Shown here: positions 1-64,000 of the stretch, piece after piece
Layout: every line of letters begins with the position of its first letter
Position numbering within the stretch: the first letter of the stretch is position 1
Assembly: GCA_949297805.1 (NCBI GenBank)
Contig: CASFTG010000001.1
Coordinates: 70,716 to 134,715, forward strand
Origin: an uncultured bacterium
GTDB lineage: Bacteria > Bacillota_I > Bacilli_A > RFN20 > CAG-826
Direction: 5' to 3'
Length of the DNA: 64,000 nt
Position numbers and translations under genes: made by a program
Notes under the pieces: generated by a model
What the model saw: the letters and a program-made list of their open reading frames with translations, nothing else
What the model was told of the DNA's origin: nothing
The model's database searches: none

Positions 1-8
1 ACTTCATC

Positions 9-1934
9 TTATTCGACCCCCTTGGCTTGGATATCGGCGATCTCTTGATAGAGGGCGCAGTCTTTCATTAGTTGCTCATGGGTCCCGTAGCCGACCATCT
101 TCCCGTTATCGAGGACCAAGATTTTGTCGCAGCGTTTCACTGAATCGATCCGCTGGGCGATCATGAAGACGGTGGTGGACTTCAAGGAGGTGTCGAGTTG
201 CTCTTGGATCTTCCGGCTGGTTTCCATATCGCAAGCCGAAACCGAGTCATCGAGGATGAGGATCTTCGGCTGCTTGATGACGGCTCTGGCGATGCAAAGC
301 CGTTGCTTTTGCCCACCGGAGACCGATTTGCCCCCTTGGGCGACCGGGGTATCGAGCCCGTCTTTGAAGCGGCTTACGAACTCGGAAGCGCAGGCGATGT
401 CGAGGGCTTTATCGATTTCCTCGTCGCTGGCGTTCTTCTTTCCCCATTGGATGTTGCTTCGAATGGTCCCGGTGAAAAGGACGTTATTTTGGAGGACGAC
501 GCCGATTTCATCCCGCAAGGCGGATAATGAATAGTCCTTGACGTTATGGCCGCCGATGAGGACTTCGCCGAGGGTGGCGTCGTAAAGTCTCGGGATCAAA
601 TTGACCAAGGAGGATTTGCCAGAGCCGGTCCCGCCGATGATGCCGATCTTCTCGCCGGCTTGGATATGAAGGTTGAGCGGCCCAACGGCTGGTTTGCTCG
701 GATCTTTCAAATATGAGAAGACCAGATCTTTGAACTCGACGTCGGCCCCGGATAGATGGTCGGGGTCGAAGTCAGCGGTCTTGGGCTTCGGAACATAGGA
801 GATGTCGATCTCCTCGCATAAGACCCGGTCGATCCGTTCCTTTGAAGCTTCGGCCCTGGAATAGAACTGGACGATCATCGAAAGGAAGGAGAAGGACATG
901 GTGAGGACGGCGGCGTAGCTAGTGAGCATGGTGAGCTCGCCGGCATCGAATAAGGGATTGCCGTTATTGAACATGGTCCAGATGGCGTTGGGGTCGGCTT
1001 GGATGGAATAAAGCATCGAGAAGCCGCCGAGCAGTTGGATGATGGCGATGACGATGTTGATGGTGAGGGTGGTGATGGCGCTGGACATGCCAAGGCGGGA
1101 GACCGAGGAATAGGTGATGTCGGTCAGTTCGCCATTGGCCTTTTCGAACTTCTGCTGCATATACCCTTCCCGGCAGAAGGCTTTGACCTCGCGGATGCCC
1201 TCGGTGTCTTCCTCGACGTTGTGGTTGACCGCGTCGATGGCGCTTTGGGTCATGACGAACTGGGGTTTGGTCTTCTTGATGATGTAGCAGATGATGAGGA
1301 ACCCGATGGCGACAAGGGGCAAAGCGATGATGCCGATGAGCCAATTGAGGGAGAAGATGAAGATGAAGGCGATGGCGGCGACCATGCTCTGCTTGAACCC
1401 CATCCGGACCATCATCATGACGAAGAAGCGGATGTTGTTGCAGTCATTGGAGAGCATGGTGGTCAATTTGCTGACTGGGAAGTCGCCGATGTTGGAGAAG
1501 GAGAATTGCTCGGCTTTATAGAAGATGGTGTTGCGGAGCCGTTCGATGTAATCGCTGGAGATGGCAGCGGACAGTTTCATCCCGGCCAACTGGCAGGCGA
1601 TGGCGAGCAACGAACAGGCGATCATCAAGCCGCCATAAAGCCAGACGTAATAAAGGTTGGGCTGATCGAAGCCGCCCCCGATGACGATCGGCTGGGGCAA
1701 GCCCATGGCGTTGAGGTTGCCATACCCCTCCAAGCCGTTGCGGATCATTAAGCCGGAAAGGAAGGGAATCATCAATTCGAAGAAGGCGTCGAAGAGGATG
1801 ACGAAGAAATCGACGATGATAAGCCGCCAGCTGGGCTTTAGGCATTCGATGTAGATCGGTAAAGTCCTTTTGGCGTCCTTCTTGTCGATCTCGGCGTCGC
1901 GCGCCGAATAGGTTAGAGCGGAGTCAGATTTCAT
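9..1934 (-). CDS. ABC exporter, fused permease/ATP-binding subunit (degenerate-site half of a heterodimeric multidrug-type exporter)
   Basis: About 6 TM helices then NBD: Walker A GGTGSGKS, signature VSGGQKQR, Walker B ILILDD (D for catalytic E), switch IAQR (Q for H). A minus-strand ATG at 7..5 right after the stop suggests the partner gene continues outside the window. Confidence 0.92.
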   Translation of the reverse strand: MKSDSALTYSARDAEIDKKDAKRTLPIYIECLKPSWRLIIVDFFVILFDAFFELMIPFLSGLMIRNGLEGYGNLNAMGLPQPIVIGGGFDQPNLYYVWLYGGLMIACSLLAIACQLAGMKLSAAISSDYIERLRNTIFYKAEQFSFSNIGDFPVSKLTTMLSNDCNNIRFFVMMMVRMGFKQSMVAAIAFIFIFSLNWLIGIIALPLVAIGFLIICYIIKKTKPQFVMTQSAIDAVNHNVEEDTEGIREVKAFCREGYMQQKFEKANGELTDITYSSVSRLGMSSAITTLTINIVIAIIQLLGGFSMLYSIQADPNAIWTMFNNGNPLFDAGELTMLTSYAAVLTMSFSFLSMIVQFYSRAEASKERIDRVLCEEIDISYVPKPKTADFDPDHLSGADVEFKDLVFSYLKDPSKPAVGPLNLHIQAGEKIGIIGGTGSGKSSLVNLIPRLYDATLGEVLIGGHNVKDYSLSALRDEIGVVLQNNVLFTGTIRSNIQWGKKNASDEEIDKALDIACASEFVSRFKDGLDTPVAQGGKSVSGGQKQRLCIARAVIKQPKILILDDSVSACDMETSRKIQEQLDTSLKSTTVFMIAQRIDSVKRCDKILVLDNGKMVGYGTHEQLMKDCALYQEIADIQAKGVE

Positions 1935-2041
1935 AGCGGACGCATTTTAGTGCGCTTGTTCTTCCTTTGGAAGGGGGAAATCGTCTTTCGCTGTTTTTGC
2001 CTCTTTAACCAGCCCTTTATTGTGGTTAAGATAGCCGCCGT

Positions 2042-2608
2042 ATGGATTGGCCCTTAGTCATCATCACTTCCTTCAACATGGCGATCGACGCCTCGGTCAC
2101 CAATGCCTGCAATGCGGTCCGGACCGGGTTGAAGAAGTGGGGCTTGTTGCTTTTAGCCGCCTTTCTCTTCGGGTTATTCCAAGCGGCGATGCCAACGATT
2201 GGTTATTTTGTTGGCTATGCTTTCCGGGAAGTATTAGAGACCTATATCCCCTATATTGCTTTTGCCTTATTAACCTTATTGGCGATTAAGAGTTTCGTTG
2301 ATTTTATTAAGGAATTGCGGTCTTCCGAAGAGGAAAGGGGTGGGGAACTCCGCTTCCGCGAGATTTTATTTCAAGCGGTCGCCACCTCTATCGACGCTTT
2401 GTGCATCGGCTTCACTTTCCTTTCTTATTCGATTCCGGAAGCCCTTATTGTCTTTAGTTGCATCGGCGGGATTACCTTCGCGGTTTCCTTTGGGTGCGCT
2501 TTGCTCGGCTCGATCTTATCCCGTCCTTTGAAGCGGTACGCGGGGCTGATATCCGCTCTCGTTTTCTTTGGGATTGGGCTTAAGATCATCCTCGAAGCCA
2601 TCTTATAG
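2042..2608 (+). CDS. mntP: Manganese efflux pump MntP family
   Basis: 188 aa with 6 hydrophobic segments; FGLFQAAMPTIGY and AVATSIDAL motifs typical of MntP. Confidence 0.85.
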   Translation: MDWPLVIITSFNMAIDASVTNACNAVRTGLKKWGLLLLAAFLFGLFQAAMPTIGYFVGYAFREVLETYIPYIAFALLTLLAIKSFVDFIKELRSSEEERGGELRFREILFQAVATSIDALCIGFTFLSYSIPEALIVFSCIGGITFAVSFGCALLGSILSRPLKRYAGLISALVFFGIGLKIILEAIL

Positions 2609-2663
2609 GCGGGTTATTTCTTTATAGAAATAGTTTGACTTGTGCTATATACTAGCCCGCCGT

Positions 2664-4589
2664 ATGGAAAACGAAACGAGCAAAAAGCATACCGTTAGGA
2701 AAACGTTCAAGGTCATCGGGATTGTTTTGGGCCTTCTTTTGGCGGTTCTGTTCTTCTTCGGCTTTTTCTCGATTCTTTGGGTCATGCGGACCTTCCCTTA
2801 CGTCTCGGTGCCGGAAGTCATCGCCACCTTGGTTTCCCTCGGCGGGGCCCCGGCTTCCTCAATCATGCCTTTCATCTATGCCGCGGTTTTGCCGACCATC
2901 GGGGTGGCGGCGGTCATTGGGGTCAGTTACCTTTTGCTTTATCTATTCAAGGTCAAGCGGCGGAACCTCATCTGTTTATTGACCTTCGGCTTAGCCGGCT
3001 TAGTGGCGGTCGTTCCGTCTTTGGCGGCCTTTTGGAATTACCTCGATCTGACCACCTACATTAAGTCGATGATGACCGAGTCCTCTTTCGTCGATGAGCA
3101 TTACGTCGACCCGGCCAACGTCGATGTCGAAGCCCCGGAGCAGAAACGGAACCTCATCTTCCTCTTCCTCGAATCGATGGAAACCACTTATTCGGATAAA
3201 GAAAACGGTGGTTATTTCGATGCCAACTTCATCCCGGAATTGACTGAGCTAGCCGAGACCTATGACGATTTCTCCGGCGATTCGGTTACGTTAAACGGGT
3301 CCCATTGCCTCGAATACACTTCCTGGACGATGGCGGCGATGTTCGCCCATACCTCGGGTTTGCCCTTCAAGACTATCTTGGGTCAAAACAACATGGATAC
3401 CCAGGAAAGCTTTTTCCCCAACGTCATGTCCTTAGGCGATATCTTGGCTAAGGACGGCTATGACCAGACCTTCTTCTGCGGGTCGGACGCGACTTTCGGC
3501 GGAAGGCGCCTTTACCTTTCCGAGCATGGGAACTTCACCATGCGGGATTACAACTATTTTCATAGCCTTCCGACCGACGATCCCAACCACGTCGATCACG
3601 ATGGCTGGTGGGGGTTTGAGGATTACCACCTCTTCGATTTCTTAAAGCAAGCGGTCCTTAGTAAGCAGGAGGCGGCCAAAGCCGGGCATCCTTTCAACAT
3701 CACCGGTTTGACCGTCGATACCCATTTCAACAATGGTGGGAAAGGCGATGACGGCCATCCGTGCCCTTATTGTGACGAAACGCTGGTCGAGGAAAACCAA
3801 TATGGGGCGGTCATCTCCTGCTCCTCCAATCAGGTCAGCCAGTTCGTCGATTGGTTTTATTCCTCCGGCGCGGTCGATAAGGAAGTGAGTGAGAACACGA
3901 CCATGGTCTTAGTCGGCGACCACATCTCCATGAGCGCCCGTTGGCTTGATGAGGCGAAGAAAGACGATTTCGATCGGCGGACTTATTATTGCTTCATCAA
4001 TTCGGCGGTTACGGTCGATCCGGCGGTGGAGCATGAGACTCGCGATTACTGTGCTTTCGATACTTATCCGACCACCTTGGCGGCCTTAGGGTATACGGTG
4101 CCCGGGGACCGGCTGGCCTTAGGGACCAATTTATATTCCGCTACCCCGACTTTATTGGAGCAATATGGGGTCGAGACGGTCAACGAGGAGATCCAGAACC
4201 GGAGCGAGACCCTCGAATCCCTCTTAGAGGTCGATGAGTTCAACTTGACCTATCTGGCCCGGAAAGGCTGGCTCCCGACCGCGACGCCAAAGATCGAAGT
4301 TGAGGAAACGAAGATCCACGCCGTCTTGGCTGATATTGGTAAGCCGGTCGAACTAAGAGAGGATTTCGCCGGGGCCGAGGTGACGATTGAAGCCATCGGG
4401 GGGAACTCCAAAACCTTCGCCTTAGAAAAGCTGAACGACAACTGGAACTATGGGGTTGATATCCCGATTACTGAGCTCCCGCCGGCCAAGGCCTGGGGGT
4501 ATAAAGCCGAGTTCCATCTAATCGGGGAAAGAAGCGGCAACGCCTATTCCTTCGATGCCGTGACCTTCGACCTTGATTCCTTATCTTAA
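2664..4589 (+). CDS. LTA synthase / phosphoglycerol transferase (OpgB/MdoB-like) sulfatase-fold membrane protein
   Basis: About 3 N-terminal TM helices; NLIFLFLESME, WTMAAM (catalytic Thr), TVDTH and LVGDH metal-site motifs. ATG 2664 preferred over TTG 2640. Confidence 0.85.
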   Translation: MENETSKKHTVRKTFKVIGIVLGLLLAVLFFFGFFSILWVMRTFPYVSVPEVIATLVSLGGAPASSIMPFIYAAVLPTIGVAAVIGVSYLLLYLFKVKRRNLICLLTFGLAGLVAVVPSLAAFWNYLDLTTYIKSMMTESSFVDEHYVDPANVDVEAPEQKRNLIFLFLESMETTYSDKENGGYFDANFIPELTELAETYDDFSGDSVTLNGSHCLEYTSWTMAAMFAHTSGLPFKTILGQNNMDTQESFFPNVMSLGDILAKDGYDQTFFCGSDATFGGRRLYLSEHGNFTMRDYNYFHSLPTDDPNHVDHDGWWGFEDYHLFDFLKQAVLSKQEAAKAGHPFNITGLTVDTHFNNGGKGDDGHPCPYCDETLVEENQYGAVISCSSNQVSQFVDWFYSSGAVDKEVSENTTMVLVGDHISMSARWLDEAKKDDFDRRTYYCFINSAVTVDPAVEHETRDYCAFDTYPTTLAALGYTVPGDRLALGTNLYSATPTLLEQYGVETVNEEIQNRSETLESLLEVDEFNLTYLARKGWLPTATPKIEVEETKIHAVLADIGKPVELREDFAGAEVTIEAIGGNSKTFALEKLNDNWNYGVDIPITELPPAKAWGYKAEFHLIGERSGNAYSFDAVTFDLDSLS

Positions 4590-4635
4590 TTTGTTGGCCT
4601 TCGGGTATAATCAGCCCGGAGGCTTTTTAAAAACC

Positions 4636-5883
4636 ATGGATGCATATCGAGATTTCCTTCTAGAGGCGTTAAAGGCCTCCGCCTCTTTCTACGTCAACGC
4701 GGCCTTAGTCGAAAAGAAACTGAAAGAGGCGGGATTTACGGAGAGTTTGACTGATCCTTGCTTCTATTTGAATCGGCAGGGCGGGGCGGTTTTGGCGGTT
4801 AAAATGCCTGCAAGAATGGTGAAGCCTTATTTCAAGGTGTATGCCGCCCATATCGATTCGCCTTGCCTGAAGCTGAAGGCTAATCCCGTCTTGAACCAAG
4901 CCGGTTGCAGCGTGCTGCAATGCGAGCCCTATGGGGGATTGATCTATGCTTCCTATTTTGACCGTCCTTTGTATTTATCGGGGATGGTCTATTGCCTTGA
5001 AGATGGGAAGCCGGTTGGCCATTTAGTCGAAGGGGAAACCCCTTTCGCCTATTTGCCTAGACTTGCCATCCATTATGACCGGGAGGTCAATAACCATAAT
5101 GAGATAAACGCCAATAAAGACCTCCGCCCGATTGTTAGCCATAGCGAGGATTTCGATTTCAATGGTTATCTCCTTTCCCTTTTCCCGAAAGCCAGTAAGG
5201 TTCTTAGCCATGACCTCTACCTCATCGTTAAGGAAACCCCGACTTTCGTTGGCCAGGGGAAGGATCTGCTTTCCTCGCCTCGCCTCGACGACCTTGGTGG
5301 GGCCTTTCCGGGGCTATATGGCTTCCTCCAATCCCCCAATGCCGAAGAGGATGAGATCAAAGTCTTGGCCTTATTCGCTTCCGAGGAAGTGGGGTCAGCG
5401 ACCTATTTCGGGGCCGAAGGGGGTTTGCTGGTCGAAACCTTGAATCGGCTGGCTAAGCATTATAGCTTTGATTTGGATGAGGCTTTGCCTTCTTCCTTTT
5501 TGGTCTCGAGCGATGGAGCCCACGCTGGCCATCCCTCCCATCATGATTTAGAGGACCCGACCTGCGCGGTCCGGCTCGGCCGGGGGCTTTGCTTCAAGCG
5601 CAGCGCCTCCGCCGCCTATTCGACCTTCGCCTATACCGAAGCGGTCGGGAAGGCGATTTGCTTAAAGGAAGGAATTTCCTATCAGGATTTCGCCACCCGA
5701 AGCGATCTCCGTTCCGGCTCAACCTTGGCTTCCATTTCCAATACCCGCCTTTCGATCCCCTCTGTTGATATGGGCATTCCAATGCTCGCGATGCATTCTT
5801 CGGTCGAGGTCGCCTCTTATTTAGACTTATTATGGATGGAGAAGTTTGCCAAGGCCTATTTCGATCGGGAGATTAAGCAATGA
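4636..5883 (+). CDS. M18 family (aspartyl) aminopeptidase
   Basis: AHIDSP, RLDDL, EEVGS, SDGAH and LAMHS motifs; GGAGG before ATG 4636. Confidence 0.88.
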   Translation: MDAYRDFLLEALKASASFYVNAALVEKKLKEAGFTESLTDPCFYLNRQGGAVLAVKMPARMVKPYFKVYAAHIDSPCLKLKANPVLNQAGCSVLQCEPYGGLIYASYFDRPLYLSGMVYCLEDGKPVGHLVEGETPFAYLPRLAIHYDREVNNHNEINANKDLRPIVSHSEDFDFNGYLLSLFPKASKVLSHDLYLIVKETPTFVGQGKDLLSSPRLDDLGGAFPGLYGFLQSPNAEEDEIKVLALFASEEVGSATYFGAEGGLLVETLNRLAKHYSFDLDEALPSSFLVSSDGAHAGHPSHHDLEDPTCAVRLGRGLCFKRSASAAYSTFAYTEAVGKAICLKEGISYQDFATRSDLRSGSTLASISNTRLSIPSVDMGIPMLAMHSSVEVASYLDLLWMEKFAKAYFDREIKQ

Positions 5884-6569
5884 ACCGCCTGATCCTCGTT
5901 GGGGGCGGCTCGTCATCGGGCAAATCCTATATCACCTCCGAGGTCATGAAGCGGTTAGGCGACCAAGACATCGTCCGCTTAACGATGGACGACTATTACA
6001 AAGACCAGGCTGATATTCCTTTAGAAGAAAGATATAAGGTCAACTATGACCATCCCAAAGCCTTTGATTGGCCCTTGATGCGGAAGCAACTAAGGGACTT
6101 AAAGGATGGCAAGCCGATTCAGAAGCCGATTTATGACTTTGTGACCTTGACTCGGACCGATAAGGTCGAGACCATAAGTCCGAAGAAGGTTATCGTGGTT
6201 GAGGGGATCATGGCCCTAGTCGACAAAGAGATCCGGAAACTGGGCGACATCAAGGTGTTCATCACCGCCTCGGCTGAGCGGCGCTTCCTCCGTCGGCTTA
6301 TCCGCGATAAAAGGGAGAGGGGCCGGTCCTTTGAGAACATCGTCTCCCAATACTTCAACACCGTCCAGCCGATGTATGGGGAGATAGTCGAGCCCAGTTC
6401 CATCTATGCTGACTTCATCATCAATAATGATGGGGTCAAGAACGTCGCCGTCGATATCCTTACTGTTCTACTAGAAGAAGAGATCGAATCCTCTTCCCAT
6501 TCCTATTCGCCCCAATCGATGGAGGAGGAGTTCACCGAAGCGAGCTTAGAGGAAGCGTTCACGAAATAA
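5880..6569 (+). CDS. udk: Uridine kinase
   Basis: P-loop GGSSSGKS, DDYYKD, NYDHPKAFD, VVEGI, RRLIRD..ERGRS. Confidence 0.93.
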   Translation: MNRLILVGGGSSSGKSYITSEVMKRLGDQDIVRLTMDDYYKDQADIPLEERYKVNYDHPKAFDWPLMRKQLRDLKDGKPIQKPIYDFVTLTRTDKVETISPKKVIVVEGIMALVDKEIRKLGDIKVFITASAERRFLRRLIRDKRERGRSFENIVSQYFNTVQPMYGEIVEPSSIYADFIINNDGVKNVAVDILTVLLEEEIESSSHSYSPQSMEEEFTEASLEEAFTK

Positions 6570-6577
6570 TAAAAGAT

Positions 6578-6610
6578 GGCCGTCTCGATTTTCCTTAGAG
6601 GTGGCCTTTT
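6578..6610 (+). terminator. Intrinsic terminator after udk
   Basis: ggccgtctc...gaggtggcc hairpin (with G-U pairs) followed by tttt. Confidence 0.6.
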
Positions 6611-6616
6611 ATTATG

Positions 6617-6644
6617 AAGAAAAGCCGCCGGATGAACGGCGGCT
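6617..6644 (-). terminator. Intrinsic terminator for lipoprotein 6664..9369
   Basis: Perfect stem agccgccg/cggcggct with 6-nt loop, then a U-rich tract on the minus strand. Confidence 0.75.
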
Positions 6645-6663
6645 AATCAATTAAAGTGAAGGT

Positions 6664-9369
6664 TTATTCCGCGACCCGGGTGAACGGGAGGAGGTTGTAA
6701 TAGCTTTCCTCATCTAACGAGCCGATGATGGGATAGTACTCGGCCGACCATTCCGATTCGGACGTGATGGTGCAATACATGCAGAGGGACAGGCTATCTT
6801 CACCCGGCAGGTATTCGAATTCCATCGAGATCTGGTCGGCGGTGTAGTCGAAGGGGTCCCCGGTGGTCTCCATGGCATAGACCTTGGCAATCAAGCTGCC
6901 GTGGTCATATTCATAGTAGATTGAGTAGGTGTCGGTATAGGTGCCGGCATCGACGGTGATGGTCCCTTTCTTCGGGGCGGTGTAGTAGTCCTCGTTGTAA
7001 TCGCCATCATAGGCCTCATCGGTCAATTCGATGGTGTAATCTCCCCAATCGTCGGAAGCGGTCCAACTGCCGGTCGGCAAGGCGGAAGCGGGCAGGACGG
7101 TGATGGTGAGGTAGTAGCCATTGGCGAAGGAGCTGGAGGTCGTGTCCATCCAGTCGGAGCGGATCCGGACTAGGACGTCGGTCGGCTCGGTGATGTTGGC
7201 GGTAGCCGGCGAGGAAACAGTGAGCTGCTTATTCGCGGTCGATTCGACGGTCAGGATGTTGGCGTAGGTTGGGTCGACTTCGGCGGTGAAGACGCAGGGC
7301 GCGCTGTCGGGGGTGACGATGACGCCATACGACTCAGTGGTGCCGACGTAGATCGAGGCTGAGCTGGTCGAGGTGACCATCGCGTTGCTGGTCCAGTCGA
7401 GGGAGAAGCTATGGAACTTCTTGGTGGCCGAGACTTGGATTTCGACATCGTGCTGGACGCCGCTGCTCTTGGTGTGGTTGGTGAGGGTGACGGTCGCGGT
7501 GCCGATGCCGACGCAGGTCATCTCGTTGTAGGCGTCATAGACGGTCTTGGTGATGATGCTGTCATCGCTGGATTCGGTCGGGGCGTATTGCCAGAGGTCA
7601 AGGGCGGTCGAGGGAGCGAACTCAACGGTGGCGTTCTCCAATTCATCATCGTCGTTGGCGGTGCTGACGGCGACTTTGTCGTCGTAATGGAGGACGTTGT
7701 TGGTTCCGGTGTCGGCGACGCCGGCTTCAGCATTGTAGAAGCGGACCTTGGTGAACTCCTGGATGAAGTAATCATCAGGGTTGAAGGTCGAGGGGAGGGC
7801 CGATTCGACGGTGCCATCGTAGGTATAGGTGGCGGCGATGGTCTTAGCGACGGTGCCGGCGGCTCCGTTAGTGGGGGCATGGGAGGTGAAGTTCCACTCA
7901 TCCTCGCCATAGGAGGTCTCGGTGTAATCCACGCCGGTCAATTCGCCTTTGGCAGTGAAGGTGAGGGTCACGTCGAAGATGACGCCTTCGTGATGTTCGC
8001 TGGTGTAGGTGCCTTCGCTGGAGTTGTATTCGACGACGGTGTCAAGGTCGGTGGTGAAGCCAGTATCGGTCTTGGTCGAGCTGACGTTGATCTTCGAATA
8101 GGAGACCTCGTCGTTGCTCTCCGAGTCAACGCCGACGCGGTAGGCGTACATCAAATCGTATTCCATCAAGCTCATCTGATGCGGGATGGTGTTGAGTTCG
8201 TGCATCGCGTTGGCGGTCGATTTGGTGAAGCGGCCTTCCTCATTGACGTCATCGATATCGTAACGGACCGAGAAGCCGGTGTTGGAACGGTTGCTTAGAC
8301 GATAGGGATCGTCATTGCCTTCACCCGGGGTATAAGTATCGGCGACGATGAATTGCTTAGTTTCGTCATCATAATGCTTATAGACGAAGTAATCGCGGTT
8401 GGTGCCGTTGTCCTTAACGGTCAAATAGGTCGTGTCATCGGCGTACTTATGCATCGCGATGGTGTTGTTGATGGTGTCATCTTTGATTTTGACCTCCATC
8501 GCGGTGAGGTTATCGGTGTTGATGGTCGAGGTGCTGCGGATCGAGCCGTCGAAGAGGCTATAAAGCTGATCGGCGTTGGAGGGCAGGGTATCGACGTTGG
8601 TCCGGCGGACATAGCAAGGACGCTCAGCCGCGGGATCGTAGAAGAAGTCATAAGTGGCGCCTGAGGCGATCTGGAGGTTCTGGTCCGACGGGTTGGAGGG
8701 CGAGGAGTAGATGAAGGTGATGTTGGCGAAGCACTTCCGCTCATCGACGGAGGCGACGTCAAGCTTGGTCTTGTTCCCGTCTTCGCCGGTGACCTGATAG
8801 GAGAACTTGGCCATGTCGGCGGTGGTGTTGACCGCGACCCCTTTGGCTTCGTAAATACCGGTTTCTGGGTTGAGGGTCAAAGCCGCGACCACATCGCCGA
8901 CTAAAGTGATGTCGCCTTTGACTTCGACATTGGGCTCGACCATGACCGATTGATTCGGCATGACGAAGGTATAGGTCTTGCCATCATCGGCGCTGGTGCA
9001 TTCGATGGTCTTGGAGCCAGCGACGACATTAATTCCCAATAAGGTATAGCCGGATTCGACTTTTTCGACGGTGATGGTAACCGTTTCCCCTTCGGCGGCC
9101 TTGGTTTTATCCAAGATAATTGTAACGCCGGTTTTGCTGCTGAGGCGGATGGCGTAGGTGTCGACAGGATCGACGGTCGAGCCGCCGCCGGAATTGGAAT
9201 CACTGCCAGTTTGGCTATCTGACGAGCCCGAATTGGTTTGCGATCCGCCGGTATTGCTATTCTCCGTCGTGCCGCTTGGGGTCGAGCTAGAGGAATCGGT
9301 TGGCTGGTTGCAACCGACCAGCAAGAAAGCCGCAGCTAGGATAGCAAGGGACTTGTTAGGTCTTTTCAT
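6664..9369 (-). CDS. Large acidic surface lipoprotein, type A (FxMP/InlB-B-like repeat plus Ig-like domains); paralogue of 17101..19686
   Basis: Lipobox LLVGC, Ser/Thr/Gly tether, YTFVMPNQSV domain; shares GATYDF[FY]YD and YDLMYAY with 17101..19686; AAGGAG RBS. Confidence 0.85.
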   Translation of the reverse strand: MKRPNKSLAILAAAFLLVGCNQPTDSSSSTPSGTTENSNTGGSQTNSGSSDSQTGSDSNSGGGSTVDPVDTYAIRLSSKTGVTIILDKTKAAEGETVTITVEKVESGYTLLGINVVAGSKTIECTSADDGKTYTFVMPNQSVMVEPNVEVKGDITLVGDVVAALTLNPETGIYEAKGVAVNTTADMAKFSYQVTGEDGNKTKLDVASVDERKCFANITFIYSSPSNPSDQNLQIASGATYDFFYDPAAERPCYVRRTNVDTLPSNADQLYSLFDGSIRSTSTINTDNLTAMEVKIKDDTINNTIAMHKYADDTTYLTVKDNGTNRDYFVYKHYDDETKQFIVADTYTPGEGNDDPYRLSNRSNTGFSVRYDIDDVNEEGRFTKSTANAMHELNTIPHQMSLMEYDLMYAYRVGVDSESNDEVSYSKINVSSTKTDTGFTTDLDTVVEYNSSEGTYTSEHHEGVIFDVTLTFTAKGELTGVDYTETSYGEDEWNFTSHAPTNGAAGTVAKTIAATYTYDGTVESALPSTFNPDDYFIQEFTKVRFYNAEAGVADTGTNNVLHYDDKVAVSTANDDDELENATVEFAPSTALDLWQYAPTESSDDSIITKTVYDAYNEMTCVGIGTATVTLTNHTKSSGVQHDVEIQVSATKKFHSFSLDWTSNAMVTSTSSASIYVGTTESYGVIVTPDSAPCVFTAEVDPTYANILTVESTANKQLTVSSPATANITEPTDVLVRIRSDWMDTTSSSFANGYYLTITVLPASALPTGSWTASDDWGDYTIELTDEAYDGDYNEDYYTAPKKGTITVDAGTYTDTYSIYYEYDHGSLIAKVYAMETTGDPFDYTADQISMEFEYLPGEDSLSLCMYCTITSESEWSAEYYPIIGSLDEESYYNLLPFTRVAE

Positions 9370-9602
9370 GTGCTGAATTTCACTCCTTTAAAAATCGCGC
9401 TCTATGATGGAAGCGAAATCAAATTTGTCAAATGTTTTTCCTCGCGCGCCTATATTTATTAATTTAGGATTAAAAAAAGTTTAGTGGCGTCAATGGTAGT
9501 TGGAGACCCTGTTGATCGTGATTAAATTATCGATTACCATCGCTATATTATTCGATTGATTCGAGACTTTTGTTAGAAGTCAATCAAAATACGAAAAATA
9601 AC

Positions 9603-9630
9603 TTGTACAAAACGGGTCGAACCATATAAT
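9603..9630 (+). promoter_or_regulatory. Sigma70/SigA-type promoter for lipoprotein operon 9663-14704
   Basis: TTGTAC-16-TATAAT, followed by AAGGAG RBS. Confidence 0.6.
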
Positions 9631-9662
9631 GAGCCCATCTTTCAAAGCGAAAGGAGAAAAAT

Positions 9663-11759
9663 ATGAGCAAAAAATCACGGTTGCTCGTCCTCACGGCTGG
9701 ACTCATCGGCATAGCCGGCACGGTCGGCGTGGCAACTGGTTGCACGTCCACGCCTTCCGAACTCGGAGGCCCGGTCGGGGTGGGGGAGGACAGTGTTGCC
9801 CCAGCCGACCCTTTAACCATTTCCGTCGATGTCGATGAGCGAATCGATGTTGAGGTGGCGCCCTCGGCGAAAGCGGGCAACATCGTCGATGTCAAATTGG
9901 ATTATGACGAGGACCTCGTCACGATTTCCGCGGTTAACATCAATGGAACGGGGAAAGCCGCCCAGGTCGATACCTTCGATTATTATTTCGAAATGCCCGC
10001 CGTCGCGGTTACTTTAACCGTTGAGGCGACGATTCGGGGTGAGTTCGAATTGGTGAATCTTAATCCGAACGTCGAACTTTATAACGTTCCCGAACTAGGA
10101 TTCCGGGCGGGGGAAGCGGTCACCTTCTCCCTTGGGTTACCAGTCGATAGCCCTTATACCCTCACTGACGTTGAGATTGGGGCTTTGAATGAGGATGGCA
10201 CCGCCATCGCGACGCCGATCGATTACACCGTCGCCGGCAATGTCTATAGCTTTACCGCTCCCGAAGGCCTGACCGCCGATGTCGGGGTTTTGGCGGGCAC
10301 CGAGGTCAAACTCTTTGCCATCAGTAGAGAGATTGACGATGTGGACGATAAAAATATCGGTAACATTTATGAAATCGTCGGCGAAGAAAGGACCGATGTG
10401 ACTTATTCTGGCTTTGCCTATTATGGCAGCACCATCGAAGTCCAATTGAAGGACACCGATTCGGCGATTGCAAAAGGTGTTCGGATCGTCGAGACCGGCG
10501 AGGAAATCATGCTGGAAGAAGGAGCGACTTCGGTTACTTTCACTATGCCGGCGAAGAACGTCCATCTTCAATCGATCGTCGATATCAACTACATTCCCAT
10601 CGAGATTCAGCAAGGCGAGCATGTTACTGGCGTCTTGAAACGGGTCGATGAAGAGACTGGCGAATTGGTCGCCATCGGCGAAGAAGGGGCGGTTCCGAAC
10701 GAATATATCTACTTCGACTACACGACCGATGACGAGAACTTCAAGCCCTATGACGTCAAAATCAGCTACAAGTCTATTTATGGATCGAATGACAACTTAA
10801 CTTCGACCGTTGATTCGGATTACGGGCTGCCGCGTTTCCGGATGGTGAATGGCTCCGAATTCAAACTAACCTTCGTTGAGGCGGAGAAGCAAACCATTAC
10901 CTTGCATAGTTCGACTAATCTTGAACTGAGCACTTATTACAACGTGGATGAAGAGTATGTCGCCACCAGCACGGCCTTCCAAGGCGAGGATGTCTATGTT
11001 TTGGTCAAGGACAAGTCGGCTAATAAGGATACTGAGATGCTCAGTTTGGAGATTTCCTATGTCGATGCCGAAGGAGTTGCTCAATCGATTACTGCTTCGT
11101 CTGCTGGCTACGCGAGCGAAGGTGAACAGTATTTCGCCTTCGAGATGAAAGACGGCACCGATTACTCAATTTCCGTCTATGAATTGGAACCCGGCAAATA
11201 CGCCGGAAAATCTTTTGTCGGAACCTACAATTATCGTGGCGAACTTTGGGGCTCTTACACGGATAGAAGCACTTACAGCGGTTCCTATACCATTGACGAG
11301 GATGGGTTGATCGACGCTAATATCGAAGAGCATATTCTTTCTATCACGGAAATCGCAGGCGGTGGACTTCTCACGCTGACCAATGGGCAAAAAGCCTTCT
11401 ATGGGGAAGACTTCTTTGTCACCGGGTATAACAAAAATTGGACCAATAATGACGTTTACATCCATTATCGGGGCGATGCTGGTCAAACCATCAATGTTCG
11501 CACCGTTTTGGCGGTGACTGATGGCGAAGACGTCGAAGAGGGGATTGGTTTCTACCAGATCTATTCGACCGCGGATGACGTCGAAACCCCGTTGGTTAAC
11601 TTCATCATCGATTACGGCAATAGGACTGCGATTGTGAACGAAGTTGAATACGTCACCACTGATGGGACGGCCTATCAGAATGCGACCACCTTCACCGTTA
11701 AGTCCGCAGGAACAGTCCTGGGGACCTACCTTGACGGAACCTACACCGTCGCCGAGTAG
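9663..11759 (+). CDS. Acidic surface lipoprotein, type B1 (tandem FxMP beta-repeat domains)
   Basis: Lipobox VATGC; repeated YYFEMP/YSFTAP/VTFTMP/FRMV/FAFEMK units; aligns with 11777..14704. Confidence 0.85.
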   Translation: MSKKSRLLVLTAGLIGIAGTVGVATGCTSTPSELGGPVGVGEDSVAPADPLTISVDVDERIDVEVAPSAKAGNIVDVKLDYDEDLVTISAVNINGTGKAAQVDTFDYYFEMPAVAVTLTVEATIRGEFELVNLNPNVELYNVPELGFRAGEAVTFSLGLPVDSPYTLTDVEIGALNEDGTAIATPIDYTVAGNVYSFTAPEGLTADVGVLAGTEVKLFAISREIDDVDDKNIGNIYEIVGEERTDVTYSGFAYYGSTIEVQLKDTDSAIAKGVRIVETGEEIMLEEGATSVTFTMPAKNVHLQSIVDINYIPIEIQQGEHVTGVLKRVDEETGELVAIGEEGAVPNEYIYFDYTTDDENFKPYDVKISYKSIYGSNDNLTSTVDSDYGLPRFRMVNGSEFKLTFVEAEKQTITLHSSTNLELSTYYNVDEEYVATSTAFQGEDVYVLVKDKSANKDTEMLSLEISYVDAEGVAQSITASSAGYASEGEQYFAFEMKDGTDYSISVYELEPGKYAGKSFVGTYNYRGELWGSYTDRSTYSGSYTIDEDGLIDANIEEHILSITEIAGGGLLTLTNGQKAFYGEDFFVTGYNKNWTNNDVYIHYRGDAGQTINVRTVLAVTDGEDVEEGIGFYQIYSTADDVETPLVNFIIDYGNRTAIVNEVEYVTTDGTAYQNATTFTVKSAGTVLGTYLDGTYTVAE

Positions 11760-11776
11760 AAAAGAGGTACTAAACA

Positions 11777-14704
11777 ATGAAAAACAATAGCAAATTGCTG
11801 CTTTCCCTCCTCTTGATGTCCGGCCTCACCCTCGGTGGGTGCGACCACCCGGGAAACAGTTCGTCGACTAGCGAGCAGACTCCTCCGACCAGTGACACCA
11901 ACACTGGCTCTGGCAGTTCGGAAAGCTCATCGTCTTCCTCGAGTTCCAGTTCAACTCCGACTCCAACGGTCTCAGTCGAGATCGCGACCCCGGCTTCCAC
12001 CGAAATTGAGGTCGGGAAGACATTGCAACTTTCCGCGACCATCACCAATGGAACTGATGGCGCCAAGGCCACCTGGTCCACGAGCGACGCCTCCATCGCC
12101 ACCGTCTCGGCCGATGGCTTGGTCACCGGCGTCAAGGCCGGCAAGGTCACAATCACCGCCGCCTATGGCGGGGCGGCCGACACCATCGAGTTGACCATCA
12201 AGGAAGCGGCTCCGGTCCTCTCGGTCGAGATCGCCGCCCCGGCCTCCACGGAAATCGAGGTCGGCAAGACCCTTCAGCTCACCGCGACCGTCGCCAACGG
12301 CCCGACCGACGCAAAGGCCACTTGGACCACCAGTGATGCCGCGATTGCCACCGTCTCGGCCGAGGGCCTGGTCACTGGTATTAAGGTCGGAACCGTTACT
12401 ATCACTGCGGCCTATGGTGGGGTTAGTGATTCTATCGCCTTAACCATCAAGGAACCGCCGGTCCCGACTTATGCCATTTCTGTCGTTGCTGATGCGGGCA
12501 TCACCACTTCCCTCCCCGAGAAGTCGGCGGCGGGCAAGACCGTTCATTTCCGCCTCACCTACGATGCGGCTAAATTGACCATCACCTCTGTCAAGGCCAA
12601 TGGCTTGGCCTGCGGCTTAGATCCGGATGGCACCTACTACTTCGTCATGCCGGAAACCGCCGTGACCGTCACCATCACTTCGACCGCCGTCGTCTCCCAG
12701 ACCACGACGACCATCAAAAACGAAACCGCGGAAGTGGCGGACATCATCGGCTTAGGCTCGACCGCGGTTGTCGGTTCGACCGCCGAGTTCTACCTCGTGA
12801 TGAAGCCAGGGTTTACTTTCGATTCGCTGAGCATTAAGTCCAGCGGGTTCATCGATGCCCCGGTCGACTATGAGACCAAGACGGTTGAGGGCAAGACCGT
12901 TTACAGTTTCACTGTTCCTTCGGGGGAAATCGTCATCCACGTGAATGCTTCCCGTTCCAGCTCCAAGCTCACCTACGACGATGAGTACATCTACAACATT
13001 TATCAGACCAAGGTCGGTTCGGATACCCGTGAATCGTGCAATTACGATATCGCGGAGTTCGGCGCCGACGTTGAGGTCCAGCTCCGGAGCACCACGACCG
13101 CTAAGGTCAAGGGGATCAAGATCGTTGAGACTGGACTGACGGTTGAACTGAAGGATGGGGCGAGCTCCATCCACTTCACGATGCCGTCGCGCTCAATCAC
13201 GATCGAAGTCCTGACCGAGGTTTATTATCGTTACTTCGAGGTCATCAATTCCGAACATCTCTCGATTCAAACTTTCGTTGAGGATGAGAATGGGGAACCG
13301 ACCGTTGTTGCTGGCGGTAAGGCGTTGGCGGGCGAGACGGTCTACGTCAAGGTCAATGGCGTCTCTGACTCCGTCGGCATCAATACCTTGGTTATGCATA
13401 ACCCTGAAGCCGAATATAGTTATCAGGAGAACGTTGATTTGCTTGAGGATGGGCCGAACGCCGAGGGCTATTACACCTTCGAGATGCCCGAAACTGATAA
13501 CGGCGTCACCATCACCGTCACCGAGAAAGACCTGACTGCCTTCCTTGGCTATCCGTTTGTCGGATCATATCTTGGCGACAATATCTGTGGGACTAGCGCT
13601 TCGACTGGCAAGACCGTAGGGACTTCCAATTACAGTTTCACCATTGATGGAGCCGGCGACTTCTACCGGGGTTCTGAACGTACCATCGTCAGCGCTACCT
13701 CGACCACGGGCCCTGGCATCGCATATTTGGAAGAGGAAGGAAGCGACAGCGATCTCTTCGCCTATTCTAGCGACGGCAAGATCATCTTCTCCCATTACAA
13801 TTTCGGCAGTTTAACCTCTGACGACAACCTCTTTGCCGTCAAGATGCAAAGCCCCGACGACGATCCATCGCTCTACACCATGGACTATGAGATCTTTGGC
13901 AATAAGAGCTATGTGGCCGTCCAGTATTACCGGGATGGCGTTGAGTATGCTGCGGCCTTTGTTGATTACCATGGCAAGACGCTCAATCCTCACTATAACC
14001 TCGACGTTGACTTCGAGTTCCTCGATGGTACCACCAAAATCACTGATACGATGGCTCATTACTACGTCAAAGATAGCGAAGGCAACACTCTTTGCGAAGT
14101 CTCTTCGACTGGTACCGGTGGGCAAAATAACCGTGTTATCTTAGACGGGCTGCAGGGTACCTATGCCGCAGCGGCTGGGGATACCTACAATCTTGGCGAC
14201 CTCGTTCTTGATGGCGCTGGACAGGCAACCCTAGGCGAAACCATCTCTGCCTCTTACAAGGTTGATGAAAGCGGGAACATTTCCATCACCTCGGGCAAAG
14301 ATACCTATGTCATCTCTTTGGATGCTACGGCGAAGACCTACACTATCGTTGAGCACACCGTCGCGGAGAATGAGTTCATCGGCAACACCTATAGCGGCCA
14401 ATTTATTGACGGCTGGGATGAGACCAATCTTGCTTCGATTGTCTTCTACGACGCCTCGACCTGCTATTTCACTATTACCGGTCCGAGCGGTCAGCCGGTT
14501 TATGTTCCGAACACCGCTAACCAAGGCATCCCGCAGTCATACACCATCAGCGGTTCGACCATCACCGTCAACGCCAAAGGGCAGTCGGGCGAAGACCTGA
14601 CCGTGACCTTGACGATCAACGATGATGGGACACTTACGATCGATGGCAACGTTTCCTCCTTCTATCTAACTGGCGGCACGGTCTTGGCAAAACAAGCCGC
14701 CTAA
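11777..14704 (+). CDS. Surface lipoprotein, type B2, with two Big_2 Ig-like domains and FxMP repeats
   Basis: Lipobox LGGC, poly-Ser tether, two VGKTLQL.AT...WxTSDxxIATVSxxGLVTGxKxGxVTITA repeats. Confidence 0.88.
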   Translation: MKNNSKLLLSLLLMSGLTLGGCDHPGNSSSTSEQTPPTSDTNTGSGSSESSSSSSSSSSTPTPTVSVEIATPASTEIEVGKTLQLSATITNGTDGAKATWSTSDASIATVSADGLVTGVKAGKVTITAAYGGAADTIELTIKEAAPVLSVEIAAPASTEIEVGKTLQLTATVANGPTDAKATWTTSDAAIATVSAEGLVTGIKVGTVTITAAYGGVSDSIALTIKEPPVPTYAISVVADAGITTSLPEKSAAGKTVHFRLTYDAAKLTITSVKANGLACGLDPDGTYYFVMPETAVTVTITSTAVVSQTTTTIKNETAEVADIIGLGSTAVVGSTAEFYLVMKPGFTFDSLSIKSSGFIDAPVDYETKTVEGKTVYSFTVPSGEIVIHVNASRSSSKLTYDDEYIYNIYQTKVGSDTRESCNYDIAEFGADVEVQLRSTTTAKVKGIKIVETGLTVELKDGASSIHFTMPSRSITIEVLTEVYYRYFEVINSEHLSIQTFVEDENGEPTVVAGGKALAGETVYVKVNGVSDSVGINTLVMHNPEAEYSYQENVDLLEDGPNAEGYYTFEMPETDNGVTITVTEKDLTAFLGYPFVGSYLGDNICGTSASTGKTVGTSNYSFTIDGAGDFYRGSERTIVSATSTTGPGIAYLEEEGSDSDLFAYSSDGKIIFSHYNFGSLTSDDNLFAVKMQSPDDDPSLYTMDYEIFGNKSYVAVQYYRDGVEYAAAFVDYHGKTLNPHYNLDVDFEFLDGTTKITDTMAHYYVKDSEGNTLCEVSSTGTGGQNNRVILDGLQGTYAAAAGDTYNLGDLVLDGAGQATLGETISASYKVDESGNISITSGKDTYVISLDATAKTYTIVEHTVAENEFIGNTYSGQFIDGWDETNLASIVFYDASTCYFTITGPSGQPVYVPNTANQGIPQSYTISGSTITVNAKGQSGEDLTVTLTINDDGTLTIDGNVSSFYLTGGTVLAKQAA
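11972..12454 (+). repeat. Tandem 249-bp intragenic duplication encoding two Big_2 domains
   Basis: SVEIATPASTEIEVGKTLQL... at 11972 and SVEIAAPASTEIEVGKTLQL... at 12221; period 83 codons. Confidence 0.85.
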
Positions 14705-14718
14705 CAACCTTCATCCCT

Positions 14719-14747
14719 AAAGCCCTCGGTTCTGCCCGGGGGCTTTT
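14719..14747 (+). terminator. Intrinsic terminator after B1-B2 operon
   Basis: aaagccctcgg-ttctgc-ccgggggctttt hairpin. Confidence 0.75.
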
Positions 14748-14857
14748 ACATTTGTTGCCAGCTTGTTATAAAAGCCAAAAAGACTTGCTTTTTTTGGAAC
14801 AACGCTTATTTTTGAGCGGGTCTAAACCCTATAGACATGACTATTCAAGGAGAAAAA

Positions 14858-16303
14858 ATGCGCAAAAGTCTATCCAAAAGCTTCTTTCTTGGCTTAACGC
14901 TGGCTTGCGTTCCCTTAGTTGGCTGTAAGGATAATTCCTCCAGCAGTGGTTCGGAAATCCAGATCGATGTCGATTATTCCTCGGTAAAGTCGGCGGTCGA
15001 ATCGATCCAAGGGGCCAACAACTTCACCGTCTCGACCAAAATCGTCGAGAAAATGAACGTCGGGACCGCGGATAATCCGGTTTACCAAGAGATCAATACC
15101 AGCTTCCATAACTACTACACCTCGAATTATTCCTGGTGTGATTATCCTGATGACGAGGAAGGCTATGCCCAGAAAGGCGGCGAGGTCTTCCGCCTCAACC
15201 TCAATAGCGATGGCGACTTCATCCATTCCGATGCCTATCTAGACGAGGATGGAAACAACCTCACTTCGATTTATGATGCGGTTTATAACCCAATCCCCGA
15301 TATCTCGGTTCTCAATGTGGGCGACGATCCGCTGGTCGCCTCGATCACCAATAAGTCCGCCCGTCTCAATTACATCCATTTCTTGGAGTTCGGCGACACC
15401 TTCTTGACCACCGTTACCTCGTTCAAGGCCTCGGTCGGGGAATCGGAGGGCGAGAAGGCTTTGCTCCTGACCATGGAGAGCAGTGACGGCACGACCATCA
15501 CCTCGACTTTCTCCGATTTCGGCACGACCGCGGTCAAGGATGTCCAAACCTATCTTGACGGGGTCGACAAAGCCGCCGTCTACGATGACATCCTCTTAAA
15601 GGTCGCCGATGGATTTAAAGGCAACAACTTCACCCGCGATATCAATGAATTGCTGACCTATGAGGATGACCCGGCGATCATCGGGAAGGAGTTTTATCAT
15701 CCCGATTATTGGTATGGTGGCTACTATCCTCCTTCATTAGGTGCCATCCAATCCACAGGTTATGTCAGTTTGCCTGAAAAAACGTATATTGATCCCGAGA
15801 CGGGCAAGTCCGCTGAGCTTGATGGGGCGTATATGTTCCGCCTCACCGAGAATATGGATGACCTTTATGCCGTTTATTTGACCGCCCCGGCCTTCACCAC
15901 CAACATCTCGAATATGGTCGATATCATGAACTATCCCTCGAAGATGATGATGTGGGAGCACAACTTCCAATTCTTCGAACCTTATCAGGACCCGAACTTC
16001 AAGTTGGATGGGGATATGTATATCACCTATGATCCCTTGATCATGCGGGATTTCTACGAGATCGCCCAAGTCGAGAACTCGATCCTCGCCTCGACCTCGA
16101 TCCTCTCCTGTCTCTTGGTCGATTTGATCCTAGTGGCTGATACCAATGCCGCCGGCAACCTTGAGACGGTCAATTTCCTCTTCGATATCCTCCTCAATGG
16201 GTCGAACGTCACCCTCCAATTCACCTACCATGATTTTGGGACCACGACCATCCCCTCCCTCGATCAATGGCTTCAAACTTATATTCACGATAGCAACGCT
16301 TGA
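14858..16303 (+). CDS. Acidic lipoprotein, type C (two internal NNFT...DFGTT repeats)
   Basis: AAGGAG RBS, lipobox LVGC, SSSSGS tether; ANNFT...FSDFGTT and GNNFT...YHDFGTT. Confidence 0.85.
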   Translation: MRKSLSKSFFLGLTLACVPLVGCKDNSSSSGSEIQIDVDYSSVKSAVESIQGANNFTVSTKIVEKMNVGTADNPVYQEINTSFHNYYTSNYSWCDYPDDEEGYAQKGGEVFRLNLNSDGDFIHSDAYLDEDGNNLTSIYDAVYNPIPDISVLNVGDDPLVASITNKSARLNYIHFLEFGDTFLTTVTSFKASVGESEGEKALLLTMESSDGTTITSTFSDFGTTAVKDVQTYLDGVDKAAVYDDILLKVADGFKGNNFTRDINELLTYEDDPAIIGKEFYHPDYWYGGYYPPSLGAIQSTGYVSLPEKTYIDPETGKSAELDGAYMFRLTENMDDLYAVYLTAPAFTTNISNMVDIMNYPSKMMMWEHNFQFFEPYQDPNFKLDGDMYITYDPLIMRDFYEIAQVENSILASTSILSCLLVDLILVADTNAAGNLETVNFLFDILLNGSNVTLQFTYHDFGTTTIPSLDQWLQTYIHDSNA

Positions 16304-16323
16304 AGATAGAAAGGACTCTTACC

Positions 16324-17091
16324 ATGAACAAAAAGATCTTACCGCTTATCGCTTTAGCCGCTCTCGGCTTGGTCGGCTGCCGGGAAAACGAAACGAGCTC
16401 CAGCACGCCGGAAAGCACCACTTCCGATTCCACCGTGGCCGATGAGTTCATCACCGTTGACTGGAAAGCGGAAAATCGTGTCAGCGAAGGCTCGATCTCC
16501 GGCGCCTTAATCGATGTCGGCATCAATTTGGTCTTCTCGGTCGGCATCGATTACCAAGGGACCATCGGCTTTGGAAACTTCTCGACCGCCGGGGCCTACG
16601 TCACCGTTTCCGACAACGGGGTCGCCGAGGCCTCAATCGACGATAATGGCAACGTCACCTTCAAAGGGCTCCGGGCCGGGGAATCGATCCTTTGCATTTA
16701 TGCCTCCGACGGCTATCTCTACTTCCGGAACAAATTGACCTTCCGCCCGACGATGGAGACCGAGGCGGAGATCGTCGACTTTATGGTCAATTCGGTTGAC
16801 CACTATACATCCATCGTCTACGCCGGGATGAACATCTCCTTCGTCTCCGCCACCTCCGGCATGGTCTATGGGTCTGATGAAGGCATCGCCATCGAACCGG
16901 CCATCACCTTCACCATCGATTACCGGGGCATCGTCAACGACGAGCATCATTTCGTCGTTCAGGATTGGCAAAATCAAAGCTATTCCTCCCTCACCTTCGT
17001 CGATATCTACGTCTCGACCAATGGTTACTCCCTCCACCCGATGACCAGCGGTGGGGTCGTTGACCTATTTGAGCCGGTCTTCTCCGAATAA
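16324..17091 (+). CDS. Acidic lipoprotein with one Ig-like (Big_2-like) domain
   Basis: Lipobox LVGC, Ser/Thr tether, VSDNGVAEASIDDNGNVTFKGLRAGESIL; AAAGGA RBS before ATG 16324. Confidence 0.82.
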   Translation: MNKKILPLIALAALGLVGCRENETSSSTPESTTSDSTVADEFITVDWKAENRVSEGSISGALIDVGINLVFSVGIDYQGTIGFGNFSTAGAYVTVSDNGVAEASIDDNGNVTFKGLRAGESILCIYASDGYLYFRNKLTFRPTMETEAEIVDFMVNSVDHYTSIVYAGMNISFVSATSGMVYGSDEGIAIEPAITFTIDYRGIVNDEHHFVVQDWQNQSYSSLTFVDIYVSTNGYSLHPMTSGGVVDLFEPVFSE

Positions 17092-17100
17092 GGGCGATTT

Positions 17101-19686
17101 ATGAAGAAACGCAATTTGCTTTGGGTGGCGGCTGCTTTATCTCTTGCGGCCTGCTCCAACCCCAATACCTCGACTTCCTCGTCTACCCAAGGCGGGGGTT
17201 CGGAACCTTCCGATACCAATACGAGCCAGTCGGAGACCCCGGACAATCAGGTCTATACCATCCGGATTGCCCAATCCTCGAATGGGGCCACCATCGCCTG
17301 CGATAAAACCTCGGCTAAAGCTGGGGAGACGGTCAACGTGACCGTCACCGTCCAAAAAGACTTCGCCATCAAGGCCCTTTGGGTTAACAAAGATGCGATC
17401 GAAGTCAAAGACGGCAAGGCCAGTTTCGTTATGCCGAACCGTTCGGTCACCCTTTCGGTCACTGTCAAGGCCGCCGGGGCCGTCACCTTAAGCGGCCAGA
17501 TAAGCCAAGCCTTGACCGAAGAGGAGCCGGGGCTTTATGTCGCCCGTGGTATTAAAGTCGCCACGACTTCCTATTTCTCCTTCATGGTCGGCTCAACTGA
17601 ACTGACGATGGCCGACATCGACTATACCAAATGCTTCGCCCCGATCGGCTATGGGAAAACCGATTTAGGCGAGCTTTCGGTCGAAGGTGGGGCAACCTAT
17701 GACTTCTATTACGATGACAATGCCGATTCGGAAGATGGGCGTTGCTACATCAAGAAGGTCAAGCAGGATACCCTCCCGAATAATCCCGATACCTTCAACA
17801 ACCTTTTAGAAGGCTATGCACGGAGCGAATCGACGATGAATCCGGACGATGTCCTCTCGATTCATTACTCTAACCAGGTCACCGGCATTGACTATACCTT
17901 CCAAAATCATACCAATGGCTCCTATGCCGAGGCTAAGGACCTCCATAACGACAACAAGGTCGTCGGGGTTGTCGATAAGAAGATCGACGGGGACGTCCTC
18001 TCCATCGTCAACTCCTATCTCGATGACAAGGAATCTTATTATTCCGGCAACTATCAACGCTATTCGGGCAAGTATGGGATCGTCGATACTAACGCCGAGA
18101 TCGGGCCAGGGTTAAGCCGTTATATGCGGACCACCTCTAAAGCCGAATTCGAAGCCCATAACTTCGCCCATAATTACGAAGCCCTCTATTATGATCTGAT
18201 GTACGCCTATTACATCGGTTATGACACCACCCCGGAAATTGGGACCGATGGCTTAGGACTCTTCGATCGGAAAATCGTCTCGACCGTGACTGCGGATGGC
18301 TTTAACGTCACCATCGACTCCTATCGGGAGATCGATACCAGCCAGAACGTCTTGATCGATGAAGAGGATCGGGAGAAGAACTACTACACCTACGACGCTG
18401 ATCTCTCCTTTGATTCGACCGGCCGGCTCCTTTCCGTCCAATACGAAGCCCGTATCTACGATGATGTGGCTTACTCCTTTGATAAGCATCAGATCGTCAT
18501 TCCCGACGATTACACCGTCCAAAGCGACATCGACTGCAACTATACCTATGGCGAGGCGACGACCGCGAATACCCACGATGACTCCGCCTACTTTACCAAG
18601 AAGATGGCGGTTGAGGTCCGGGATGATGATCTGGGCGAAGAATACGCTGATAAGAACGCCATCCAAGTGACTAATTACGATGGGAATGCGGCGGTCAACG
18701 AGCATATGACGATGACTAGTGACGTCGCGACTTCCCTGGATTTGGCCAACTTCACCATCATCGAGAGTTCTGACACCTCGATCGTTGGACCGCGGGGACC
18801 GCTTGAGCCTTATACCTTCATTCCCTATTCCGCCGGGAAGGTGACCTTAACCATCGGCAATCCGGCGGTGCCTTCGGTCCCTCAGACCGAGATTGAGCTC
18901 GAAGTCCTCGACAACGTCCAAGTCCGGGGCTTCTACCTCACTGGCGAGGATGGGCCTTCTAGCGCTAGTTCCAACCTTCTGACCAGTTCCAGTTCCTTTA
19001 ACTTGGAATCGGGCACGGCTCGGACCTTCCGGGTTTACGGTTCGCCTTATGACGTCATCGTCCCGGTGACGGCTGAATCCCAGAACGAAGCGGTTTTGAC
19101 TGCTGAGACCTATAAGGGCGAAGACGGCTATTACTACCTCCATGTCGAAGCGGTCGGCCAAGTGACCTCCCAAACCACGGTGACTATTTTGCTTAATTCC
19201 GATCGTTACCTCGATGAGTGGAAAGACAGCCCGACGAAGATTTATGCCACGGTCTTTCCCGCCTCTGATTTCTCGCCGATCGGGACTTGGTATTACATCG
19301 ATTCCTATACCTCGGATTACGTCGCTTCTTCCGTCGATAAGAATGTCGTCGCCAATATCAAGGAATACGATGGGACTGACGCTACCGTTTCCACCGTCAC
19401 CGATGGGGAAGGGCATACTTACAAGTTCGGCTTCAACATCGATGAGGAAACCGGCATCTATACCTACACCGACATTGAAGACGGCAACGTCGCCTATGTC
19501 GAGATTGGGGAGACGATCGATGGCTACCTTGGCTTAGCCTTGCAGGCCGATGACGGCGCTTGGACCGGCGAGGACGAATACACTGACGGGACCATCGTCT
19601 TCGGCAACATTACCTACGACGAAGAGAACCAAATCGTCGTCGATGGGTATAGCGGGTTCGCTCCGGCCTCCGACTTCGCCGAATAA
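17101..19686 (+). CDS. Large acidic surface lipoprotein, type A-prime; paralogue of 6664..9369
   Basis: Lipobox LAAC; DKTSAKAGETV...FVMPNRSV; CFAPI...GATYDFYYD...RCYIK; YDLMYAY. Confidence 0.85.
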   Translation: MKKRNLLWVAAALSLAACSNPNTSTSSSTQGGGSEPSDTNTSQSETPDNQVYTIRIAQSSNGATIACDKTSAKAGETVNVTVTVQKDFAIKALWVNKDAIEVKDGKASFVMPNRSVTLSVTVKAAGAVTLSGQISQALTEEEPGLYVARGIKVATTSYFSFMVGSTELTMADIDYTKCFAPIGYGKTDLGELSVEGGATYDFYYDDNADSEDGRCYIKKVKQDTLPNNPDTFNNLLEGYARSESTMNPDDVLSIHYSNQVTGIDYTFQNHTNGSYAEAKDLHNDNKVVGVVDKKIDGDVLSIVNSYLDDKESYYSGNYQRYSGKYGIVDTNAEIGPGLSRYMRTTSKAEFEAHNFAHNYEALYYDLMYAYYIGYDTTPEIGTDGLGLFDRKIVSTVTADGFNVTIDSYREIDTSQNVLIDEEDREKNYYTYDADLSFDSTGRLLSVQYEARIYDDVAYSFDKHQIVIPDDYTVQSDIDCNYTYGEATTANTHDDSAYFTKKMAVEVRDDDLGEEYADKNAIQVTNYDGNAAVNEHMTMTSDVATSLDLANFTIIESSDTSIVGPRGPLEPYTFIPYSAGKVTLTIGNPAVPSVPQTEIELEVLDNVQVRGFYLTGEDGPSSASSNLLTSSSSFNLESGTARTFRVYGSPYDVIVPVTAESQNEAVLTAETYKGEDGYYYLHVEAVGQVTSQTTVTILLNSDRYLDEWKDSPTKIYATVFPASDFSPIGTWYYIDSYTSDYVASSVDKNVVANIKEYDGTDATVSTVTDGEGHTYKFGFNIDEETGIYTYTDIEDGNVAYVEIGETIDGYLGLALQADDGAWTGEDEYTDGTIVFGNITYDEENQIVVDGYSGFAPASDFAE

Positions 19687-19701
19687 CTTACTTTGACTTC
19701 G

Positions 19702-19736
19702 GGGCCTCCTCCTAACCCGGGGAGGCTCTTTCGTTT
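19702..19736 (+). terminator. Intrinsic terminator after 17101..19686
   Basis: gggcctcctc/ggggaggctc stem with loop ctaaccc, then tttcgttt. Confidence 0.7.
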
Positions 19737-19780
19737 ATCGAAAATCGATCCCCCATAAGTGGTACCTCCTGCAATATAGC

Positions 19781-19892
19781 CGGCAACTCAAAATTGACCC
19801 ACCTTTGATGGCGTCTTGTTCGGTTTTTAGAGCTCGCATTCAAATTGTCGGTCCCATCCCCTTTAGGAACCTGGGTCAATTTTGAATTGCCG
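19781..19892. repeat. 21-bp inverted repeat with 70-bp spacer (possible MITE / IS-end remnant)
   Basis: cggcaactcaaaattgaccca (19781-19801) vs tgggtcaattttgaattgccg (19872-19892); 20/21 complementary. Confidence 0.75.
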
Positions 19893-20304
19893 ATTGGTTT
19901 ACCGCCCAGCCTTGTCGTGCTTGGATTTCGTTTGTGTACTGCCTAGTAACGATAATTAAGGCAACCACAGCCAAATCCGTAGATTTGATGACCGGCTAGT
20001 TAAGGGGCTTCGGCAAATTGCCTTATATAGATCGATATATGCTCAATACTATCCAATCAATAACGGCCTCTTTTAGACGGTTGCTATCGTTCAAATCCGG
20101 CAAAAGCATGATTTAGGAAAGGCTTTGCAGGCATTTTCAATTCGGATATCTGCCTTTTGCATTGTTTTTAAGCTCTCTAGGCTTTGTTTGGCTTATCGAT
20201 GGGAATTTATTCAAAGGACTGGGGGAATGCGCTGCAAAAGGCTTTTTAGACGTTGATTTGATGTTCTGCTTGCTCGCTATCTAACGTTGGCGACTTATGT
20301 GAGT

Positions 20305-20334
20305 AAAACAAAAGCCATCCGGTTAGGGATGGCT
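20305..20334 (-). terminator. Intrinsic terminator for 20355..22565
   Basis: agccatcc/ggatggct stem, followed on the minus strand by a U-rich tract. Confidence 0.75.
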
Positions 20335-20354
20335 GATGGTTGTGACGATAGCGA

Positions 20355-22565
20355 TTAGGCTTCGGTCGAGGTCGACGGGGTGTCGTCCCCGGTGGTGCCG
20401 GAATCATCGCCAGTCGTCGGCATGGTCGACTTGTAGGGGTTGGCCATGTAGGCTTTGGCATCTTCCGGAACGTTATCGACGCCGACGTCGGTGTAACTGA
20501 TGTGGATGTAATAGTTGGTGGTAGTGGAGAAATTGAAGACGAGGTCCATGGCAAACTCATCCTCGGTCACCGTGAAGTAGCAATCGCAGTAGTCATCGAG
20601 GTAGCCGGTCATGCCAAGGTAGTAAGCGGTCCAGAAGGCATAGGACTGGTTGACGTGGAAGAGCATAGTGTAGAAGACGCCGCTTAAGCCCATATCCACT
20701 CCACCTTGCATATAGGAGAAGTTCCGGTCCGGACCATAGGAGTTGAAGTAGTACTTGCCATCGCTAAGATCAGTGATAGAGGTCATCTCGAACAAGGTCT
20801 TTCCGCCGGTGGCTTCGGTGACGGATTTTGAATGGCCGAAGGAAGCGGTCGGGACGAGGATCGAATCGGCCCAGAGGTCTTTGATGGCGGCGTTGTCGGC
20901 ATCCTGAGTGGCGACGTTGAAGCCATTGCCGGTTTCCGCATCATAGATACCGGTCGCTTCATGGAAGGCGCCGTTGTAGATGAACTTCAGATCGGTGTGG
21001 TTGTTCTGGATGTTGGCATCACCCATGCTGAGCGAGGTATCGCAATAGACGTTGTTGTTATTGAGGTTGCCATAACGGGTGTAGATGGCATTCTCGTTGG
21101 CATAGGTCAATACCGACATCGAGGAGAAGATATCCTGATGGGTATCGGAGAACTTCATGTTGTCCGGGGTCTCCACCTGCTTGCCGGTGTTGTCCTTCCA
21201 GGCGGCGTCCATGGTCATGGTGTAGGACTTCTTCTCGGCCATGTTGTCGAAGAAGGCGTCCAGCGGGGTGACTGGGATCGGATCCGGGGTGGTCGGGGCT
21301 TTGACCCAGGCGTCGGCAGCGGCGAAGTTGGCGGTGCCGAAGTCGCTGACTTGGATATAAGCCGGGAAGTCTTCGTTGGTTCCGGAGGTTGAGGGGAGGG
21401 TAAGGACATCGATATAGTTGATGTCGTCCCCATCGATGATGGCCGGGTAGAAGGTGAGGAAGGAACTGCCATTGGATTCGCCAAGGTAGACCATGGCCCC
21501 GTTGATGGTAGCTCCGTAAAGCTCATCGCAATAGTAGACGATATTGCTCCAAGCCTCTGGGGAGATGGAGTCGAGCATGGTGGTCAACGAGTTGGAGCCA
21601 TCTTCCTCGATGTAATACATACCGGTCGCTTCGCCACGATAGGAGATTTCGTGGTAGCTCGAGGCCGGGACAGTGAAGGAACCAAGCCCCTCGATTTCCT
21701 TGCTGGCCGCGTAGCCATGGCCGATTTCGAAAGTATCGGAATCGATGGTGAACCAGCTCGCGCCGGTGGCATCGGGGGCCGCTTCGACGGTGAAGTTCCG
21801 CCAAACGTCATTGGTGGTGTCGTGGATCGACCCGCCTAAGGTATAGGTCTGGGTGGCCTCGTTGGTGGCGACGGGGTAATAGAAATAATCCTCAGCCGAG
21901 CCATAAAGACCCGAGATGGCCGAATAGGAGATCCAGTTTTCCTTGATTGAGGAGTAGAACTGGTTGAAAGCGACCTTATTCTCCGAGATGACGTAGCCGG
22001 TCAAAGCCCGGACGGTCTTGCCGGCGTGGAGGGTGACGGTGTATTCGCCCGCAGTTAAACCATAGAATGTCTGGCCTTCGATCTTGACGACGTCCGGGGT
22101 CGAGGTGGTGAGGTACCAAGAACCGACGCCGGTCACTTCGACGTAGTCGGCGACCTTGACGGCGTTGTCTTTGCCTGGGAGGATCTCGACCGGGAGGGCG
22201 TCATAGTCAACGTTGACTTTGCCCGAAACCCCGGAATCGGGGTCAGCGATGGTGATTTTGTATTCTTCTTTGCTGGTGCCGTTAGAGACGGTGATGGTCA
22301 CTTCGCCAGGGGCGAGGGGGGTGACGGTGCCGTCACTAGCGACCGTGGCGATGCTCTCATCGGAGACGGTCCAGGTCAATTCGCCGTCAAGCTTAGTCTC
22401 GATTTTGCCGGTGGCCCCGAGGTTAAGGGTGCCGCCATTAGCGATATTGACGATCGAACTGCTGGTTTCGCCCGGATTGTTGTCACAGCTGGTGGCGAGC
22501 ATCGGGGCGCCGAGAGCGAGGACCGCCGCTAAGCTGAGCAGGAGGTTCTTTTTCATAAATTTCAT
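20355..22565 (-). CDS. Acidic lipoprotein, type C-prime (Big_2 domain plus two repeats ending xDFGT/xDVG)
   Basis: Lipobox ATSC (start may be 22556); WTVSDESIATVASDGTVTPLAPGEVTITV; VSDFGTA and YTDVGVD repeat ends; Thr/Asp-rich tail. Confidence 0.85.
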   Translation of the reverse strand: MKFMKKNLLLSLAAVLALGAPMLATSCDNNPGETSSSIVNIANGGTLNLGATGKIETKLDGELTWTVSDESIATVASDGTVTPLAPGEVTITVSNGTSKEEYKITIADPDSGVSGKVNVDYDALPVEILPGKDNAVKVADYVEVTGVGSWYLTTSTPDVVKIEGQTFYGLTAGEYTVTLHAGKTVRALTGYVISENKVAFNQFYSSIKENWISYSAISGLYGSAEDYFYYPVATNEATQTYTLGGSIHDTTNDVWRNFTVEAAPDATGASWFTIDSDTFEIGHGYAASKEIEGLGSFTVPASSYHEISYRGEATGMYYIEEDGSNSLTTMLDSISPEAWSNIVYYCDELYGATINGAMVYLGESNGSSFLTFYPAIIDGDDINYIDVLTLPSTSGTNEDFPAYIQVSDFGTANFAAADAWVKAPTTPDPIPVTPLDAFFDNMAEKKSYTMTMDAAWKDNTGKQVETPDNMKFSDTHQDIFSSMSVLTYANENAIYTRYGNLNNNNVYCDTSLSMGDANIQNNHTDLKFIYNGAFHEATGIYDAETGNGFNVATQDADNAAIKDLWADSILVPTASFGHSKSVTEATGGKTLFEMTSITDLSDGKYYFNSYGPDRNFSYMQGGVDMGLSGVFYTMLFHVNQSYAFWTAYYLGMTGYLDDYCDCYFTVTEDEFAMDLVFNFSTTTNYYIHISYTDVGVDNVPEDAKAYMANPYKSTMPTTGDDSGTTGDDTPSTSTEA

Positions 22566-22681
22566 CCTTTCCTTTCGGCTATTCGCTATGAATTAGCCGT
22601 GTCTTTTCATTCTTTGCCGAATGAACGCCCATATACCATACGTGGCAAATTATAAAAAGCAAGGATAAGTTGCTTTATTTT

Positions 22682-22715
22682 AAAAAATAAAAGAGCCGAG
22701 AGGTTATCTCGGCTC
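22682..22715 (-). terminator. Intrinsic terminator for the M6 protease gene
   Basis: Perfect 9-bp stem gagccgaga/tctcggctc with a long U-tract on the minus strand. Confidence 0.8.
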
Positions 22716-22728
22716 AACTGATCTTGAC

Positions 22729-24807
22729 TTAGTCCTCAAAGGCGGGGTTGTCGGACGGGGTCTTGATGAAGTGGAGGGTGATCTCCTCGTCGGTCTGATT
22801 CTCGACGTGGAAGGTCCAGTCGAAGCGGGACCCATCGTTCCAGAGGAGGTCATTGGGGTAGAAGGAACGGGAGTAGTAGTTGGAGTAGGTGTCGTTCCCA
22901 TAGTAGCTTTCCTTCTTGGTGCCGGTGTCGTTTTTGGCTTTGAAGTCTTCGGAACCGAAGAGGTTAGTCATCAAGCCGAAGGAGGAATAATAGGAAGACC
23001 CGGAAGTGGAGTTGGTGGTGGTGGCGAAGACCGCTTGAAGCTCCCGGTTCTGAGTGGCGTTGCCGGCGGCGTCGGTCGAGCGAGACGGAGTGTTGTCGTG
23101 GACCCGGCGGGCTTCCGATTCATAGGTGCCGGCGGTCTTGTCGGTTTTGGCGGTTGGCAACGGGGTATCGGTGTATTCGGCGGCCAAGCTGGCGTTATTG
23201 AAGGTCCCGTCTTCGTTCAGGGTGCCCTTGTCGGAGGCGACCCGGGTGTCGACGTGGAAGATCTGAAGCCCGGGGTATTCATAGGTCCCGCCATGGCCAT
23301 AGGCGGCCGAGCCGGAGGCGCTGGTGGCGTTGCTCCATTCCGGATAGCCATCGCTGTCTTCCTCGTTGAGGCCGGTCGGGGTGTAGTACTGGAGCATCAA
23401 ATATTCGTCATATGGGGTCTCGTTCCACGGATCGCTGGTCGGTTTGACCAGGAGGAAGTCGCCGGTCTCGGTGAAGGACTTCAAGGTGATGGTGAAGTTG
23501 TCGCTCGAGCCATCGACGACCCGCGGGGCGACCCAGTTGTAGATCATCTTGGTGTAGGCGTTGTGGTCGCCGACGTTGTTGTCCATCATGTCGACTTGAC
23601 CCGCCGGGCCCTCGGTCCGGTCATATGAGTAGTAGTCGGGGGCGCCCATCATATGCCCGGTTTCGTGGATGATGGTGTGGGCGTCGACCGATTTTCCTTC
23701 CCAGAGCTGCCCTTGAGCGTTTTCGCCGGTGGCGGCGGAATTGTAGTAATTATTGGTTACGTAGTCGTAACGGGTCCAGAAGATTCGGTGGACGTTCGGG
23801 GAGGCGGTGTTCGGGGACATCCCGGTGTTGGTGGTGAAGTTCCACCAGAGTCCGCTTGAGCCGGCGTCGACGGTGCCGCTCATGCCCGGGGTGGCGTTTT
23901 GGGTGGTGTAGACGACTTCGACGCCATCGATGTAGCCATCGCCGTCGAGGTCATAATCCTTGGGGTCGATTTTCCCGGTGCTGGTGAGCCAATTGACCGC
24001 TTCTTGGGCGATTTGGGTCGAGAAACCGGTGTTCGAGCTCGAGATATTCTTGTCGTTATAAGGGGCGGTGTAGATGTCGGTGACCTCACCGGTGATATTC
24101 AATTTTCCGTAACTCGATTTTTTGTAATAGGAAGCAAGCGATTCCCACGGGGTATCGTCGGAATCGGCGAAGAAAGCCTCTTCGAGCATCGGTTTGACTT
24201 CGTCGCGGATGTTATCGGTGAATTTCTGGCCATCCTCGAATTCGACCGGGATGACGAGGATCTTGACGTTCCCGTTGGCCGGCATGCCGCCGCCGCCGAG
24301 GGTCTCGATCTCGTCGAAGTTCTGAATCTGGTATTCGGCCAAATCATCGACCGTATAGCTCTTATAGCCTTTGCCTTCGGCCGCGACCGCCGGGGTCTTG
24401 GCCTCGACGTTGAACTTGACGGTCCCGTAGGTGTAGCCGCTTTGGGAGTAGCGGATCTCGCAGGTGTATTGGCCGGCCGGCAAGGAGTCCGAGGGGCTGT
24501 ATTGCTCGCCCGACGCATCGTTTTTGATGGTATAGGTGGTCCGGGCCGAATAGTTATAGACCTCGGTCTTGCTGCCGTCGGTCAAGTCCTCGAAAACGAC
24601 GCTCGGTAAGCAGCCATCGAAGAAGGTTGAGCCTTCGGGGATGGTGGTTGCAGCCAAGGTGATGTTCAGACGACGATCGCCTTGCTCGATGGGTCCGCTG
24701 CTGCTGCTGCTGGTGTCGTCACCACGATTGCAGGCGGCTAGTCCGACGATGCTAAGCCCTAATAAGGCCCAGCATGCGATTTTAGTTTTATTCTTTTTCA
24801 TATCCAT
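22729..24807 (-). CDS. M6 family (immune inhibitor A-like) zinc metalloprotease, lipoprotein
   Basis: Lipobox LAAC; KILVIPVEF, SLASYYKKSSYGKLNITGEV, YDLDGDGYIDGV, HETGHMMGAPDYY (HExxHxxGxxD), DMMDNNVGDHNAYTK. Confidence 0.88.
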   Translation of the reverse strand: MDMKKNKTKIACWALLGLSIVGLAACNRGDDTSSSSSGPIEQGDRRLNITLAATTIPEGSTFFDGCLPSVVFEDLTDGSKTEVYNYSARTTYTIKNDASGEQYSPSDSLPAGQYTCEIRYSQSGYTYGTVKFNVEAKTPAVAAEGKGYKSYTVDDLAEYQIQNFDEIETLGGGGMPANGNVKILVIPVEFEDGQKFTDNIRDEVKPMLEEAFFADSDDTPWESLASYYKKSSYGKLNITGEVTDIYTAPYNDKNISSSNTGFSTQIAQEAVNWLTSTGKIDPKDYDLDGDGYIDGVEVVYTTQNATPGMSGTVDAGSSGLWWNFTTNTGMSPNTASPNVHRIFWTRYDYVTNNYYNSAATGENAQGQLWEGKSVDAHTIIHETGHMMGAPDYYSYDRTEGPAGQVDMMDNNVGDHNAYTKMIYNWVAPRVVDGSSDNFTITLKSFTETGDFLLVKPTSDPWNETPYDEYLMLQYYTPTGLNEEDSDGYPEWSNATSASGSAAYGHGGTYEYPGLQIFHVDTRVASDKGTLNEDGTFNNASLAAEYTDTPLPTAKTDKTAGTYESEARRVHDNTPSRSTDAAGNATQNRELQAVFATTTNSTSGSSYYSSFGLMTNLFGSEDFKAKNDTGTKKESYYGNDTYSNYYSRSFYPNDLLWNDGSRFDWTFHVENQTDEEITLHFIKTPSDNPAFED

Positions 24808-24829
24808 GCCTCTCTTTGCACGTGTGTGA

Positions 24830-24857
24830 ATAATATAGGTTCGCCGGATTTAGTCAA
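24830..24857 (-). promoter_or_regulatory. Probable SigA promoter for the M6 protease
   Basis: Minus strand TTGACT-16-TATTAT upstream of AGAGAGG RBS. Confidence 0.5.
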
Positions 24858-25053
24858 CTTATTTAGCGTTTTCGGGCGAACAATAGGGCAATATGCCCAT
24901 TTATGCTTACTATGAATTTTGATGAAAACAGCGAATTATTGCGGTCCTTTGTTTGCCGTTGCGGAATTTTTGGTTGGGATTTTTGATATATCGATTCTTC
25001 CTCGTTTTCCTTTGGTTATTGATTTATCGCCTATTTCCTCTAGTATTCGCCTT

Positions 25054-25458
25054 GTGAAAAAATCGTTTTGGATCGCTTTTGGCATCACCACGGGCTTCAG
25101 TTTGCTGGCCTTCTTCCTGATGCTCTTCCTCCGGGCGGGGAATATCTATTCGCGGTTAAGCGACGCTTTCTTCGTTGGCGGGACCATCGTCTTGGCCTTT
25201 CTTGGCTTCCGCGTCATCGGACGGAGCGGAACCTTTGACTTGCTAGGATATGCCAGCTACCGTTTCTTCGAGGCTTATCGCCATCAGGGAATGGACAAGC
25301 GGTTTGAGGATGCCGGGGATTATCATGAATACAAGCTTGAGCAACGGGCTAAGAATAAATTCGTTTGGCTGCCGTACTTCATTATCGGCTTAACCGAATT
25401 TGCCCTCGGCGTCGTCTTCATGATTGTTTTCCTGACTAACAGCCCAGCCGTTAGGTAA
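25054..25458 (+). CDS. DUF3899-like membrane protein (opp-associated)
   Basis: 3 TM segments; LSDAFF..G and SGTFDLLGY pattern; sits directly before oppA. GTG 25054 preferred over TTG 24919. Confidence 0.7.
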   Translation: MKKSFWIAFGITTGFSLLAFFLMLFLRAGNIYSRLSDAFFVGGTIVLAFLGFRVIGRSGTFDLLGYASYRFFEAYRHQGMDKRFEDAGDYHEYKLEQRAKNKFVWLPYFIIGLTEFALGVVFMIVFLTNSPAVR

Positions 25459-25560
25459 AAAAATCAAAAAAAGGTTGCATTTTTTTCTTCCTGTGGTTTC
25501 CTTTGCTTACGCGTTTTCCGCAAGCGCGCATATAAAGAAACGAAAGGAAGGCAAAAAACA

Positions 25561-28212
25561 ATGAAAAAATCAGTGTTCTTGATCGCCCTTCTCGCTGCTA
25601 GCATGGGTTTGGCATCCTGCAATAAGGGTGAAAAATCCAGTTCGAGCGGGAATGAGGATTTCACGTTACCTGAAATCACCGGTTCTGCCCCTTATGATCC
25701 CGGCCCCGCCACCGAAGGCGCCGCCACTGGCAATTACGATTATTCCCAAGAGGATTATGAGACTCGGGCCGGTGCCCTTTATGCCCTTGAGAAGTATGCT
25801 TTGGACAACTTCACGGCTGGCATCCCCCTCTATGACGACGCTTCTTATGAGCAGTTCTCCGCCCGTATCAAGCTGCCGTCTACCACCTACCTAACCAACT
25901 ACGGTTTCGGCACTGCCTATGGCACCATCGACCCCGATGGCGTCATGTACAACTCGACCATCAACGAGTCGGTCGACGCCTGGAAGAGCTACTTCCACGG
26001 CTATACCACCGTCGACTCCGGCACCTTCAACGGCTGGGACTCCAACGGCTCCGACGTCTCGGACCGGATGTCGATGATCGCCTCCGGCTACTTCGGCGTC
26101 CAGGCCAACGCCTCCAACACCGATTACTCCTGGGTCGGCTCCCTCTCGACCACCGACGCCCCCATCATGATCACTGGGCTCCAAGGGTCGGAGGTCCAGA
26201 ACCCGGCTGAGGACCAAACCAGCCAGTTCTGGCGGGTCAAGGTCCACTTCGGCGAAGGCTACACCTACCGGACCGCCGACACCTCAAAATGGAAATCTAA
26301 ATACAACGGCCGCCAGGTCGCCCTCGAGGACTACCTGACCCCGTTCAAGGCCATGCTCAACGGCCGGTTGCTCCGCTACGCCGACATGGTCTCCGACGCC
26401 TCGGGCTTCCAGGGCGCCATGGAATACGTCTACAACTCCGAGCTCCAGAGCGGGGCTTGGGAGGACAGCGGCGTCGGCATCCAGATCAATGAGAAGGAAG
26501 GCGCCATCGACTTCGCCTTCATCCAGCCGCAGTCCTCGGCCTACGCCCGGACCGCCCTCTCGTCCATGTTCTATTCCCCGGTCCCCGAGGAATTCATCAC
26601 TGATATCGGCAACGGCAACTTCGCCACCGGCGCGAAAACCTACGGCACCCGGTCGAGCACCGACAAATACAACTGCTTCGACAACATCCTCGTCTTCGGC
26701 CCCTATATCCCCGAATACTGGGAAGATCAGGTGCGGATCGTCTATAAGGCCAACGACACCTATTTCGAGAAAGACCTCTATCACTACGACGGCTACACCG
26801 AGGACATCTTCACCGGCTCCGACGCCGACACCCTCGCCTACAACGCCTTCTTGAACAACCAGCTCGACGAGGTCTCGATCCCGGTCGATGAACTCGTCAA
26901 CCACCGGAACGACAAAAACGTCCTCCGGACCGAAGGCTCGACCATCATCAAACTCAACATCAACTCGACCACCAACGAGCAGTGGGAGGCCTTCTTCGGC
27001 GAATCCGGCTCGGTCACGACCACCGCGAAGAACAACTACTGGGACGTCAAGCCCATCATGAGCAACCAGTACTTCCTCGAAGGGTTCTACTATGCGATGA
27101 ACCGTCAGGAATTGGCTGACCTCGCCGGTAAGAACCCGGCCGTTGGCTATCTCTCGAAGGCCTACATGATCGACCCGGCCGGCAAAGAGTCCTACCGCGA
27201 TTCGATCTATGGCAAGTCCGCCGTTTGGTACCGGCAGCAAACCGCCGGCAACGAGAATGCCTATTCCCGCTCGGTCGCCGAAACCTACTTCGATGCGGCC
27301 GGCACCCAGCTCTTAGCCGAAGGGAGCTACCGCAACGGCGACACCATCGAGATCACCGGCTACTTCCGTTACCAGACCACCATCGACAACCTCGGCTCCT
27401 ACATCAAGTCCTACCTTCAGGATGCTTGGAACGCGGTCAACGTCAACAAGGATGGGAAAAACCTCCCGCTCAAGGTCAACCTCCTCGTCGGCGGCACCAC
27501 CTACAACGACACCTACACCCGGATGGACGAAGGCCAGTTCGACTTCGCCGAAGGGGCGATCTCGGGCAACGTCTTGAACCCGCTCGACTTCATGAATACC
27601 TGCTCCTCGACCGTCGCTCTCAACCAAGGCTTCAACCTGAACTGGGGGGATCCGACCAATGAGGTCACCGCGACCAATCCGGTCATCTTCGATGGCAAAA
27701 TCTGGTCCTACGATGCCCTCTGGTCCGCCACCCAAGGCTGGACCATGGTTAACGAAGGCGTCACCTCGCCGGTCGCCGACAATCAGACTATGTCGCTTGA
27801 TTCGGCCAATAACCGGATCCACTGGCAGGCGACCTTCCCGGCCACCGCGACCGATGATCAAGGCAAATCGATCCTCGACTTCGAAATTCGTGACCTCGCT
27901 ATCATGGGCGGCTCGACCGCGACTCCGACCAGTGGCTACTACCTCAATGACAAGTCGGCTTATTCGATCAACACCGACCTCAACGGTTACATCAACGTCT
28001 ACGTCGATCTCGATGAGGTCAAGAGTCTGATCAACCAGTTACGGGCGAACGGGACCGTCAACTACTTCTCGCTCTACTTCTCCCTCGTCTACACCGTTGA
28101 CCTCTCGAAGGTTACCTCCGATAACCTCGATGGGCAGACCGGGTCCAACTCCAAGATCACCAAATCGGTCCTCGTCGACTCGGTCGGCCGGTGCTCCGAT
28201 TACGGCATCTAA
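25561..28212 (+). CDS. oppA: Oligopeptide ABC transporter substrate-binding lipoprotein (large, divergent OppA)
   Basis: Lipobox LASC; first gene before oppBCDF; FGPYIPEYW...YKANDTYF, FLNNQLD, YYAMNRQEL and GQFD features of family-5 SBPs. Confidence 0.72.
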   Translation: MKKSVFLIALLAASMGLASCNKGEKSSSSGNEDFTLPEITGSAPYDPGPATEGAATGNYDYSQEDYETRAGALYALEKYALDNFTAGIPLYDDASYEQFSARIKLPSTTYLTNYGFGTAYGTIDPDGVMYNSTINESVDAWKSYFHGYTTVDSGTFNGWDSNGSDVSDRMSMIASGYFGVQANASNTDYSWVGSLSTTDAPIMITGLQGSEVQNPAEDQTSQFWRVKVHFGEGYTYRTADTSKWKSKYNGRQVALEDYLTPFKAMLNGRLLRYADMVSDASGFQGAMEYVYNSELQSGAWEDSGVGIQINEKEGAIDFAFIQPQSSAYARTALSSMFYSPVPEEFITDIGNGNFATGAKTYGTRSSTDKYNCFDNILVFGPYIPEYWEDQVRIVYKANDTYFEKDLYHYDGYTEDIFTGSDADTLAYNAFLNNQLDEVSIPVDELVNHRNDKNVLRTEGSTIIKLNINSTTNEQWEAFFGESGSVTTTAKNNYWDVKPIMSNQYFLEGFYYAMNRQELADLAGKNPAVGYLSKAYMIDPAGKESYRDSIYGKSAVWYRQQTAGNENAYSRSVAETYFDAAGTQLLAEGSYRNGDTIEITGYFRYQTTIDNLGSYIKSYLQDAWNAVNVNKDGKNLPLKVNLLVGGTTYNDTYTRMDEGQFDFAEGAISGNVLNPLDFMNTCSSTVALNQGFNLNWGDPTNEVTATNPVIFDGKIWSYDALWSATQGWTMVNEGVTSPVADNQTMSLDSANNRIHWQATFPATATDDQGKSILDFEIRDLAIMGGSTATPTSGYYLNDKSAYSINTDLNGYINVYVDLDEVKSLINQLRANGTVNYFSLYFSLVYTVDLSKVTSDNLDGQTGSNSKITKSVLVDSVGRCSDYGI

Positions 28213-28240
28213 TATTCACTAGCGAAGAACCGTCTCTTCC

Positions 28241-28279
28241 AGAGCCGCTTCCCGCGTAGGCGGGGGCGGCTCTCTTCTT
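28241..28279 (+). terminator. Hairpin between oppA and oppB (terminator/attenuator or mRNA stabiliser)
   Basis: agagccgcttcccgc-gtag-gcgggggcggctct followed by cttctt. Confidence 0.65.
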
Positions 28280-28344
28280 GCTTAGATTCACTTTCGGGGT
28301 TATGGTTACCCCGGCAATATAAATAAGGAAAGAAAGAGAGAATA

Positions 28345-29412
28345 ATGAAAGACAGTACCAAATACGTGATAGAGAGAATCCTGTTCATTTTATTGACAGC
28401 TTTCATTGTTCTCTCTGTCACCTACATCCTCTTGCAGTGCATGCCACTGGAGCCGAATGCTACCAACTTCACCGAGGAATTCCGCTTCTGGCAGCAGCAG
28501 GTCACCCTTGGCTTCTACTATGAAATCGATGCCAGTACCCCGGAGGGGCTGGAGGCCATCGCCAATCATGAATACGAGCAGATGGTCACCATCAACTCGC
28601 AGAATTACTATTTCGCGCCTTATCCGATTTTAGTCCGTTATTGGAACTGGCTTGTTAACGTCGTCACTAAGTGGGATTGGGGCCGCTCGACTTCGGTCGC
28701 CCTCAACCAAAGCGCCATCTCGATCATCGTCATGCGCTTGCCGGCTTCGATGAAGCTCAACATCATCTCGATCATTATCTCGGTGCCTTTGGGCTTAGGC
28801 TTAGGCATCTGGGCCGCGCTTAAGAAGAACACCTGGGTCGATTCGCTTATCTCGACCATCATCATGATCTTCATCTCGGTCCCGTCCTTCGTCCTTATCT
28901 CTTTCTTATTGTTGGGATTCGGGAAAATACCAGGCTTCCCGATCCGTTGGCCGAGCCAAGCCAACGCCGCGGCCGATCCTTTGCTGGCCTTTGAGGCTTA
29001 CATTATTCCGGTTTTGTCCTTGTCCTTCGGCTCGATCTGCTCGTTCGCCCGTTATACCCGGGCCGAACTTTGTGAGGTCATGTCGAGCGAATTCTTGTTG
29101 CTCGCGCGGACTAAGGGCTTAACCAAGGGCCAGTCGGTCGTCCGCCACGCCCTCCGGAACTCGCTTGTTCCGATCGTCCCGATGATCATCTCCCAATTCA
29201 TCTCGATCCTTTCCGGCTCGATGGTCTTGGAGCAAATCTACGGTATTCCTGGCATCGGATCCTTGTTCGTCACCGCCTTAACCGGCAAGGACTATCCGGT
29301 CATCATGGTCGATATGGCCATCTACACCTTAATTGGCTTATTCGCCACCTTAATCGTCGACCTAAGTTATAGCATCGTCGACCCGCGTATCAGAATGGGG
29401 GCTAAGAAGTAA
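28345..29412 (+). CDS. oppB: Oligopeptide ABC transporter permease OppB
   Basis: WDWGRS, EAA loop ARTKGL...RHALRNSL, EQIYGIPGIG, VDPRIR. Confidence 0.92.
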   Translation: MKDSTKYVIERILFILLTAFIVLSVTYILLQCMPLEPNATNFTEEFRFWQQQVTLGFYYEIDASTPEGLEAIANHEYEQMVTINSQNYYFAPYPILVRYWNWLVNVVTKWDWGRSTSVALNQSAISIIVMRLPASMKLNIISIIISVPLGLGLGIWAALKKNTWVDSLISTIIMIFISVPSFVLISFLLLGFGKIPGFPIRWPSQANAAADPLLAFEAYIIPVLSLSFGSICSFARYTRAELCEVMSSEFLLLARTKGLTKGQSVVRHALRNSLVPIVPMIISQFISILSGSMVLEQIYGIPGIGSLFVTALTGKDYPVIMVDMAIYTLIGLFATLIVDLSYSIVDPRIRMGAKK

Positions 29413-29414
29413 CA

Positions 29415-31604
29415 ATGGAAAACGAAAAGAAAAACACCGATTTCGAATCGGCGCAAGACTTCGAGTTCGTCCAGCAAGACGCCTCGATTCACGATCAAAA
29501 GTTTGAGACCAAGCCGACCACCTATTTCAAAGACGCGATGAAGCGGTTCGTCAAGAACCGTTCCTCGGTCGTGGCTGGCTGCATCCTCTTCGTCCTTATC
29601 GCCATGGCCATCATTGTTCCGGTGGCTAATAAGAACGACATCGACAATCCGGTCGCGGCGGCTCGTTATCTGCCCCCGAAGTGGTTTGATGGCGACACCG
29701 GTGGCTTCATGGACGGGACTGGTTATGTCGAGAATGCTATTCTTGACCCCAGCACCAACAATTTGCCATCGGATTCATATTACAAATCTTATGCCGTCAT
29801 CGGCGACATCGAATCGACCCAATCGTATTCTGATACTTGGGACGAATCGGTCCGGAATTACGGCAAGAATGGGGCAATCCGGCTTGGCAACGGCTCCAGT
29901 GAGAACGAAGTCGGTATCTTCGAGTCGGAAGAATCTGGCCTTCTTTCCCCGGTTGTCCAACTGGCTTTGACTGATTCCTCAGTCAGTTACGAAGTGACTT
30001 TCTATCCTAATTCCTATGCCGACAACCACGTTGAAGGGACGGAGATTGTTTCCTATATCGGCTGGGTTTTCGAAACCTCCGCCGATACTCCGAGCGAAAC
30101 CGAGGTTTTAGCCGAGGAATCAACCGATACTCCGAGCGAAGACATCCCAGAGGAAGGCGGGGAGGAAATCCCTGAAGAACCCGCGGAAGAGCTGACCATC
30201 GTTCCATTGATGGACCCCCTATCCTTAACCGATGAAACCACCTCGATGGAAGTCGAGAATGTCGTCGGCATCCTCCAAGAAGGCGGCTATCTCGATGGGG
30301 CGTCCGAACAGGTTTCCGGCCGGTTCGCCATCGTCTACGATGCTCCCGTCGATGCGGCGGCTTCGGCCAATTCGCTTTATATCCAGTCAGTTCAGGCGAG
30401 GGGGACTACCTCTAGTGTTGGCGCCGCTTCCTTCTCCAACGCCACCCAAGCTTATGCTTCTCTAAATGCTGGTGGCTATTCCCGCTTAAACGAGATCTCC
30501 TCGACCGGCATCTACCATTCTGAGGTCACTTACGGCGCTTTCCGCTATGACTATTACGAAGCGGCCTTCGGTGACGTGGCGGGGCAAGAGTTTACTAAAA
30601 ACGACATCGATACTTATGTTAGCCATGGCTGGATTGAATCCCTTTCCTGCAGGGGTATGGTCGGCGGGGAAATCACCCTCTTCAGCCTCTCAAACGGCGA
30701 CACCGCCATCGATTGGAGCAAAGCTCCGATGACTTCCACCTCGGTCACTTTGGTCTTGACCGAGGAAGGCGACACATATTGCCCGTTACGGTCGATTCAG
30801 ACTTTACGGGCGGTCAATTTAGGCGGTGAGGTCGGAACCTCGGTTTCCGTCTATGGGACCCAATCCCTTTATCGTCTTCTTTATGAGCAGGATAAGATCG
30901 GCTCCTGCAAGATGCCGAAATACTTCTTCGGGACCGATCGGAACGGGAAAGACTTCTTCAAGTTGGTCTTCTCCGGCTTATTGACCTCCCTTGGCTTGGG
31001 CTTATTGAGCTCGGCCATCAATATCGTCATCGGCCTTATCTGGGGCGCCATCTCTGGCTACTTCGGCGGCTGGGTCGATATGTTGATGGAACGGTTCTGC
31101 GAGATCCTCGGCGGCATGCCCTTCATCGTCATGATGACGCTTATAGTCTTGCTATTGGGTTCGAACTTCTGGACCTTCCTGCTCGCCCTCTGCCTTACTG
31201 GCTGGATGGGGGTCGCGGCCGAGACCAGGCGACAGTTCTATCGATATAAGCGAAGGGAATACGTCTTGGCCTCAAGGACTTTGGGCGCGAGCGACACCCG
31301 GCTTATCTTCAAGCACATCCTGCCCAACGGCATCGGCCCGATCATCACCGGCGCCATCCTTATGATCCCATCGGTCATCTTCACCGAAGCCAATATCTCC
31401 TACTTATTGCCTTCGGCCTTGGCCTTCTCGGGATCGCAGTCATTCGGCATTACCTTGTCCAACGTCCAAGGCGACTTGCAGAACTACCCTTACCTAATCG
31501 TCAGCGCCTCCATCGTCATGGCTTTGATCATGATTTGTTTCAACCTGTTCGGCAATGGCTTGCGCGACGCCTTCAACCCAGCTTTGAAAGGAGCGGATGA
31601 GTGA
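29415..31604 (+). CDS. oppC: Oligopeptide ABC transporter permease OppC with ~400-aa extracellular insertion
   Basis: KRFVKNRSSV N-terminal helix, FGTDRNGKD, REYVLASRTLGA...KHILPN, GNGLRDAFNP. Confidence 0.9.
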   Translation: MENEKKNTDFESAQDFEFVQQDASIHDQKFETKPTTYFKDAMKRFVKNRSSVVAGCILFVLIAMAIIVPVANKNDIDNPVAAARYLPPKWFDGDTGGFMDGTGYVENAILDPSTNNLPSDSYYKSYAVIGDIESTQSYSDTWDESVRNYGKNGAIRLGNGSSENEVGIFESEESGLLSPVVQLALTDSSVSYEVTFYPNSYADNHVEGTEIVSYIGWVFETSADTPSETEVLAEESTDTPSEDIPEEGGEEIPEEPAEELTIVPLMDPLSLTDETTSMEVENVVGILQEGGYLDGASEQVSGRFAIVYDAPVDAAASANSLYIQSVQARGTTSSVGAASFSNATQAYASLNAGGYSRLNEISSTGIYHSEVTYGAFRYDYYEAAFGDVAGQEFTKNDIDTYVSHGWIESLSCRGMVGGEITLFSLSNGDTAIDWSKAPMTSTSVTLVLTEEGDTYCPLRSIQTLRAVNLGGEVGTSVSVYGTQSLYRLLYEQDKIGSCKMPKYFFGTDRNGKDFFKLVFSGLLTSLGLGLLSSAINIVIGLIWGAISGYFGGWVDMLMERFCEILGGMPFIVMMTLIVLLLGSNFWTFLLALCLTGWMGVAAETRRQFYRYKRREYVLASRTLGASDTRLIFKHILPNGIGPIITGAILMIPSVIFTEANISYLLPSALAFSGSQSFGITLSNVQGDLQNYPYLIVSASIVMALIMICFNLFGNGLRDAFNPALKGADE

Positions 31605-33529
31605 TTATGAACAAATACAAAACCATCGATTACCCCGCTTCGGTCGGGGTGCAGGAAAAAGGCAAGGAACCGGTCCTTTCGGTCCGGAATCTCGCTATCT
31701 CCTTTAAAACCGACGAGGGGATGGTCAAAGCCGTCCGCGGCGTCTCCTTCGATTTATACAAGGAGGAGACCTTATGCATCGTCGGCGAGTCCGGCTCGGG
31801 CAAATCGGTCACCAACAAGACCATCATGGGCATCCTCCCCAAAAGCGCCCGTATCGAATCGGGTTCGATCGTCTATGAAGGCGAGGATTTGACCCAGGTC
31901 TCCGAGGATGAGTTCCATAACATCCGTGGCACCAAGATCGGGATGATCTTCCAAGACCCCTTATCGTCTTTAAACCCGATCATGCGGATCGGCAAGCAGA
32001 TCACCGAGGTCATGCTCATCAATGGGCATCACCTGAAGAATCTTTTCAAAGACATCGTCAATGACTCCTTCATCAAGTTGAAAAACGATGAACGGCTCCT
32101 CCAACTCGCCCAAAGCGATCTTAAGCATGCCTTAGCCGACATCAAAGCGGCCATCGCCAAGGAGAAAGAAGACGCCAAAGTCGACGAGCGGACCCCGAAC
32201 CTCGAGCCCCTATTCGCCAAGCAGCAAGAGTCCAAAGAGGCGTATCAGAAAAAGAAAGCTGAACTAAAGGCCATCATCGCGGAAGACAAAGCCGCCTATT
32301 CGGCGAAAAAGAAGGAAGCTAAGCAGGCGGTGCGCGAGAAGCGCCTGGCCTTGCGGAAAGAGCATTGGGAGAAACTCCGCCCGATCTATAAGTCCTTCTT
32401 CGATAAGACCCCGTCAAACGAAGCCAAGGCCAAGATTGCCGAGGCGAAGAAGAAATACGAGGCGGCCATGGCCTTGCCGGAGAACAATCCGAGCGAGGAC
32501 GAATTGATCGACCTCTATGCCTCTATCGTCAACCCGAAGGAAAAAGCGGTCGCCGAATTAAAGGAAAAGCTTGAGACGCTTTCGGCCAACAAAGGGAGCG
32601 ACGAAGGCTTAGTCGCCTATAACGAATGCCGGTTGGCGCTTCGTGATGCCAAAAAAGCCGCCGCTTTGGCGAAGAAAGAAGCCAAGAAAGCGGTCCACGA
32701 GAAGAAATATGGCCCCCGCGACGCCTATCGGGCTGAGGTTAAGCCCCTTTATAAAGACCTATTGACCTTCCCGGCCTTCAAGAAAGCCTATGATGACTTC
32801 CTGATTGAGCATCGCCGTTACCTTTCTTGCCTCCGGGTCACCCATAAGGAGGCGAAGGAACGGGCCCTGAAGATCATGGCCGAAGTCGGCATCCCCCAGC
32901 CGGAACGCCGGTTCTACCAATATCCATTCGAGTTCTCCGGCGGCATGCGGCAACGGATTGTCATCGCCATCGCCCTCACCGCCCATCCGGATATTTTGAT
33001 TTGCGATGAGCCGACGACCGCCCTTGACGTCACCATCCAGGCCCAGATCCTGGAGCTGATCAATGAATTGAAGGCCAAACACCATATGTCGGTCATCTTC
33101 ATCACCCATGACCTGGGGGTCGTGGCTAATATGGCCGATCGGGTCGCGGTTATGTATGCTGGCAAAATCGTCGAATACGGGAAAGCCGACGAAGTGTTCT
33201 ATTCGCCCGCCCATCCCTATACCTGGGCTTTGCTTTCCTCCATCCCCGACGTTGATTCGAAGGAAAAGCTCGAAGCGATCCCCGGCACCCCGCCGAACAT
33301 GCTCTTCCCGCCCAAAGGCGATGCCTTCGCGGCAAGAAGCAAATACGCCCTCGGCATCGACTTCAAGGAAGAGCCGCCGATGTTCGAAATTTCGCCCACC
33401 CATTACGCCGCCACTTGGCTATTGGATGAACGGGCCCCGGAATACAAGATGCCCTCGATCGTCGCCACCCGAATCAAGAACTCCTTGAAACGGGCCAAGA
33501 AGCAAACCGGAGGTAAGAAAGATGAATGA
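31601..33529 (+). CDS. oppD: Oligopeptide ABC transporter ATPase OppD with coiled-coil insertion
   Basis: GESGSGKS, IFQDPLSSLNP, YPFEFSGGMRQR, DEPTTALDVT, THDLGVV, HPYT. Confidence 0.92.
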   Translation: MIMNKYKTIDYPASVGVQEKGKEPVLSVRNLAISFKTDEGMVKAVRGVSFDLYKEETLCIVGESGSGKSVTNKTIMGILPKSARIESGSIVYEGEDLTQVSEDEFHNIRGTKIGMIFQDPLSSLNPIMRIGKQITEVMLINGHHLKNLFKDIVNDSFIKLKNDERLLQLAQSDLKHALADIKAAIAKEKEDAKVDERTPNLEPLFAKQQESKEAYQKKKAELKAIIAEDKAAYSAKKKEAKQAVREKRLALRKEHWEKLRPIYKSFFDKTPSNEAKAKIAEAKKKYEAAMALPENNPSEDELIDLYASIVNPKEKAVAELKEKLETLSANKGSDEGLVAYNECRLALRDAKKAAALAKKEAKKAVHEKKYGPRDAYRAEVKPLYKDLLTFPAFKKAYDDFLIEHRRYLSCLRVTHKEAKERALKIMAEVGIPQPERRFYQYPFEFSGGMRQRIVIAIALTAHPDILICDEPTTALDVTIQAQILELINELKAKHHMSVIFITHDLGVVANMADRVAVMYAGKIVEYGKADEVFYSPAHPYTWALLSSIPDVDSKEKLEAIPGTPPNMLFPPKGDAFAARSKYALGIDFKEEPPMFEISPTHYAATWLLDERAPEYKMPSIVATRIKNSLKRAKKQTGGKKDE

Positions 33530-34916
33530 GGAAAAACGTCTCCAACTGAACTCCGAGAAAGCGGAACGGAAAGAAAAAGTCGCCGAGGCAAAGGCCGCCT
33601 TAAAGGACTTTAAGACTAAATATAAAGGCGTCGAGTTAGACGAAGCCCTCCGGGAGGAGCGGCTCGCCCTCGAAGCTAATCTTCGCGATGCCAAGCGGGC
33701 CCTCTCGCTTGTTGGAGTCACCTATGATCCTTCTTTGAAAGAGGAGAACGTCATCTTAGATGTCCGCCACTTAAAGGAATTCTTCAAATCTGGCGAATAC
33801 AAGACCAAAGCCGTCCATGACATCTCCTTCAAAATCCATGAAGGCGAATGCTTCGGCTTAGTCGGGGAGTCAGGCTGCGGCAAGACCACGACCGGCCGCT
33901 GCATCATCGGCCTTTATCCCATCACCTCCGGCTCGATCTATTACAAAGGGTACCGGATCGCCGCTGGGAGCCGTTGGAACGAGAAGGAAATCAAGTGGAC
34001 CCGGATCAGGGACAATTCCAAGATCAAGGTCTTAAAACGCGAGCTCCGCGATAAGCTTTCGGAAGCGGCCTCCGAGGATGAAAAGGAATCTTTGCGGGCC
34101 GAATATGCGGCGAAAATCAATGAGATCAAAGCCCATACTCAATCAATTGTTTCGGTTCAGAAAGAGAAGATCGCCCAGATCCGTTATGACAATAAGCATT
34201 CCTCGAGCAAGCTCCGGAATGAGATCCAGATGATCTTCCAAGACCCGATCGACTCCCTCGACCCCCGTATGACGGTCGAGGACATCATCGTCGAAGGCCT
34301 TCATATCCAGGGCCAATACGATAAGGAGGAGAATCGACGGGCGGTGGAACGGGTCCTCCGCCAAGTCGGCCTCATCCCCGAATACGCTTCCCGTTATCCC
34401 CATGAGTTCTCCGGCGGCCAGCGGCAACGGATCGGCATCGCCCGGGCTTTGATCATGAACCCGAAGCTATTGATTTGCGATGAGCCGATCTCGGCTCTCG
34501 ACGTCTCGATCCGGGCTCAGGTCCTTAACCTGCTTAACGAGATTAAGGATTCGATGAAGCTCACGATGCTATTCATCGCTCATGACCTTTCGGTCGTCAA
34601 ATACTTCTGCGACCGGATCGGGGTCATGTATTTCGGCGATATGGTTGAGCTTGCCTCCTCGGAAGAATTATTTAGACACCCGCTTCACCCTTATACCAAA
34701 GCCTTGCTTTCCGCCATCCCGAAGCCTGATCCATTGTCAGAGAAGAACCGGATCCGGAAAGTGTATAACCCGGCGACGACCCACGATTATTCGAAGCAGA
34801 AGCCGACTTTTAGGGAATTGATCCCCGGCCACTTCGTCTTATGCAACGACGAAGAGGAGAAGAAGTACTTAGAGGAGATCAAAGCCCTCGACGAAGGAGA
34901 GAAGAGCAATGATTAA
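33522..34916 (+). CDS. oppF: Oligopeptide ABC transporter ATPase OppF with helical extensions
   Basis: GESGCGKTT, IFQDPIDSLDPR, RYPHEFSGGQRQR, DEPISALDVS, HPYTKALL. Confidence 0.92.
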   Translation: MNEEKRLQLNSEKAERKEKVAEAKAALKDFKTKYKGVELDEALREERLALEANLRDAKRALSLVGVTYDPSLKEENVILDVRHLKEFFKSGEYKTKAVHDISFKIHEGECFGLVGESGCGKTTTGRCIIGLYPITSGSIYYKGYRIAAGSRWNEKEIKWTRIRDNSKIKVLKRELRDKLSEAASEDEKESLRAEYAAKINEIKAHTQSIVSVQKEKIAQIRYDNKHSSSKLRNEIQMIFQDPIDSLDPRMTVEDIIVEGLHIQGQYDKEENRRAVERVLRQVGLIPEYASRYPHEFSGGQRQRIGIARALIMNPKLLICDEPISALDVSIRAQVLNLLNEIKDSMKLTMLFIAHDLSVVKYFCDRIGVMYFGDMVELASSEELFRHPLHPYTKALLSAIPKPDPLSEKNRIRKVYNPATTHDYSKQKPTFRELIPGHFVLCNDEEEKKYLEEIKALDEGEKSND

Positions 34917-35577
34917 ATGGTTTAAATCCTTAGGGATCTCTTTGTTCAGCTTCCTCGGCTTCTTGGTCTTGTTGCTGACCATCCCCTTCTTTGTTTCCCT
35001 TTTCGGGGCTTATGCCGATCCAGCTGGCCATAACTACCGGCTTGAATACCTTCCGGAAGGGGAGGCGGTCGACGCCTATCTCCATACCGGCGAAGCGACC
35101 TTGTTCTTGACCTTCGGCCTCATCATCGCCGTCTTCTTGGTCTTATTCGTCCTCGATACGTTATTCCGGAAGAAAAGCAGCCACGTGGGTATCGTTGCCC
35201 TTGGCATGATTTGCCTTGCCGCCTTCTGCCTTGGCCGAGCGATCCTTAACTTCAAGCTCGACGAGGCCGTGACCGGGGTTCTGGATATCCTCTCGGCCAT
35301 CGCGATGCTCGTGACCCTCAGTTTCTTCATCAAGAAGAGCCTTGATGGCGATTGCTTAGTCGGTTACTACGTCTCGGTCATCGTCTCTGGGTTCCTCTTC
35401 TATTTCTGCATCATCTCCAATTACAACATCCTCGATTGCTTCTCCCATTCGGGGGACGTCATCTTCTGGTGCGGCTACGCGGTGACCCGTTATTATCTGT
35501 TAACGTTCTTGTTATTGGTTTGGGCCAATCACCATTCCGATTACGAACCCGCCGGCGTGGTCGTCGCCGATATCTGA
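34909..35577 (+). CDS. Hypothetical multi-pass membrane protein coupled to oppF
   Basis: Overlaps the oppF stop; about 6 hydrophobic segments. Confidence 0.75.
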   Translation: MIKWFKSLGISLFSFLGFLVLLLTIPFFVSLFGAYADPAGHNYRLEYLPEGEAVDAYLHTGEATLFLTFGLIIAVFLVLFVLDTLFRKKSSHVGIVALGMICLAAFCLGRAILNFKLDEAVTGVLDILSAIAMLVTLSFFIKKSLDGDCLVGYYVSVIVSGFLFYFCIISNYNILDCFSHSGDVIFWCGYAVTRYYLLTFLLLVWANHHSDYEPAGVVVADI

Positions 35578-35582
35578 TCCTT

Positions 35583-35602
35583 AAGGGGCTCCGGCCCCTT
35601 TT
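35583..35602 (+). terminator. Probable terminator at the end of the opp operon
   Basis: aaggggc-tccg-gcccctttt. Confidence 0.6.
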
Positions 35603-35610
35603 CACTTATT

Positions 35611-36243
35611 ATGAAAGCGTTGATATTCGATTTGGATGGGACCCTCTGGGATTCGAGTAAGCCAGTCGCGGAATGTTGGCAAGCGGTGGGGCAAAAGCTC
35701 TTAGGCCCAACTTTCCATCTTAGCCAAGCCGAGGCTAGAGCCAAGATGGGGAAGACGATGGATGAGATTGCCGCCTCTTTTGCTCCCAAAGGGTATAGCG
35801 AGGCGGGAATAGCTAAGTTAGGCGAGGCGTTCTTTCAGGCCGAAAACGCCTATTTGGCTCAGCATCCTGGCGTCTTGTTCCCCGGGGTCAAAGAGACTTT
35901 ATCCGAGTTAAAGAAGCATTATGACCTTTATATCGTCTCCAATTGCCAATCTGGCTATATCGAAACCTTCTTGCCTTTGCTCCCTTCTGCCACCTTCAAA
36001 GGACATATGTGCTTCGATGACACCAAGAAGGCGAAGTGTTTTACTATCAAAGCCTTGATGGATCGTTATGGGATCAAGGAAGCGCTTTATATCGGCGACA
36101 CCGCCCGCGACGAAGAGGCGTCCAGTGGGGCCGGGATTGGCTTCATCCATGCCACCTATGGGTTTGGGACGGCGAAAAACCCACTGGTGAAGCTATCCCA
36201 ATTTGCCGAGTTGCCCAATCTCCTCTTGAGTCTTGGCTTCTAG
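35611..36243 (+). CDS. HAD-family hydrolase (phosphoglycolate phosphatase-like)
   Basis: IFDLDGTLWDS, IVSN, YIGDTARD motifs. Confidence 0.88.
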   Translation: MKALIFDLDGTLWDSSKPVAECWQAVGQKLLGPTFHLSQAEARAKMGKTMDEIAASFAPKGYSEAGIAKLGEAFFQAENAYLAQHPGVLFPGVKETLSELKKHYDLYIVSNCQSGYIETFLPLLPSATFKGHMCFDDTKKAKCFTIKALMDRYGIKEALYIGDTARDEEASSGAGIGFIHATYGFGTAKNPLVKLSQFAELPNLLLSLGF

Positions 36244-36259
36244 GCTTTAAGATAAACGT

Positions 36260-36643
36260 ATGGAAAACCAAGACAACCCCTTCAAAGCCGACCGTTACCT
36301 CTCTTCCTCCCAACGGGAGATCGTCCACTCGATGATGCCGGAGCTCACGAAAGCGACCGACGCCGAGGGGTGCGCCAAGACGGTTGAGTTGATTGATAAT
36401 TTCGTCAAAGCCAATAAGACTGGCGACCTCGTTTATGAAAACGCCCTCAAAGCCTTCTCGGGGGCTAATGAGTCCTTAAGGTCAGCCGCCCTCTTCCCTA
36501 GCGATGCCGCGACGATGCTCATCTTAAGCCTCGTCTCCAGTTACCTCTCCTTGATTTTCTTAGTCGGGGTCCTCAACGCCGAGGAACTGAAGGCGATGGG
36601 GCCGGTCATGGATGGGCTCGGCAATAAACTGCCGACCGCTTAA
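36260..36643 (+). CDS. Hypothetical protein
   Basis: 127-aa ORF with genome-typical codons; TAAGAT 6 nt upstream of ATG. Confidence 0.65.
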   Translation: MENQDNPFKADRYLSSSQREIVHSMMPELTKATDAEGCAKTVELIDNFVKANKTGDLVYENALKAFSGANESLRSAALFPSDAATMLILSLVSSYLSLIFLVGVLNAEELKAMGPVMDGLGNKLPTA

Positions 36644-36723
36644 GCGATTTTCGCTGTTCCCCCCGATTGTATATTGCCTCTTCTTTCCATTTGGGCGAAA
36701 ATTAGTAGACAGGAGGCGCGTCA

Positions 36724-36993
36724 ATGGATAATCAAGGCAAGGCGTTTGCCGAATTGGCCACTGGCTTAGCGGAAAAAACCACCCGGTTGGCTGGCAAGGC
36801 CGATGAGGCGCTGCAACAAGGGTTCAACGAATATATTGGGGCGCAAAAAGCCACTATCCAGGAGGCGGAACGGCTCACCAACGAAGTCGCTGGCGAGATC
36901 GAAAGCCTCGCAAAAACCCGTTTTGAGACGGCCTTAGAGGAAGGCAAAAAAGCTATCGCCGAAGCCTTCGCCACTCAAGGAGTCAGCTTATGA
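36724..36993 (+). CDS. Small amphipathic helical/coiled-coil hypothetical protein
   Basis: AGGAGG RBS; Ala/Glu-rich helix; ATGA overlap with the next gene. Confidence 0.72.
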   Translation: MDNQGKAFAELATGLAEKTTRLAGKADEALQQGFNEYIGAQKATIQEAERLTNEVAGEIESLAKTRFETALEEGKKAIAEAFATQGVSL

Positions 36994-37310
36994 GCGACAC
37001 ACCGAATACCACCCCGACCCCGGAAGTCGATTTGAGCGCTGAACTCAACCGGCTAAAAGCTGATAACGAAGCCTTAGAAGCCAAGATCAAAGGTTTGAAG
37101 GCCGAACTTAATTCCAAACTGTTCCAACAAGCTAAAAAGGATATCGCCGCCTTGAACCAAGAACTCGCCAACTATAGCGAGCGGGAACTCGCCATCATGA
37201 GCGATTTCTCCTTGGCTTTGCGCCATCTAAACGATTCGGTTTCTGACCTGCAAGCTGTTTTAGCGGTCGAAAAGGGCGAGGAAGAAAAGAACACGGAGGA
37301 GAACGCATGA
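36990..37310 (+). CDS. Small coiled-coil hypothetical protein
   Basis: AAGGAG RBS; heptad pattern LNRLKADNEALEAKIKGLKAEL; ATGA overlaps at both ends. Confidence 0.75.
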   Translation: MSDTPNTTPTPEVDLSAELNRLKADNEALEAKIKGLKAELNSKLFQQAKKDIAALNQELANYSERELAIMSDFSLALRHLNDSVSDLQAVLAVEKGEEEKNTEENA

Positions 37311-39196
37311 GCGACGCCCCAAACCAAGAATTGCTCGAACTGAAGCAAAAGAACCTCGCCTTATCCTCGGAATTGATGGATTTGGAGAAACTTTCCGCCC
37401 ACGTTGAGTTCTCCCTCCCCAAATCGAAGGCCGCTTTGGCGGAGATGTCATTATCGAAGGAAAAACTCCTGCTTTGCGATGCTAAGTTAGCCCAGGCGAA
37501 GCAAGATCTCGCCGATTCGAAGGAAAACATCAAGTTCCTTTCCTCCTTTGTCAAAGTCATCTCCCGTCAGGTCATGGCGGTCGGCTCCTTGACTAAGAAA
37601 GGGCTCTTCGATTCGGCTTCCGATATTTTGAATTCCCTCTCCGCCCATGCGAACGATTTGTCCGCTCCGTGGACGGCGGAATTAAAAGAGCAGATCGAGG
37701 AATCGATCGGTTACCAACGGGTCAAGTTGGTCCTTTTACGGGGCCGGCATAATGAAGCCCAAGGGCTTCCCCCTTGCGGCGAGGCCGAGATCGATGCCCT
37801 GATCGATGATATCGTCGAGTTGGGGATGAAATATCACGCGGAGTCGGAAAGAGTCGACCTGCTTAACGAAGCCTTAGCCATCAAGCTCAATATCCTCGCC
37901 GTCCGGGAAGAGGCGACCATCCATGATATGGATAGCCTTGAAGCCATCATCGCCGAACGCGACCATTACCTTTCCCTCACCCCAACTCCTGATGAACGGG
38001 TGGCGGAAGCAAGGAAGAAGCTCTACAAAGTCATCCTTGAGGAATTCACTGAGCTTTCTTTCCTCTATTTCGACGATGAACCGAACTTCGATAAGGCTTT
38101 ATCGGTCTTCCATCAGAAAGGGAGCATCGAGAAAGAAGATATCGCCCATCATGCCTATAAGGAATCGGAAGATGACAAAGCCTTCCGGATCGCCTTCCTT
38201 TGCCAGATGGCCTTAAGAAAGGATGTCTCCGGCTATAAGGATCAAGTCATCGTCTTATCTTCGAAAGCCGAGGAAGGCGATGAGGATTCCTTGGACTTAT
38301 TGGCCCATTTCCTTTCGATGCCCTTAATCGATTCGACCAAGTTTGATTTGACGGTTAAATCGCTTAAAACCTTGAGCTTTGAGCAGAAGATCCATTTCTT
38401 CGCTTTCGCCATTAAGTTGGGCTTGGACGAGGAGAAGCAGGTATTGGTGTTCCAGTTCATCGAGCAGCTGCGGATCGGGGCTCGACGGGGCGACCTGGAG
38501 AAGATGGCCCCGGACCTTGCTTATCTTGACCTCCATATCGCCTCGAGCCTAAAGGAAGACTGGGCTGGGATGAAAGGGGACTTGCTCCGTTCGCCGCGGG
38601 CCCATAAAGTCGTTACTAAGACTCAGGTCGATGAATTACGTATCTTCGCTGGTGAGGACCAAAATGCCTTGGGGGCGCCTTTAGGAAAGAAGCTTAAATC
38701 GGCTTATGTCAAATCCTGGGACATGCTGAAATATGTCCTCTATTGGTTCTTCGCCATTCCTTTGCCGCTGGTTCTATCTGGCATCGCCTATTACCTCATG
38801 TACTACTTCAAGGTGGCTGATTATATCGGCTCGGCCATCTTCGCCTTGCCGTTTGGCCTTTGCCTCTTATTCTTCGCTATGGTTGGCTTGGCCTTCTTTG
38901 GAAGGGACGAGAAAGGATCGATGGGGTATCGAAGGGCCCTCGGCTTCGTCGCCATCGTCTTATTGGCCGGTTCGGCCGTCATCTTCGCTATCCCTAAACG
39001 CCTCCTTTATGGGGCGGAGATCATCGCTTTGCCCGCCTTGATCGACGGAGTCTTCGCCTATGTCTTGTCGTTAATTTTCTTTAAGGAACGGAACCGGGCC
39101 TTCGCCTATGCCCAGTTGGCTCTCTTCCTCGTGGCCTTAGGGGTGGCGGTCGGCTTCATGGTCTATGTCATGATGTCGGGCTTAACGGTCTCTTGA
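37307..39196 (+). CDS. Large helical protein: N-terminal coiled coil, helical middle, ~5 C-terminal TM helices
   Basis: GGAGGAG RBS; 629 aa; hydrophobic segments in the last ~160 aa. Confidence 0.8.
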   Translation: MSDAPNQELLELKQKNLALSSELMDLEKLSAHVEFSLPKSKAALAEMSLSKEKLLLCDAKLAQAKQDLADSKENIKFLSSFVKVISRQVMAVGSLTKKGLFDSASDILNSLSAHANDLSAPWTAELKEQIEESIGYQRVKLVLLRGRHNEAQGLPPCGEAEIDALIDDIVELGMKYHAESERVDLLNEALAIKLNILAVREEATIHDMDSLEAIIAERDHYLSLTPTPDERVAEARKKLYKVILEEFTELSFLYFDDEPNFDKALSVFHQKGSIEKEDIAHHAYKESEDDKAFRIAFLCQMALRKDVSGYKDQVIVLSSKAEEGDEDSLDLLAHFLSMPLIDSTKFDLTVKSLKTLSFEQKIHFFAFAIKLGLDEEKQVLVFQFIEQLRIGARRGDLEKMAPDLAYLDLHIASSLKEDWAGMKGDLLRSPRAHKVVTKTQVDELRIFAGEDQNALGAPLGKKLKSAYVKSWDMLKYVLYWFFAIPLPLVLSGIAYYLMYYFKVADYIGSAIFALPFGLCLLFFAMVGLAFFGRDEKGSMGYRRALGFVAIVLLAGSAVIFAIPKRLLYGAEIIALPALIDGVFAYVLSLIFFKERNRAFAYAQLALFLVALGVAVGFMVYVMMSGLTVS

Positions 39197-40338
39197 TGTA
39201 TCTTTTCTTCGATTTCCTTCGCGATCAAGACGCGGTTTCCTATTGTCTATCCGATGAACGGCTCCTTTGCCTTGATAAAGGGGTGGCTCCTATCGGGAGT
39301 GAACTTTTCCTCTCCTTATTCAGCGAATATCCCTTGGTTAGCTATGACGTTGAGCCTTTTTATCTTCGATTGAAGGCGAGGGGGTTTGACAAACGGTTCA
39401 CCGTCTTTGATCTTAAGCGGCTCTTCCGGGCATATTATGGGGTGGCGGAGGATATTCCTTACGCGGAAGCGAAGACCCAATTTGATGACCAAAGCTTATT
39501 GCAAGGCTGCGAGGCCTTTTCCTTCTTAGTCCACCTTTGCGATTATGAGGAAGAGGACGGGACTTATCTGCTTGGCCTCGATTACGGGGATTGCCTGCTT
39601 TCCTATCCCGAATGCGCCTTCGCCTTTGAGGCCTTGAACCAGTTCAAGCAAGCCAAGGAGCAACGGATCGCCGCCTTCGATCCGAGCCACATCAAACGGC
39701 TCCTCTTCTTCGATTTGGAATGCGCCAATTCCGATCAAAACATCGGCAAGATATGTGAGTTCGGCGGGGTTTATGCTTCCTTAAGCCTGCAAATCGAAGA
39801 GGAAGTGGAAATGCTCATCAATCCTGAATCGCCTTTTAAAGTCAATAAAGGCGGGCGGGGTTTGCAGCTTTATTACTCCAATGCCCAATATGAGAAAGCC
39901 CCGGCGTTTCCTGCGTATTACCAACTGATTAAAGAGATTCTAGAGGATGAATCGACTTTGCCGGTCGGGTTTGCCGCGACTAATGACTTTAAGTTTTTGA
40001 TGGGCGATTCGCTCCGTTATGGCTTAAACGGCTTTGATTTATTGGGGCTGGACATTCAGCCTCTGTCCGATCGCCTTTTAGGCAGCGAACGTTCCTTATC
40101 TTTAGAAGATGCTTTATTTGGCTTAGGTGGGGGCAATCCGAATAATTTGACCCCTCATCGAGCTTTAGATGATGCCAAATTGACTTTATTGGTCGCTAAA
40201 CAAGCCTTTGCCCGGGTCGAGGGAGGACTGCTCGGCTATTTGCAAAACAAAAGCGAGGGCTTCATCACCTCGCTTTACGTTGATAAGATGCTGGAGCATC
40301 CCTTGCCGAAGCTCCGTTATTGGTCGTATTGGAATTAA
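39196..40338 (+). CDS. DEDDh 3'-5' exonuclease (DnaQ-like) with a degenerate N-terminal domain
   Basis: ExoI FFDLEC, ExoII ATNDFKFL, ExoIII HRALDDA; TGATG coupling to the upstream gene. Confidence 0.8.
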   Translation: MYLFFDFLRDQDAVSYCLSDERLLCLDKGVAPIGSELFLSLFSEYPLVSYDVEPFYLRLKARGFDKRFTVFDLKRLFRAYYGVAEDIPYAEAKTQFDDQSLLQGCEAFSFLVHLCDYEEEDGTYLLGLDYGDCLLSYPECAFAFEALNQFKQAKEQRIAAFDPSHIKRLLFFDLECANSDQNIGKICEFGGVYASLSLQIEEEVEMLINPESPFKVNKGGRGLQLYYSNAQYEKAPAFPAYYQLIKEILEDESTLPVGFAATNDFKFLMGDSLRYGLNGFDLLGLDIQPLSDRLLGSERSLSLEDALFGLGGGNPNNLTPHRALDDAKLTLLVAKQAFARVEGGLLGYLQNKSEGFITSLYVDKMLEHPLPKLRYWSYWN

Positions 40339-40778
40339 TAAGCGGCTGGGTCGTAGCCGTATAAAAACTCTTTACTATCGTCTTGCTCAAAGGAATCGAC
40401 GTGGAGGAAGACCAATTTGTCTTTTCCAGCGAATTCCTCGATCCGCGTGACGGTGCATTCCATCTTGACTTTCGCCCCTTTGACTAAGGCGATATTCCCT
40501 TTTATTTCCATTGGGGCAAGGGCGAATTTATCGATTGCATCGCTATGGCCGCGTCCGAAGGAACTGGAAACGTCGGCTTGGTCGCTCGCTAAGGAAGAGA
40601 CGCCGACTTTCATCCCGACTTCGAGGTTATTGCTGGTTTTGGCCTGGCCACCTAATAACATGGCGATTTGATCGAAATCGATCATCATGGCCCAAGCGCA
40701 GGTCATGCCGTAATGGTGGCCGTCTTTGATATAGGCGACGATGGAGGCGCCGCAGTTGAAGGCTTTTAAGCTGGACAT
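40335..40778 (-). CDS. Flavin reductase-like FMN-binding protein
   Basis: GMTCAWAM, GVSSL, FG..HS..IDKF, MECTV pattern. Confidence 0.75.
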   Translation of the reverse strand: MSSLKAFNCGASIVAYIKDGHHYGMTCAWAMMIDFDQIAMLLGGQAKTSNNLEVGMKVGVSSLASDQADVSSSFGRGHSDAIDKFALAPMEIKGNIALVKGAKVKMECTVTRIEEFAGKDKLVFLHVDSFEQDDSKEFLYGYDPAAY

Positions 40779-40779
40779 A

Positions 40780-42135
40780 TTAGGCTCCTTTCACGACTTC
40801 GTTTTTCTCTTTGGAAAGATAACGGAGGAGGATCGGGGTGAGGAAGCTCGAGACCAAGATAAGAATGAGGGTGAAGGGGATGATGGCTGTCTCGACCAAT
40901 CCCGAATCGACCCCTTCCTGGGCGGTGACGATCAAGACCTCGGCCCGGGCCATCATGCCGATCCCGATGATGGCCGAGTCCTTATAACTGGATCCGGTGA
41001 TTTTGGCCCCGAGGCCGGCCCCAAGCACTTTTCCCAAGAGGCCGCAGACGACCCAAACCAGACCGAAGGCGATGAAGAGACCGGAGATTGAGGAGATCGA
41101 ATCGCCGCCGGATCCGCCGACGCCTAAGGAGGAGAACATCTTCAAGGCGACCGAAGCGAAGAAGACCGGGGTGAATAAGACATTCCCCGTCGTCTCGACC
41201 CGGTGATCGATATAGGAGGAGGCGCTGGTATTGGCTAATATCAAGCCGGCGACATAAGCCCCGGTGATATCGGCGATATGGAAGATCTCGGCCAAGAAAG
41301 CCCAGAGGAAGCAGAAGCCGAGCGAGAGCATCGGGATCCGGCGGTGATGGGGGTATTTCTTCCCCATCCAGTCGAAGAACTTATGGATGCCGATGCCTAC
41401 GCCGATCGAGATAATGAAGAAGGCGGCCATGATGAGAATGAGGAAGACGACTGACCATGCCGAATCCCCGGTCGGGATGATCCAGGGGGCGGTGGCTTCT
41501 TGCCCGCCGGAAAGAGAGATGACGATTGAGAGCAAGATGATGCCGATGACGTCATCGATGATGGCGGCGCTTACTAAGCTGGTGCCAACCGGCCCTTCTA
41601 GCTTGCCAAGTTCTTTCAAGGTGGCGACGGTGATAGAAACCGAGGTGGCGGTAAGGATGACCCCATAATAGACATCGGAATAGAAAGGCGAGGTCCCCGC
41701 TTGCTCCAAGCCAATATAGAACTCTTGATCCATATGGCCGAAGTAACGGAACATGAAGGCACAGAGGAAACCGAGGATTAAGGGGAAGAGAACGCCCATC
41801 GAGGTGATGACCATGCTCGACTTCCCTTGTTTCTTGATTTGGCCAAGGTTGGTGGTGATGCCGGCTTCGAAGAGGATCAAGACGACGCCGATCTTGGCGA
41901 GGTCATTAATACCCGCGACCGAGTAGTCGGTCAGGATGAATTGGCTTTCTTCCGGGATGAAATAGAAAAAGCCGACCAACAACCCGCCGAGCAGATACCC
42001 GATGACCTCAGGAATCTTGAAACGGGCCATTAGCAATGATAGTCCTTTGCCGATGATGAGGATGAGGCCGAGGGGCAGCAAAATCATGTACGGCTCATTG
42101 GTGAAGCTAGATGATATTAGGGAATTTAAGGACAT
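40780..42135 (-). CDS. Cation:proton antiporter (CPA2/NapA-like)
   Basis: IPEVIGYLLGG, LTATSVSIT, AAIIDDVIG, IGMMARAEV; GGAGGAG RBS before ATG 42135. Confidence 0.88.
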   Translation of the reverse strand: MSLNSLISSSFTNEPYMILLPLGLILIIGKGLSLLMARFKIPEVIGYLLGGLLVGFFYFIPEESQFILTDYSVAGINDLAKIGVVLILFEAGITTNLGQIKKQGKSSMVITSMGVLFPLILGFLCAFMFRYFGHMDQEFYIGLEQAGTSPFYSDVYYGVILTATSVSITVATLKELGKLEGPVGTSLVSAAIIDDVIGIILLSIVISLSGGQEATAPWIIPTGDSAWSVVFLILIMAAFFIISIGVGIGIHKFFDWMGKKYPHHRRIPMLSLGFCFLWAFLAEIFHIADITGAYVAGLILANTSASSYIDHRVETTGNVLFTPVFFASVALKMFSSLGVGGSGGDSISSISGLFIAFGLVWVVCGLLGKVLGAGLGAKITGSSYKDSAIIGIGMMARAEVLIVTAQEGVDSGLVETAIIPFTLILILVSSFLTPILLRYLSKEKNEVVKGA

Positions 42136-42222
42136 ACATACTCCTCCCATTCGGGCAATCATACGCTTGTGCGCGCGTAAATAAAGGCTCAATTCACGTC
42201 CTATTCGAAAAGGCTGCAAAAC

Positions 42223-42666
42223 CTAACCGAAATGACGGAAATAGCCTTTGGGGGTGGGCTCTACGATGTCTTTGATGACCGTTACGCATTCCCGGTTATG
42301 CTGATCGCGGATGACTTCGCCCGTCTCATCGACCTTAAAGCCGTTAATGGTGAAGAAACGAAGCATTTCCAATGGGGCGAGGGCGATGAGCTTGCGGGCC
42401 CCGGTTTGCCGCGCCCGGGTGGCGAGGAAGCGAAGAGCATAGGAACCTAGTTGCTTATGGCGGAGGCTAGGGGGAACGATCAGTTCATCAAGTTGGCAAT
42501 GCTCAGGGTCTAAGGGATGGCAATAGGCCAAAGCCAGGATATAGTCATCCTTAACCAGGGCGAAATTAAACCCGCCGGCCTCTTCATGTGCCGGGGTTTT
42601 CCCATATTCTTGCTGATACAAAGGGGAATCAACTATTTTTCCGAATTCGAACTTGCCGCTTACCAT
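42223..42666 (-). CDS. GNAT family N-acetyltransferase
   Basis: LIVPPSLRHKQLGSYAL (motif A) and FFTINGF (motif B). Confidence 0.7.
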   Translation of the reverse strand: MVSGKFEFGKIVDSPLYQQEYGKTPAHEEAGGFNFALVKDDYILALAYCHPLDPEHCQLDELIVPPSLRHKQLGSYALRFLATRARQTGARKLIALAPLEMLRFFTINGFKVDETGEVIRDQHNRECVTVIKDIVEPTPKGYFRHFG

Positions 42667-42704
42667 CTGCTTGCCTTTTCGCCGGGGTAATCTATTATAG
42701 GCCC

Positions 42705-43334
42705 ATGCTGCACCTTGGCCTCTATTTGAAACATCGGAAAAACAAGATTCTTGCCGTCGGCCTCTCTGGCTTAGCGACCGTCTTGCTTTGCCTTTGCTTT
42801 TTTCTCGACATGAGCGCCCTCGACTGGATGTTTGATTTCACGACCTTGTGGAACTACCTCCTCTATTTCATCGCTTATTTGATCATCCTCATCTGCAACA
42901 TTCGAAACGACAACGCCGCCTACCGGGGGATCACCCTTTTCGTTTTCTTCATGGCTTTTGACCAGATTTGGTCCGGACTCATGATGGGCGGCACCGCCTT
43001 CGCCCTCTTCTCGGGGGCTGATCCGGTCTCGTTGACTTTGGTGATCATTTACTTGCTTTCGGTCATCGTCGGCGGGGTCCTCGGCTTCATCCTTTACGCC
43101 AAGATATTCAAGTACATGATCAATCCCCTTGCCGATTATCGGCCGGTCCGGAAATACGGGATCATCTATTCCTCGTCTTTGTTCTTCATTTTGGCTTTGC
43201 TCATCGGGATGGAGATGTATGTTAATCCCTTAGCGAGCGCCCTCGACATCGCCGTTATCTTCCTTCTTCCGATTTCCGAACTCATTATGTCGGTCGCCAT
43301 CGTCTTCACCTTGGAACGGCTCTATCGTAAGTAA
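42705..43334 (+). CDS. Hypothetical multi-pass membrane protein
   Basis: About 6 TM segments; TTGCCT-16-TATTAT-6-ATG at 42705. Confidence 0.75.
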   Translation: MLHLGLYLKHRKNKILAVGLSGLATVLLCLCFFLDMSALDWMFDFTTLWNYLLYFIAYLIILICNIRNDNAAYRGITLFVFFMAFDQIWSGLMMGGTAFALFSGADPVSLTLVIIYLLSVIVGGVLGFILYAKIFKYMINPLADYRPVRKYGIIYSSSLFFILALLIGMEMYVNPLASALDIAVIFLLPISELIMSVAIVFTLERLYRK

Positions 43335-43375
43335 TTATTAATATTATTAATCGGGCGTGGTATCATTACGCGCCG

Positions 43376-43456
43376 TAAGGGGAGTAGCGCTCGCTCGGAT
43401 CTCGACATCCCGCTGAATAAGCCGGGACCGAGGGGGTAACACCTCGCGAGACCTTA
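43376..43456 (+). ncRNA. yybP-ykoY (Mn2+-sensing) riboswitch
   Basis: Hallmark TAAGGGGAGTAGC ... GCGAGACCTTA ends, internal ctcgg/ccgag stem with bulge; upstream of a P-type ATPase; TG-n-TATCAT promoter at 43358-43366. Confidence 0.85.
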
Positions 43457-43480
43457 ACTCATTTGAGAGAAGGACAAAAT

Positions 43481-46246
43481 ATGTACGAAGACAAGAACGT
43501 CAAAGAAACCTTGACCGCCTTTTCGGTCGATCCCGAGGTTGGTTTAAGCGCCGATCAAGCGAAGCAGAAACTCGAGACCGAGGGGCGGAACAAACTCGAC
43601 GAGAAACCGAAGGATCCTTGGTACGTCATCTTCTTCAACAACATGAAGGATCCGATGACTTTGATTTTGTTTATCGCCGCTCTAATCTCGGTGGCTTTAG
43701 GCATTTATACCGTTGTTAAAGAACCCGAGCTCCCCTTCGATGAGAAGTTCGAGCAATTCGTCGACGTCATCATCATCTTCTTAGTTGTTTTATTAAACGC
43801 CACCATCGGCACCATCCAAGAGATGAAAGCCGAGAAAGCGCTTGAAGCCCTAAAGAAGATGTCGGCCCCGACCGCGACCGTGCGGCGGGATGGGAAACTG
43901 ATTGAAATCCCGGCTGAAGAAGTCGTGACCGGCGATATTGTCATTCTTGAGGAAGGGCGGACCGTTCCGGCCGACCTCCGGCTCATCAAGACCTTCTCGA
44001 TGAAAGCCGACGAATCCTCCTTAACCGGGGAATCGGTCCCGGCTGAGAAAGATGCCTCGATTGTCTTAACCGGCGAATCGGGCGTCGGCGACCGGGTCAA
44101 TGAAGTGTTCATGTCGACCCCTGTCGTCTATGGCCGGGGTGAAGGCGTGGTCATCGCCACCGGGATGAAAACCGAAATTGGCCGCATCGCTTCGATGCTT
44201 TCCGGCGAAGAGGACGATATGACCCCTTTGCAGAAGAAATTGGCCCAGCTTTCGAAGTTCCTTGGCATGTTGACCGTCGGGGTTGTCATCTTGATGCTAG
44301 TCGTCAAGATCATCTGGGCTTTGATCCAATCCAATATCGCCACTACCTGGAGCGATGCCCTTCTTGATTCGGTCGCTTTAGCCGTCGCCGCCATCCCAGA
44401 GGGGCTGACCGCCGTCGTCACCATCGTCTTGGCCCTCGGGGTCGGGAAGATGGTCAAGGTCAATACCATCGTTCGGCGTTTAGCTTCGGTTGAGACCTTA
44501 GGGGCCGTCTCGGTCATCTGCTCCGATAAGACCGGCACCCTTACCCAAAACAAGATGACCGTCGTCGAGGCTTATGTCCCGGGGATGATCACGAAGAAAG
44601 ATCAATTCGAGTCGAATAAAGCCAATTTGACCTTATTGGCCAAAGGCTTATCGCTTTGCAGCGACGCCAAAGTCGAAGGCGGAATCTACGGCGACCCGAC
44701 CGAGGTCGCCTTGGTTGAATTCGCCATGAGCCTCGGGATGAAGAAGACCGAGTTAGAGAAAGAAAGCCCCCGAATCAACGAAGCCCCCTTCGATTCGGTT
44801 AGGAAGATGATGTCGACCCTCCATAATGATGGAGGCAAATCGATCCAATTCACCAAAGGGGCGATGGATCAAGTTTTAAAACATACCACCCATATCCTAG
44901 ATAACGGCGTCGTCCGCCAGATCACCGATAAAGACATCGAAGCCATCAAAGAGGCGTCGTCCGCCATGGCTTCGGAAGCCCTCCGGGTCCTCTCCCTCAC
45001 TTACCGTGAAGGCGGGGAAGTGGAGGAAGACAGCCTCATCTTCGTCGGCTTAGTCGGCATGGTCGATCCTCCGCGGGAAGCGGCTAAACCGGCGGTTAAG
45101 ACTTTAAAGAAAGCTGGAATCGTCACCATCATGATCACCGGTGACCATAAAGACACTGCCTTCGCCATCGCCAAAGAACTTGGCATCGCCGATAGCGAAG
45201 CCCAGGTCATGTCTGGCGATCAGATCGATGCTTGCACCGATGAGGAATTGCAGGAGAAGGTCAAGACCTGCCGGGTGTTCGCCCGGGTCTCGCCCTCGAA
45301 TAAGGTTTCGATCGTTAAGGCCATTAAGGCCAATGGGCTGACGGTCGCCATGACCGGGGACGGGGTTAATGATGCCCCGAGCTTAAAGGCCGCCGACATC
45401 GGCATCGCCATGGGCATCACCGGGACCGACGTCGCCAAAGGGGCGGCTGATATGGTCTTAACCGACGATAACTTCGCCTCGATCGAGAAAGCGGTCGAAG
45501 AAGGGCGGGGGATCTACGCCAACATCAAGAAGACCGTCTTGTTCTTGCTCTCGTCCAATATCGGGGAAGTGGTGGCGATGCTTATCGCCGCGATTATCGG
45601 CATCCCATCCCCGCTTATCGCCATCCATTTGCTTTGGGTCAACCTCATCACCGACTCTTTCCCGGCCATCGCCTTAGGGGCCGACAAGAAGCCGGACGAC
45701 ATCATGAATGATAAGCCGCGTGACCCGAAGGAATCGCTTTTCGCCCATGGCGGATATCTAATCACCTTTGGCTATGGCGTCGTCATCGGCCTTATCACCT
45801 TAGCCGCTTTCTTAATCGCCCCGATCAACGAGCTCTCGGCTTATAACGATGCTAACGGCACCAGTTTGAATCTTTGGGATTTCCTTTCCACGGCCAACGA
45901 GATCGGCGAAGGGATGGTGGTGGAAGAAGCCCAGTCGATGGCCTTCTGCGTCCTGGCTTTCTCCGAGCTATTCCACATGCTTGGCATGACCAACACCAAG
46001 AAGAGCTTCATCCACGTCTTCGCCGACAAGAACCCGATGCTTTGGATCGCCTTATTCGGCGGCATCGCCTTGCAGCTATTCGTCATTGAGGTTCCCTACA
46101 TCAACACTTTCTTCAAGGTGTATCCGCTCCACGACCACCCGCTCGATTACCTCTATGTATTCGTATTGGCCATCGTGCCCTTAGTGATCCATGAGGTCGC
46201 GGTCCTGATCCAGTGGATCGTGAAGAAAAAGAAAGAAGCGAAATAA
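43481..46246 (+). CDS. P-type IIA cation (Ca2+/Mn2+) transporting ATPase
   Basis: LTGES, IPEGL, DKTGTLT, KGA, MITGD, GDGVNDAP, LWVNLITD. Confidence 0.93.
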   Translation: MYEDKNVKETLTAFSVDPEVGLSADQAKQKLETEGRNKLDEKPKDPWYVIFFNNMKDPMTLILFIAALISVALGIYTVVKEPELPFDEKFEQFVDVIIIFLVVLLNATIGTIQEMKAEKALEALKKMSAPTATVRRDGKLIEIPAEEVVTGDIVILEEGRTVPADLRLIKTFSMKADESSLTGESVPAEKDASIVLTGESGVGDRVNEVFMSTPVVYGRGEGVVIATGMKTEIGRIASMLSGEEDDMTPLQKKLAQLSKFLGMLTVGVVILMLVVKIIWALIQSNIATTWSDALLDSVALAVAAIPEGLTAVVTIVLALGVGKMVKVNTIVRRLASVETLGAVSVICSDKTGTLTQNKMTVVEAYVPGMITKKDQFESNKANLTLLAKGLSLCSDAKVEGGIYGDPTEVALVEFAMSLGMKKTELEKESPRINEAPFDSVRKMMSTLHNDGGKSIQFTKGAMDQVLKHTTHILDNGVVRQITDKDIEAIKEASSAMASEALRVLSLTYREGGEVEEDSLIFVGLVGMVDPPREAAKPAVKTLKKAGIVTIMITGDHKDTAFAIAKELGIADSEAQVMSGDQIDACTDEELQEKVKTCRVFARVSPSNKVSIVKAIKANGLTVAMTGDGVNDAPSLKAADIGIAMGITGTDVAKGAADMVLTDDNFASIEKAVEEGRGIYANIKKTVLFLLSSNIGEVVAMLIAAIIGIPSPLIAIHLLWVNLITDSFPAIALGADKKPDDIMNDKPRDPKESLFAHGGYLITFGYGVVIGLITLAAFLIAPINELSAYNDANGTSLNLWDFLSTANEIGEGMVVEEAQSMAFCVLAFSELFHMLGMTNTKKSFIHVFADKNPMLWIALFGGIALQLFVIEVPYINTFFKVYPLHDHPLDYLYVFVLAIVPLVIHEVAVLIQWIVKKKKEAK

Positions 46247-46252
46247 GCTATT

Positions 46253-46279
46253 GAGGCGTCCGCTGGGCGCCTCTTTTTC
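46253..46279 (+). terminator. Intrinsic terminator after the P-type ATPase
   Basis: gaggcgtc...gggcgcctc hairpin followed by ttttt. Confidence 0.75.
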
Positions 46280-46317
46280 TTGTTTGGTGGGCTATAGGCG
46301 TGTAAAGTATGCCTTGC

Positions 46318-46393
46318 GCCGACTTAGCTCAATTGGCAGAGCAGCGGTATCGTAAACCGCAGGTTGGAGGTTCGATTCCTCTAGTCGGCACCA
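46318..46393 (+). tRNA. tRNA-Thr(CGT)
   Basis: Acceptor gccgact/agtcggc, anticodon arm gcggt-atCGTaa-accgc, TTCGA loop, encoded CCA. Confidence 0.93.
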
Positions 46394-46441
46394 GCAGTTT
46401 ATCCGGCCGGTTCATCCGGCCTTTCTTTTGTAAAATAGTGC

Positions 46442-46470
46442 TTGATATGGGTGGGGGAGGGCTCTATAAT
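46442..46470 (+). promoter_or_regulatory. SigA promoter for tRNA-Val
   Basis: TTGATA-17-TATAAT. Confidence 0.75.
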
Positions 46471-46507
46471 AGCCGAGCCGTCAAAAAGGCGGCGATATCG
46501 TGACCTT

Positions 46508-46583
46508 GGGTGTTTAGCTCAGCTGGGAGAGCACCTGTTTGACGTACAGGAGGTCACAGGTTCGATCCCTGTAGCACCCACCA
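46508..46583 (+). tRNA. tRNA-Val(GAC)
   Basis: Acceptor gggtgtt/agcaccc, anticodon arm cctgt-ttGACgt-acagg, TTCGA, CCA; ccgcgg hairpin terminator at 46595-46616. Confidence 0.94.
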
Positions 46584-46666
46584 CTTGCAAGACTCCGCGG
46601 AAATCCGCGGTTTTTTGTTGTCAAGGGGAGGGGGTTAGCCTAAAATTTGCTTGAGGGTTTTATCAT

Positions 46667-47395
46667 ATGAAGTATAAGCATGTCAGAAGATCGGGTATCC
46701 TGTTCATCTTCCTTTCAATCATCACTTTATCCATTTGGACGCTGATTTGCCTTTCGATGGTCAATCGGGACGTCAATAAGTTCGCCAAGCGGAAGATGTG
46801 CCCTTATTGGATCGTCTGGATCCTCTCGCTTATCTTCCTTTTCATCCCGACTATGATCTGGATGGCGACTTTGTCACGCCGGATCGAGGAGGAAGCCTTG
46901 GAACTTGGCATCACCTCCCCGCGGACGGGATTTGGCAAGTTCTTCAATTGGTGCTTCTTTGGGTCGCTTATCGTCATCGGCCCCTGGATCGCCTATTGCT
47001 CCACCTTCCGGACCCTCAATGCCGTCTTAAAGCGGCTTAACCTCGTCGAACCGGTCGTTAAGCCGGTCGGCGCCGCCCCGGTCGCGGTCACCCCGAGCCA
47101 GGAAAAGAAAGCCGAGACCCCCGCGACCCCGGATGTCATCATCGTCCGGCCGGTGGAACCGAAGCCCGCCCCGGTAGAAAGCAAGCCCGAGGACATCAAG
47201 CTCATCGAGCAGAAGAAAGTCGAGCCCGCCGTCATCTTCGAAGGCTGCGCTCCCCAGGCCACTAAGAAGTGGCGGGTCCGTTATGCCTCGAGCAAGAACG
47301 CGGTCATGAGTTTCTCCTCCCAAGAAGAGGCCATCAACTTCGCCAAAGAGCTGGCGATTAAAAACGGCGGCAGCGTTCGCGTCAAAGGCCGTTGA
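46667..47395 (+). CDS. Membrane protein: DUF4234-like TM region, Pro-rich linker, C-terminal DUF2188-like domain
   Basis: LSIITLSIW TM region; PVEPKP linker; KWRVRY...FSSQEEAINFAKELA. Confidence 0.7.
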   Translation: MKYKHVRRSGILFIFLSIITLSIWTLICLSMVNRDVNKFAKRKMCPYWIVWILSLIFLFIPTMIWMATLSRRIEEEALELGITSPRTGFGKFFNWCFFGSLIVIGPWIAYCSTFRTLNAVLKRLNLVEPVVKPVGAAPVAVTPSQEKKAETPATPDVIIVRPVEPKPAPVESKPEDIKLIEQKKVEPAVIFEGCAPQATKKWRVRYASSKNAVMSFSSQEEAINFAKELAIKNGGSVRVKGR

Positions 47396-47437
47396 CGAAT
47401 CGCCTCAATTATTGTTTAATACTCCTCGCTGAACCGC

Positions 47438-47511
47438 GCAGCCTTAGTTCAGTGGTAGAACACCAGCTTCCCAAGCTGGTTATACGGGTTCGATTCCCGC
47501 AGGCTGCTCCA
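47438..47511 (+). tRNA. tRNA-Gly(CCC)
   Basis: Acceptor gcagcct/aggctgc, U73, CCA; anticodon arm ccagc-ttCCCaa-gctgg; terminator at 47522-47550. Confidence 0.93.
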
Positions 47512-47700
47512 GTGAATGAATGCGGATCCTGAGGGGTCCGCTTTTTCTTTGGCGAGGATTTGCGAAAATTTTGCAAATTTCCTAGATTGCGCAAAACCTA
47601 GGTGGATTTTTCGCTTTGCGGATTTTATGAATTCCTTTATACGTGCGCGCGTTTGCATCTTATTGGGCAAGGCTTTATTATTCGCGTGGTGAATTTCGCG

Positions 47701-48195
47701 ATGATTGATTTACGGAAACATTGCATTGAACTGCTGGAATCTCGGGGCGTTACTGTCGACTCGATCGCCGACTGCGCCGTCTATCTCCAACACGCCTATT
47801 TTCCTGACCTTAAACGGGAGGATATGGTCGAGTCGGTGATGGATGTCCTTGGCAAACGGGAAGTCCAATACACCATCATGACCGGCATCGCCATCGACAA
47901 GGCCGCCGATAAGGGCGAGATCGAGGACCCGGTCCTGTTGAAGATGCTTCGAGAGGACGATGGGCTCTATGGGGTCGATGAGGTATTGGCCTATTCAATC
48001 TGCAATGTGTATGGTTCCATCGCGCTGACCAATTTCGGCTATATCGACAAAGACAAATACGGCATCGTGGGACAATTGAACAAGAAGAACCCTGACGGCT
48101 CCTATCCCGGCAACCACAACACCTTCCTTGATGACATCGTCGGGGCTATTGCCGCGAGCGCCGCCGCCCGATATGCCCACGCCCAGGAAAAATAA
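47701..48195 (+). CDS. pgpA: Phosphatidylglycerophosphatase A (YutG/PgpA family)
   Basis: KREVQ, LYGVDEVLA, YGSIALTNFGYIDK, TFLDDIVGAIAASAA. Confidence 0.85.
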   Translation: MIDLRKHCIELLESRGVTVDSIADCAVYLQHAYFPDLKREDMVESVMDVLGKREVQYTIMTGIAIDKAADKGEIEDPVLLKMLREDDGLYGVDEVLAYSICNVYGSIALTNFGYIDKDKYGIVGQLNKKNPDGSYPGNHNTFLDDIVGAIAASAAARYAHAQEK

Positions 48196-48198
48196 GCT

Positions 48199-49029
48199 AT
48201 GAACATGAATCTCTACCTTCTTTCTTCCGATCCCGCCCCCTACTTGGACATGGGGAACTATTTGAACCTCGTCTCGCTTATTATGGCGATCGTCATCTTC
48301 GCTGGCTTTGACGCGGTGCTTTTCTTCTGGCTGAAGCGATCCTTCGTCCGGACTTTCTTGGTCGCGAGCGAACTGGCCATCGTCTTGTTCTGGCTCTTTG
48401 GCTTGGACCTCTTGCTCTTTATCGTCTTGGCCTTCTTCATCGTCGCCGTTTCCTTCTTCTTCCTCCACAATTCGGCGGAAGGTCGGAAATATGTCTCCAA
48501 CAACATCAAGAAGCGTCCCCAGGCGAAGATCTTCCGCGGAAAGCCCACCCCGGAAGCCCTCTTTGACCGGGAGGCGGTGTATAAGAAAGTCGCCGATGCG
48601 GTCCTCGTTATGTCGAAGAAGAAGGTCGGGGCCCTCATTACCTTTGAACGGGGCGACAATCTCCGCGATTACATTGCCAAAGGCGTAACCATCAATTGTC
48701 CGGTTTCGAGCGAGATCCTCCAAACCATCTTCTATCCCGGGACCCGTCTCCACGACGGGGCGGTCATCATACGGAATGATACCATCGCCGCCGCCTCGGT
48801 CTATTACCAGACGGTCGATATCGCGATGCCGGGGAAATTCGGTTCCCGTCATCGGGCGGCCCTTTCGATCTCGAGCCAAGTCGATGCCGTCACCGTGGTC
48901 GTAAGCGAAGAGACCGGCCGCATTTCCATCGCCTATGAAGGGGAGATCCAATCGGTTGAGCCCGATTCCTTCCTCCAGACCTTCGAAGAATACATGGCTA
49001 ACGACAACGATAAATCCAACCATCAATAA
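48199..49029 (+). CDS. cdaA: Membrane diadenylate cyclase CdaA/DacA
   Basis: 3 TM helices; GALI.FER, LHDGA, GSRHRAA, VVSEETGRIS. Confidence 0.9.
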   Translation: MNMNLYLLSSDPAPYLDMGNYLNLVSLIMAIVIFAGFDAVLFFWLKRSFVRTFLVASELAIVLFWLFGLDLLLFIVLAFFIVAVSFFFLHNSAEGRKYVSNNIKKRPQAKIFRGKPTPEALFDREAVYKKVADAVLVMSKKKVGALITFERGDNLRDYIAKGVTINCPVSSEILQTIFYPGTRLHDGAVIIRNDTIAAASVYYQTVDIAMPGKFGSRHRAALSISSQVDAVTVVVSEETGRISIAYEGEIQSVEPDSFLQTFEEYMANDNDKSNHQ

Positions 49030-49038
49030 GGAGGACTT

Positions 49039-50373
49039 ATGACGCGTTATTTCGGAACCGACGGCATCCGCGGTCGGGCTTTAGTCGATTTGACTGAGGA
49101 AATTGCCTATCGGATCGGCCGTTACATCGGCCAATATCCGAAAGGCCATCCCAATACCATCCTCATCTCCCGGGATACCCGCGAATCGGGGGAGGCTTTG
49201 CTTTCAGCCTTAAAAGACGGGGTTTTGAAAAGCGGGGGTACTTTACTTGACGAAGGGGTTTCGACCACTCCGTCGGTCTCCTATCTCGTGGAAGCCAATC
49301 ATTATGACTACGGGATCATGATCTCCGCCTCCCATAACCCTTATACCGACAACGGGATCAAGCTTTTCGCCCCGAGCGGGGAAAAGCTCTCGGAAGCGAT
49401 TGAGGAGGAGATTGAGGACTATATCGATTCGGAAGAAGACTATCTTCCCCTCAAGGAAGGGAAATACGTCTATTCCCCCGATTTAAAAGAACAATACCTG
49501 GATTTTTTAGCCTCCCAATACGAAGGGAAGAAACCGGTCAAGATTCTTTGCGATTTAGCTAATGGCTCGGCCTCGATGGTCGCCCCGGCTTTGTTTGCTA
49601 AATTAGGGATCGACGCGACCTTCATCAATGCCTCTCCCGACGGGAAGAACATCAATAACCATTGCGGGTCAACCCATATGGAAGGGTTAGCGGAACTGTT
49701 TGCTAAAGGCGATTATGATTTAGCCTTCGCCTTCGATGGCGACGCCGATCGTTGCTTAGCCATCGATAAATCCGGCCGGCTCATCGATGGGGATGCCGAG
49801 ATATATCTCGGGGCTCTCGGATTAAAAGCAAAGAATCAACTAAACGGCAATAAAGTCGTCATCACCGTCATGTCGAACTTCGGATTACGGAAAGCCCTCG
49901 ATGAACTCGGCCTCGGCTATGAGATCGTTTCGGTCGGGGACAAATACGTCCAGGCCAAGCTAAAGGAAGACCACCTTTCAATTGGAGGCGAGCAGTCGGG
50001 ACACGTCATCTTCAGCGCTGCCCTCAATACGGGGGATGGGCTACTTACCGCGATTAAGATGCTTAACGTCTACGAGAACCAGCCGGAAGTCTATGCCGAA
50101 TTGCCTAAGCTTCGGGTTTATCCCCAAACCTTGGTCAATCTCCGTTTCCAAAATAAAGAAGAAAGCGATAAGGTCTTAGGCCATCCGGATGTCAAGGCTA
50201 CGATGACGGAAGCCGAGGAACTATTAGGAACTGATGGCCGTCTATTGGTTAGGACCAGTGGCACCGAGCCCTTGCTTCGGGTCATGGCTGAGCATATCGA
50301 TGAGGCGACTTGCCAGAGAGCGGTTGCCCTCGTCGTTAATAAAATCAAGGAGGTTTCCCCATGTGCGGAATAG
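49039..50373 (+). CDS. glmM: Phosphoglucosamine mutase
   Basis: YFGTDGIRG, ISASHNP, FDGDADR, GGEQSGH, RTSGTEP. Confidence 0.95.
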   Translation: MTRYFGTDGIRGRALVDLTEEIAYRIGRYIGQYPKGHPNTILISRDTRESGEALLSALKDGVLKSGGTLLDEGVSTTPSVSYLVEANHYDYGIMISASHNPYTDNGIKLFAPSGEKLSEAIEEEIEDYIDSEEDYLPLKEGKYVYSPDLKEQYLDFLASQYEGKKPVKILCDLANGSASMVAPALFAKLGIDATFINASPDGKNINNHCGSTHMEGLAELFAKGDYDLAFAFDGDADRCLAIDKSGRLIDGDAEIYLGALGLKAKNQLNGNKVVITVMSNFGLRKALDELGLGYEIVSVGDKYVQAKLKEDHLSIGGEQSGHVIFSAALNTGDGLLTAIKMLNVYENQPEVYAELPKLRVYPQTLVNLRFQNKEESDKVLGHPDVKATMTEAEELLGTDGRLLVRTSGTEPLLRVMAEHIDEATCQRAVALVVNKIKEVSPCAE

Positions 50374-52127
50374 TCGGGGGAGTCGGGAAGATCGACTTCC
50401 GGAATTACTTAATCAACGGATTGAAGAAACTCGATTACCGGGGCTATGACTCGGCCGGGGTGGCGGTGCTCGACCATAAGCATCTGTTTTTAAAGAAGAT
50501 GCCGGGCAAGGTCGAGGAACTGTCCGCTTGTTTGCCCGCTTCCTTGCCTGGGACGGTTGGCATCGCCCATACCCGCTGGGCGACCCATGGCGAGCCGAAT
50601 GAACGGAACGCCCATCCCCATATCTCGATGAAGCGGAAATTCGCCCTCGTCCATAATGGGGTCATTGAGAACTTCAAAGCCATTAAGAAAGATTTATTTA
50701 AGCACGGCTATGGCTTCCTTTCGGACACCGATTCGGAGATCGTGGTCGACTTATTGGAATATAACTACCATGGTGATGTTTTAGCGGCCATCAAGAAGAC
50801 GATGGGGGAACTCGAAGGGAGCTATGCCTGCGCCATCATCCATGCCGATGAGCCGAACCGGCTTTACTTCATGAAAAACGCCTCGCCTTTGTTGCTTGGC
50901 AAAGGGGAGGGGGCTAACTACCTGGCTTCTGATGCCGGGGCGATGATTGGTTTAACCGAATCCTTCGTCGACTTAGAAGACGGGGACTACGGTTACCTCG
51001 AACCCGATGGCTATGCCATCTTCGCCGATGGCAACCCCGTCGAACGGGAAATCGTCGCCCGAAGCAAGGATTTCTATGATGACGATCTGCATGGTTATCC
51101 CCATTATATGATCAAGGAAATCCATGAAATCCCCTCGGTTTTGCGGCGATTATTGGATAATTACCTCGATGACGGCTTCGTGTTTGACAAGAACATGCTG
51201 TCGATGATCAAGATGGCTTCCTCGGTCCATTTCCTCGCCTGTGGGACCAGCTTCTACGCCTGCAAGGTCGGGGTTAAGTACTTCCGGAGCATCGGTAAGC
51301 GCAGCGGCGCCTCCATCGCCTCCGAATGGGCCTATGACCCTTATGACATCGGGGAGAATCCTTTCTTCATCATCCTCTCCCAATCGGGGGAGACGGCCGA
51401 CCTCATCAAATGCCAAAAGGTCATTAACGATAATAACCTCCCGAACCTCGTCGTCACCAATTCCAAAGGCTCGACCTTGGAACGGAAAGCCACCTTCTCT
51501 TCCCTTCTTTACGCCGGGGTTGAAGTGGCGGTCGCCTCGACCAAATCCTATTTGGCCCAGATCGCCTATTTGGCTTTGTTGGTCGCCTCATTAAAGAGTG
51601 ACGGCAGGGTCGAAGGCGATATCCGGACTTTGATTTCCTCGATCGAGAAGATTCTCGCCGACGATTCGAAGATCAAGAAATTGGCCTATGAACGGAAAGA
51701 CGCGACCGATGCTTTCTACGTCGGGCGGGGCTATGACTATTTGGCGGCCTTAGAAGGGGCGCTGAAGATGAAGGAAGTGGCCTATGTCCATGCCGAGGCC
51801 TATCCGGGTGGCGAACTTAAGCATGGGCCGATCGCCCTTATCCAGAAGGGAACCTTGGTCGTCGGCTATATCACCGATGCCGAGAAAGAGGCCAGCAGCC
51901 GGAACAACTTCGTCGAATTGGCTTCACGGGGCGCCGATATCTTGGTCGTCTCCGATGAGAAATACACCCGCGAAGGCGACTTGCTTTCCTTCCCGGCGGT
52001 CCCCGAATACCTTGGAGTCGGCCCCTCGGTCGTCATCTCCCAATTGCTGGCCTACTATTTAGCTGAAGCCAAGGGACTCCCGATCGATAAGCCGCGGAAT
52101 TTGGCTAAATCGGTCACCGTCGAATAG
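50361..52127 (+). CDS. glmS: Glutamine--fructose-6-phosphate transaminase
   Basis: MCGIVG, YRGYDSAG, HTRWATHG, SQSGETAD, ELKHGPIAL, PRNLAKSVTVE. Confidence 0.96.
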   Translation: MCGIVGGVGKIDFRNYLINGLKKLDYRGYDSAGVAVLDHKHLFLKKMPGKVEELSACLPASLPGTVGIAHTRWATHGEPNERNAHPHISMKRKFALVHNGVIENFKAIKKDLFKHGYGFLSDTDSEIVVDLLEYNYHGDVLAAIKKTMGELEGSYACAIIHADEPNRLYFMKNASPLLLGKGEGANYLASDAGAMIGLTESFVDLEDGDYGYLEPDGYAIFADGNPVEREIVARSKDFYDDDLHGYPHYMIKEIHEIPSVLRRLLDNYLDDGFVFDKNMLSMIKMASSVHFLACGTSFYACKVGVKYFRSIGKRSGASIASEWAYDPYDIGENPFFIILSQSGETADLIKCQKVINDNNLPNLVVTNSKGSTLERKATFSSLLYAGVEVAVASTKSYLAQIAYLALLVASLKSDGRVEGDIRTLISSIEKILADDSKIKKLAYERKDATDAFYVGRGYDYLAALEGALKMKEVAYVHAEAYPGGELKHGPIALIQKGTLVVGYITDAEKEASSRNNFVELASRGADILVVSDEKYTREGDLLSFPAVPEYLGVGPSVVISQLLAYYLAEAKGLPIDKPRNLAKSVTVE

Positions 52128-52161
52128 ATACATCCCGAGTTGGATGGTATGCTTTATCCGT

Positions 52162-52641
52162 ATGGATAAGCCCTCCGCCTCCAAAAGTCTGGCCTCCCGG
52201 CGAATTGCCGCCGCCTTATTGGATTTCGCTTTGGTCGTTTTGCTTGACCTGGTCTTATGCCTCCCCTCGATCGCTATTTTGGTCAATACCATGGTCGATC
52301 CTTCTTTTTCCGTCGTCTTATCCAATAGCCTCATCGCTTTCGTCACCGGGGCTTTCATCCTCGGGGTCGATGTCCTTTACCTGGCGATTTACCCAGGTTA
52401 TAAACACGGTCAGACCTTAGGGCTTCGCTTCTTCGATTTGGCCTTGTGCCAACAGGATGGTTCCCCTTTAAGTGCCCGTCAATACGTCGTCCGGGCCACC
52501 GTCTTGGTCCTACTGGCTTTCTCAACTATCGGCATTTCTTTAATCGTCGAGGGAATCGTGGTCGGCTTATCCCGCGATCATCGTTCCTTCACCGATGCCT
52601 GCTCAAAGGCTTATATCATTGATATCAATAAAGGAGAATAA
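52162..52641 (+). CDS. RDD family membrane protein
   Basis: RRIAAALLD, GQTLG, RSFTD pattern. Confidence 0.8.
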   Translation: MDKPSASKSLASRRIAAALLDFALVVLLDLVLCLPSIAILVNTMVDPSFSVVLSNSLIAFVTGAFILGVDVLYLAIYPGYKHGQTLGLRFFDLALCQQDGSPLSARQYVVRATVLVLLAFSTIGISLIVEGIVVGLSRDHRSFTDACSKAYIIDINKGE

Positions 52642-52644
52642 ACT

Positions 52645-53364
52645 ATGGCCACCCCTCACATCGCGGCGAAAGACGGAGATTTCGCCAAAGTCGTCCTCAT
52701 GCCGGGCGACCCCTTGCGCGCCGAATGGATCGCGAAGACGTTTTTAAAAGACGCCAAACTCGTCACCTCGACCCGGAATGTCTATGGCTACACCGGCTAT
52801 ACCAAAAACGGTAAGCAGATTTCGGTCATGGCCTCGGGGATGGGGATGCCCTCGATCGGCATCTATTCCTATGAGCTTTATGCCTTCTATGGCGTCGAAT
52901 CGATCATCCGGATCGGGACGGCCGGGGCCTATCAAAACGACATCGGCTTAGGCGACGTCATCTTAGCTGAAGGCAGCTGCACCGATTCGAATTGGATGGG
53001 GCGTTATGACCTTAAAGGCGGCACCTATTCGGCCGTCGCTTCTTTCCCCTTATTGCTCAGCGCCTATAAGGCGGCGAAGGAACTGAAGAAGAATGTCCAC
53101 GTTGGCAATGTGTTAAGTGCCGATGGGTATTATGATGCCGACCCGGATTATTGGAAGAAGTGGGCCGGTCTTTCGGTGCTTGGGGTCGAGATGGAATCAT
53201 ATGCCCTCTACGCCAATGCGGCGACTTTGAAGAAAAACGCCCTCTGCATCTTAACCGTCTCCAATTCCTTCTTCGGTGGGGCGGAGATGAGCGCCGAGCA
53301 ACGGCAAAGCGGCTTAGTCGACATGGTGGAGGTCGCCATTCGGGCGGCAGAGGACTTCGCCTAA
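52645..53364 (+). CDS. deoD: Purine-nucleoside phosphorylase
   Basis: TPHI, VLMPGDPLRA, GMGMPSIGIY, RIGTAG, VEMES. Confidence 0.95.
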   Translation: MATPHIAAKDGDFAKVVLMPGDPLRAEWIAKTFLKDAKLVTSTRNVYGYTGYTKNGKQISVMASGMGMPSIGIYSYELYAFYGVESIIRIGTAGAYQNDIGLGDVILAEGSCTDSNWMGRYDLKGGTYSAVASFPLLLSAYKAAKELKKNVHVGNVLSADGYYDADPDYWKKWAGLSVLGVEMESYALYANAATLKKNALCILTVSNSFFGGAEMSAEQRQSGLVDMVEVAIRAAEDFA

Positions 53365-53365
53365 G

Positions 53366-54025
53366 ATGAATAGTCTTGCCATCATCGATTTCGGTTGGCC
53401 TTATCAAGTAAGGCTTTGCCTTTTTATTGTGCTGGCCTGCTTAATCGGGGTGGCTTTCCTTTTTCTATTCCTCTATCCGGCGGTGAAACGGTTCCTTTAT
53501 AAGCATTTTACGGTAAGGATGTATTATCGAACGGTTAGGAAGACGGTACTTTATAACGATTATTTTTTAATCAACGATTTCGTCAATACCAGCGGAGGCA
53601 CCGAACCTTTCCATATCGACCACATCATGATCGGAGAGAAGTTCGTCTATTGCATAAGAGACCGTTATTATCCGGGGGCGATCGCCGCGAAAGACACTGA
53701 CCCGAACTGGATTTACTTCCATGGGAAGAAAAGCTCCTACATCCAAAACCCCTTATTGGTCAATAAGGTCCGGGTTGAACGGCTCGCGATGATGACGGGC
53801 TTTGACTCTCGGTTTCTGATCTCAATCGTTTTAATTAACGATGATTGTCTGCTTACTCCCTTAGACAACACCTATTCCGATAACTTCATCGTCTCTTTGA
53901 AACGGTTCCCCGATTTGATCAAATACCTTGAATCCCAACCGGTCGATCCCCTCGATCCCCATTCGGTCGCGGTGGCGGTCCATGATTTGAGCGCCCTCAA
54001 CCTTCGGGGCAAACTTAAGCCTTAA
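53366..54025 (+). CDS. NERD (nuclease-related) domain protein with N-terminal TM anchor
   Basis: YFLINDF...HIDHIMIG...Y.G.I...W...NPL.VN pattern after one TM helix. Confidence 0.7.
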   Translation: MNSLAIIDFGWPYQVRLCLFIVLACLIGVAFLFLFLYPAVKRFLYKHFTVRMYYRTVRKTVLYNDYFLINDFVNTSGGTEPFHIDHIMIGEKFVYCIRDRYYPGAIAAKDTDPNWIYFHGKKSSYIQNPLLVNKVRVERLAMMTGFDSRFLISIVLINDDCLLTPLDNTYSDNFIVSLKRFPDLIKYLESQPVDPLDPHSVAVAVHDLSALNLRGKLKP

Positions 54026-55433
54026 TTACTTCGGTGATGATGAGCGAGGCGGCCAGTAGGGCGGCGACCACATACATCATCCAGCCGTTTTCTTTGTATT
54101 TCCCTTGGGCTAAGCTGACGGCGAGATAACTTAATAATCCAAAGGCGATGCCGGTGGTGAGCGAGTAGGATAAGACGACCATTAAGATCGTCATGAACAC
54201 CCCGGCGGCCGCCTCGGGCTTGGCCCAGTTCACGTCTTTTAAGTTCGAGGCGAAGATGAGCGAACCGACGCTGACTAAAGCGGCGGCGGAGACGCAGGAT
54301 GAGGAGAAAAGTTCAAATAGAGGATATAAGAAGGCTGACAGGAGGAAGAGCCCACCGGTGATTAAGGAAGCGAAGCCGGTCCGGGCCCCGGTTTTGATCC
54401 CGACCGCCGATTCAGCGAAACTGGTGACGGTCGAGGTCCCGGCCGGAGCGCAGATGACGGCCCCGATGGCATCGGCTAAAACCGGACCATTGCCTTGGAG
54501 GTTGCCTTCTTCATCTAAGAGGTTCGCTTCTTTAGCGCAGGCTAGTAGGGTGGCGGTGGTATCGAATAGATTCACCAATATTAGCGAGATGATGGCGGCA
54601 TAGCTTAAGGGGTTGGAGAAGACGTCAAGCAGCATCTTGCCAAAGTCTTGTTCGGGAACAGAAGAATCGAAAACTCCGTAAAAGAACACTTTCTCGAAGT
54701 GATTTATTCCCCAGTGGGAGGTGAAATCGACGTTAGGCAAACCGGGATCAGCCACCCCGCCTAACCGCATGAAATAGCCGATTAAAGCGATGACGATCAT
54801 CGAAAGGGGGAGGGCTAAATAAGATAATAATCTGGATTTCGTCTTGATGTTGGAGAGGAAGAAGACGAAGAGGATGCCGATGATCGAGAGCAGGACCGAG
54901 GGGGTCGAGATCGAACCAAGGGCGACGAGGGTGGAAGGGTCGCTAGTGATGATGCCGGCCCCTTTTAAGCCAATGAAGGCCAAGAAAGCCCCGAGGGCGG
55001 CCGAGATGCCTTTTTTGATATCGCTTGGGAAGGCTTTGACGATATAGAGACGGATTTTGGTCACCGATAAAAGAAGATAAAGTAAGCCGGAGACGGTCAG
55101 GATGATCATCCCCTCTTGCCAAGAGAAACCGAGGATCCCGCAGATGGTGTAGGTCAAAAAGGCGTTGAGTCCCATGCCGGCGCTTAAGGCGATGGGGGCT
55201 TTGCCTAATATCCCCATTAAGATGGTGGCGATGCCGCTAATTAGGGCGGTCGAGGCGAAAACGCCTAAAGAATCCATCCCAGTGTCGCTTAAGATGGCGG
55301 CGTTGACCGGGAGGATGTAGCACATGGCGAGGAAAGTCACGACCCCGCCGGCGATATCCATCCCGATTTTATAGCCTTCGGGGCGGTGGCCGAATATCCG
55401 GTCAAATCTCTTCCGGGCGGGGGTTGATTCCAT
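54015..55433 (-). CDS. NCS2/AzgA-family purine (guanine/hypoxanthine/adenine) permease
   Basis: GVVTFLAMCYI..VN, GMGLNAF, LFDTTATL, GTSTVTSFAESAVG..GARTG. Confidence 0.9.
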   Translation of the reverse strand: MESTPARKRFDRIFGHRPEGYKIGMDIAGGVVTFLAMCYILPVNAAILSDTGMDSLGVFASTALISGIATILMGILGKAPIALSAGMGLNAFLTYTICGILGFSWQEGMIILTVSGLLYLLLSVTKIRLYIVKAFPSDIKKGISAALGAFLAFIGLKGAGIITSDPSTLVALGSISTPSVLLSIIGILFVFFLSNIKTKSRLLSYLALPLSMIVIALIGYFMRLGGVADPGLPNVDFTSHWGINHFEKVFFYGVFDSSVPEQDFGKMLLDVFSNPLSYAAIISLILVNLFDTTATLLACAKEANLLDEEGNLQGNGPVLADAIGAVICAPAGTSTVTSFAESAVGIKTGARTGFASLITGGLFLLSAFLYPLFELFSSSCVSAAALVSVGSLIFASNLKDVNWAKPEAAAGVFMTILMVVLSYSLTTGIAFGLLSYLAVSLAQGKYKENGWMMYVVAALLAASLIITEVIKA

Positions 55434-56196
55434 CGACGATCTCCTTGAGGAATTCTTTTTGGTCGCCGTCGAGTAAAGCGGCGTAAAGCTGATGGTGGAG
55501 GCACTCTTTCTTGATGTCGGGATAGAGTTCGTGGGTCTTTAGCCCATCAGTGAGCACCGGGTTGAGGCCGTCTTTCATATAGGAAAGGAAAGTCGGGACC
55601 TCGTCGACCTCTATCGGGGTTTGAAGGGCTTTGAGGACGCTTTTGGTCAAAGAATCGGTCAGGGCCAACTCGGCGCTTTTGATCCGGGTCGGGCTATAAC
55701 GGAGGGCGGCTTTGCCTTCTTTCTCCCCTTCTAAATCGAGGATGAAGGGAAGGGAATGCTCTAGGCAATATTCCATTTCCTTTGTTTGCTCGGCTTTTAA
55801 GATGACCCCGGCGACCCCTTTCGGGAGATACGACAGCGCCAGTTCGCAGATTGCTAGATCATCGGCTTCTAGCAAAAGTTGACCAGGTTTCTTGGTCTCG
55901 GCTTTTTCGGTTTCTAGTCCGGTGATCGCGGCTTCGATTACGTCTTTCTCGGTTAAGCCGTTTGCTAAATGGTGTCGCGGATTAAAGGCGATCTCCGAAT
56001 AATCTGAGCCATGGTTATGGCGGAAGAAGAAGGCCGAGTTGAAGCCATAGCTGATGGTCTCGAGACTTTGCATGAGCTCCGCTTCCTTTCCTTTATAGGA
56101 AGAAGCGAGGGCGCCATCGAGATGATTGGATTTGCATAGCCGGGAACGGGCGTCTTCATCGAGCCCGCGGGAGTAGGGGATATCTAAATCGATCAT
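55402..56196 (-). CDS. Adenosine deaminase-like protein lacking catalytic/metal residues
   Basis: YSEIAFNPRHHLANGLTEKDVIEAAITGL, GVAGV, LPFIL, RI and PIEV segments follow ADA order, but HxH, HAGE and GHG are substituted. Confidence 0.6.
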   Translation of the reverse strand: MIDLDIPYSRGLDEDARSRLCKSNHLDGALASSYKGKEAELMQSLETISYGFNSAFFFRHNHGSDYSEIAFNPRHHLANGLTEKDVIEAAITGLETEKAETKKPGQLLLEADDLAICELALSYLPKGVAGVILKAEQTKEMEYCLEHSLPFILDLEGEKEGKAALRYSPTRIKSAELALTDSLTKSVLKALQTPIEVDEVPTFLSYMKDGLNPVLTDGLKTHELYPDIKKECLHHQLYAALLDGDQKEFLKEIVDGINPRPEEI

Positions 56197-56232
56197 AGTG
56201 ACCCCATTATAGCCAAATGGGGGCTAAGAAGT

Positions 56233-56258
56233 AAAAGAAAACCCCGATGTTATCGGGG
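56233..56258 (-). terminator. Terminator after tRNA-Gly(GCC)
   Basis: ccccgat/atcgggg stem followed by ttttctttt on the minus strand. Confidence 0.7.
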
Positions 56259-56270
56259 GAAGTGACGAGA

Positions 56271-56344
56271 TGGAGCAAGCGGCGGGAATCGAACCCGTGT
56301 ATTTACCTTGGCAAGGTAATGTTCTACCATTGAACTACGCCTGC
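56271..56344 (-). tRNA. tRNA-Gly(GCC)
   Basis: Reverse complement reads gcaggcg...ttacc-ttGCCaa-ggtaa...ttcgatt...cgcttgc-T-CCA. Confidence 0.93.
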
Positions 56345-56367
56345 GGTTGCCCTGTTTAGGCTCGTGT

Positions 56368-56396
56368 ATTATATGCACGTCCTATAGCGGTTTCAA
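56368..56396 (-). promoter_or_regulatory. SigA promoter for tRNA-Gly(GCC)
   Basis: Minus strand TTGAAA-17-TATAAT. Confidence 0.75.
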
Positions 56397-56453
56397 GTGG
56401 AACATTTAATTGCATGATTATATAATCTTGCCCGGACATTAGGAGGTTGCGAT

Positions 56454-58109
56454 ATGAGCACCAATGCCGATTTAGCCGAACTCCTCTTCCCCGACGTCAA
56501 GTTGACCATCGAGGATCTGGAAAAGAAATACCCGCCCCGGAATCTTCCCGAAGGCGCCCAAGTCACCCGGTTCGCCCCGAGCCCGACTGGATTTCTCCAC
56601 ACTGGCTCGCTTTTCACTTCGATGGTTTCCTATTTGACCGCGAAGAAAAGCGGTGGGGTTTATTTCTTCCGGCTGGAGGATACCGACACCAAACGGACCA
56701 TCGAAGGGTCGGGCGACCTATTGATTAAACAACTTTCCGAATTCGGGATCGTGGCCGATGAAGGCTATTTCCCCGAAGGTGATAAAGGGGACTATGGGCC
56801 CTATAAACAATCGGAACGGAAGGATATCTACCGGGCGGTCATCAAGGAATTGGTCAAACTCGGCCGGGCCTATCCGGATTTCTGCACTCCGGAGGATTTA
56901 GACGCCATCCGGAAATTCCAAGAAGCCCATAAGATCCTCCCCGGTTATTATGGGGCTTATGCCCGCGACCGGAACCTCTCGGTCGACGAACGGATCGCGA
57001 AGATCAAAGCCGGCACCCCCTGGGTCATCCGGTTCAAAAGCAATGGCGACCACGATAAGAAGACCAAATTCACCGACGCCATCCGGGGCGAGATTGAACT
57101 GCAGGATAACGACACCGATGTCGTCATCTTAAAGTCCGATGGGCTCCCGACGTATCATTTCGCCCATGTCTGCGATGACCATTTCATGCGGACGACCATC
57201 ATCACCCGGGGTGAGGAATGGATCCCCTCAACCCCGATCCATCTCGACATGTTCCGGGCTTTGGGTTGGAAGGCGCCGAAATACGCCCACATCCCCTCGA
57301 TCATGAAGCTCGACCATGGCAATAAGCGGAAGCTTTCGAAACGGAAAGATCCGGAAGCCGCCGTCTCCTACTTCTTAGATAATGGGTATTGCCCGCAGGC
57401 GTTATTGGTCTATCTGATGTCGATCGCCAACTCCAACTTCGAGGAATGGTCGATCGCCCATAAGTCCTTCGACTTGAACGAGTTCCCCTTCTCCTTGAAG
57501 AAGATGAGCCTCGATGGGGCCCTCTTCGATGAGGGCAAGCTCAATTACTTCTCGAAGGAAGTCATCGCCAAGATGCCATTGGAGGAATTGTTCGCTGCCG
57601 TCTTGGCCTATGCCCATGCCCACGACGAGAAATTCGCCGCCCGGATTGATGCCGATCCTGAATACATCAAGAAGATCCTCAATATCGAGAAGGAAAGGAA
57701 GAACCCGCGGAAGGATTACGCCAAGTATTCCGATATCTATCCCCTGATCCGTTTCTTCTTCCATGACGAATGGGAGAATATGTTCCAGCATGGCTTGCCC
57801 TTCGCTCAGGCTAAGTCCTTGATCAAGGAAGTGCTGGCCGATTTGCAGGAGCATATGCTTTTAGGGACCGATGAGAGCTCTTGGTGGAATGGGGTCAAGG
57901 AAATCGGTGAGGCCCATGGGTTTGCCATCTCCAACAAAGACTACAAAGCCAATCCGGAGAAATATAAAGGCTCGGTCTCCGACTGCGCCGAGATCCTCCG
58001 GGTCGCCATCACCGGCTCGACCCAATCCCCGAACCTTCATGAGATTCTAGAGATCCTCGGGGCCGAGGAAGTCAAAGCCCGGTTAGGGGAAATCGTCGCC
58101 GCGATCTAA
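56454..58109 (+). CDS. gltX: Glutamate--tRNA ligase
   Basis: RFAPSPTGFLHTG, RLEDTD, GPYKQSER, DGLPTYHFA, RGEEW, KLSKRK; AGGAGG RBS. Confidence 0.93.
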   Translation: MSTNADLAELLFPDVKLTIEDLEKKYPPRNLPEGAQVTRFAPSPTGFLHTGSLFTSMVSYLTAKKSGGVYFFRLEDTDTKRTIEGSGDLLIKQLSEFGIVADEGYFPEGDKGDYGPYKQSERKDIYRAVIKELVKLGRAYPDFCTPEDLDAIRKFQEAHKILPGYYGAYARDRNLSVDERIAKIKAGTPWVIRFKSNGDHDKKTKFTDAIRGEIELQDNDTDVVILKSDGLPTYHFAHVCDDHFMRTTIITRGEEWIPSTPIHLDMFRALGWKAPKYAHIPSIMKLDHGNKRKLSKRKDPEAAVSYFLDNGYCPQALLVYLMSIANSNFEEWSIAHKSFDLNEFPFSLKKMSLDGALFDEGKLNYFSKEVIAKMPLEELFAAVLAYAHAHDEKFAARIDADPEYIKKILNIEKERKNPRKDYAKYSDIYPLIRFFFHDEWENMFQHGLPFAQAKSLIKEVLADLQEHMLLGTDESSWWNGVKEIGEAHGFAISNKDYKANPEKYKGSVSDCAEILRVAITGSTQSPNLHEILEILGAEEVKARLGEIVAAI

Positions 58110-58144
58110 AAAGGACCGCAAAAAGGAAACCAAAATATCGAAAT

Positions 58145-58176
58145 CGCCATGGGGGATCCAACCTCCATGGCGTTTT
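58145..58176 (+). terminator. Terminator after gltX
   Basis: cgccatggggg/cctccatggcg stem followed by tttt. Confidence 0.7.
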
Positions 58177-58243
58177 GCTTGGCCTAATTCCGGTTTTTCT
58201 TGATATCTCCGACTTCACGTAGTTTAATATGCACCGACCCCAC

Positions 58244-58318
58244 GGCCCCATGGTCAATCGGTTAAGACGGGACCCTCTCAAGGTCCAATGGCTGGTTCGA
58301 CTCCAGCTGGGGTCACCA
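58244..58318 (+). tRNA. tRNA-Glu(CTC)
   Basis: Acceptor ggcccca/tggggtc, anticodon arm ggacc-ctCTCaa-ggtcc, TTCGA, CCA; TTGATA-17-TTTAAT at 58200-58228; terminator at 58331-58354. Confidence 0.93.
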
Positions 58319-58403
58319 AATCACCAATCCGCCTGATTCGTTCAGGCCTTTTTTATGCCTTATGCTTCCTTGTTGGCTTTCCTTTATTTATATTAGTACG
58401 CGT

Positions 58404-60608
58404 ATGAAGATCACTTGCTTGCCTAGCGGGGAGTTCCGGCTGGAAGGACGGAATAAGACTCTCCGGCTTTCTTTCCTTTCCCCGGTCGCCTTCCGCCTCC
58501 ATGATCCCGACAGTTTGCCTTCTGTCGCCGTCCCTAAGCTTAGCATCCTTTCGGAAGGGGCGAAGGCATATGGCAATAGTGTTGAGTACGAATCGCTTCG
58601 GCTCGAGTTCGATGAAGAACTGAACTTCGAAGTTTATTTCCATGGGGCCAAAGCCTTGGTTTCCTCCCCTTATCGAATGGCCCAATTGACCCACGATGAC
58701 GTCGACATCGCCAAAAAGGAAGGCCATGATTCCGGGTCCGCCGATAGCTCGATTGGAGGGCTTTCTTTCCAATTCAATGGTCCGGTATATGGACTTGGCG
58801 ATAAAACCGGTCCCCTTGATAAGCGGGGCTATGCCTATATCAATTGGAATACCGATGACCCCCATCCCCATGTCGAGACGTTTAAGTCGCTTTATAAGTC
58901 GATACCGTTCCTCCTGTTATTCAAACCCGAATTGACCGTCGGCCTCTTCTTTGACAATACCTCCCTTTGCCGTTTCGACATCGGGAAAGAGGATCCGGAT
59001 TACGTGACCTATGGCTATTCGGCCGGGGCCCTGGACCTTTATTGTTTCTTTGGGTCGATGCCGGATGTCATCGCCGATTACACCTCCATCACCGGGCGCA
59101 ACCCCTTGCCGCCCCGTTGGGCCTTAGGGGCTCAGCAAAGCCGGTGGGGCTATGTCTATGAACAAGATGTCTTGGATGTAGTCGAAGGCTATAAGAAAGC
59201 CGATATCCCCTTATCCGCCGTCTACCTTGATATCGATTACATGGACCGTTACATGGATTTCACCGTCGATTCAAAACGGTTCCCCGATATGAAGGCTTTG
59301 ACCGATAAACTCTCGAAGGAAGGGATTCACCTCATCTCCATCATCGATGCCGGGGTGAAGGCCTTAGATGGCTATAAGGTCTATGACGAAGGGATGAAGA
59401 ACGGCTATTTCTCCACCCTTGATGGGGAGGTCTACCATAACGAAGTCTGGCCCGGTGATTCGGTCTTCCCGGCCTTCATTAATCCGAAGGTCCAGGAATG
59501 GTGGTCGGATAAGGTCGCTTCTTTCTTAAAGGAAACCGGAATCGGGGGCATCGAGAACGACATGAATGAGCCGGCTTCTTTCAAAGGTCCTTTGCCCCTC
59601 GAGGTCGAGATGGGCGGGCTTAAACATGAGTTGGCCCATAACATCTATGGCCATTGCATGGATAAGGCGACCTATGAAGGGTTCATCAAGGCTGATAAGC
59701 GTCCGTATGTCATCAGTAGAGCCGCCTATGCCGGGACGCCTCGTTACGCCGGGGCTTGGACCGGGGATAACAATTCAATCTATGACCATCTTCGGTTAAC
59801 CATCCCCCAATTGGCTAACCTTTCCTTAAGCGGCTTTGCCAACATCGGGGTCGATATCGGGGGTTTCGGCGGCGATTGCCCGGACCATCTATTGCAACGG
59901 TTCATCAACGCTTCGATTCTTTCTCCAGTTTTGCGAAACCATTCCTCAATTGGGACAAGGCGGCAGGAACCTTATGCTTATGATGAAAAGACCAAGGAGA
60001 TTTATCGCCGGGCTATCTTGACCCGTTATGAGCTAATCCCGACGATTTACGATAACCTTTTCTTAAACCTTTCCAGCGGATTAGCGGTCCTGCGTCCCTT
60101 GGTCTATAACTTCCCAGAAGCAAAGGAAATATATAACGATAACTCGGCCATCATGCTTGGCGAATCGTTGCTTTTAGCCCCCTCCTTAATGGCGGGCGAG
60201 CAAAGACGGGCGGTTTATTTCCCAGATGACTTCTATTCCTATTTCGACCATCAATTGCATAAGAAAGGCTGGGAGATCATCTCGGCTGATGAATACGCGA
60301 TTAACCTCTTCGTCCGCGACCATTCGATCTTGGCTTTGAACCCAACTATGACCAAGACGACGGATTTTAGTTCGACTTTGCGCTTGCTTTGGACGGGGAA
60401 TGAAGCCGCTTGCTACCATTATGAGGATGCAGGCGATGGGCTAGGTTATACCAAAGGCGAGTATAACCTCTATCTCATCCAAGCCGACAAGGACCATGGC
60501 CTTTCGATCGTTCCGGTCCATCTAGGGATCTCGACCCATTATAAGGAAGTGGTCATCGAGACGGTGGACGGGCGAACGCTCAGCCGGGATTTTGCCTTAA
60601 AAGATTAG
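58404..60608 (+). CDS. Glycoside hydrolase family 31 (alpha-glucosidase-like)
   Basis: YGLGDK, LYKSIPF, PPRWALG, LDIDYMD, NDMNEP (nucleophile), WTGDN (acid/base), DIGGF, RNH, YEDAGDG. Confidence 0.92.
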   Translation: MKITCLPSGEFRLEGRNKTLRLSFLSPVAFRLHDPDSLPSVAVPKLSILSEGAKAYGNSVEYESLRLEFDEELNFEVYFHGAKALVSSPYRMAQLTHDDVDIAKKEGHDSGSADSSIGGLSFQFNGPVYGLGDKTGPLDKRGYAYINWNTDDPHPHVETFKSLYKSIPFLLLFKPELTVGLFFDNTSLCRFDIGKEDPDYVTYGYSAGALDLYCFFGSMPDVIADYTSITGRNPLPPRWALGAQQSRWGYVYEQDVLDVVEGYKKADIPLSAVYLDIDYMDRYMDFTVDSKRFPDMKALTDKLSKEGIHLISIIDAGVKALDGYKVYDEGMKNGYFSTLDGEVYHNEVWPGDSVFPAFINPKVQEWWSDKVASFLKETGIGGIENDMNEPASFKGPLPLEVEMGGLKHELAHNIYGHCMDKATYEGFIKADKRPYVISRAAYAGTPRYAGAWTGDNNSIYDHLRLTIPQLANLSLSGFANIGVDIGGFGGDCPDHLLQRFINASILSPVLRNHSSIGTRRQEPYAYDEKTKEIYRRAILTRYELIPTIYDNLFLNLSSGLAVLRPLVYNFPEAKEIYNDNSAIMLGESLLLAPSLMAGEQRRAVYFPDDFYSYFDHQLHKKGWEIISADEYAINLFVRDHSILALNPTMTKTTDFSSTLRLLWTGNEAACYHYEDAGDGLGYTKGEYNLYLIQADKDHGLSIVPVHLGISTHYKEVVIETVDGRTLSRDFALKD

Positions 60609-60694
60609 ACATCGTCTAGTTACCTTTGTCTATTCCCTTCATCATCAAGGGTTTTGAGCATACAATAGGCAAGTTGTTTATCCGAGGGCTAGTT

Positions 60695-62296
<1,602 letters not shown>

Positions 62297-62317
62297 ACGT
62301 TCGTTTATCATTCGCTT

Positions 62318-63211
62318 ATGCGGAAAAGAGCCTTGCTGATCCTTTCTTCGGCCTCGGGCCATCGGATGGGAGAGAAGAAAATAACCGAGGTTCTGCGCTT
62401 TTTGGCCCCCTCCTTTGATGAATTGGACTGCTATCGGCTAAGTGATTTCGACGCTGATCGCCTCAAATTGGCCTCGTTAGCCGAAAACTACGAGGCTTTT
62501 CTTATCTCCGGGGGCGATGGGACCTTCAACCATATCCTCGATACCTTATGCAAGCTCGATAAGATTCCGGTCCTTGGGTATCTCAATTCCGGGACCATCG
62601 GGGACGTGGGGCGAAACTATGGGATCGGAAAAAACTTGCTCCGTTCCCTCAATATCATCAAGGATGGTTTCGTGACCGCCTCCGACGTCATGCGGCTCAA
62701 TGATTCCCATTTCGCCTATATGGCGGCCATCGGGGCCTATGCCGACATCGCCTATAGCGCCCCTCGCTTCATGAAAGCCATTGCCGGGCGGCTGGCTTAT
62801 TACGACCTAGCTTTAAAAGAAGCTTTCAAAAAGCATTCGGTCCATGTTCGGCTTAGTTTCGATGATGGCTCGGTCTTAGAATACGACACCCCCTTCCTTT
62901 TGCTTTTGAATGGCCGGAAGGTCGGCGGGTTCACGGTCAACCGAAAATCCCGCATCGACGATGGGGTATTTGAGATCTACGTCACCAAAAAAGGCCCCTT
63001 CAATGGGCTTCTCCATTACCTGCCTTTCAACCGGATTCGTCCGATAAAAGCTAAGAAAGTCAAGATTGAAACTGACTATTCGGGACCCTGGTGCTTAGAT
63101 GGCGAACCGGGGCCGATCGGCAACGTCGAGGTCGAGGTTTTGCCCCAAAAAATCACCATCTTCTGCAGCCAACCTTACGCCCAATGCCATTTAGACGAAC
63201 TTTTGCGCTAA
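62318..63211 (+). CDS. Diacylglycerol/lipid kinase family protein (YegS/DgkB-like)
   Basis: SGGDGT, LGYLNSGTIGD, NG..VGG, DDG, LDGE. Confidence 0.85.
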   Translation: MRKRALLILSSASGHRMGEKKITEVLRFLAPSFDELDCYRLSDFDADRLKLASLAENYEAFLISGGDGTFNHILDTLCKLDKIPVLGYLNSGTIGDVGRNYGIGKNLLRSLNIIKDGFVTASDVMRLNDSHFAYMAAIGAYADIAYSAPRFMKAIAGRLAYYDLALKEAFKKHSVHVRLSFDDGSVLEYDTPFLLLLNGRKVGGFTVNRKSRIDDGVFEIYVTKKGPFNGLLHYLPFNRIRPIKAKKVKIETDYSGPWCLDGEPGPIGNVEVEVLPQKITIFCSQPYAQCHLDELLR

Positions 63212-63282
63212 TTTTTCTTTGAATTTGGCTTTTGCTTGTCTACAATTTAGTAAAGCAATCGCAATTTGCGGAGGGAGCCTAT

Positions 63283-64000
63283 ATGAAAGGTAAAATTGCT
63301 ACGTTGTCAATCATTGGCCTTATCCTTCTTGCCGGCGGCATCGCGGTTTACGGTTTCGTAATCCCGAAGATGGCTCCTGGCATCGGGGATTACGTCGCCA
63401 ATGTCGGCAACATCTTCAACTTCGGCATGATTGAGGCCAGCATCAAAGGGCTGATCGATGCCAATCTCGTCTGCGCCGACTATGTCATGTATGGTTTAGC
63501 CGGCTTGGTCGTTTTGCTGTTCTTAATCCAGTTCATCATGCTGATCGCCAAGAAGCATCCGGTGGCCTTATTTGAGACCGTCGGCTGGATCCTCGGTGGG
63601 GCGATGATCGTTTTCTGCGGTCTATTCCTTTTTACCGAAACCGGCTACTGCCAAATCTATGACTCCGGCGCCAAGTTCTCCGATGGGGGCTATGTCGGCG
63701 CCATCATCGCCCAATTCAATGATTTAGGAATCAAAGATGCCCTGTTAGGGTTGGTCCCGGTCCTGCTGATGCTCGTCGGCGCCATCCTCTGCATCGTTGC
63801 CGTCATCATGGATATGGCTTATATGGGAAGCCTGGAGGTCGTCCGTAAACCCAAGCTCATCCCGACCGATGCCAGCGTCTATGCCACCGATAAGCTTTAC
63901 GCCCACGAGGTCGCCGAACCGGCCGCCCCGAAGGAAGTCGCCGCCTATCGCGACGGCGTCTGCCCGGCCGCTCCGACCCCGACCAACATCATCGCCGCCC
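63283..64000 (+). CDS. Hypothetical membrane protein, truncated by the window end
   Basis: GGAGGGAG RBS, then MKGKIATLSIIGLILL... with about 4 TM segments and a Pro/Ala-rich region; no stop before 64000. Confidence 0.75.
   Translation, partial: MKGKIATLSIIGLILLAGGIAVYGFVIPKMAPGIGDYVANVGNIFNFGMIEASIKGLIDANLVCADYVMYGLAGLVVLLFLIQFIMLIAKKHPVALFETVGWILGGAMIVFCGLFLFTETGYCQIYDSGAKFSDGGYVGAIIAQFNDLGIKDALLGLVPVLLMLVGAILCIVAVIMDMAYMGSLEVVRKPKLIPTDASVYATDKLYAHEVAEPAAPKEVAAYRDGVCPAAPTPTNIIAA

Follow-up and report, generated by a model that had tools for sequence, protein, structure and literature searches.

Gene content of the lipoprotein locus

We analysed a window of 64,000 nucleotides from the genome of an uncultured gut bacterium and compared ORF calling in this region under translation tables 11 and 4. 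Table 11 produced clean, tightly packed ORFs while table 4 merely fused or extended frames, indicating that TGA is a stop codon in this organism. The G+C content is about 51%. No PBP transpeptidase or MraY gene was found in the 94%-complete genome and the organism is apparently wall-less and peptidoglycan-free. An earlier note on this DNA had suggested a Mollicutes-like gut lineage; the organism uses the standard code.

Nine ORFs with a lipobox lie within 21.5 kb: LP1 (6664-9369, minus strand, LVGC), LP2 (9663-11759, plus, ATGC), LP3 (11777-14704, plus, LGGC), LP4 (14837-16303, plus, LVGC), LP5 (16300-17091, plus, LVGC), LP6 (17101-19686, plus, LAAC), LP7 (20355-22565, minus, ATSC; 736 aa), an M6-like protease (22729-24807, minus, LAAC; 692 aa) and OppA (25561-28212, plus, LASC; 883 aa). 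All nine genes and their Cys motifs were present as the earlier note had described them. All nine mature lipoproteins are acidic, with pI values of 4.05-4.34, and carry 7 to 25 Ser+Thr in their first 40 residues. Lipoproteins make up nine of ten consecutive genes at the locus, far beyond independent placement given the 112 lipobox candidates among 1489 ORFs in a crude genome-wide scan that includes some false ones. Further runs of 6, 4, 4 and 4 lipoprotein genes occur elsewhere in the genome, suggesting that clustering in itself is typical of this organism.

To the left of the array lies a gene for a cytoplasmic M18 aminopeptidase (4573..5883, plus; PF02127, E 2.9e-69), with a uridine kinase gene between it and LP1. 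The aminopeptidase sits where it had been noted, but its linkage to the locus is variable. In the 20 kb retrieved to either side of the locus, two of eight same-genus genomes had it, G015 at the same position and G016 just downstream of TM222, and we regard it as a loosely linked accessory gene. The genome also encodes two PepF-like peptidases and one PepC.

An M6/InhA-like protease with a lipid anchor site

The eighth lipoprotein has its lipobox Cys at residue 26 followed by a Ser-rich tether, an Ig/PKD-like domain (about 43-137) and catalytic and C-terminal domains (178-684). It carries the motif HETGHMMGAPD, read as H381-E382-xx-H385-xx-G388-xx-D391. In an alignment of 48 sequences C26, E382, G388 and D391 did not vary, and H381 and H385 varied hardly at all. 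Pfam searches returned no match even at E<=10, including none to PF05547, and the NCBIfam M6 domain model TIGR03296 matched at E 7.7e-27 with 94.9 bits, below its cut-off of 110.8. The protein was modelled with AF2 (pLDDT 85.9) and compared with solved structures. InhA2 (4yu5_B) was the best match with a Z of 17.7, an rmsd of 3.4 and 367 residues aligned, the runner-up reaching a Z of 8.9, and Foldseek matched InhA2 at E 2.4e-9. The fold match confirms the sub-cut-off TIGR03296 score and supports an M6/InhA-like identity, in agreement with the M6 zinc protease proposed previously. The gene has its own promoter-like site (24857..24830) and is followed by a terminator-like hairpin (22715..22693), indicating that it is not part of the opp operon. 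There are seven M6-like paralogues in this 1.65-Mb genome, six of them away from opp, and almost the whole family has M6-like lipoproteins (140 of 151 genomes).

The divergent opp operon

The protease gene is head-to-head with DUF3899-oppABCDF, as had been claimed, the divergent starts of M6 and DUF3899 being about 110 nt apart. No conserved operator was found; the sole palindrome is not kept in the nearest relative. The transcription unit opens with a small DUF3899 membrane protein (24919..25458, plus; PF13038, 28.6 bits against a cut-off of 23.4) which probably begins, in fact, with the ATG at 24922. OppA matches PF00496 over residues 342-684 (E 8.3e-14), the single match to this family in the genome, making it the only family-5 binding protein. 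It is followed by the permeases OppB (28345..29412, plus; 355 aa; PF00528, E 9.7e-38) and OppC (29415..31604, plus; 729 aa; Pfam OppC_N at 36-88 and BPD_transp_1 at 540-725). The ATPases are OppD (31601..33529, plus; 642 aa) and OppF (33522..34916, plus; 464 aa), with best NCBIfam matches to MMSYN1_0167 (E 1e-138) and MMSYN1_0168 (E 7.6e-123), both below cut-off. The start of TM222 (34909..35577, plus), a multi-pass membrane protein, overlaps the oppF stop by 8 nt. TM222 matched no Pfam family at E<=0.01 and otherwise only unnamed look-alike clusters, all with scores <0.9; it follows oppF in all six same-genus genomes, of eight examined, whose contig reaches that far.

The large insertions reported earlier in the Opp subunits are real. 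In OppC, some 400 extracytoplasmic residues (about 90-500) are inserted after TM1 and before the permease core. In the AF2 model (pLDDT 75.3, the insert mostly 80-90) this region forms a jelly-roll-like beta-sandwich (about 138-369) and an alpha/beta part (370-490), with an acidic, disordered segment at 222-257. The core matched M. tuberculosis OppC and E. coli DppC with a structural Z of 22.9 while the best match of the insert was marginal (Z 8.5). A search of 1.84 billion proteins with the insert returned 19 representative clusters at E<=0.001, all of 601-743 aa, and the ectodomain is restricted to this lineage. In OppD the insert is cytoplasmic, helical and rich in Lys, Glu and Ala, with a length of about 250-290 residues, and OppD residues 412-606 match positions 118-312 of the 318-position canonical OppD model; MMSYN1_0167 has 561 positions. 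OppF has an N-terminal extension and an internal insert. A long OppD and OppF and a large OppA lipoprotein are traits of the Mollicutes type. What had been called a remodelled Opp is largely of this type. The lineage-restricted OppC ectodomain does set it apart, yet the insert is also present in a second Opp type, which has an M6-like neighbour in only one of seven loci.

Conservation of the protease-Opp pair

Synteny was assessed in three overlapping sets of genomes or loci, which represent one clade and hence one origin. DUF3899 adjoins the M6 orthologue in 8/8 same-genus genomes, with OppA next in the seven whose contig continues. Among public loci DUF3899 adjoins M6 in 17/17 and OppA lies alongside in 16/17, the remaining locus being a 2.6-kb contig. 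In the family sample (151 genomes, 48 genera) an M6 orthologue was found in nine genomes from three genera, beside DUF3899 and/or opp genes in all nine. The linkage persists down to about 40% protease identity and across the three genera. In G092 the locus is rearranged and co-directional (oppBCDF-DUF3899-LP588-M6), and DUF3899 still lies between oppF and M6. A quick tree grouped the 21 Opp-linked proteases in a single clade (SH-aLRT 99), separate from this genome's six paralogues, and in G007 a different M6-like paralogue lies upstream of a second-type Opp. The single clade suggests one retained arrangement, one rearrangement and one separate adjacency (G007) rather than many independent events. 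No M6-like lipoprotein was found within 15 kb of the other Opp loci examined among the matches listed; this and the one in seven second-type loci indicate that protease-Opp adjacency is no general rule. The conserved unit is M6 divergent from DUF3899-oppABCDF-TM222.

A hypervariable lipoprotein island

Compared with the closest relative, G015, DNA identity is 92.9% up to position 6565, there is no similarity from 6566 to 14962, and identity is 66% from 14963 to 17087 and 91.6% from 22732. LP1-LP3 are replaced in G015 and without counterparts, and LP4-LP6 are 56-59% identical, while the flanking genes are 89-99.8% identical. Pfam identified Big_2 domains in LP3 and LP7, LP3 having two in tandem (tandem repeat at 11970-12422). 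LP6 has a sub-threshold InlB-B-repeat-like match and is paralogous to LP1, LP2 and LP3 have a common module of about 300 residues, and LP4 and LP5 are single-copy. The island showed no signature of tandem repeats, homopolymers or invertible elements, and the NCBIfam variable-lipoprotein signal model reached no better than E 0.058, for LP7. Pfam, NCBIfam and further searches recognised no peptidase or binding-protein family in LP1-LP7. LP4-LP6 are present in 4/17 public M6 loci, and the order LP4-LP5-LP6-LP7-M6-opp is kept in 4/17, including two named Candidatus Alloenteromonas species. LP1-LP6 (6664..19686) are a hypervariable, strain-specific surface-lipoprotein island apart from the protease-Opp unit.

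LP7 has a Big_2 domain (E 3.3e-10) followed by about 600 residues with no recognised fold, and no paralogue was found in the genome. It lies beside M6 in 6/17 public loci at 29-40% identity (97% in G015 contig L035). It was not found in the other 11 and was absent or weakly matched in G016, G004 and G009. LP7 is a clade-restricted accessory gene, found with M6 in nearer relatives only. LP6, LP7 and M6 are each followed by a terminator-like hairpin of their own, that of LP7 at 20334..20313.

Proposed function and alternative explanations

We favour, with reasonable though limited confidence, a feeding module with two promoters in which a lipid-anchored M6 arm is paired with the divergent operon for the sole oligopeptide importer. 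Given its fold and an intact HExxHxxGxxD motif, the protease would sit on the external side of the membrane, held by its Ser-rich tether, and would cut dietary or host proteins. Homology suggests that lipoprotein OppA would capture the oligopeptides and OppBCDF import them, and the presence of PepF-like, PepC and M18 peptidase genes is consistent with breakdown being completed in the cytoplasm. The OppC ectodomain might, more speculatively, serve as a platform for docking or positioning at the mouth of the transporter. The P2 loop of MalF serves maltose-binding protein likewise. The variable surface lipoproteins LP1-LP6, with their Ig-like domains, may serve adhesion or antigenic diversity and are neighbours that the module would not require.

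The earlier note had treated all nine lipoproteins and the M18 aminopeptidase as one protein-foraging locus, analogous to a polysaccharide utilisation locus (PUL), with LP1-LP7 binding or scaffolding substrate for M6 and Opp. The run of lipoprotein genes, the LP4-to-opp order kept in four public loci and the potential of Ig-like domains to bind proteins would fit this proposal, but we consider it improbable. LP1-LP3 are missing and LP4-LP6 strongly diverged in a relative whose flanking genes are 89-99.8% identical, LP7 was not found in most public loci, the LPs belong to no recognisable peptidase or binding-protein family, and the separate hairpins after LP6, LP7 and M6 argue against a single unit. 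The synteny in relatives upheld M6 and Opp as a conserved pair and not the nine lipoproteins as one system. An unlikely explanation, though a better one than this, is that the adjacency is historical. M6 would then act in defence or colonisation, against host antimicrobial peptides, immunoglobulins or mucus proteins, or process the cell's own surface proteins beside a housekeeping Opp. The InhA-type enzymes of Bacillus have mainly been known to degrade defence proteins of the host, a role unlike feeding, and the nearest solved structure is an immune inhibitor A enzyme. The separate transcription of M6, the six paralogues away from opp, a near-universal family that is mostly Opp-unlinked among the matches listed and the confinement of linked cases to one clade point the same way. 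Against this, the linkage has outlasted divergence to about 40% identity across three genera, opp, DUF3899 and M6 stayed together in G092 when order and orientation changed, and a second, unrelated paralogue adjoins the second Opp type in G007.

A signalling module, like those used for peptide quorum sensing in Bacillus and Enterococcus, would have the protease mature a secreted pro-peptide that Opp imports to a cytoplasmic regulator. Opp takes up signalling peptides in other Bacillota, and divergent genes would lend themselves to co-regulation. In the 19 ORFs of 2640-36243, however, Pfam and NCBIfam recognised no regulator family, the ORF lists held no conserved short-peptide gene beside the module, and a nutritional role is expected anyway of the sole Opp in the genome, making this explanation very improbable.

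Comparison with known systems

The feeding module is best read as a new version of the proteolytic system known from lactic acid bacteria and not as a nine-gene PUL analogue: the strategy would be a familiar one, and what is new is the arrangement, with the tethered protease gene back-to-back with the sole peptide importer. Lactococcal prtP is not known to lie beside opp, whereas the protease gene here is head-to-head with it on the chromosome. In lactic acid bacteria the cell-envelope proteinase PrtP works with Opp and intracellular peptidases (PMC7783315). The likeness lies in the logic of an amino-acid-dependent Bacillota cell that combines a surface-attached endoprotease and Opp with PepF-, PepC- and aminopeptidase-type enzymes in the cytoplasm. 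The protease here differs from PrtP in being an M6 metallopeptidase, not an S8 subtilisin, and in being lipid-anchored rather than wall-linked, and CodY was not found in the genome. Bacteroidota Sus-like PULs are similar in concept only, their lipoproteins and hydrolase at the surface being encoded together with an importer; here there is no outer membrane, and the hydrolase and importer alone are conserved together, without the lipoprotein array.

The protease superposes on InhA of the Bacillus cereus group (MEROPS M6; InhA2 4YU5, 4YU6) through its catalytic and C-terminal domains, and HExxHxxGxxD is present, although identity to InhA2 in the structural alignment is about 17%. Unlike InhA, the protein is not a secreted zymogen but a lipoprotein that carries an Ig/PKD-like domain at its N-terminal end, it is opp-linked, it has no PF05547 match and its family has expanded to seven copies. 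Opp resembles that of Mycoplasma mycoides (MMSYN1_0166, MMSYN1_0167, MMSYN1_0168), OppD and OppF matching best the long 561- and 649-position models, but scores are under the equivalog cut-offs, the 307-position Mycoplasma OppC model has no ectodomain against some 400 extra residues here, and the code and G+C content differ from those of Mycoplasma. In M. hominis OppA is a large multifunctional lipoprotein (PMC3179953), and OppA here is likewise a large lipoprotein. LP1-LP6 are like the variable surface lipoprotein clusters of mycoplasmas in being clustered, acidic, tethered and sharply divergent between close relatives, but they are large and multi-domain with Ig-like modules and lack the repeat, homopolymer or invertible signatures sought. 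A small DUF3899 membrane protein is also encoded within the oppA-oppBCDF operon of Enterococcus faecalis V583, where Fig. 1c of bioRxiv 10.64898/2026.09.22.753285 places the gene antisense; in the present operon it comes first and lies on the sense strand.

Organization of the locus

The genome carrying the window (G000, CAG-826 lineage) was assembled into 11 contigs totaling 1.65 Mb at ~51% G+C and 94% completeness, with the window at G000:C1:70716-134715. Open reading frames in the window were clean and densely packed under translation table 11, and TGA was taken as a stop codon because table 4 merely fused or lengthened frames. To the left of the lipoprotein array lie, in this order, genes for an LtaS-like sulfatase-family membrane protein, an M18 aminopeptidase and a uridine kinase (udk). 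The array comprises the lipoprotein genes LP1-LP7 (6664-22565), with LP1 on the minus strand, LP2, LP3, LP4, LP5 and LP6 on the plus strand and LP7 on the minus strand, followed by an M6-like protease gene (M6, 22729-24807, minus strand). Genes to the right are all on the plus strand and encode DUF3899 (a small membrane protein at 24919..25458, divergent from M6), OppA (25561-28212), OppB, OppC, OppD, OppF, the 222 aa protein TM222 and a HAD hydrolase.

Nine open reading frames in 6664-28212 encoded a signal peptide terminated by a lipobox and its invariant cysteine, and all nine lipobox motifs quoted in the earlier note were present in the sequences. The mature lipoproteins were all acidic (pI 4.05-4.34) and most started with a Ser/Thr-rich tether. 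A crude genome-wide scan gave 112 lipobox candidates in 1489 open reading frames, including further runs of 6, 4, 4 and 4 genes. G000 is lipoprotein-rich with lipoprotein genes generally clustered, and the array at 6664-28212 is the longest run.

The protease is a divergent member of the InhA/M6 kind

The MEROPS M6 zinc-binding motif is HExxHxxGxxD, and residues 381-391 of the protease (HETGHMMGAPD) fit this pattern. In an alignment of 48 protease sequences the lipobox Cys26, E382, G388 and D391 were invariant while H381 and H385 were at least 90% conserved. A Pfam scan of the protease returned no match to PF05547 or to any other family, even at E<=10, and the NCBIfam M6 domain model TIGR03296 matched with an E value of 7.7e-27 and 94.9 bits, which is below its cut-off of 110.8. 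A database search identified 1322 homologues at E<=1e-5 among 8000 scored candidates. PF05547 was carried by 7 of the 120 homologues listed, and many carried the JGI name 'M6 family metalloprotease-like'.

A PDB sequence search with the protease found nothing at E<=1, and the fold was assessed using an AlphaFold model, which was confident (pLDDT 85.9, pTM 0.87). The closest solved structure was the InhA2 zymogen 4yu5_B (Foldseek E 2.4e-9), which aligned by VIA-align with a Z score of 17.7 and an rmsd of 3.4 over 367 residues in the model range 178-684; the next entry scored Z 8.9. Compared with 4yu5_B, the catalytic and downstream domains of the model had an InhA2-like fold. Residues 43-137 formed an Ig/PKD-like domain (Z ~7-8), a fold that is common. 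Because of the conservation of the motif and the fold match to InhA2, we accepted the modeled protease into the InhA/M6 kind, as a divergent member with a lipid anchor and predicted endopeptidase activity.

The Opp importer carries an OppC insert

All five Opp components were found: one binding protein of family 5, a pair of permeases and a pair of ATPases bearing a C-terminal oligo_HPY region (PF00496, PF00528 twice, PF12911, PF00005 twice and PF08352 twice). SBP_bac_5 spanned residues 342-684 of the 883 residues of OppA, and a PDB sequence search with OppA returned nothing at E<=0.01. The top NCBIfam models for the Opp proteins were oligopeptide models, all scoring under their equivalog cut-offs, and the peptide substrate is putative.

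The earlier note had described this importer as remodelled. The best NCBIfam models for OppD and OppF were the Mycoplasma mycoides models MMSYN1_0167 and MMSYN1_0168, which have 561 and 649 positions as compared to ~320-330 positions in the canonical OppD/OppF models. As the best matches were these long Mycoplasma models, the long ATPases together with the large lipoprotein OppA are, judged from sequence matches, a trait in common with Mollicutes and not a local remodelling. OppC was different: ~400 residues separate its first helix from the core of the permease, whereas the model for Mycoplasma OppC is 307 positions long. When the insert alone was searched against 1.84 billion representatives only 19 clusters were recovered, all of OppC size (601-743 aa).

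The OppC model had a pLDDT of 75.3, with the insert mostly at 80-90 and consisting of a beta-sandwich part and an alpha/beta part. The core matched solved OppC and DppC structures with Z 22.9. Fold matches to the insert were taken from the full-length OppC model; the top non-transporter match was the InhA2 beta-sandwich domain (Z 8.5) followed by CBM- and MAM-like jelly rolls (Z 6-8). We claim no fold family for the insert, as Z scores of 8.5 or less fall in the range that the tool calls common. A second Opp type in the genus, with an OppA ~33% identical, also had a large OppA, long ATPases and an OppC insert, and therefore the insert is not confined to the operon linked to the protease. For a transporter that has been studied so well, the OppC ectodomain is an unusual feature, and it makes a good target for structural work.

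The protease and the importer are linked in relatives

The earlier note had proposed checking the synteny of these families in related genomes. The protease stayed with DUF3899 and the opp genes, but the array did not. An M6 orthologue (43-95% identity) was head-to-head with DUF3899 in 8/8 same-genus genomes, oppA and the downstream genes were present in the seven of these whose contig continues, and TM222 followed oppF in all six whose contig reaches that far. Among 17 loci with an M6 orthologue from public genomes (40-95% identity), some of which are the same assemblies as the same-genus genomes so that the two sets overlap, DUF3899 adjoined the protease in 17/17 and OppA was likewise adjacent in 16/17, the remaining locus being a 2.6-kb contig. 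Sampling 151 genomes of the family from 48 genera gave orthologues at E<=1e-100 in 9 genomes of 3 genera, and in all 9 the protease adjoined DUF3899 and/or opp genes. One of the genomes, G092, had the order oppB-oppC-oppD-oppF-DUF3899-LP588-M6, all on one strand with the extra gene LP588 between DUF3899 and M6, demonstrating that the linkage survived rearrangement.

All 21 Opp-linked proteases fell into a single clade (SH-aLRT 99) of a quick tree, and the six G000 paralogues lay outside it. The linkage therefore arose once and was then kept, and the counts are not independent events. M6-like catalytic domains were widespread in the sampled family genomes (140/151, with 1-9 matches per genome) and we considered whether protease-Opp adjacency was general across the family. 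This was rejected: an M6-like gene adjoined only 1 of 7 second-type Opp loci, in G007, and was a different paralogue, and among the matches listed for the 151-genome sample no M6-like gene lay within 15 kb of a non-orthologous OppA locus, so protease-Opp adjacency does not hold as a rule across the family.

G000 has six more M6-like lipoprotein paralogues (G000:C3:51865-56537, G000:C3:106859-110184 and G000:C6:48756-50267), mostly in two tandem arrays with other lipoproteins flanking. TM222 (34909-35577) is a multi-pass membrane protein, and its gene overlaps the 3' end of oppF by 8 nt. Pfam and NCBIfam searches with TM222 at loose thresholds gave no family match and its language-model look-alikes were unnamed clusters. 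From its sequence context, TM222 may be an accessory subunit of this Opp that has so far gone unrecognised.

The lipoprotein array is a hypervariable island

Comparison to the closest relative, G015, separated the array from its surroundings. Flanking genes had protein identities of 89-99.8%: LtaS-like 94%, M18 98%, udk 99%, LP7 97%, M6 94.5%, DUF3899 90%, OppA-F 96-99.8%, TM222 99.6% and HAD 89%. LP4, LP5 and LP6 were only 56%, 56% and 59% identical and LP1-LP3 had no counterpart in G015, where a 670-aa lipoprotein and a 1320-aa protein occupy their position. At the DNA level identity was 92.9% up to position 6565, similarity was absent across 6566-14962, identity was 66% across LP4-5 and it was back at 91.6% from 22732. 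The G015 copies of LP4-6 were about as distant as those of species with a protease only 60% identical (42-54% for LP4-6 there), suggesting that LP4-6 may be exchanged alleles rather than products of simple fast drift. LP4-LP5-LP6 were found in 4/17 public loci, LP7 in 6/17 and the C-terminal part of LP3 in 1/17.

The earlier note had read the lipoproteins, tethered protease and Opp as a possible protein analogue of a polysaccharide utilisation locus. This reading is now unlikely, as the lipoprotein array was not co-conserved with the hydrolase and importer in G015, the same-genus genomes or the 17 public loci. M18 was not found within 20 kb of the locus in G001, G004, G008 and G009, all of the same genus. 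In G016, another same-genus genome (L027, G016:C18, ~12251-15073), udk-M18 lies directly downstream of TM222 and convergent with it, whereas in the window the pair lies beyond the lipoprotein array. This gene order suggests an older M18-udk/M6/opp neighbourhood into which the array was perhaps inserted, or in which it was perhaps inverted.

Within G000, LP1 and LP6 were paralogues (28.6% identity over ~750 residues), LP2 and LP3 shared ~310 residues, and LP4, LP5 and LP7 were single-copy. Even with loose thresholds, Pfam and NCBIfam yielded no useful match for LP1, LP2, LP4 and LP5, PDB sequence searches with LP6 and LP7 gave nothing usable, and the language-model look-alikes of LP7 were unnamed or Big_2 clusters only. 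We also considered Mycoplasma-type phase-variable surface lipoproteins and rejected them on both signal peptide and switching. The variable-lipoprotein signal model NF033817 matched LP7 at no better than E 0.058 (13.4 bits against a cut-off of 22), no sign of repeat- or inversion-based phase variation was seen in the array, in which the sole tandem repeat was the Big_2 pair of LP3, and no invertible-element-like repeats flanked the promoters. The hypervariable island points to the surface proteins that are the likeliest targets of pressure from host or phage.

Terminator-like hairpins were present 3' of LP6, LP7 and M6. LP6 and LP7 converge, and the 670 nt between them contain a 21-nt inverted repeat (19781-19801/19872-19892) with 95% complementarity and arms 70 nt apart. 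It folds as a long hairpin (19770-19900; -45.1 kcal/mol, z -4.1) that none of 200 shuffles equaled in stability, is single-copy in G000 with no Rfam match, and sits close to the island's right edge.

Proposed peptide acquisition in an apparently wall-less bacterium

No family matches to PBP transpeptidase, MraY or CodY were detected in the 94%-complete G000 while control genomes gave matches, and from its gene content G000 looks like a wall-less lineage. Although apparently wall-less, it has ~51% G+C and the standard code, unlike classical Mollicutes, which have low G+C and read TGA as Trp. The LtaS-like protein (2640-4589; PF00884 E 5.5e-7) is encoded in a genome in which peptidoglycan genes were not detected, and may make a glycerophosphate polymer anchored in the membrane, or else act in lipid modification. 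G000 encodes a single family-5 binding protein, the OppA of the window, and its peptidase genes comprise two PepF-like genes and one PepC in addition to M18.

The best-supported reading of the locus is a surface-proteolysis and peptide-import module that pairs the protease with the only Opp of a gut bacterium that is apparently wall-less and probably depends on amino acids; a separate hypervariable lipoprotein island adjoins the module. Its logic matches the proteolytic system of lactic acid bacteria (PMC7783315), but the module here differs in protease family, lipid anchoring and fixed chromosomal pairing. DUF3899 is also reported beside opp in Enterococcus faecalis (bioRxiv 10.64898/2026.09.22.753285). 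A more ambitious version, which we regard as improbable, is that the wall-less cell runs proteolysis and import as one physically coupled machine, in which the OppC ectodomain, DUF3899 and TM222 would hold M6 and OppA at the transporter mouth through hypothetical contacts, peptides would be cut and captured in one place and the hypervariable lipoproteins would be exchangeable substrate-capture modules. If true, this machine would be a single-membrane counterpart of Sus-like systems.

With its conserved pair of a surface protease and the only peptide importer, the proteolysis-import module offers a concrete model of how uncultured gut Bacilli (relatives are named Candidatus Alloenteromonas), which have small genomes in which wall-synthesis genes were not detected, could obtain amino acids from the protein of the host or its diet. 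The M6-like family, present in 140/151 sampled family genomes, may influence the turnover of proteins and peptides in animal guts. Literature searches, supplements aside, found no use of 'protein utilization locus' or its variants; searches for M6 metalloprotease with oligopeptide found only unrelated work, and those on Alloenteromonas found no functional content.

Regulatory sequence and metatranscriptome contigs

A palindrome at 24886-24898 was altered in the nearest relative, and inspection by eye revealed no operator shared among the relatives. One metatranscriptome run (X1) contained part of the stretch (share of words 0.24). Its contigs, which come from a strain with mostly 90-95% identity, covered LP7, ran from M6 to OppD (10.3 kb) and, in another contig, extended past HAD, with no coverage of 16300-18967. 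These contigs indicate presence only, and neither expression nor co-expression, as a contig spans divergent genes and so is not one transcript, and DNA carry-over is possible. The contig over LP7 ceased to match the window at 20123, with dense mismatches at 20153-20342. This break is near the breakdown of identity to G015 and fits a common right boundary of the variable island.
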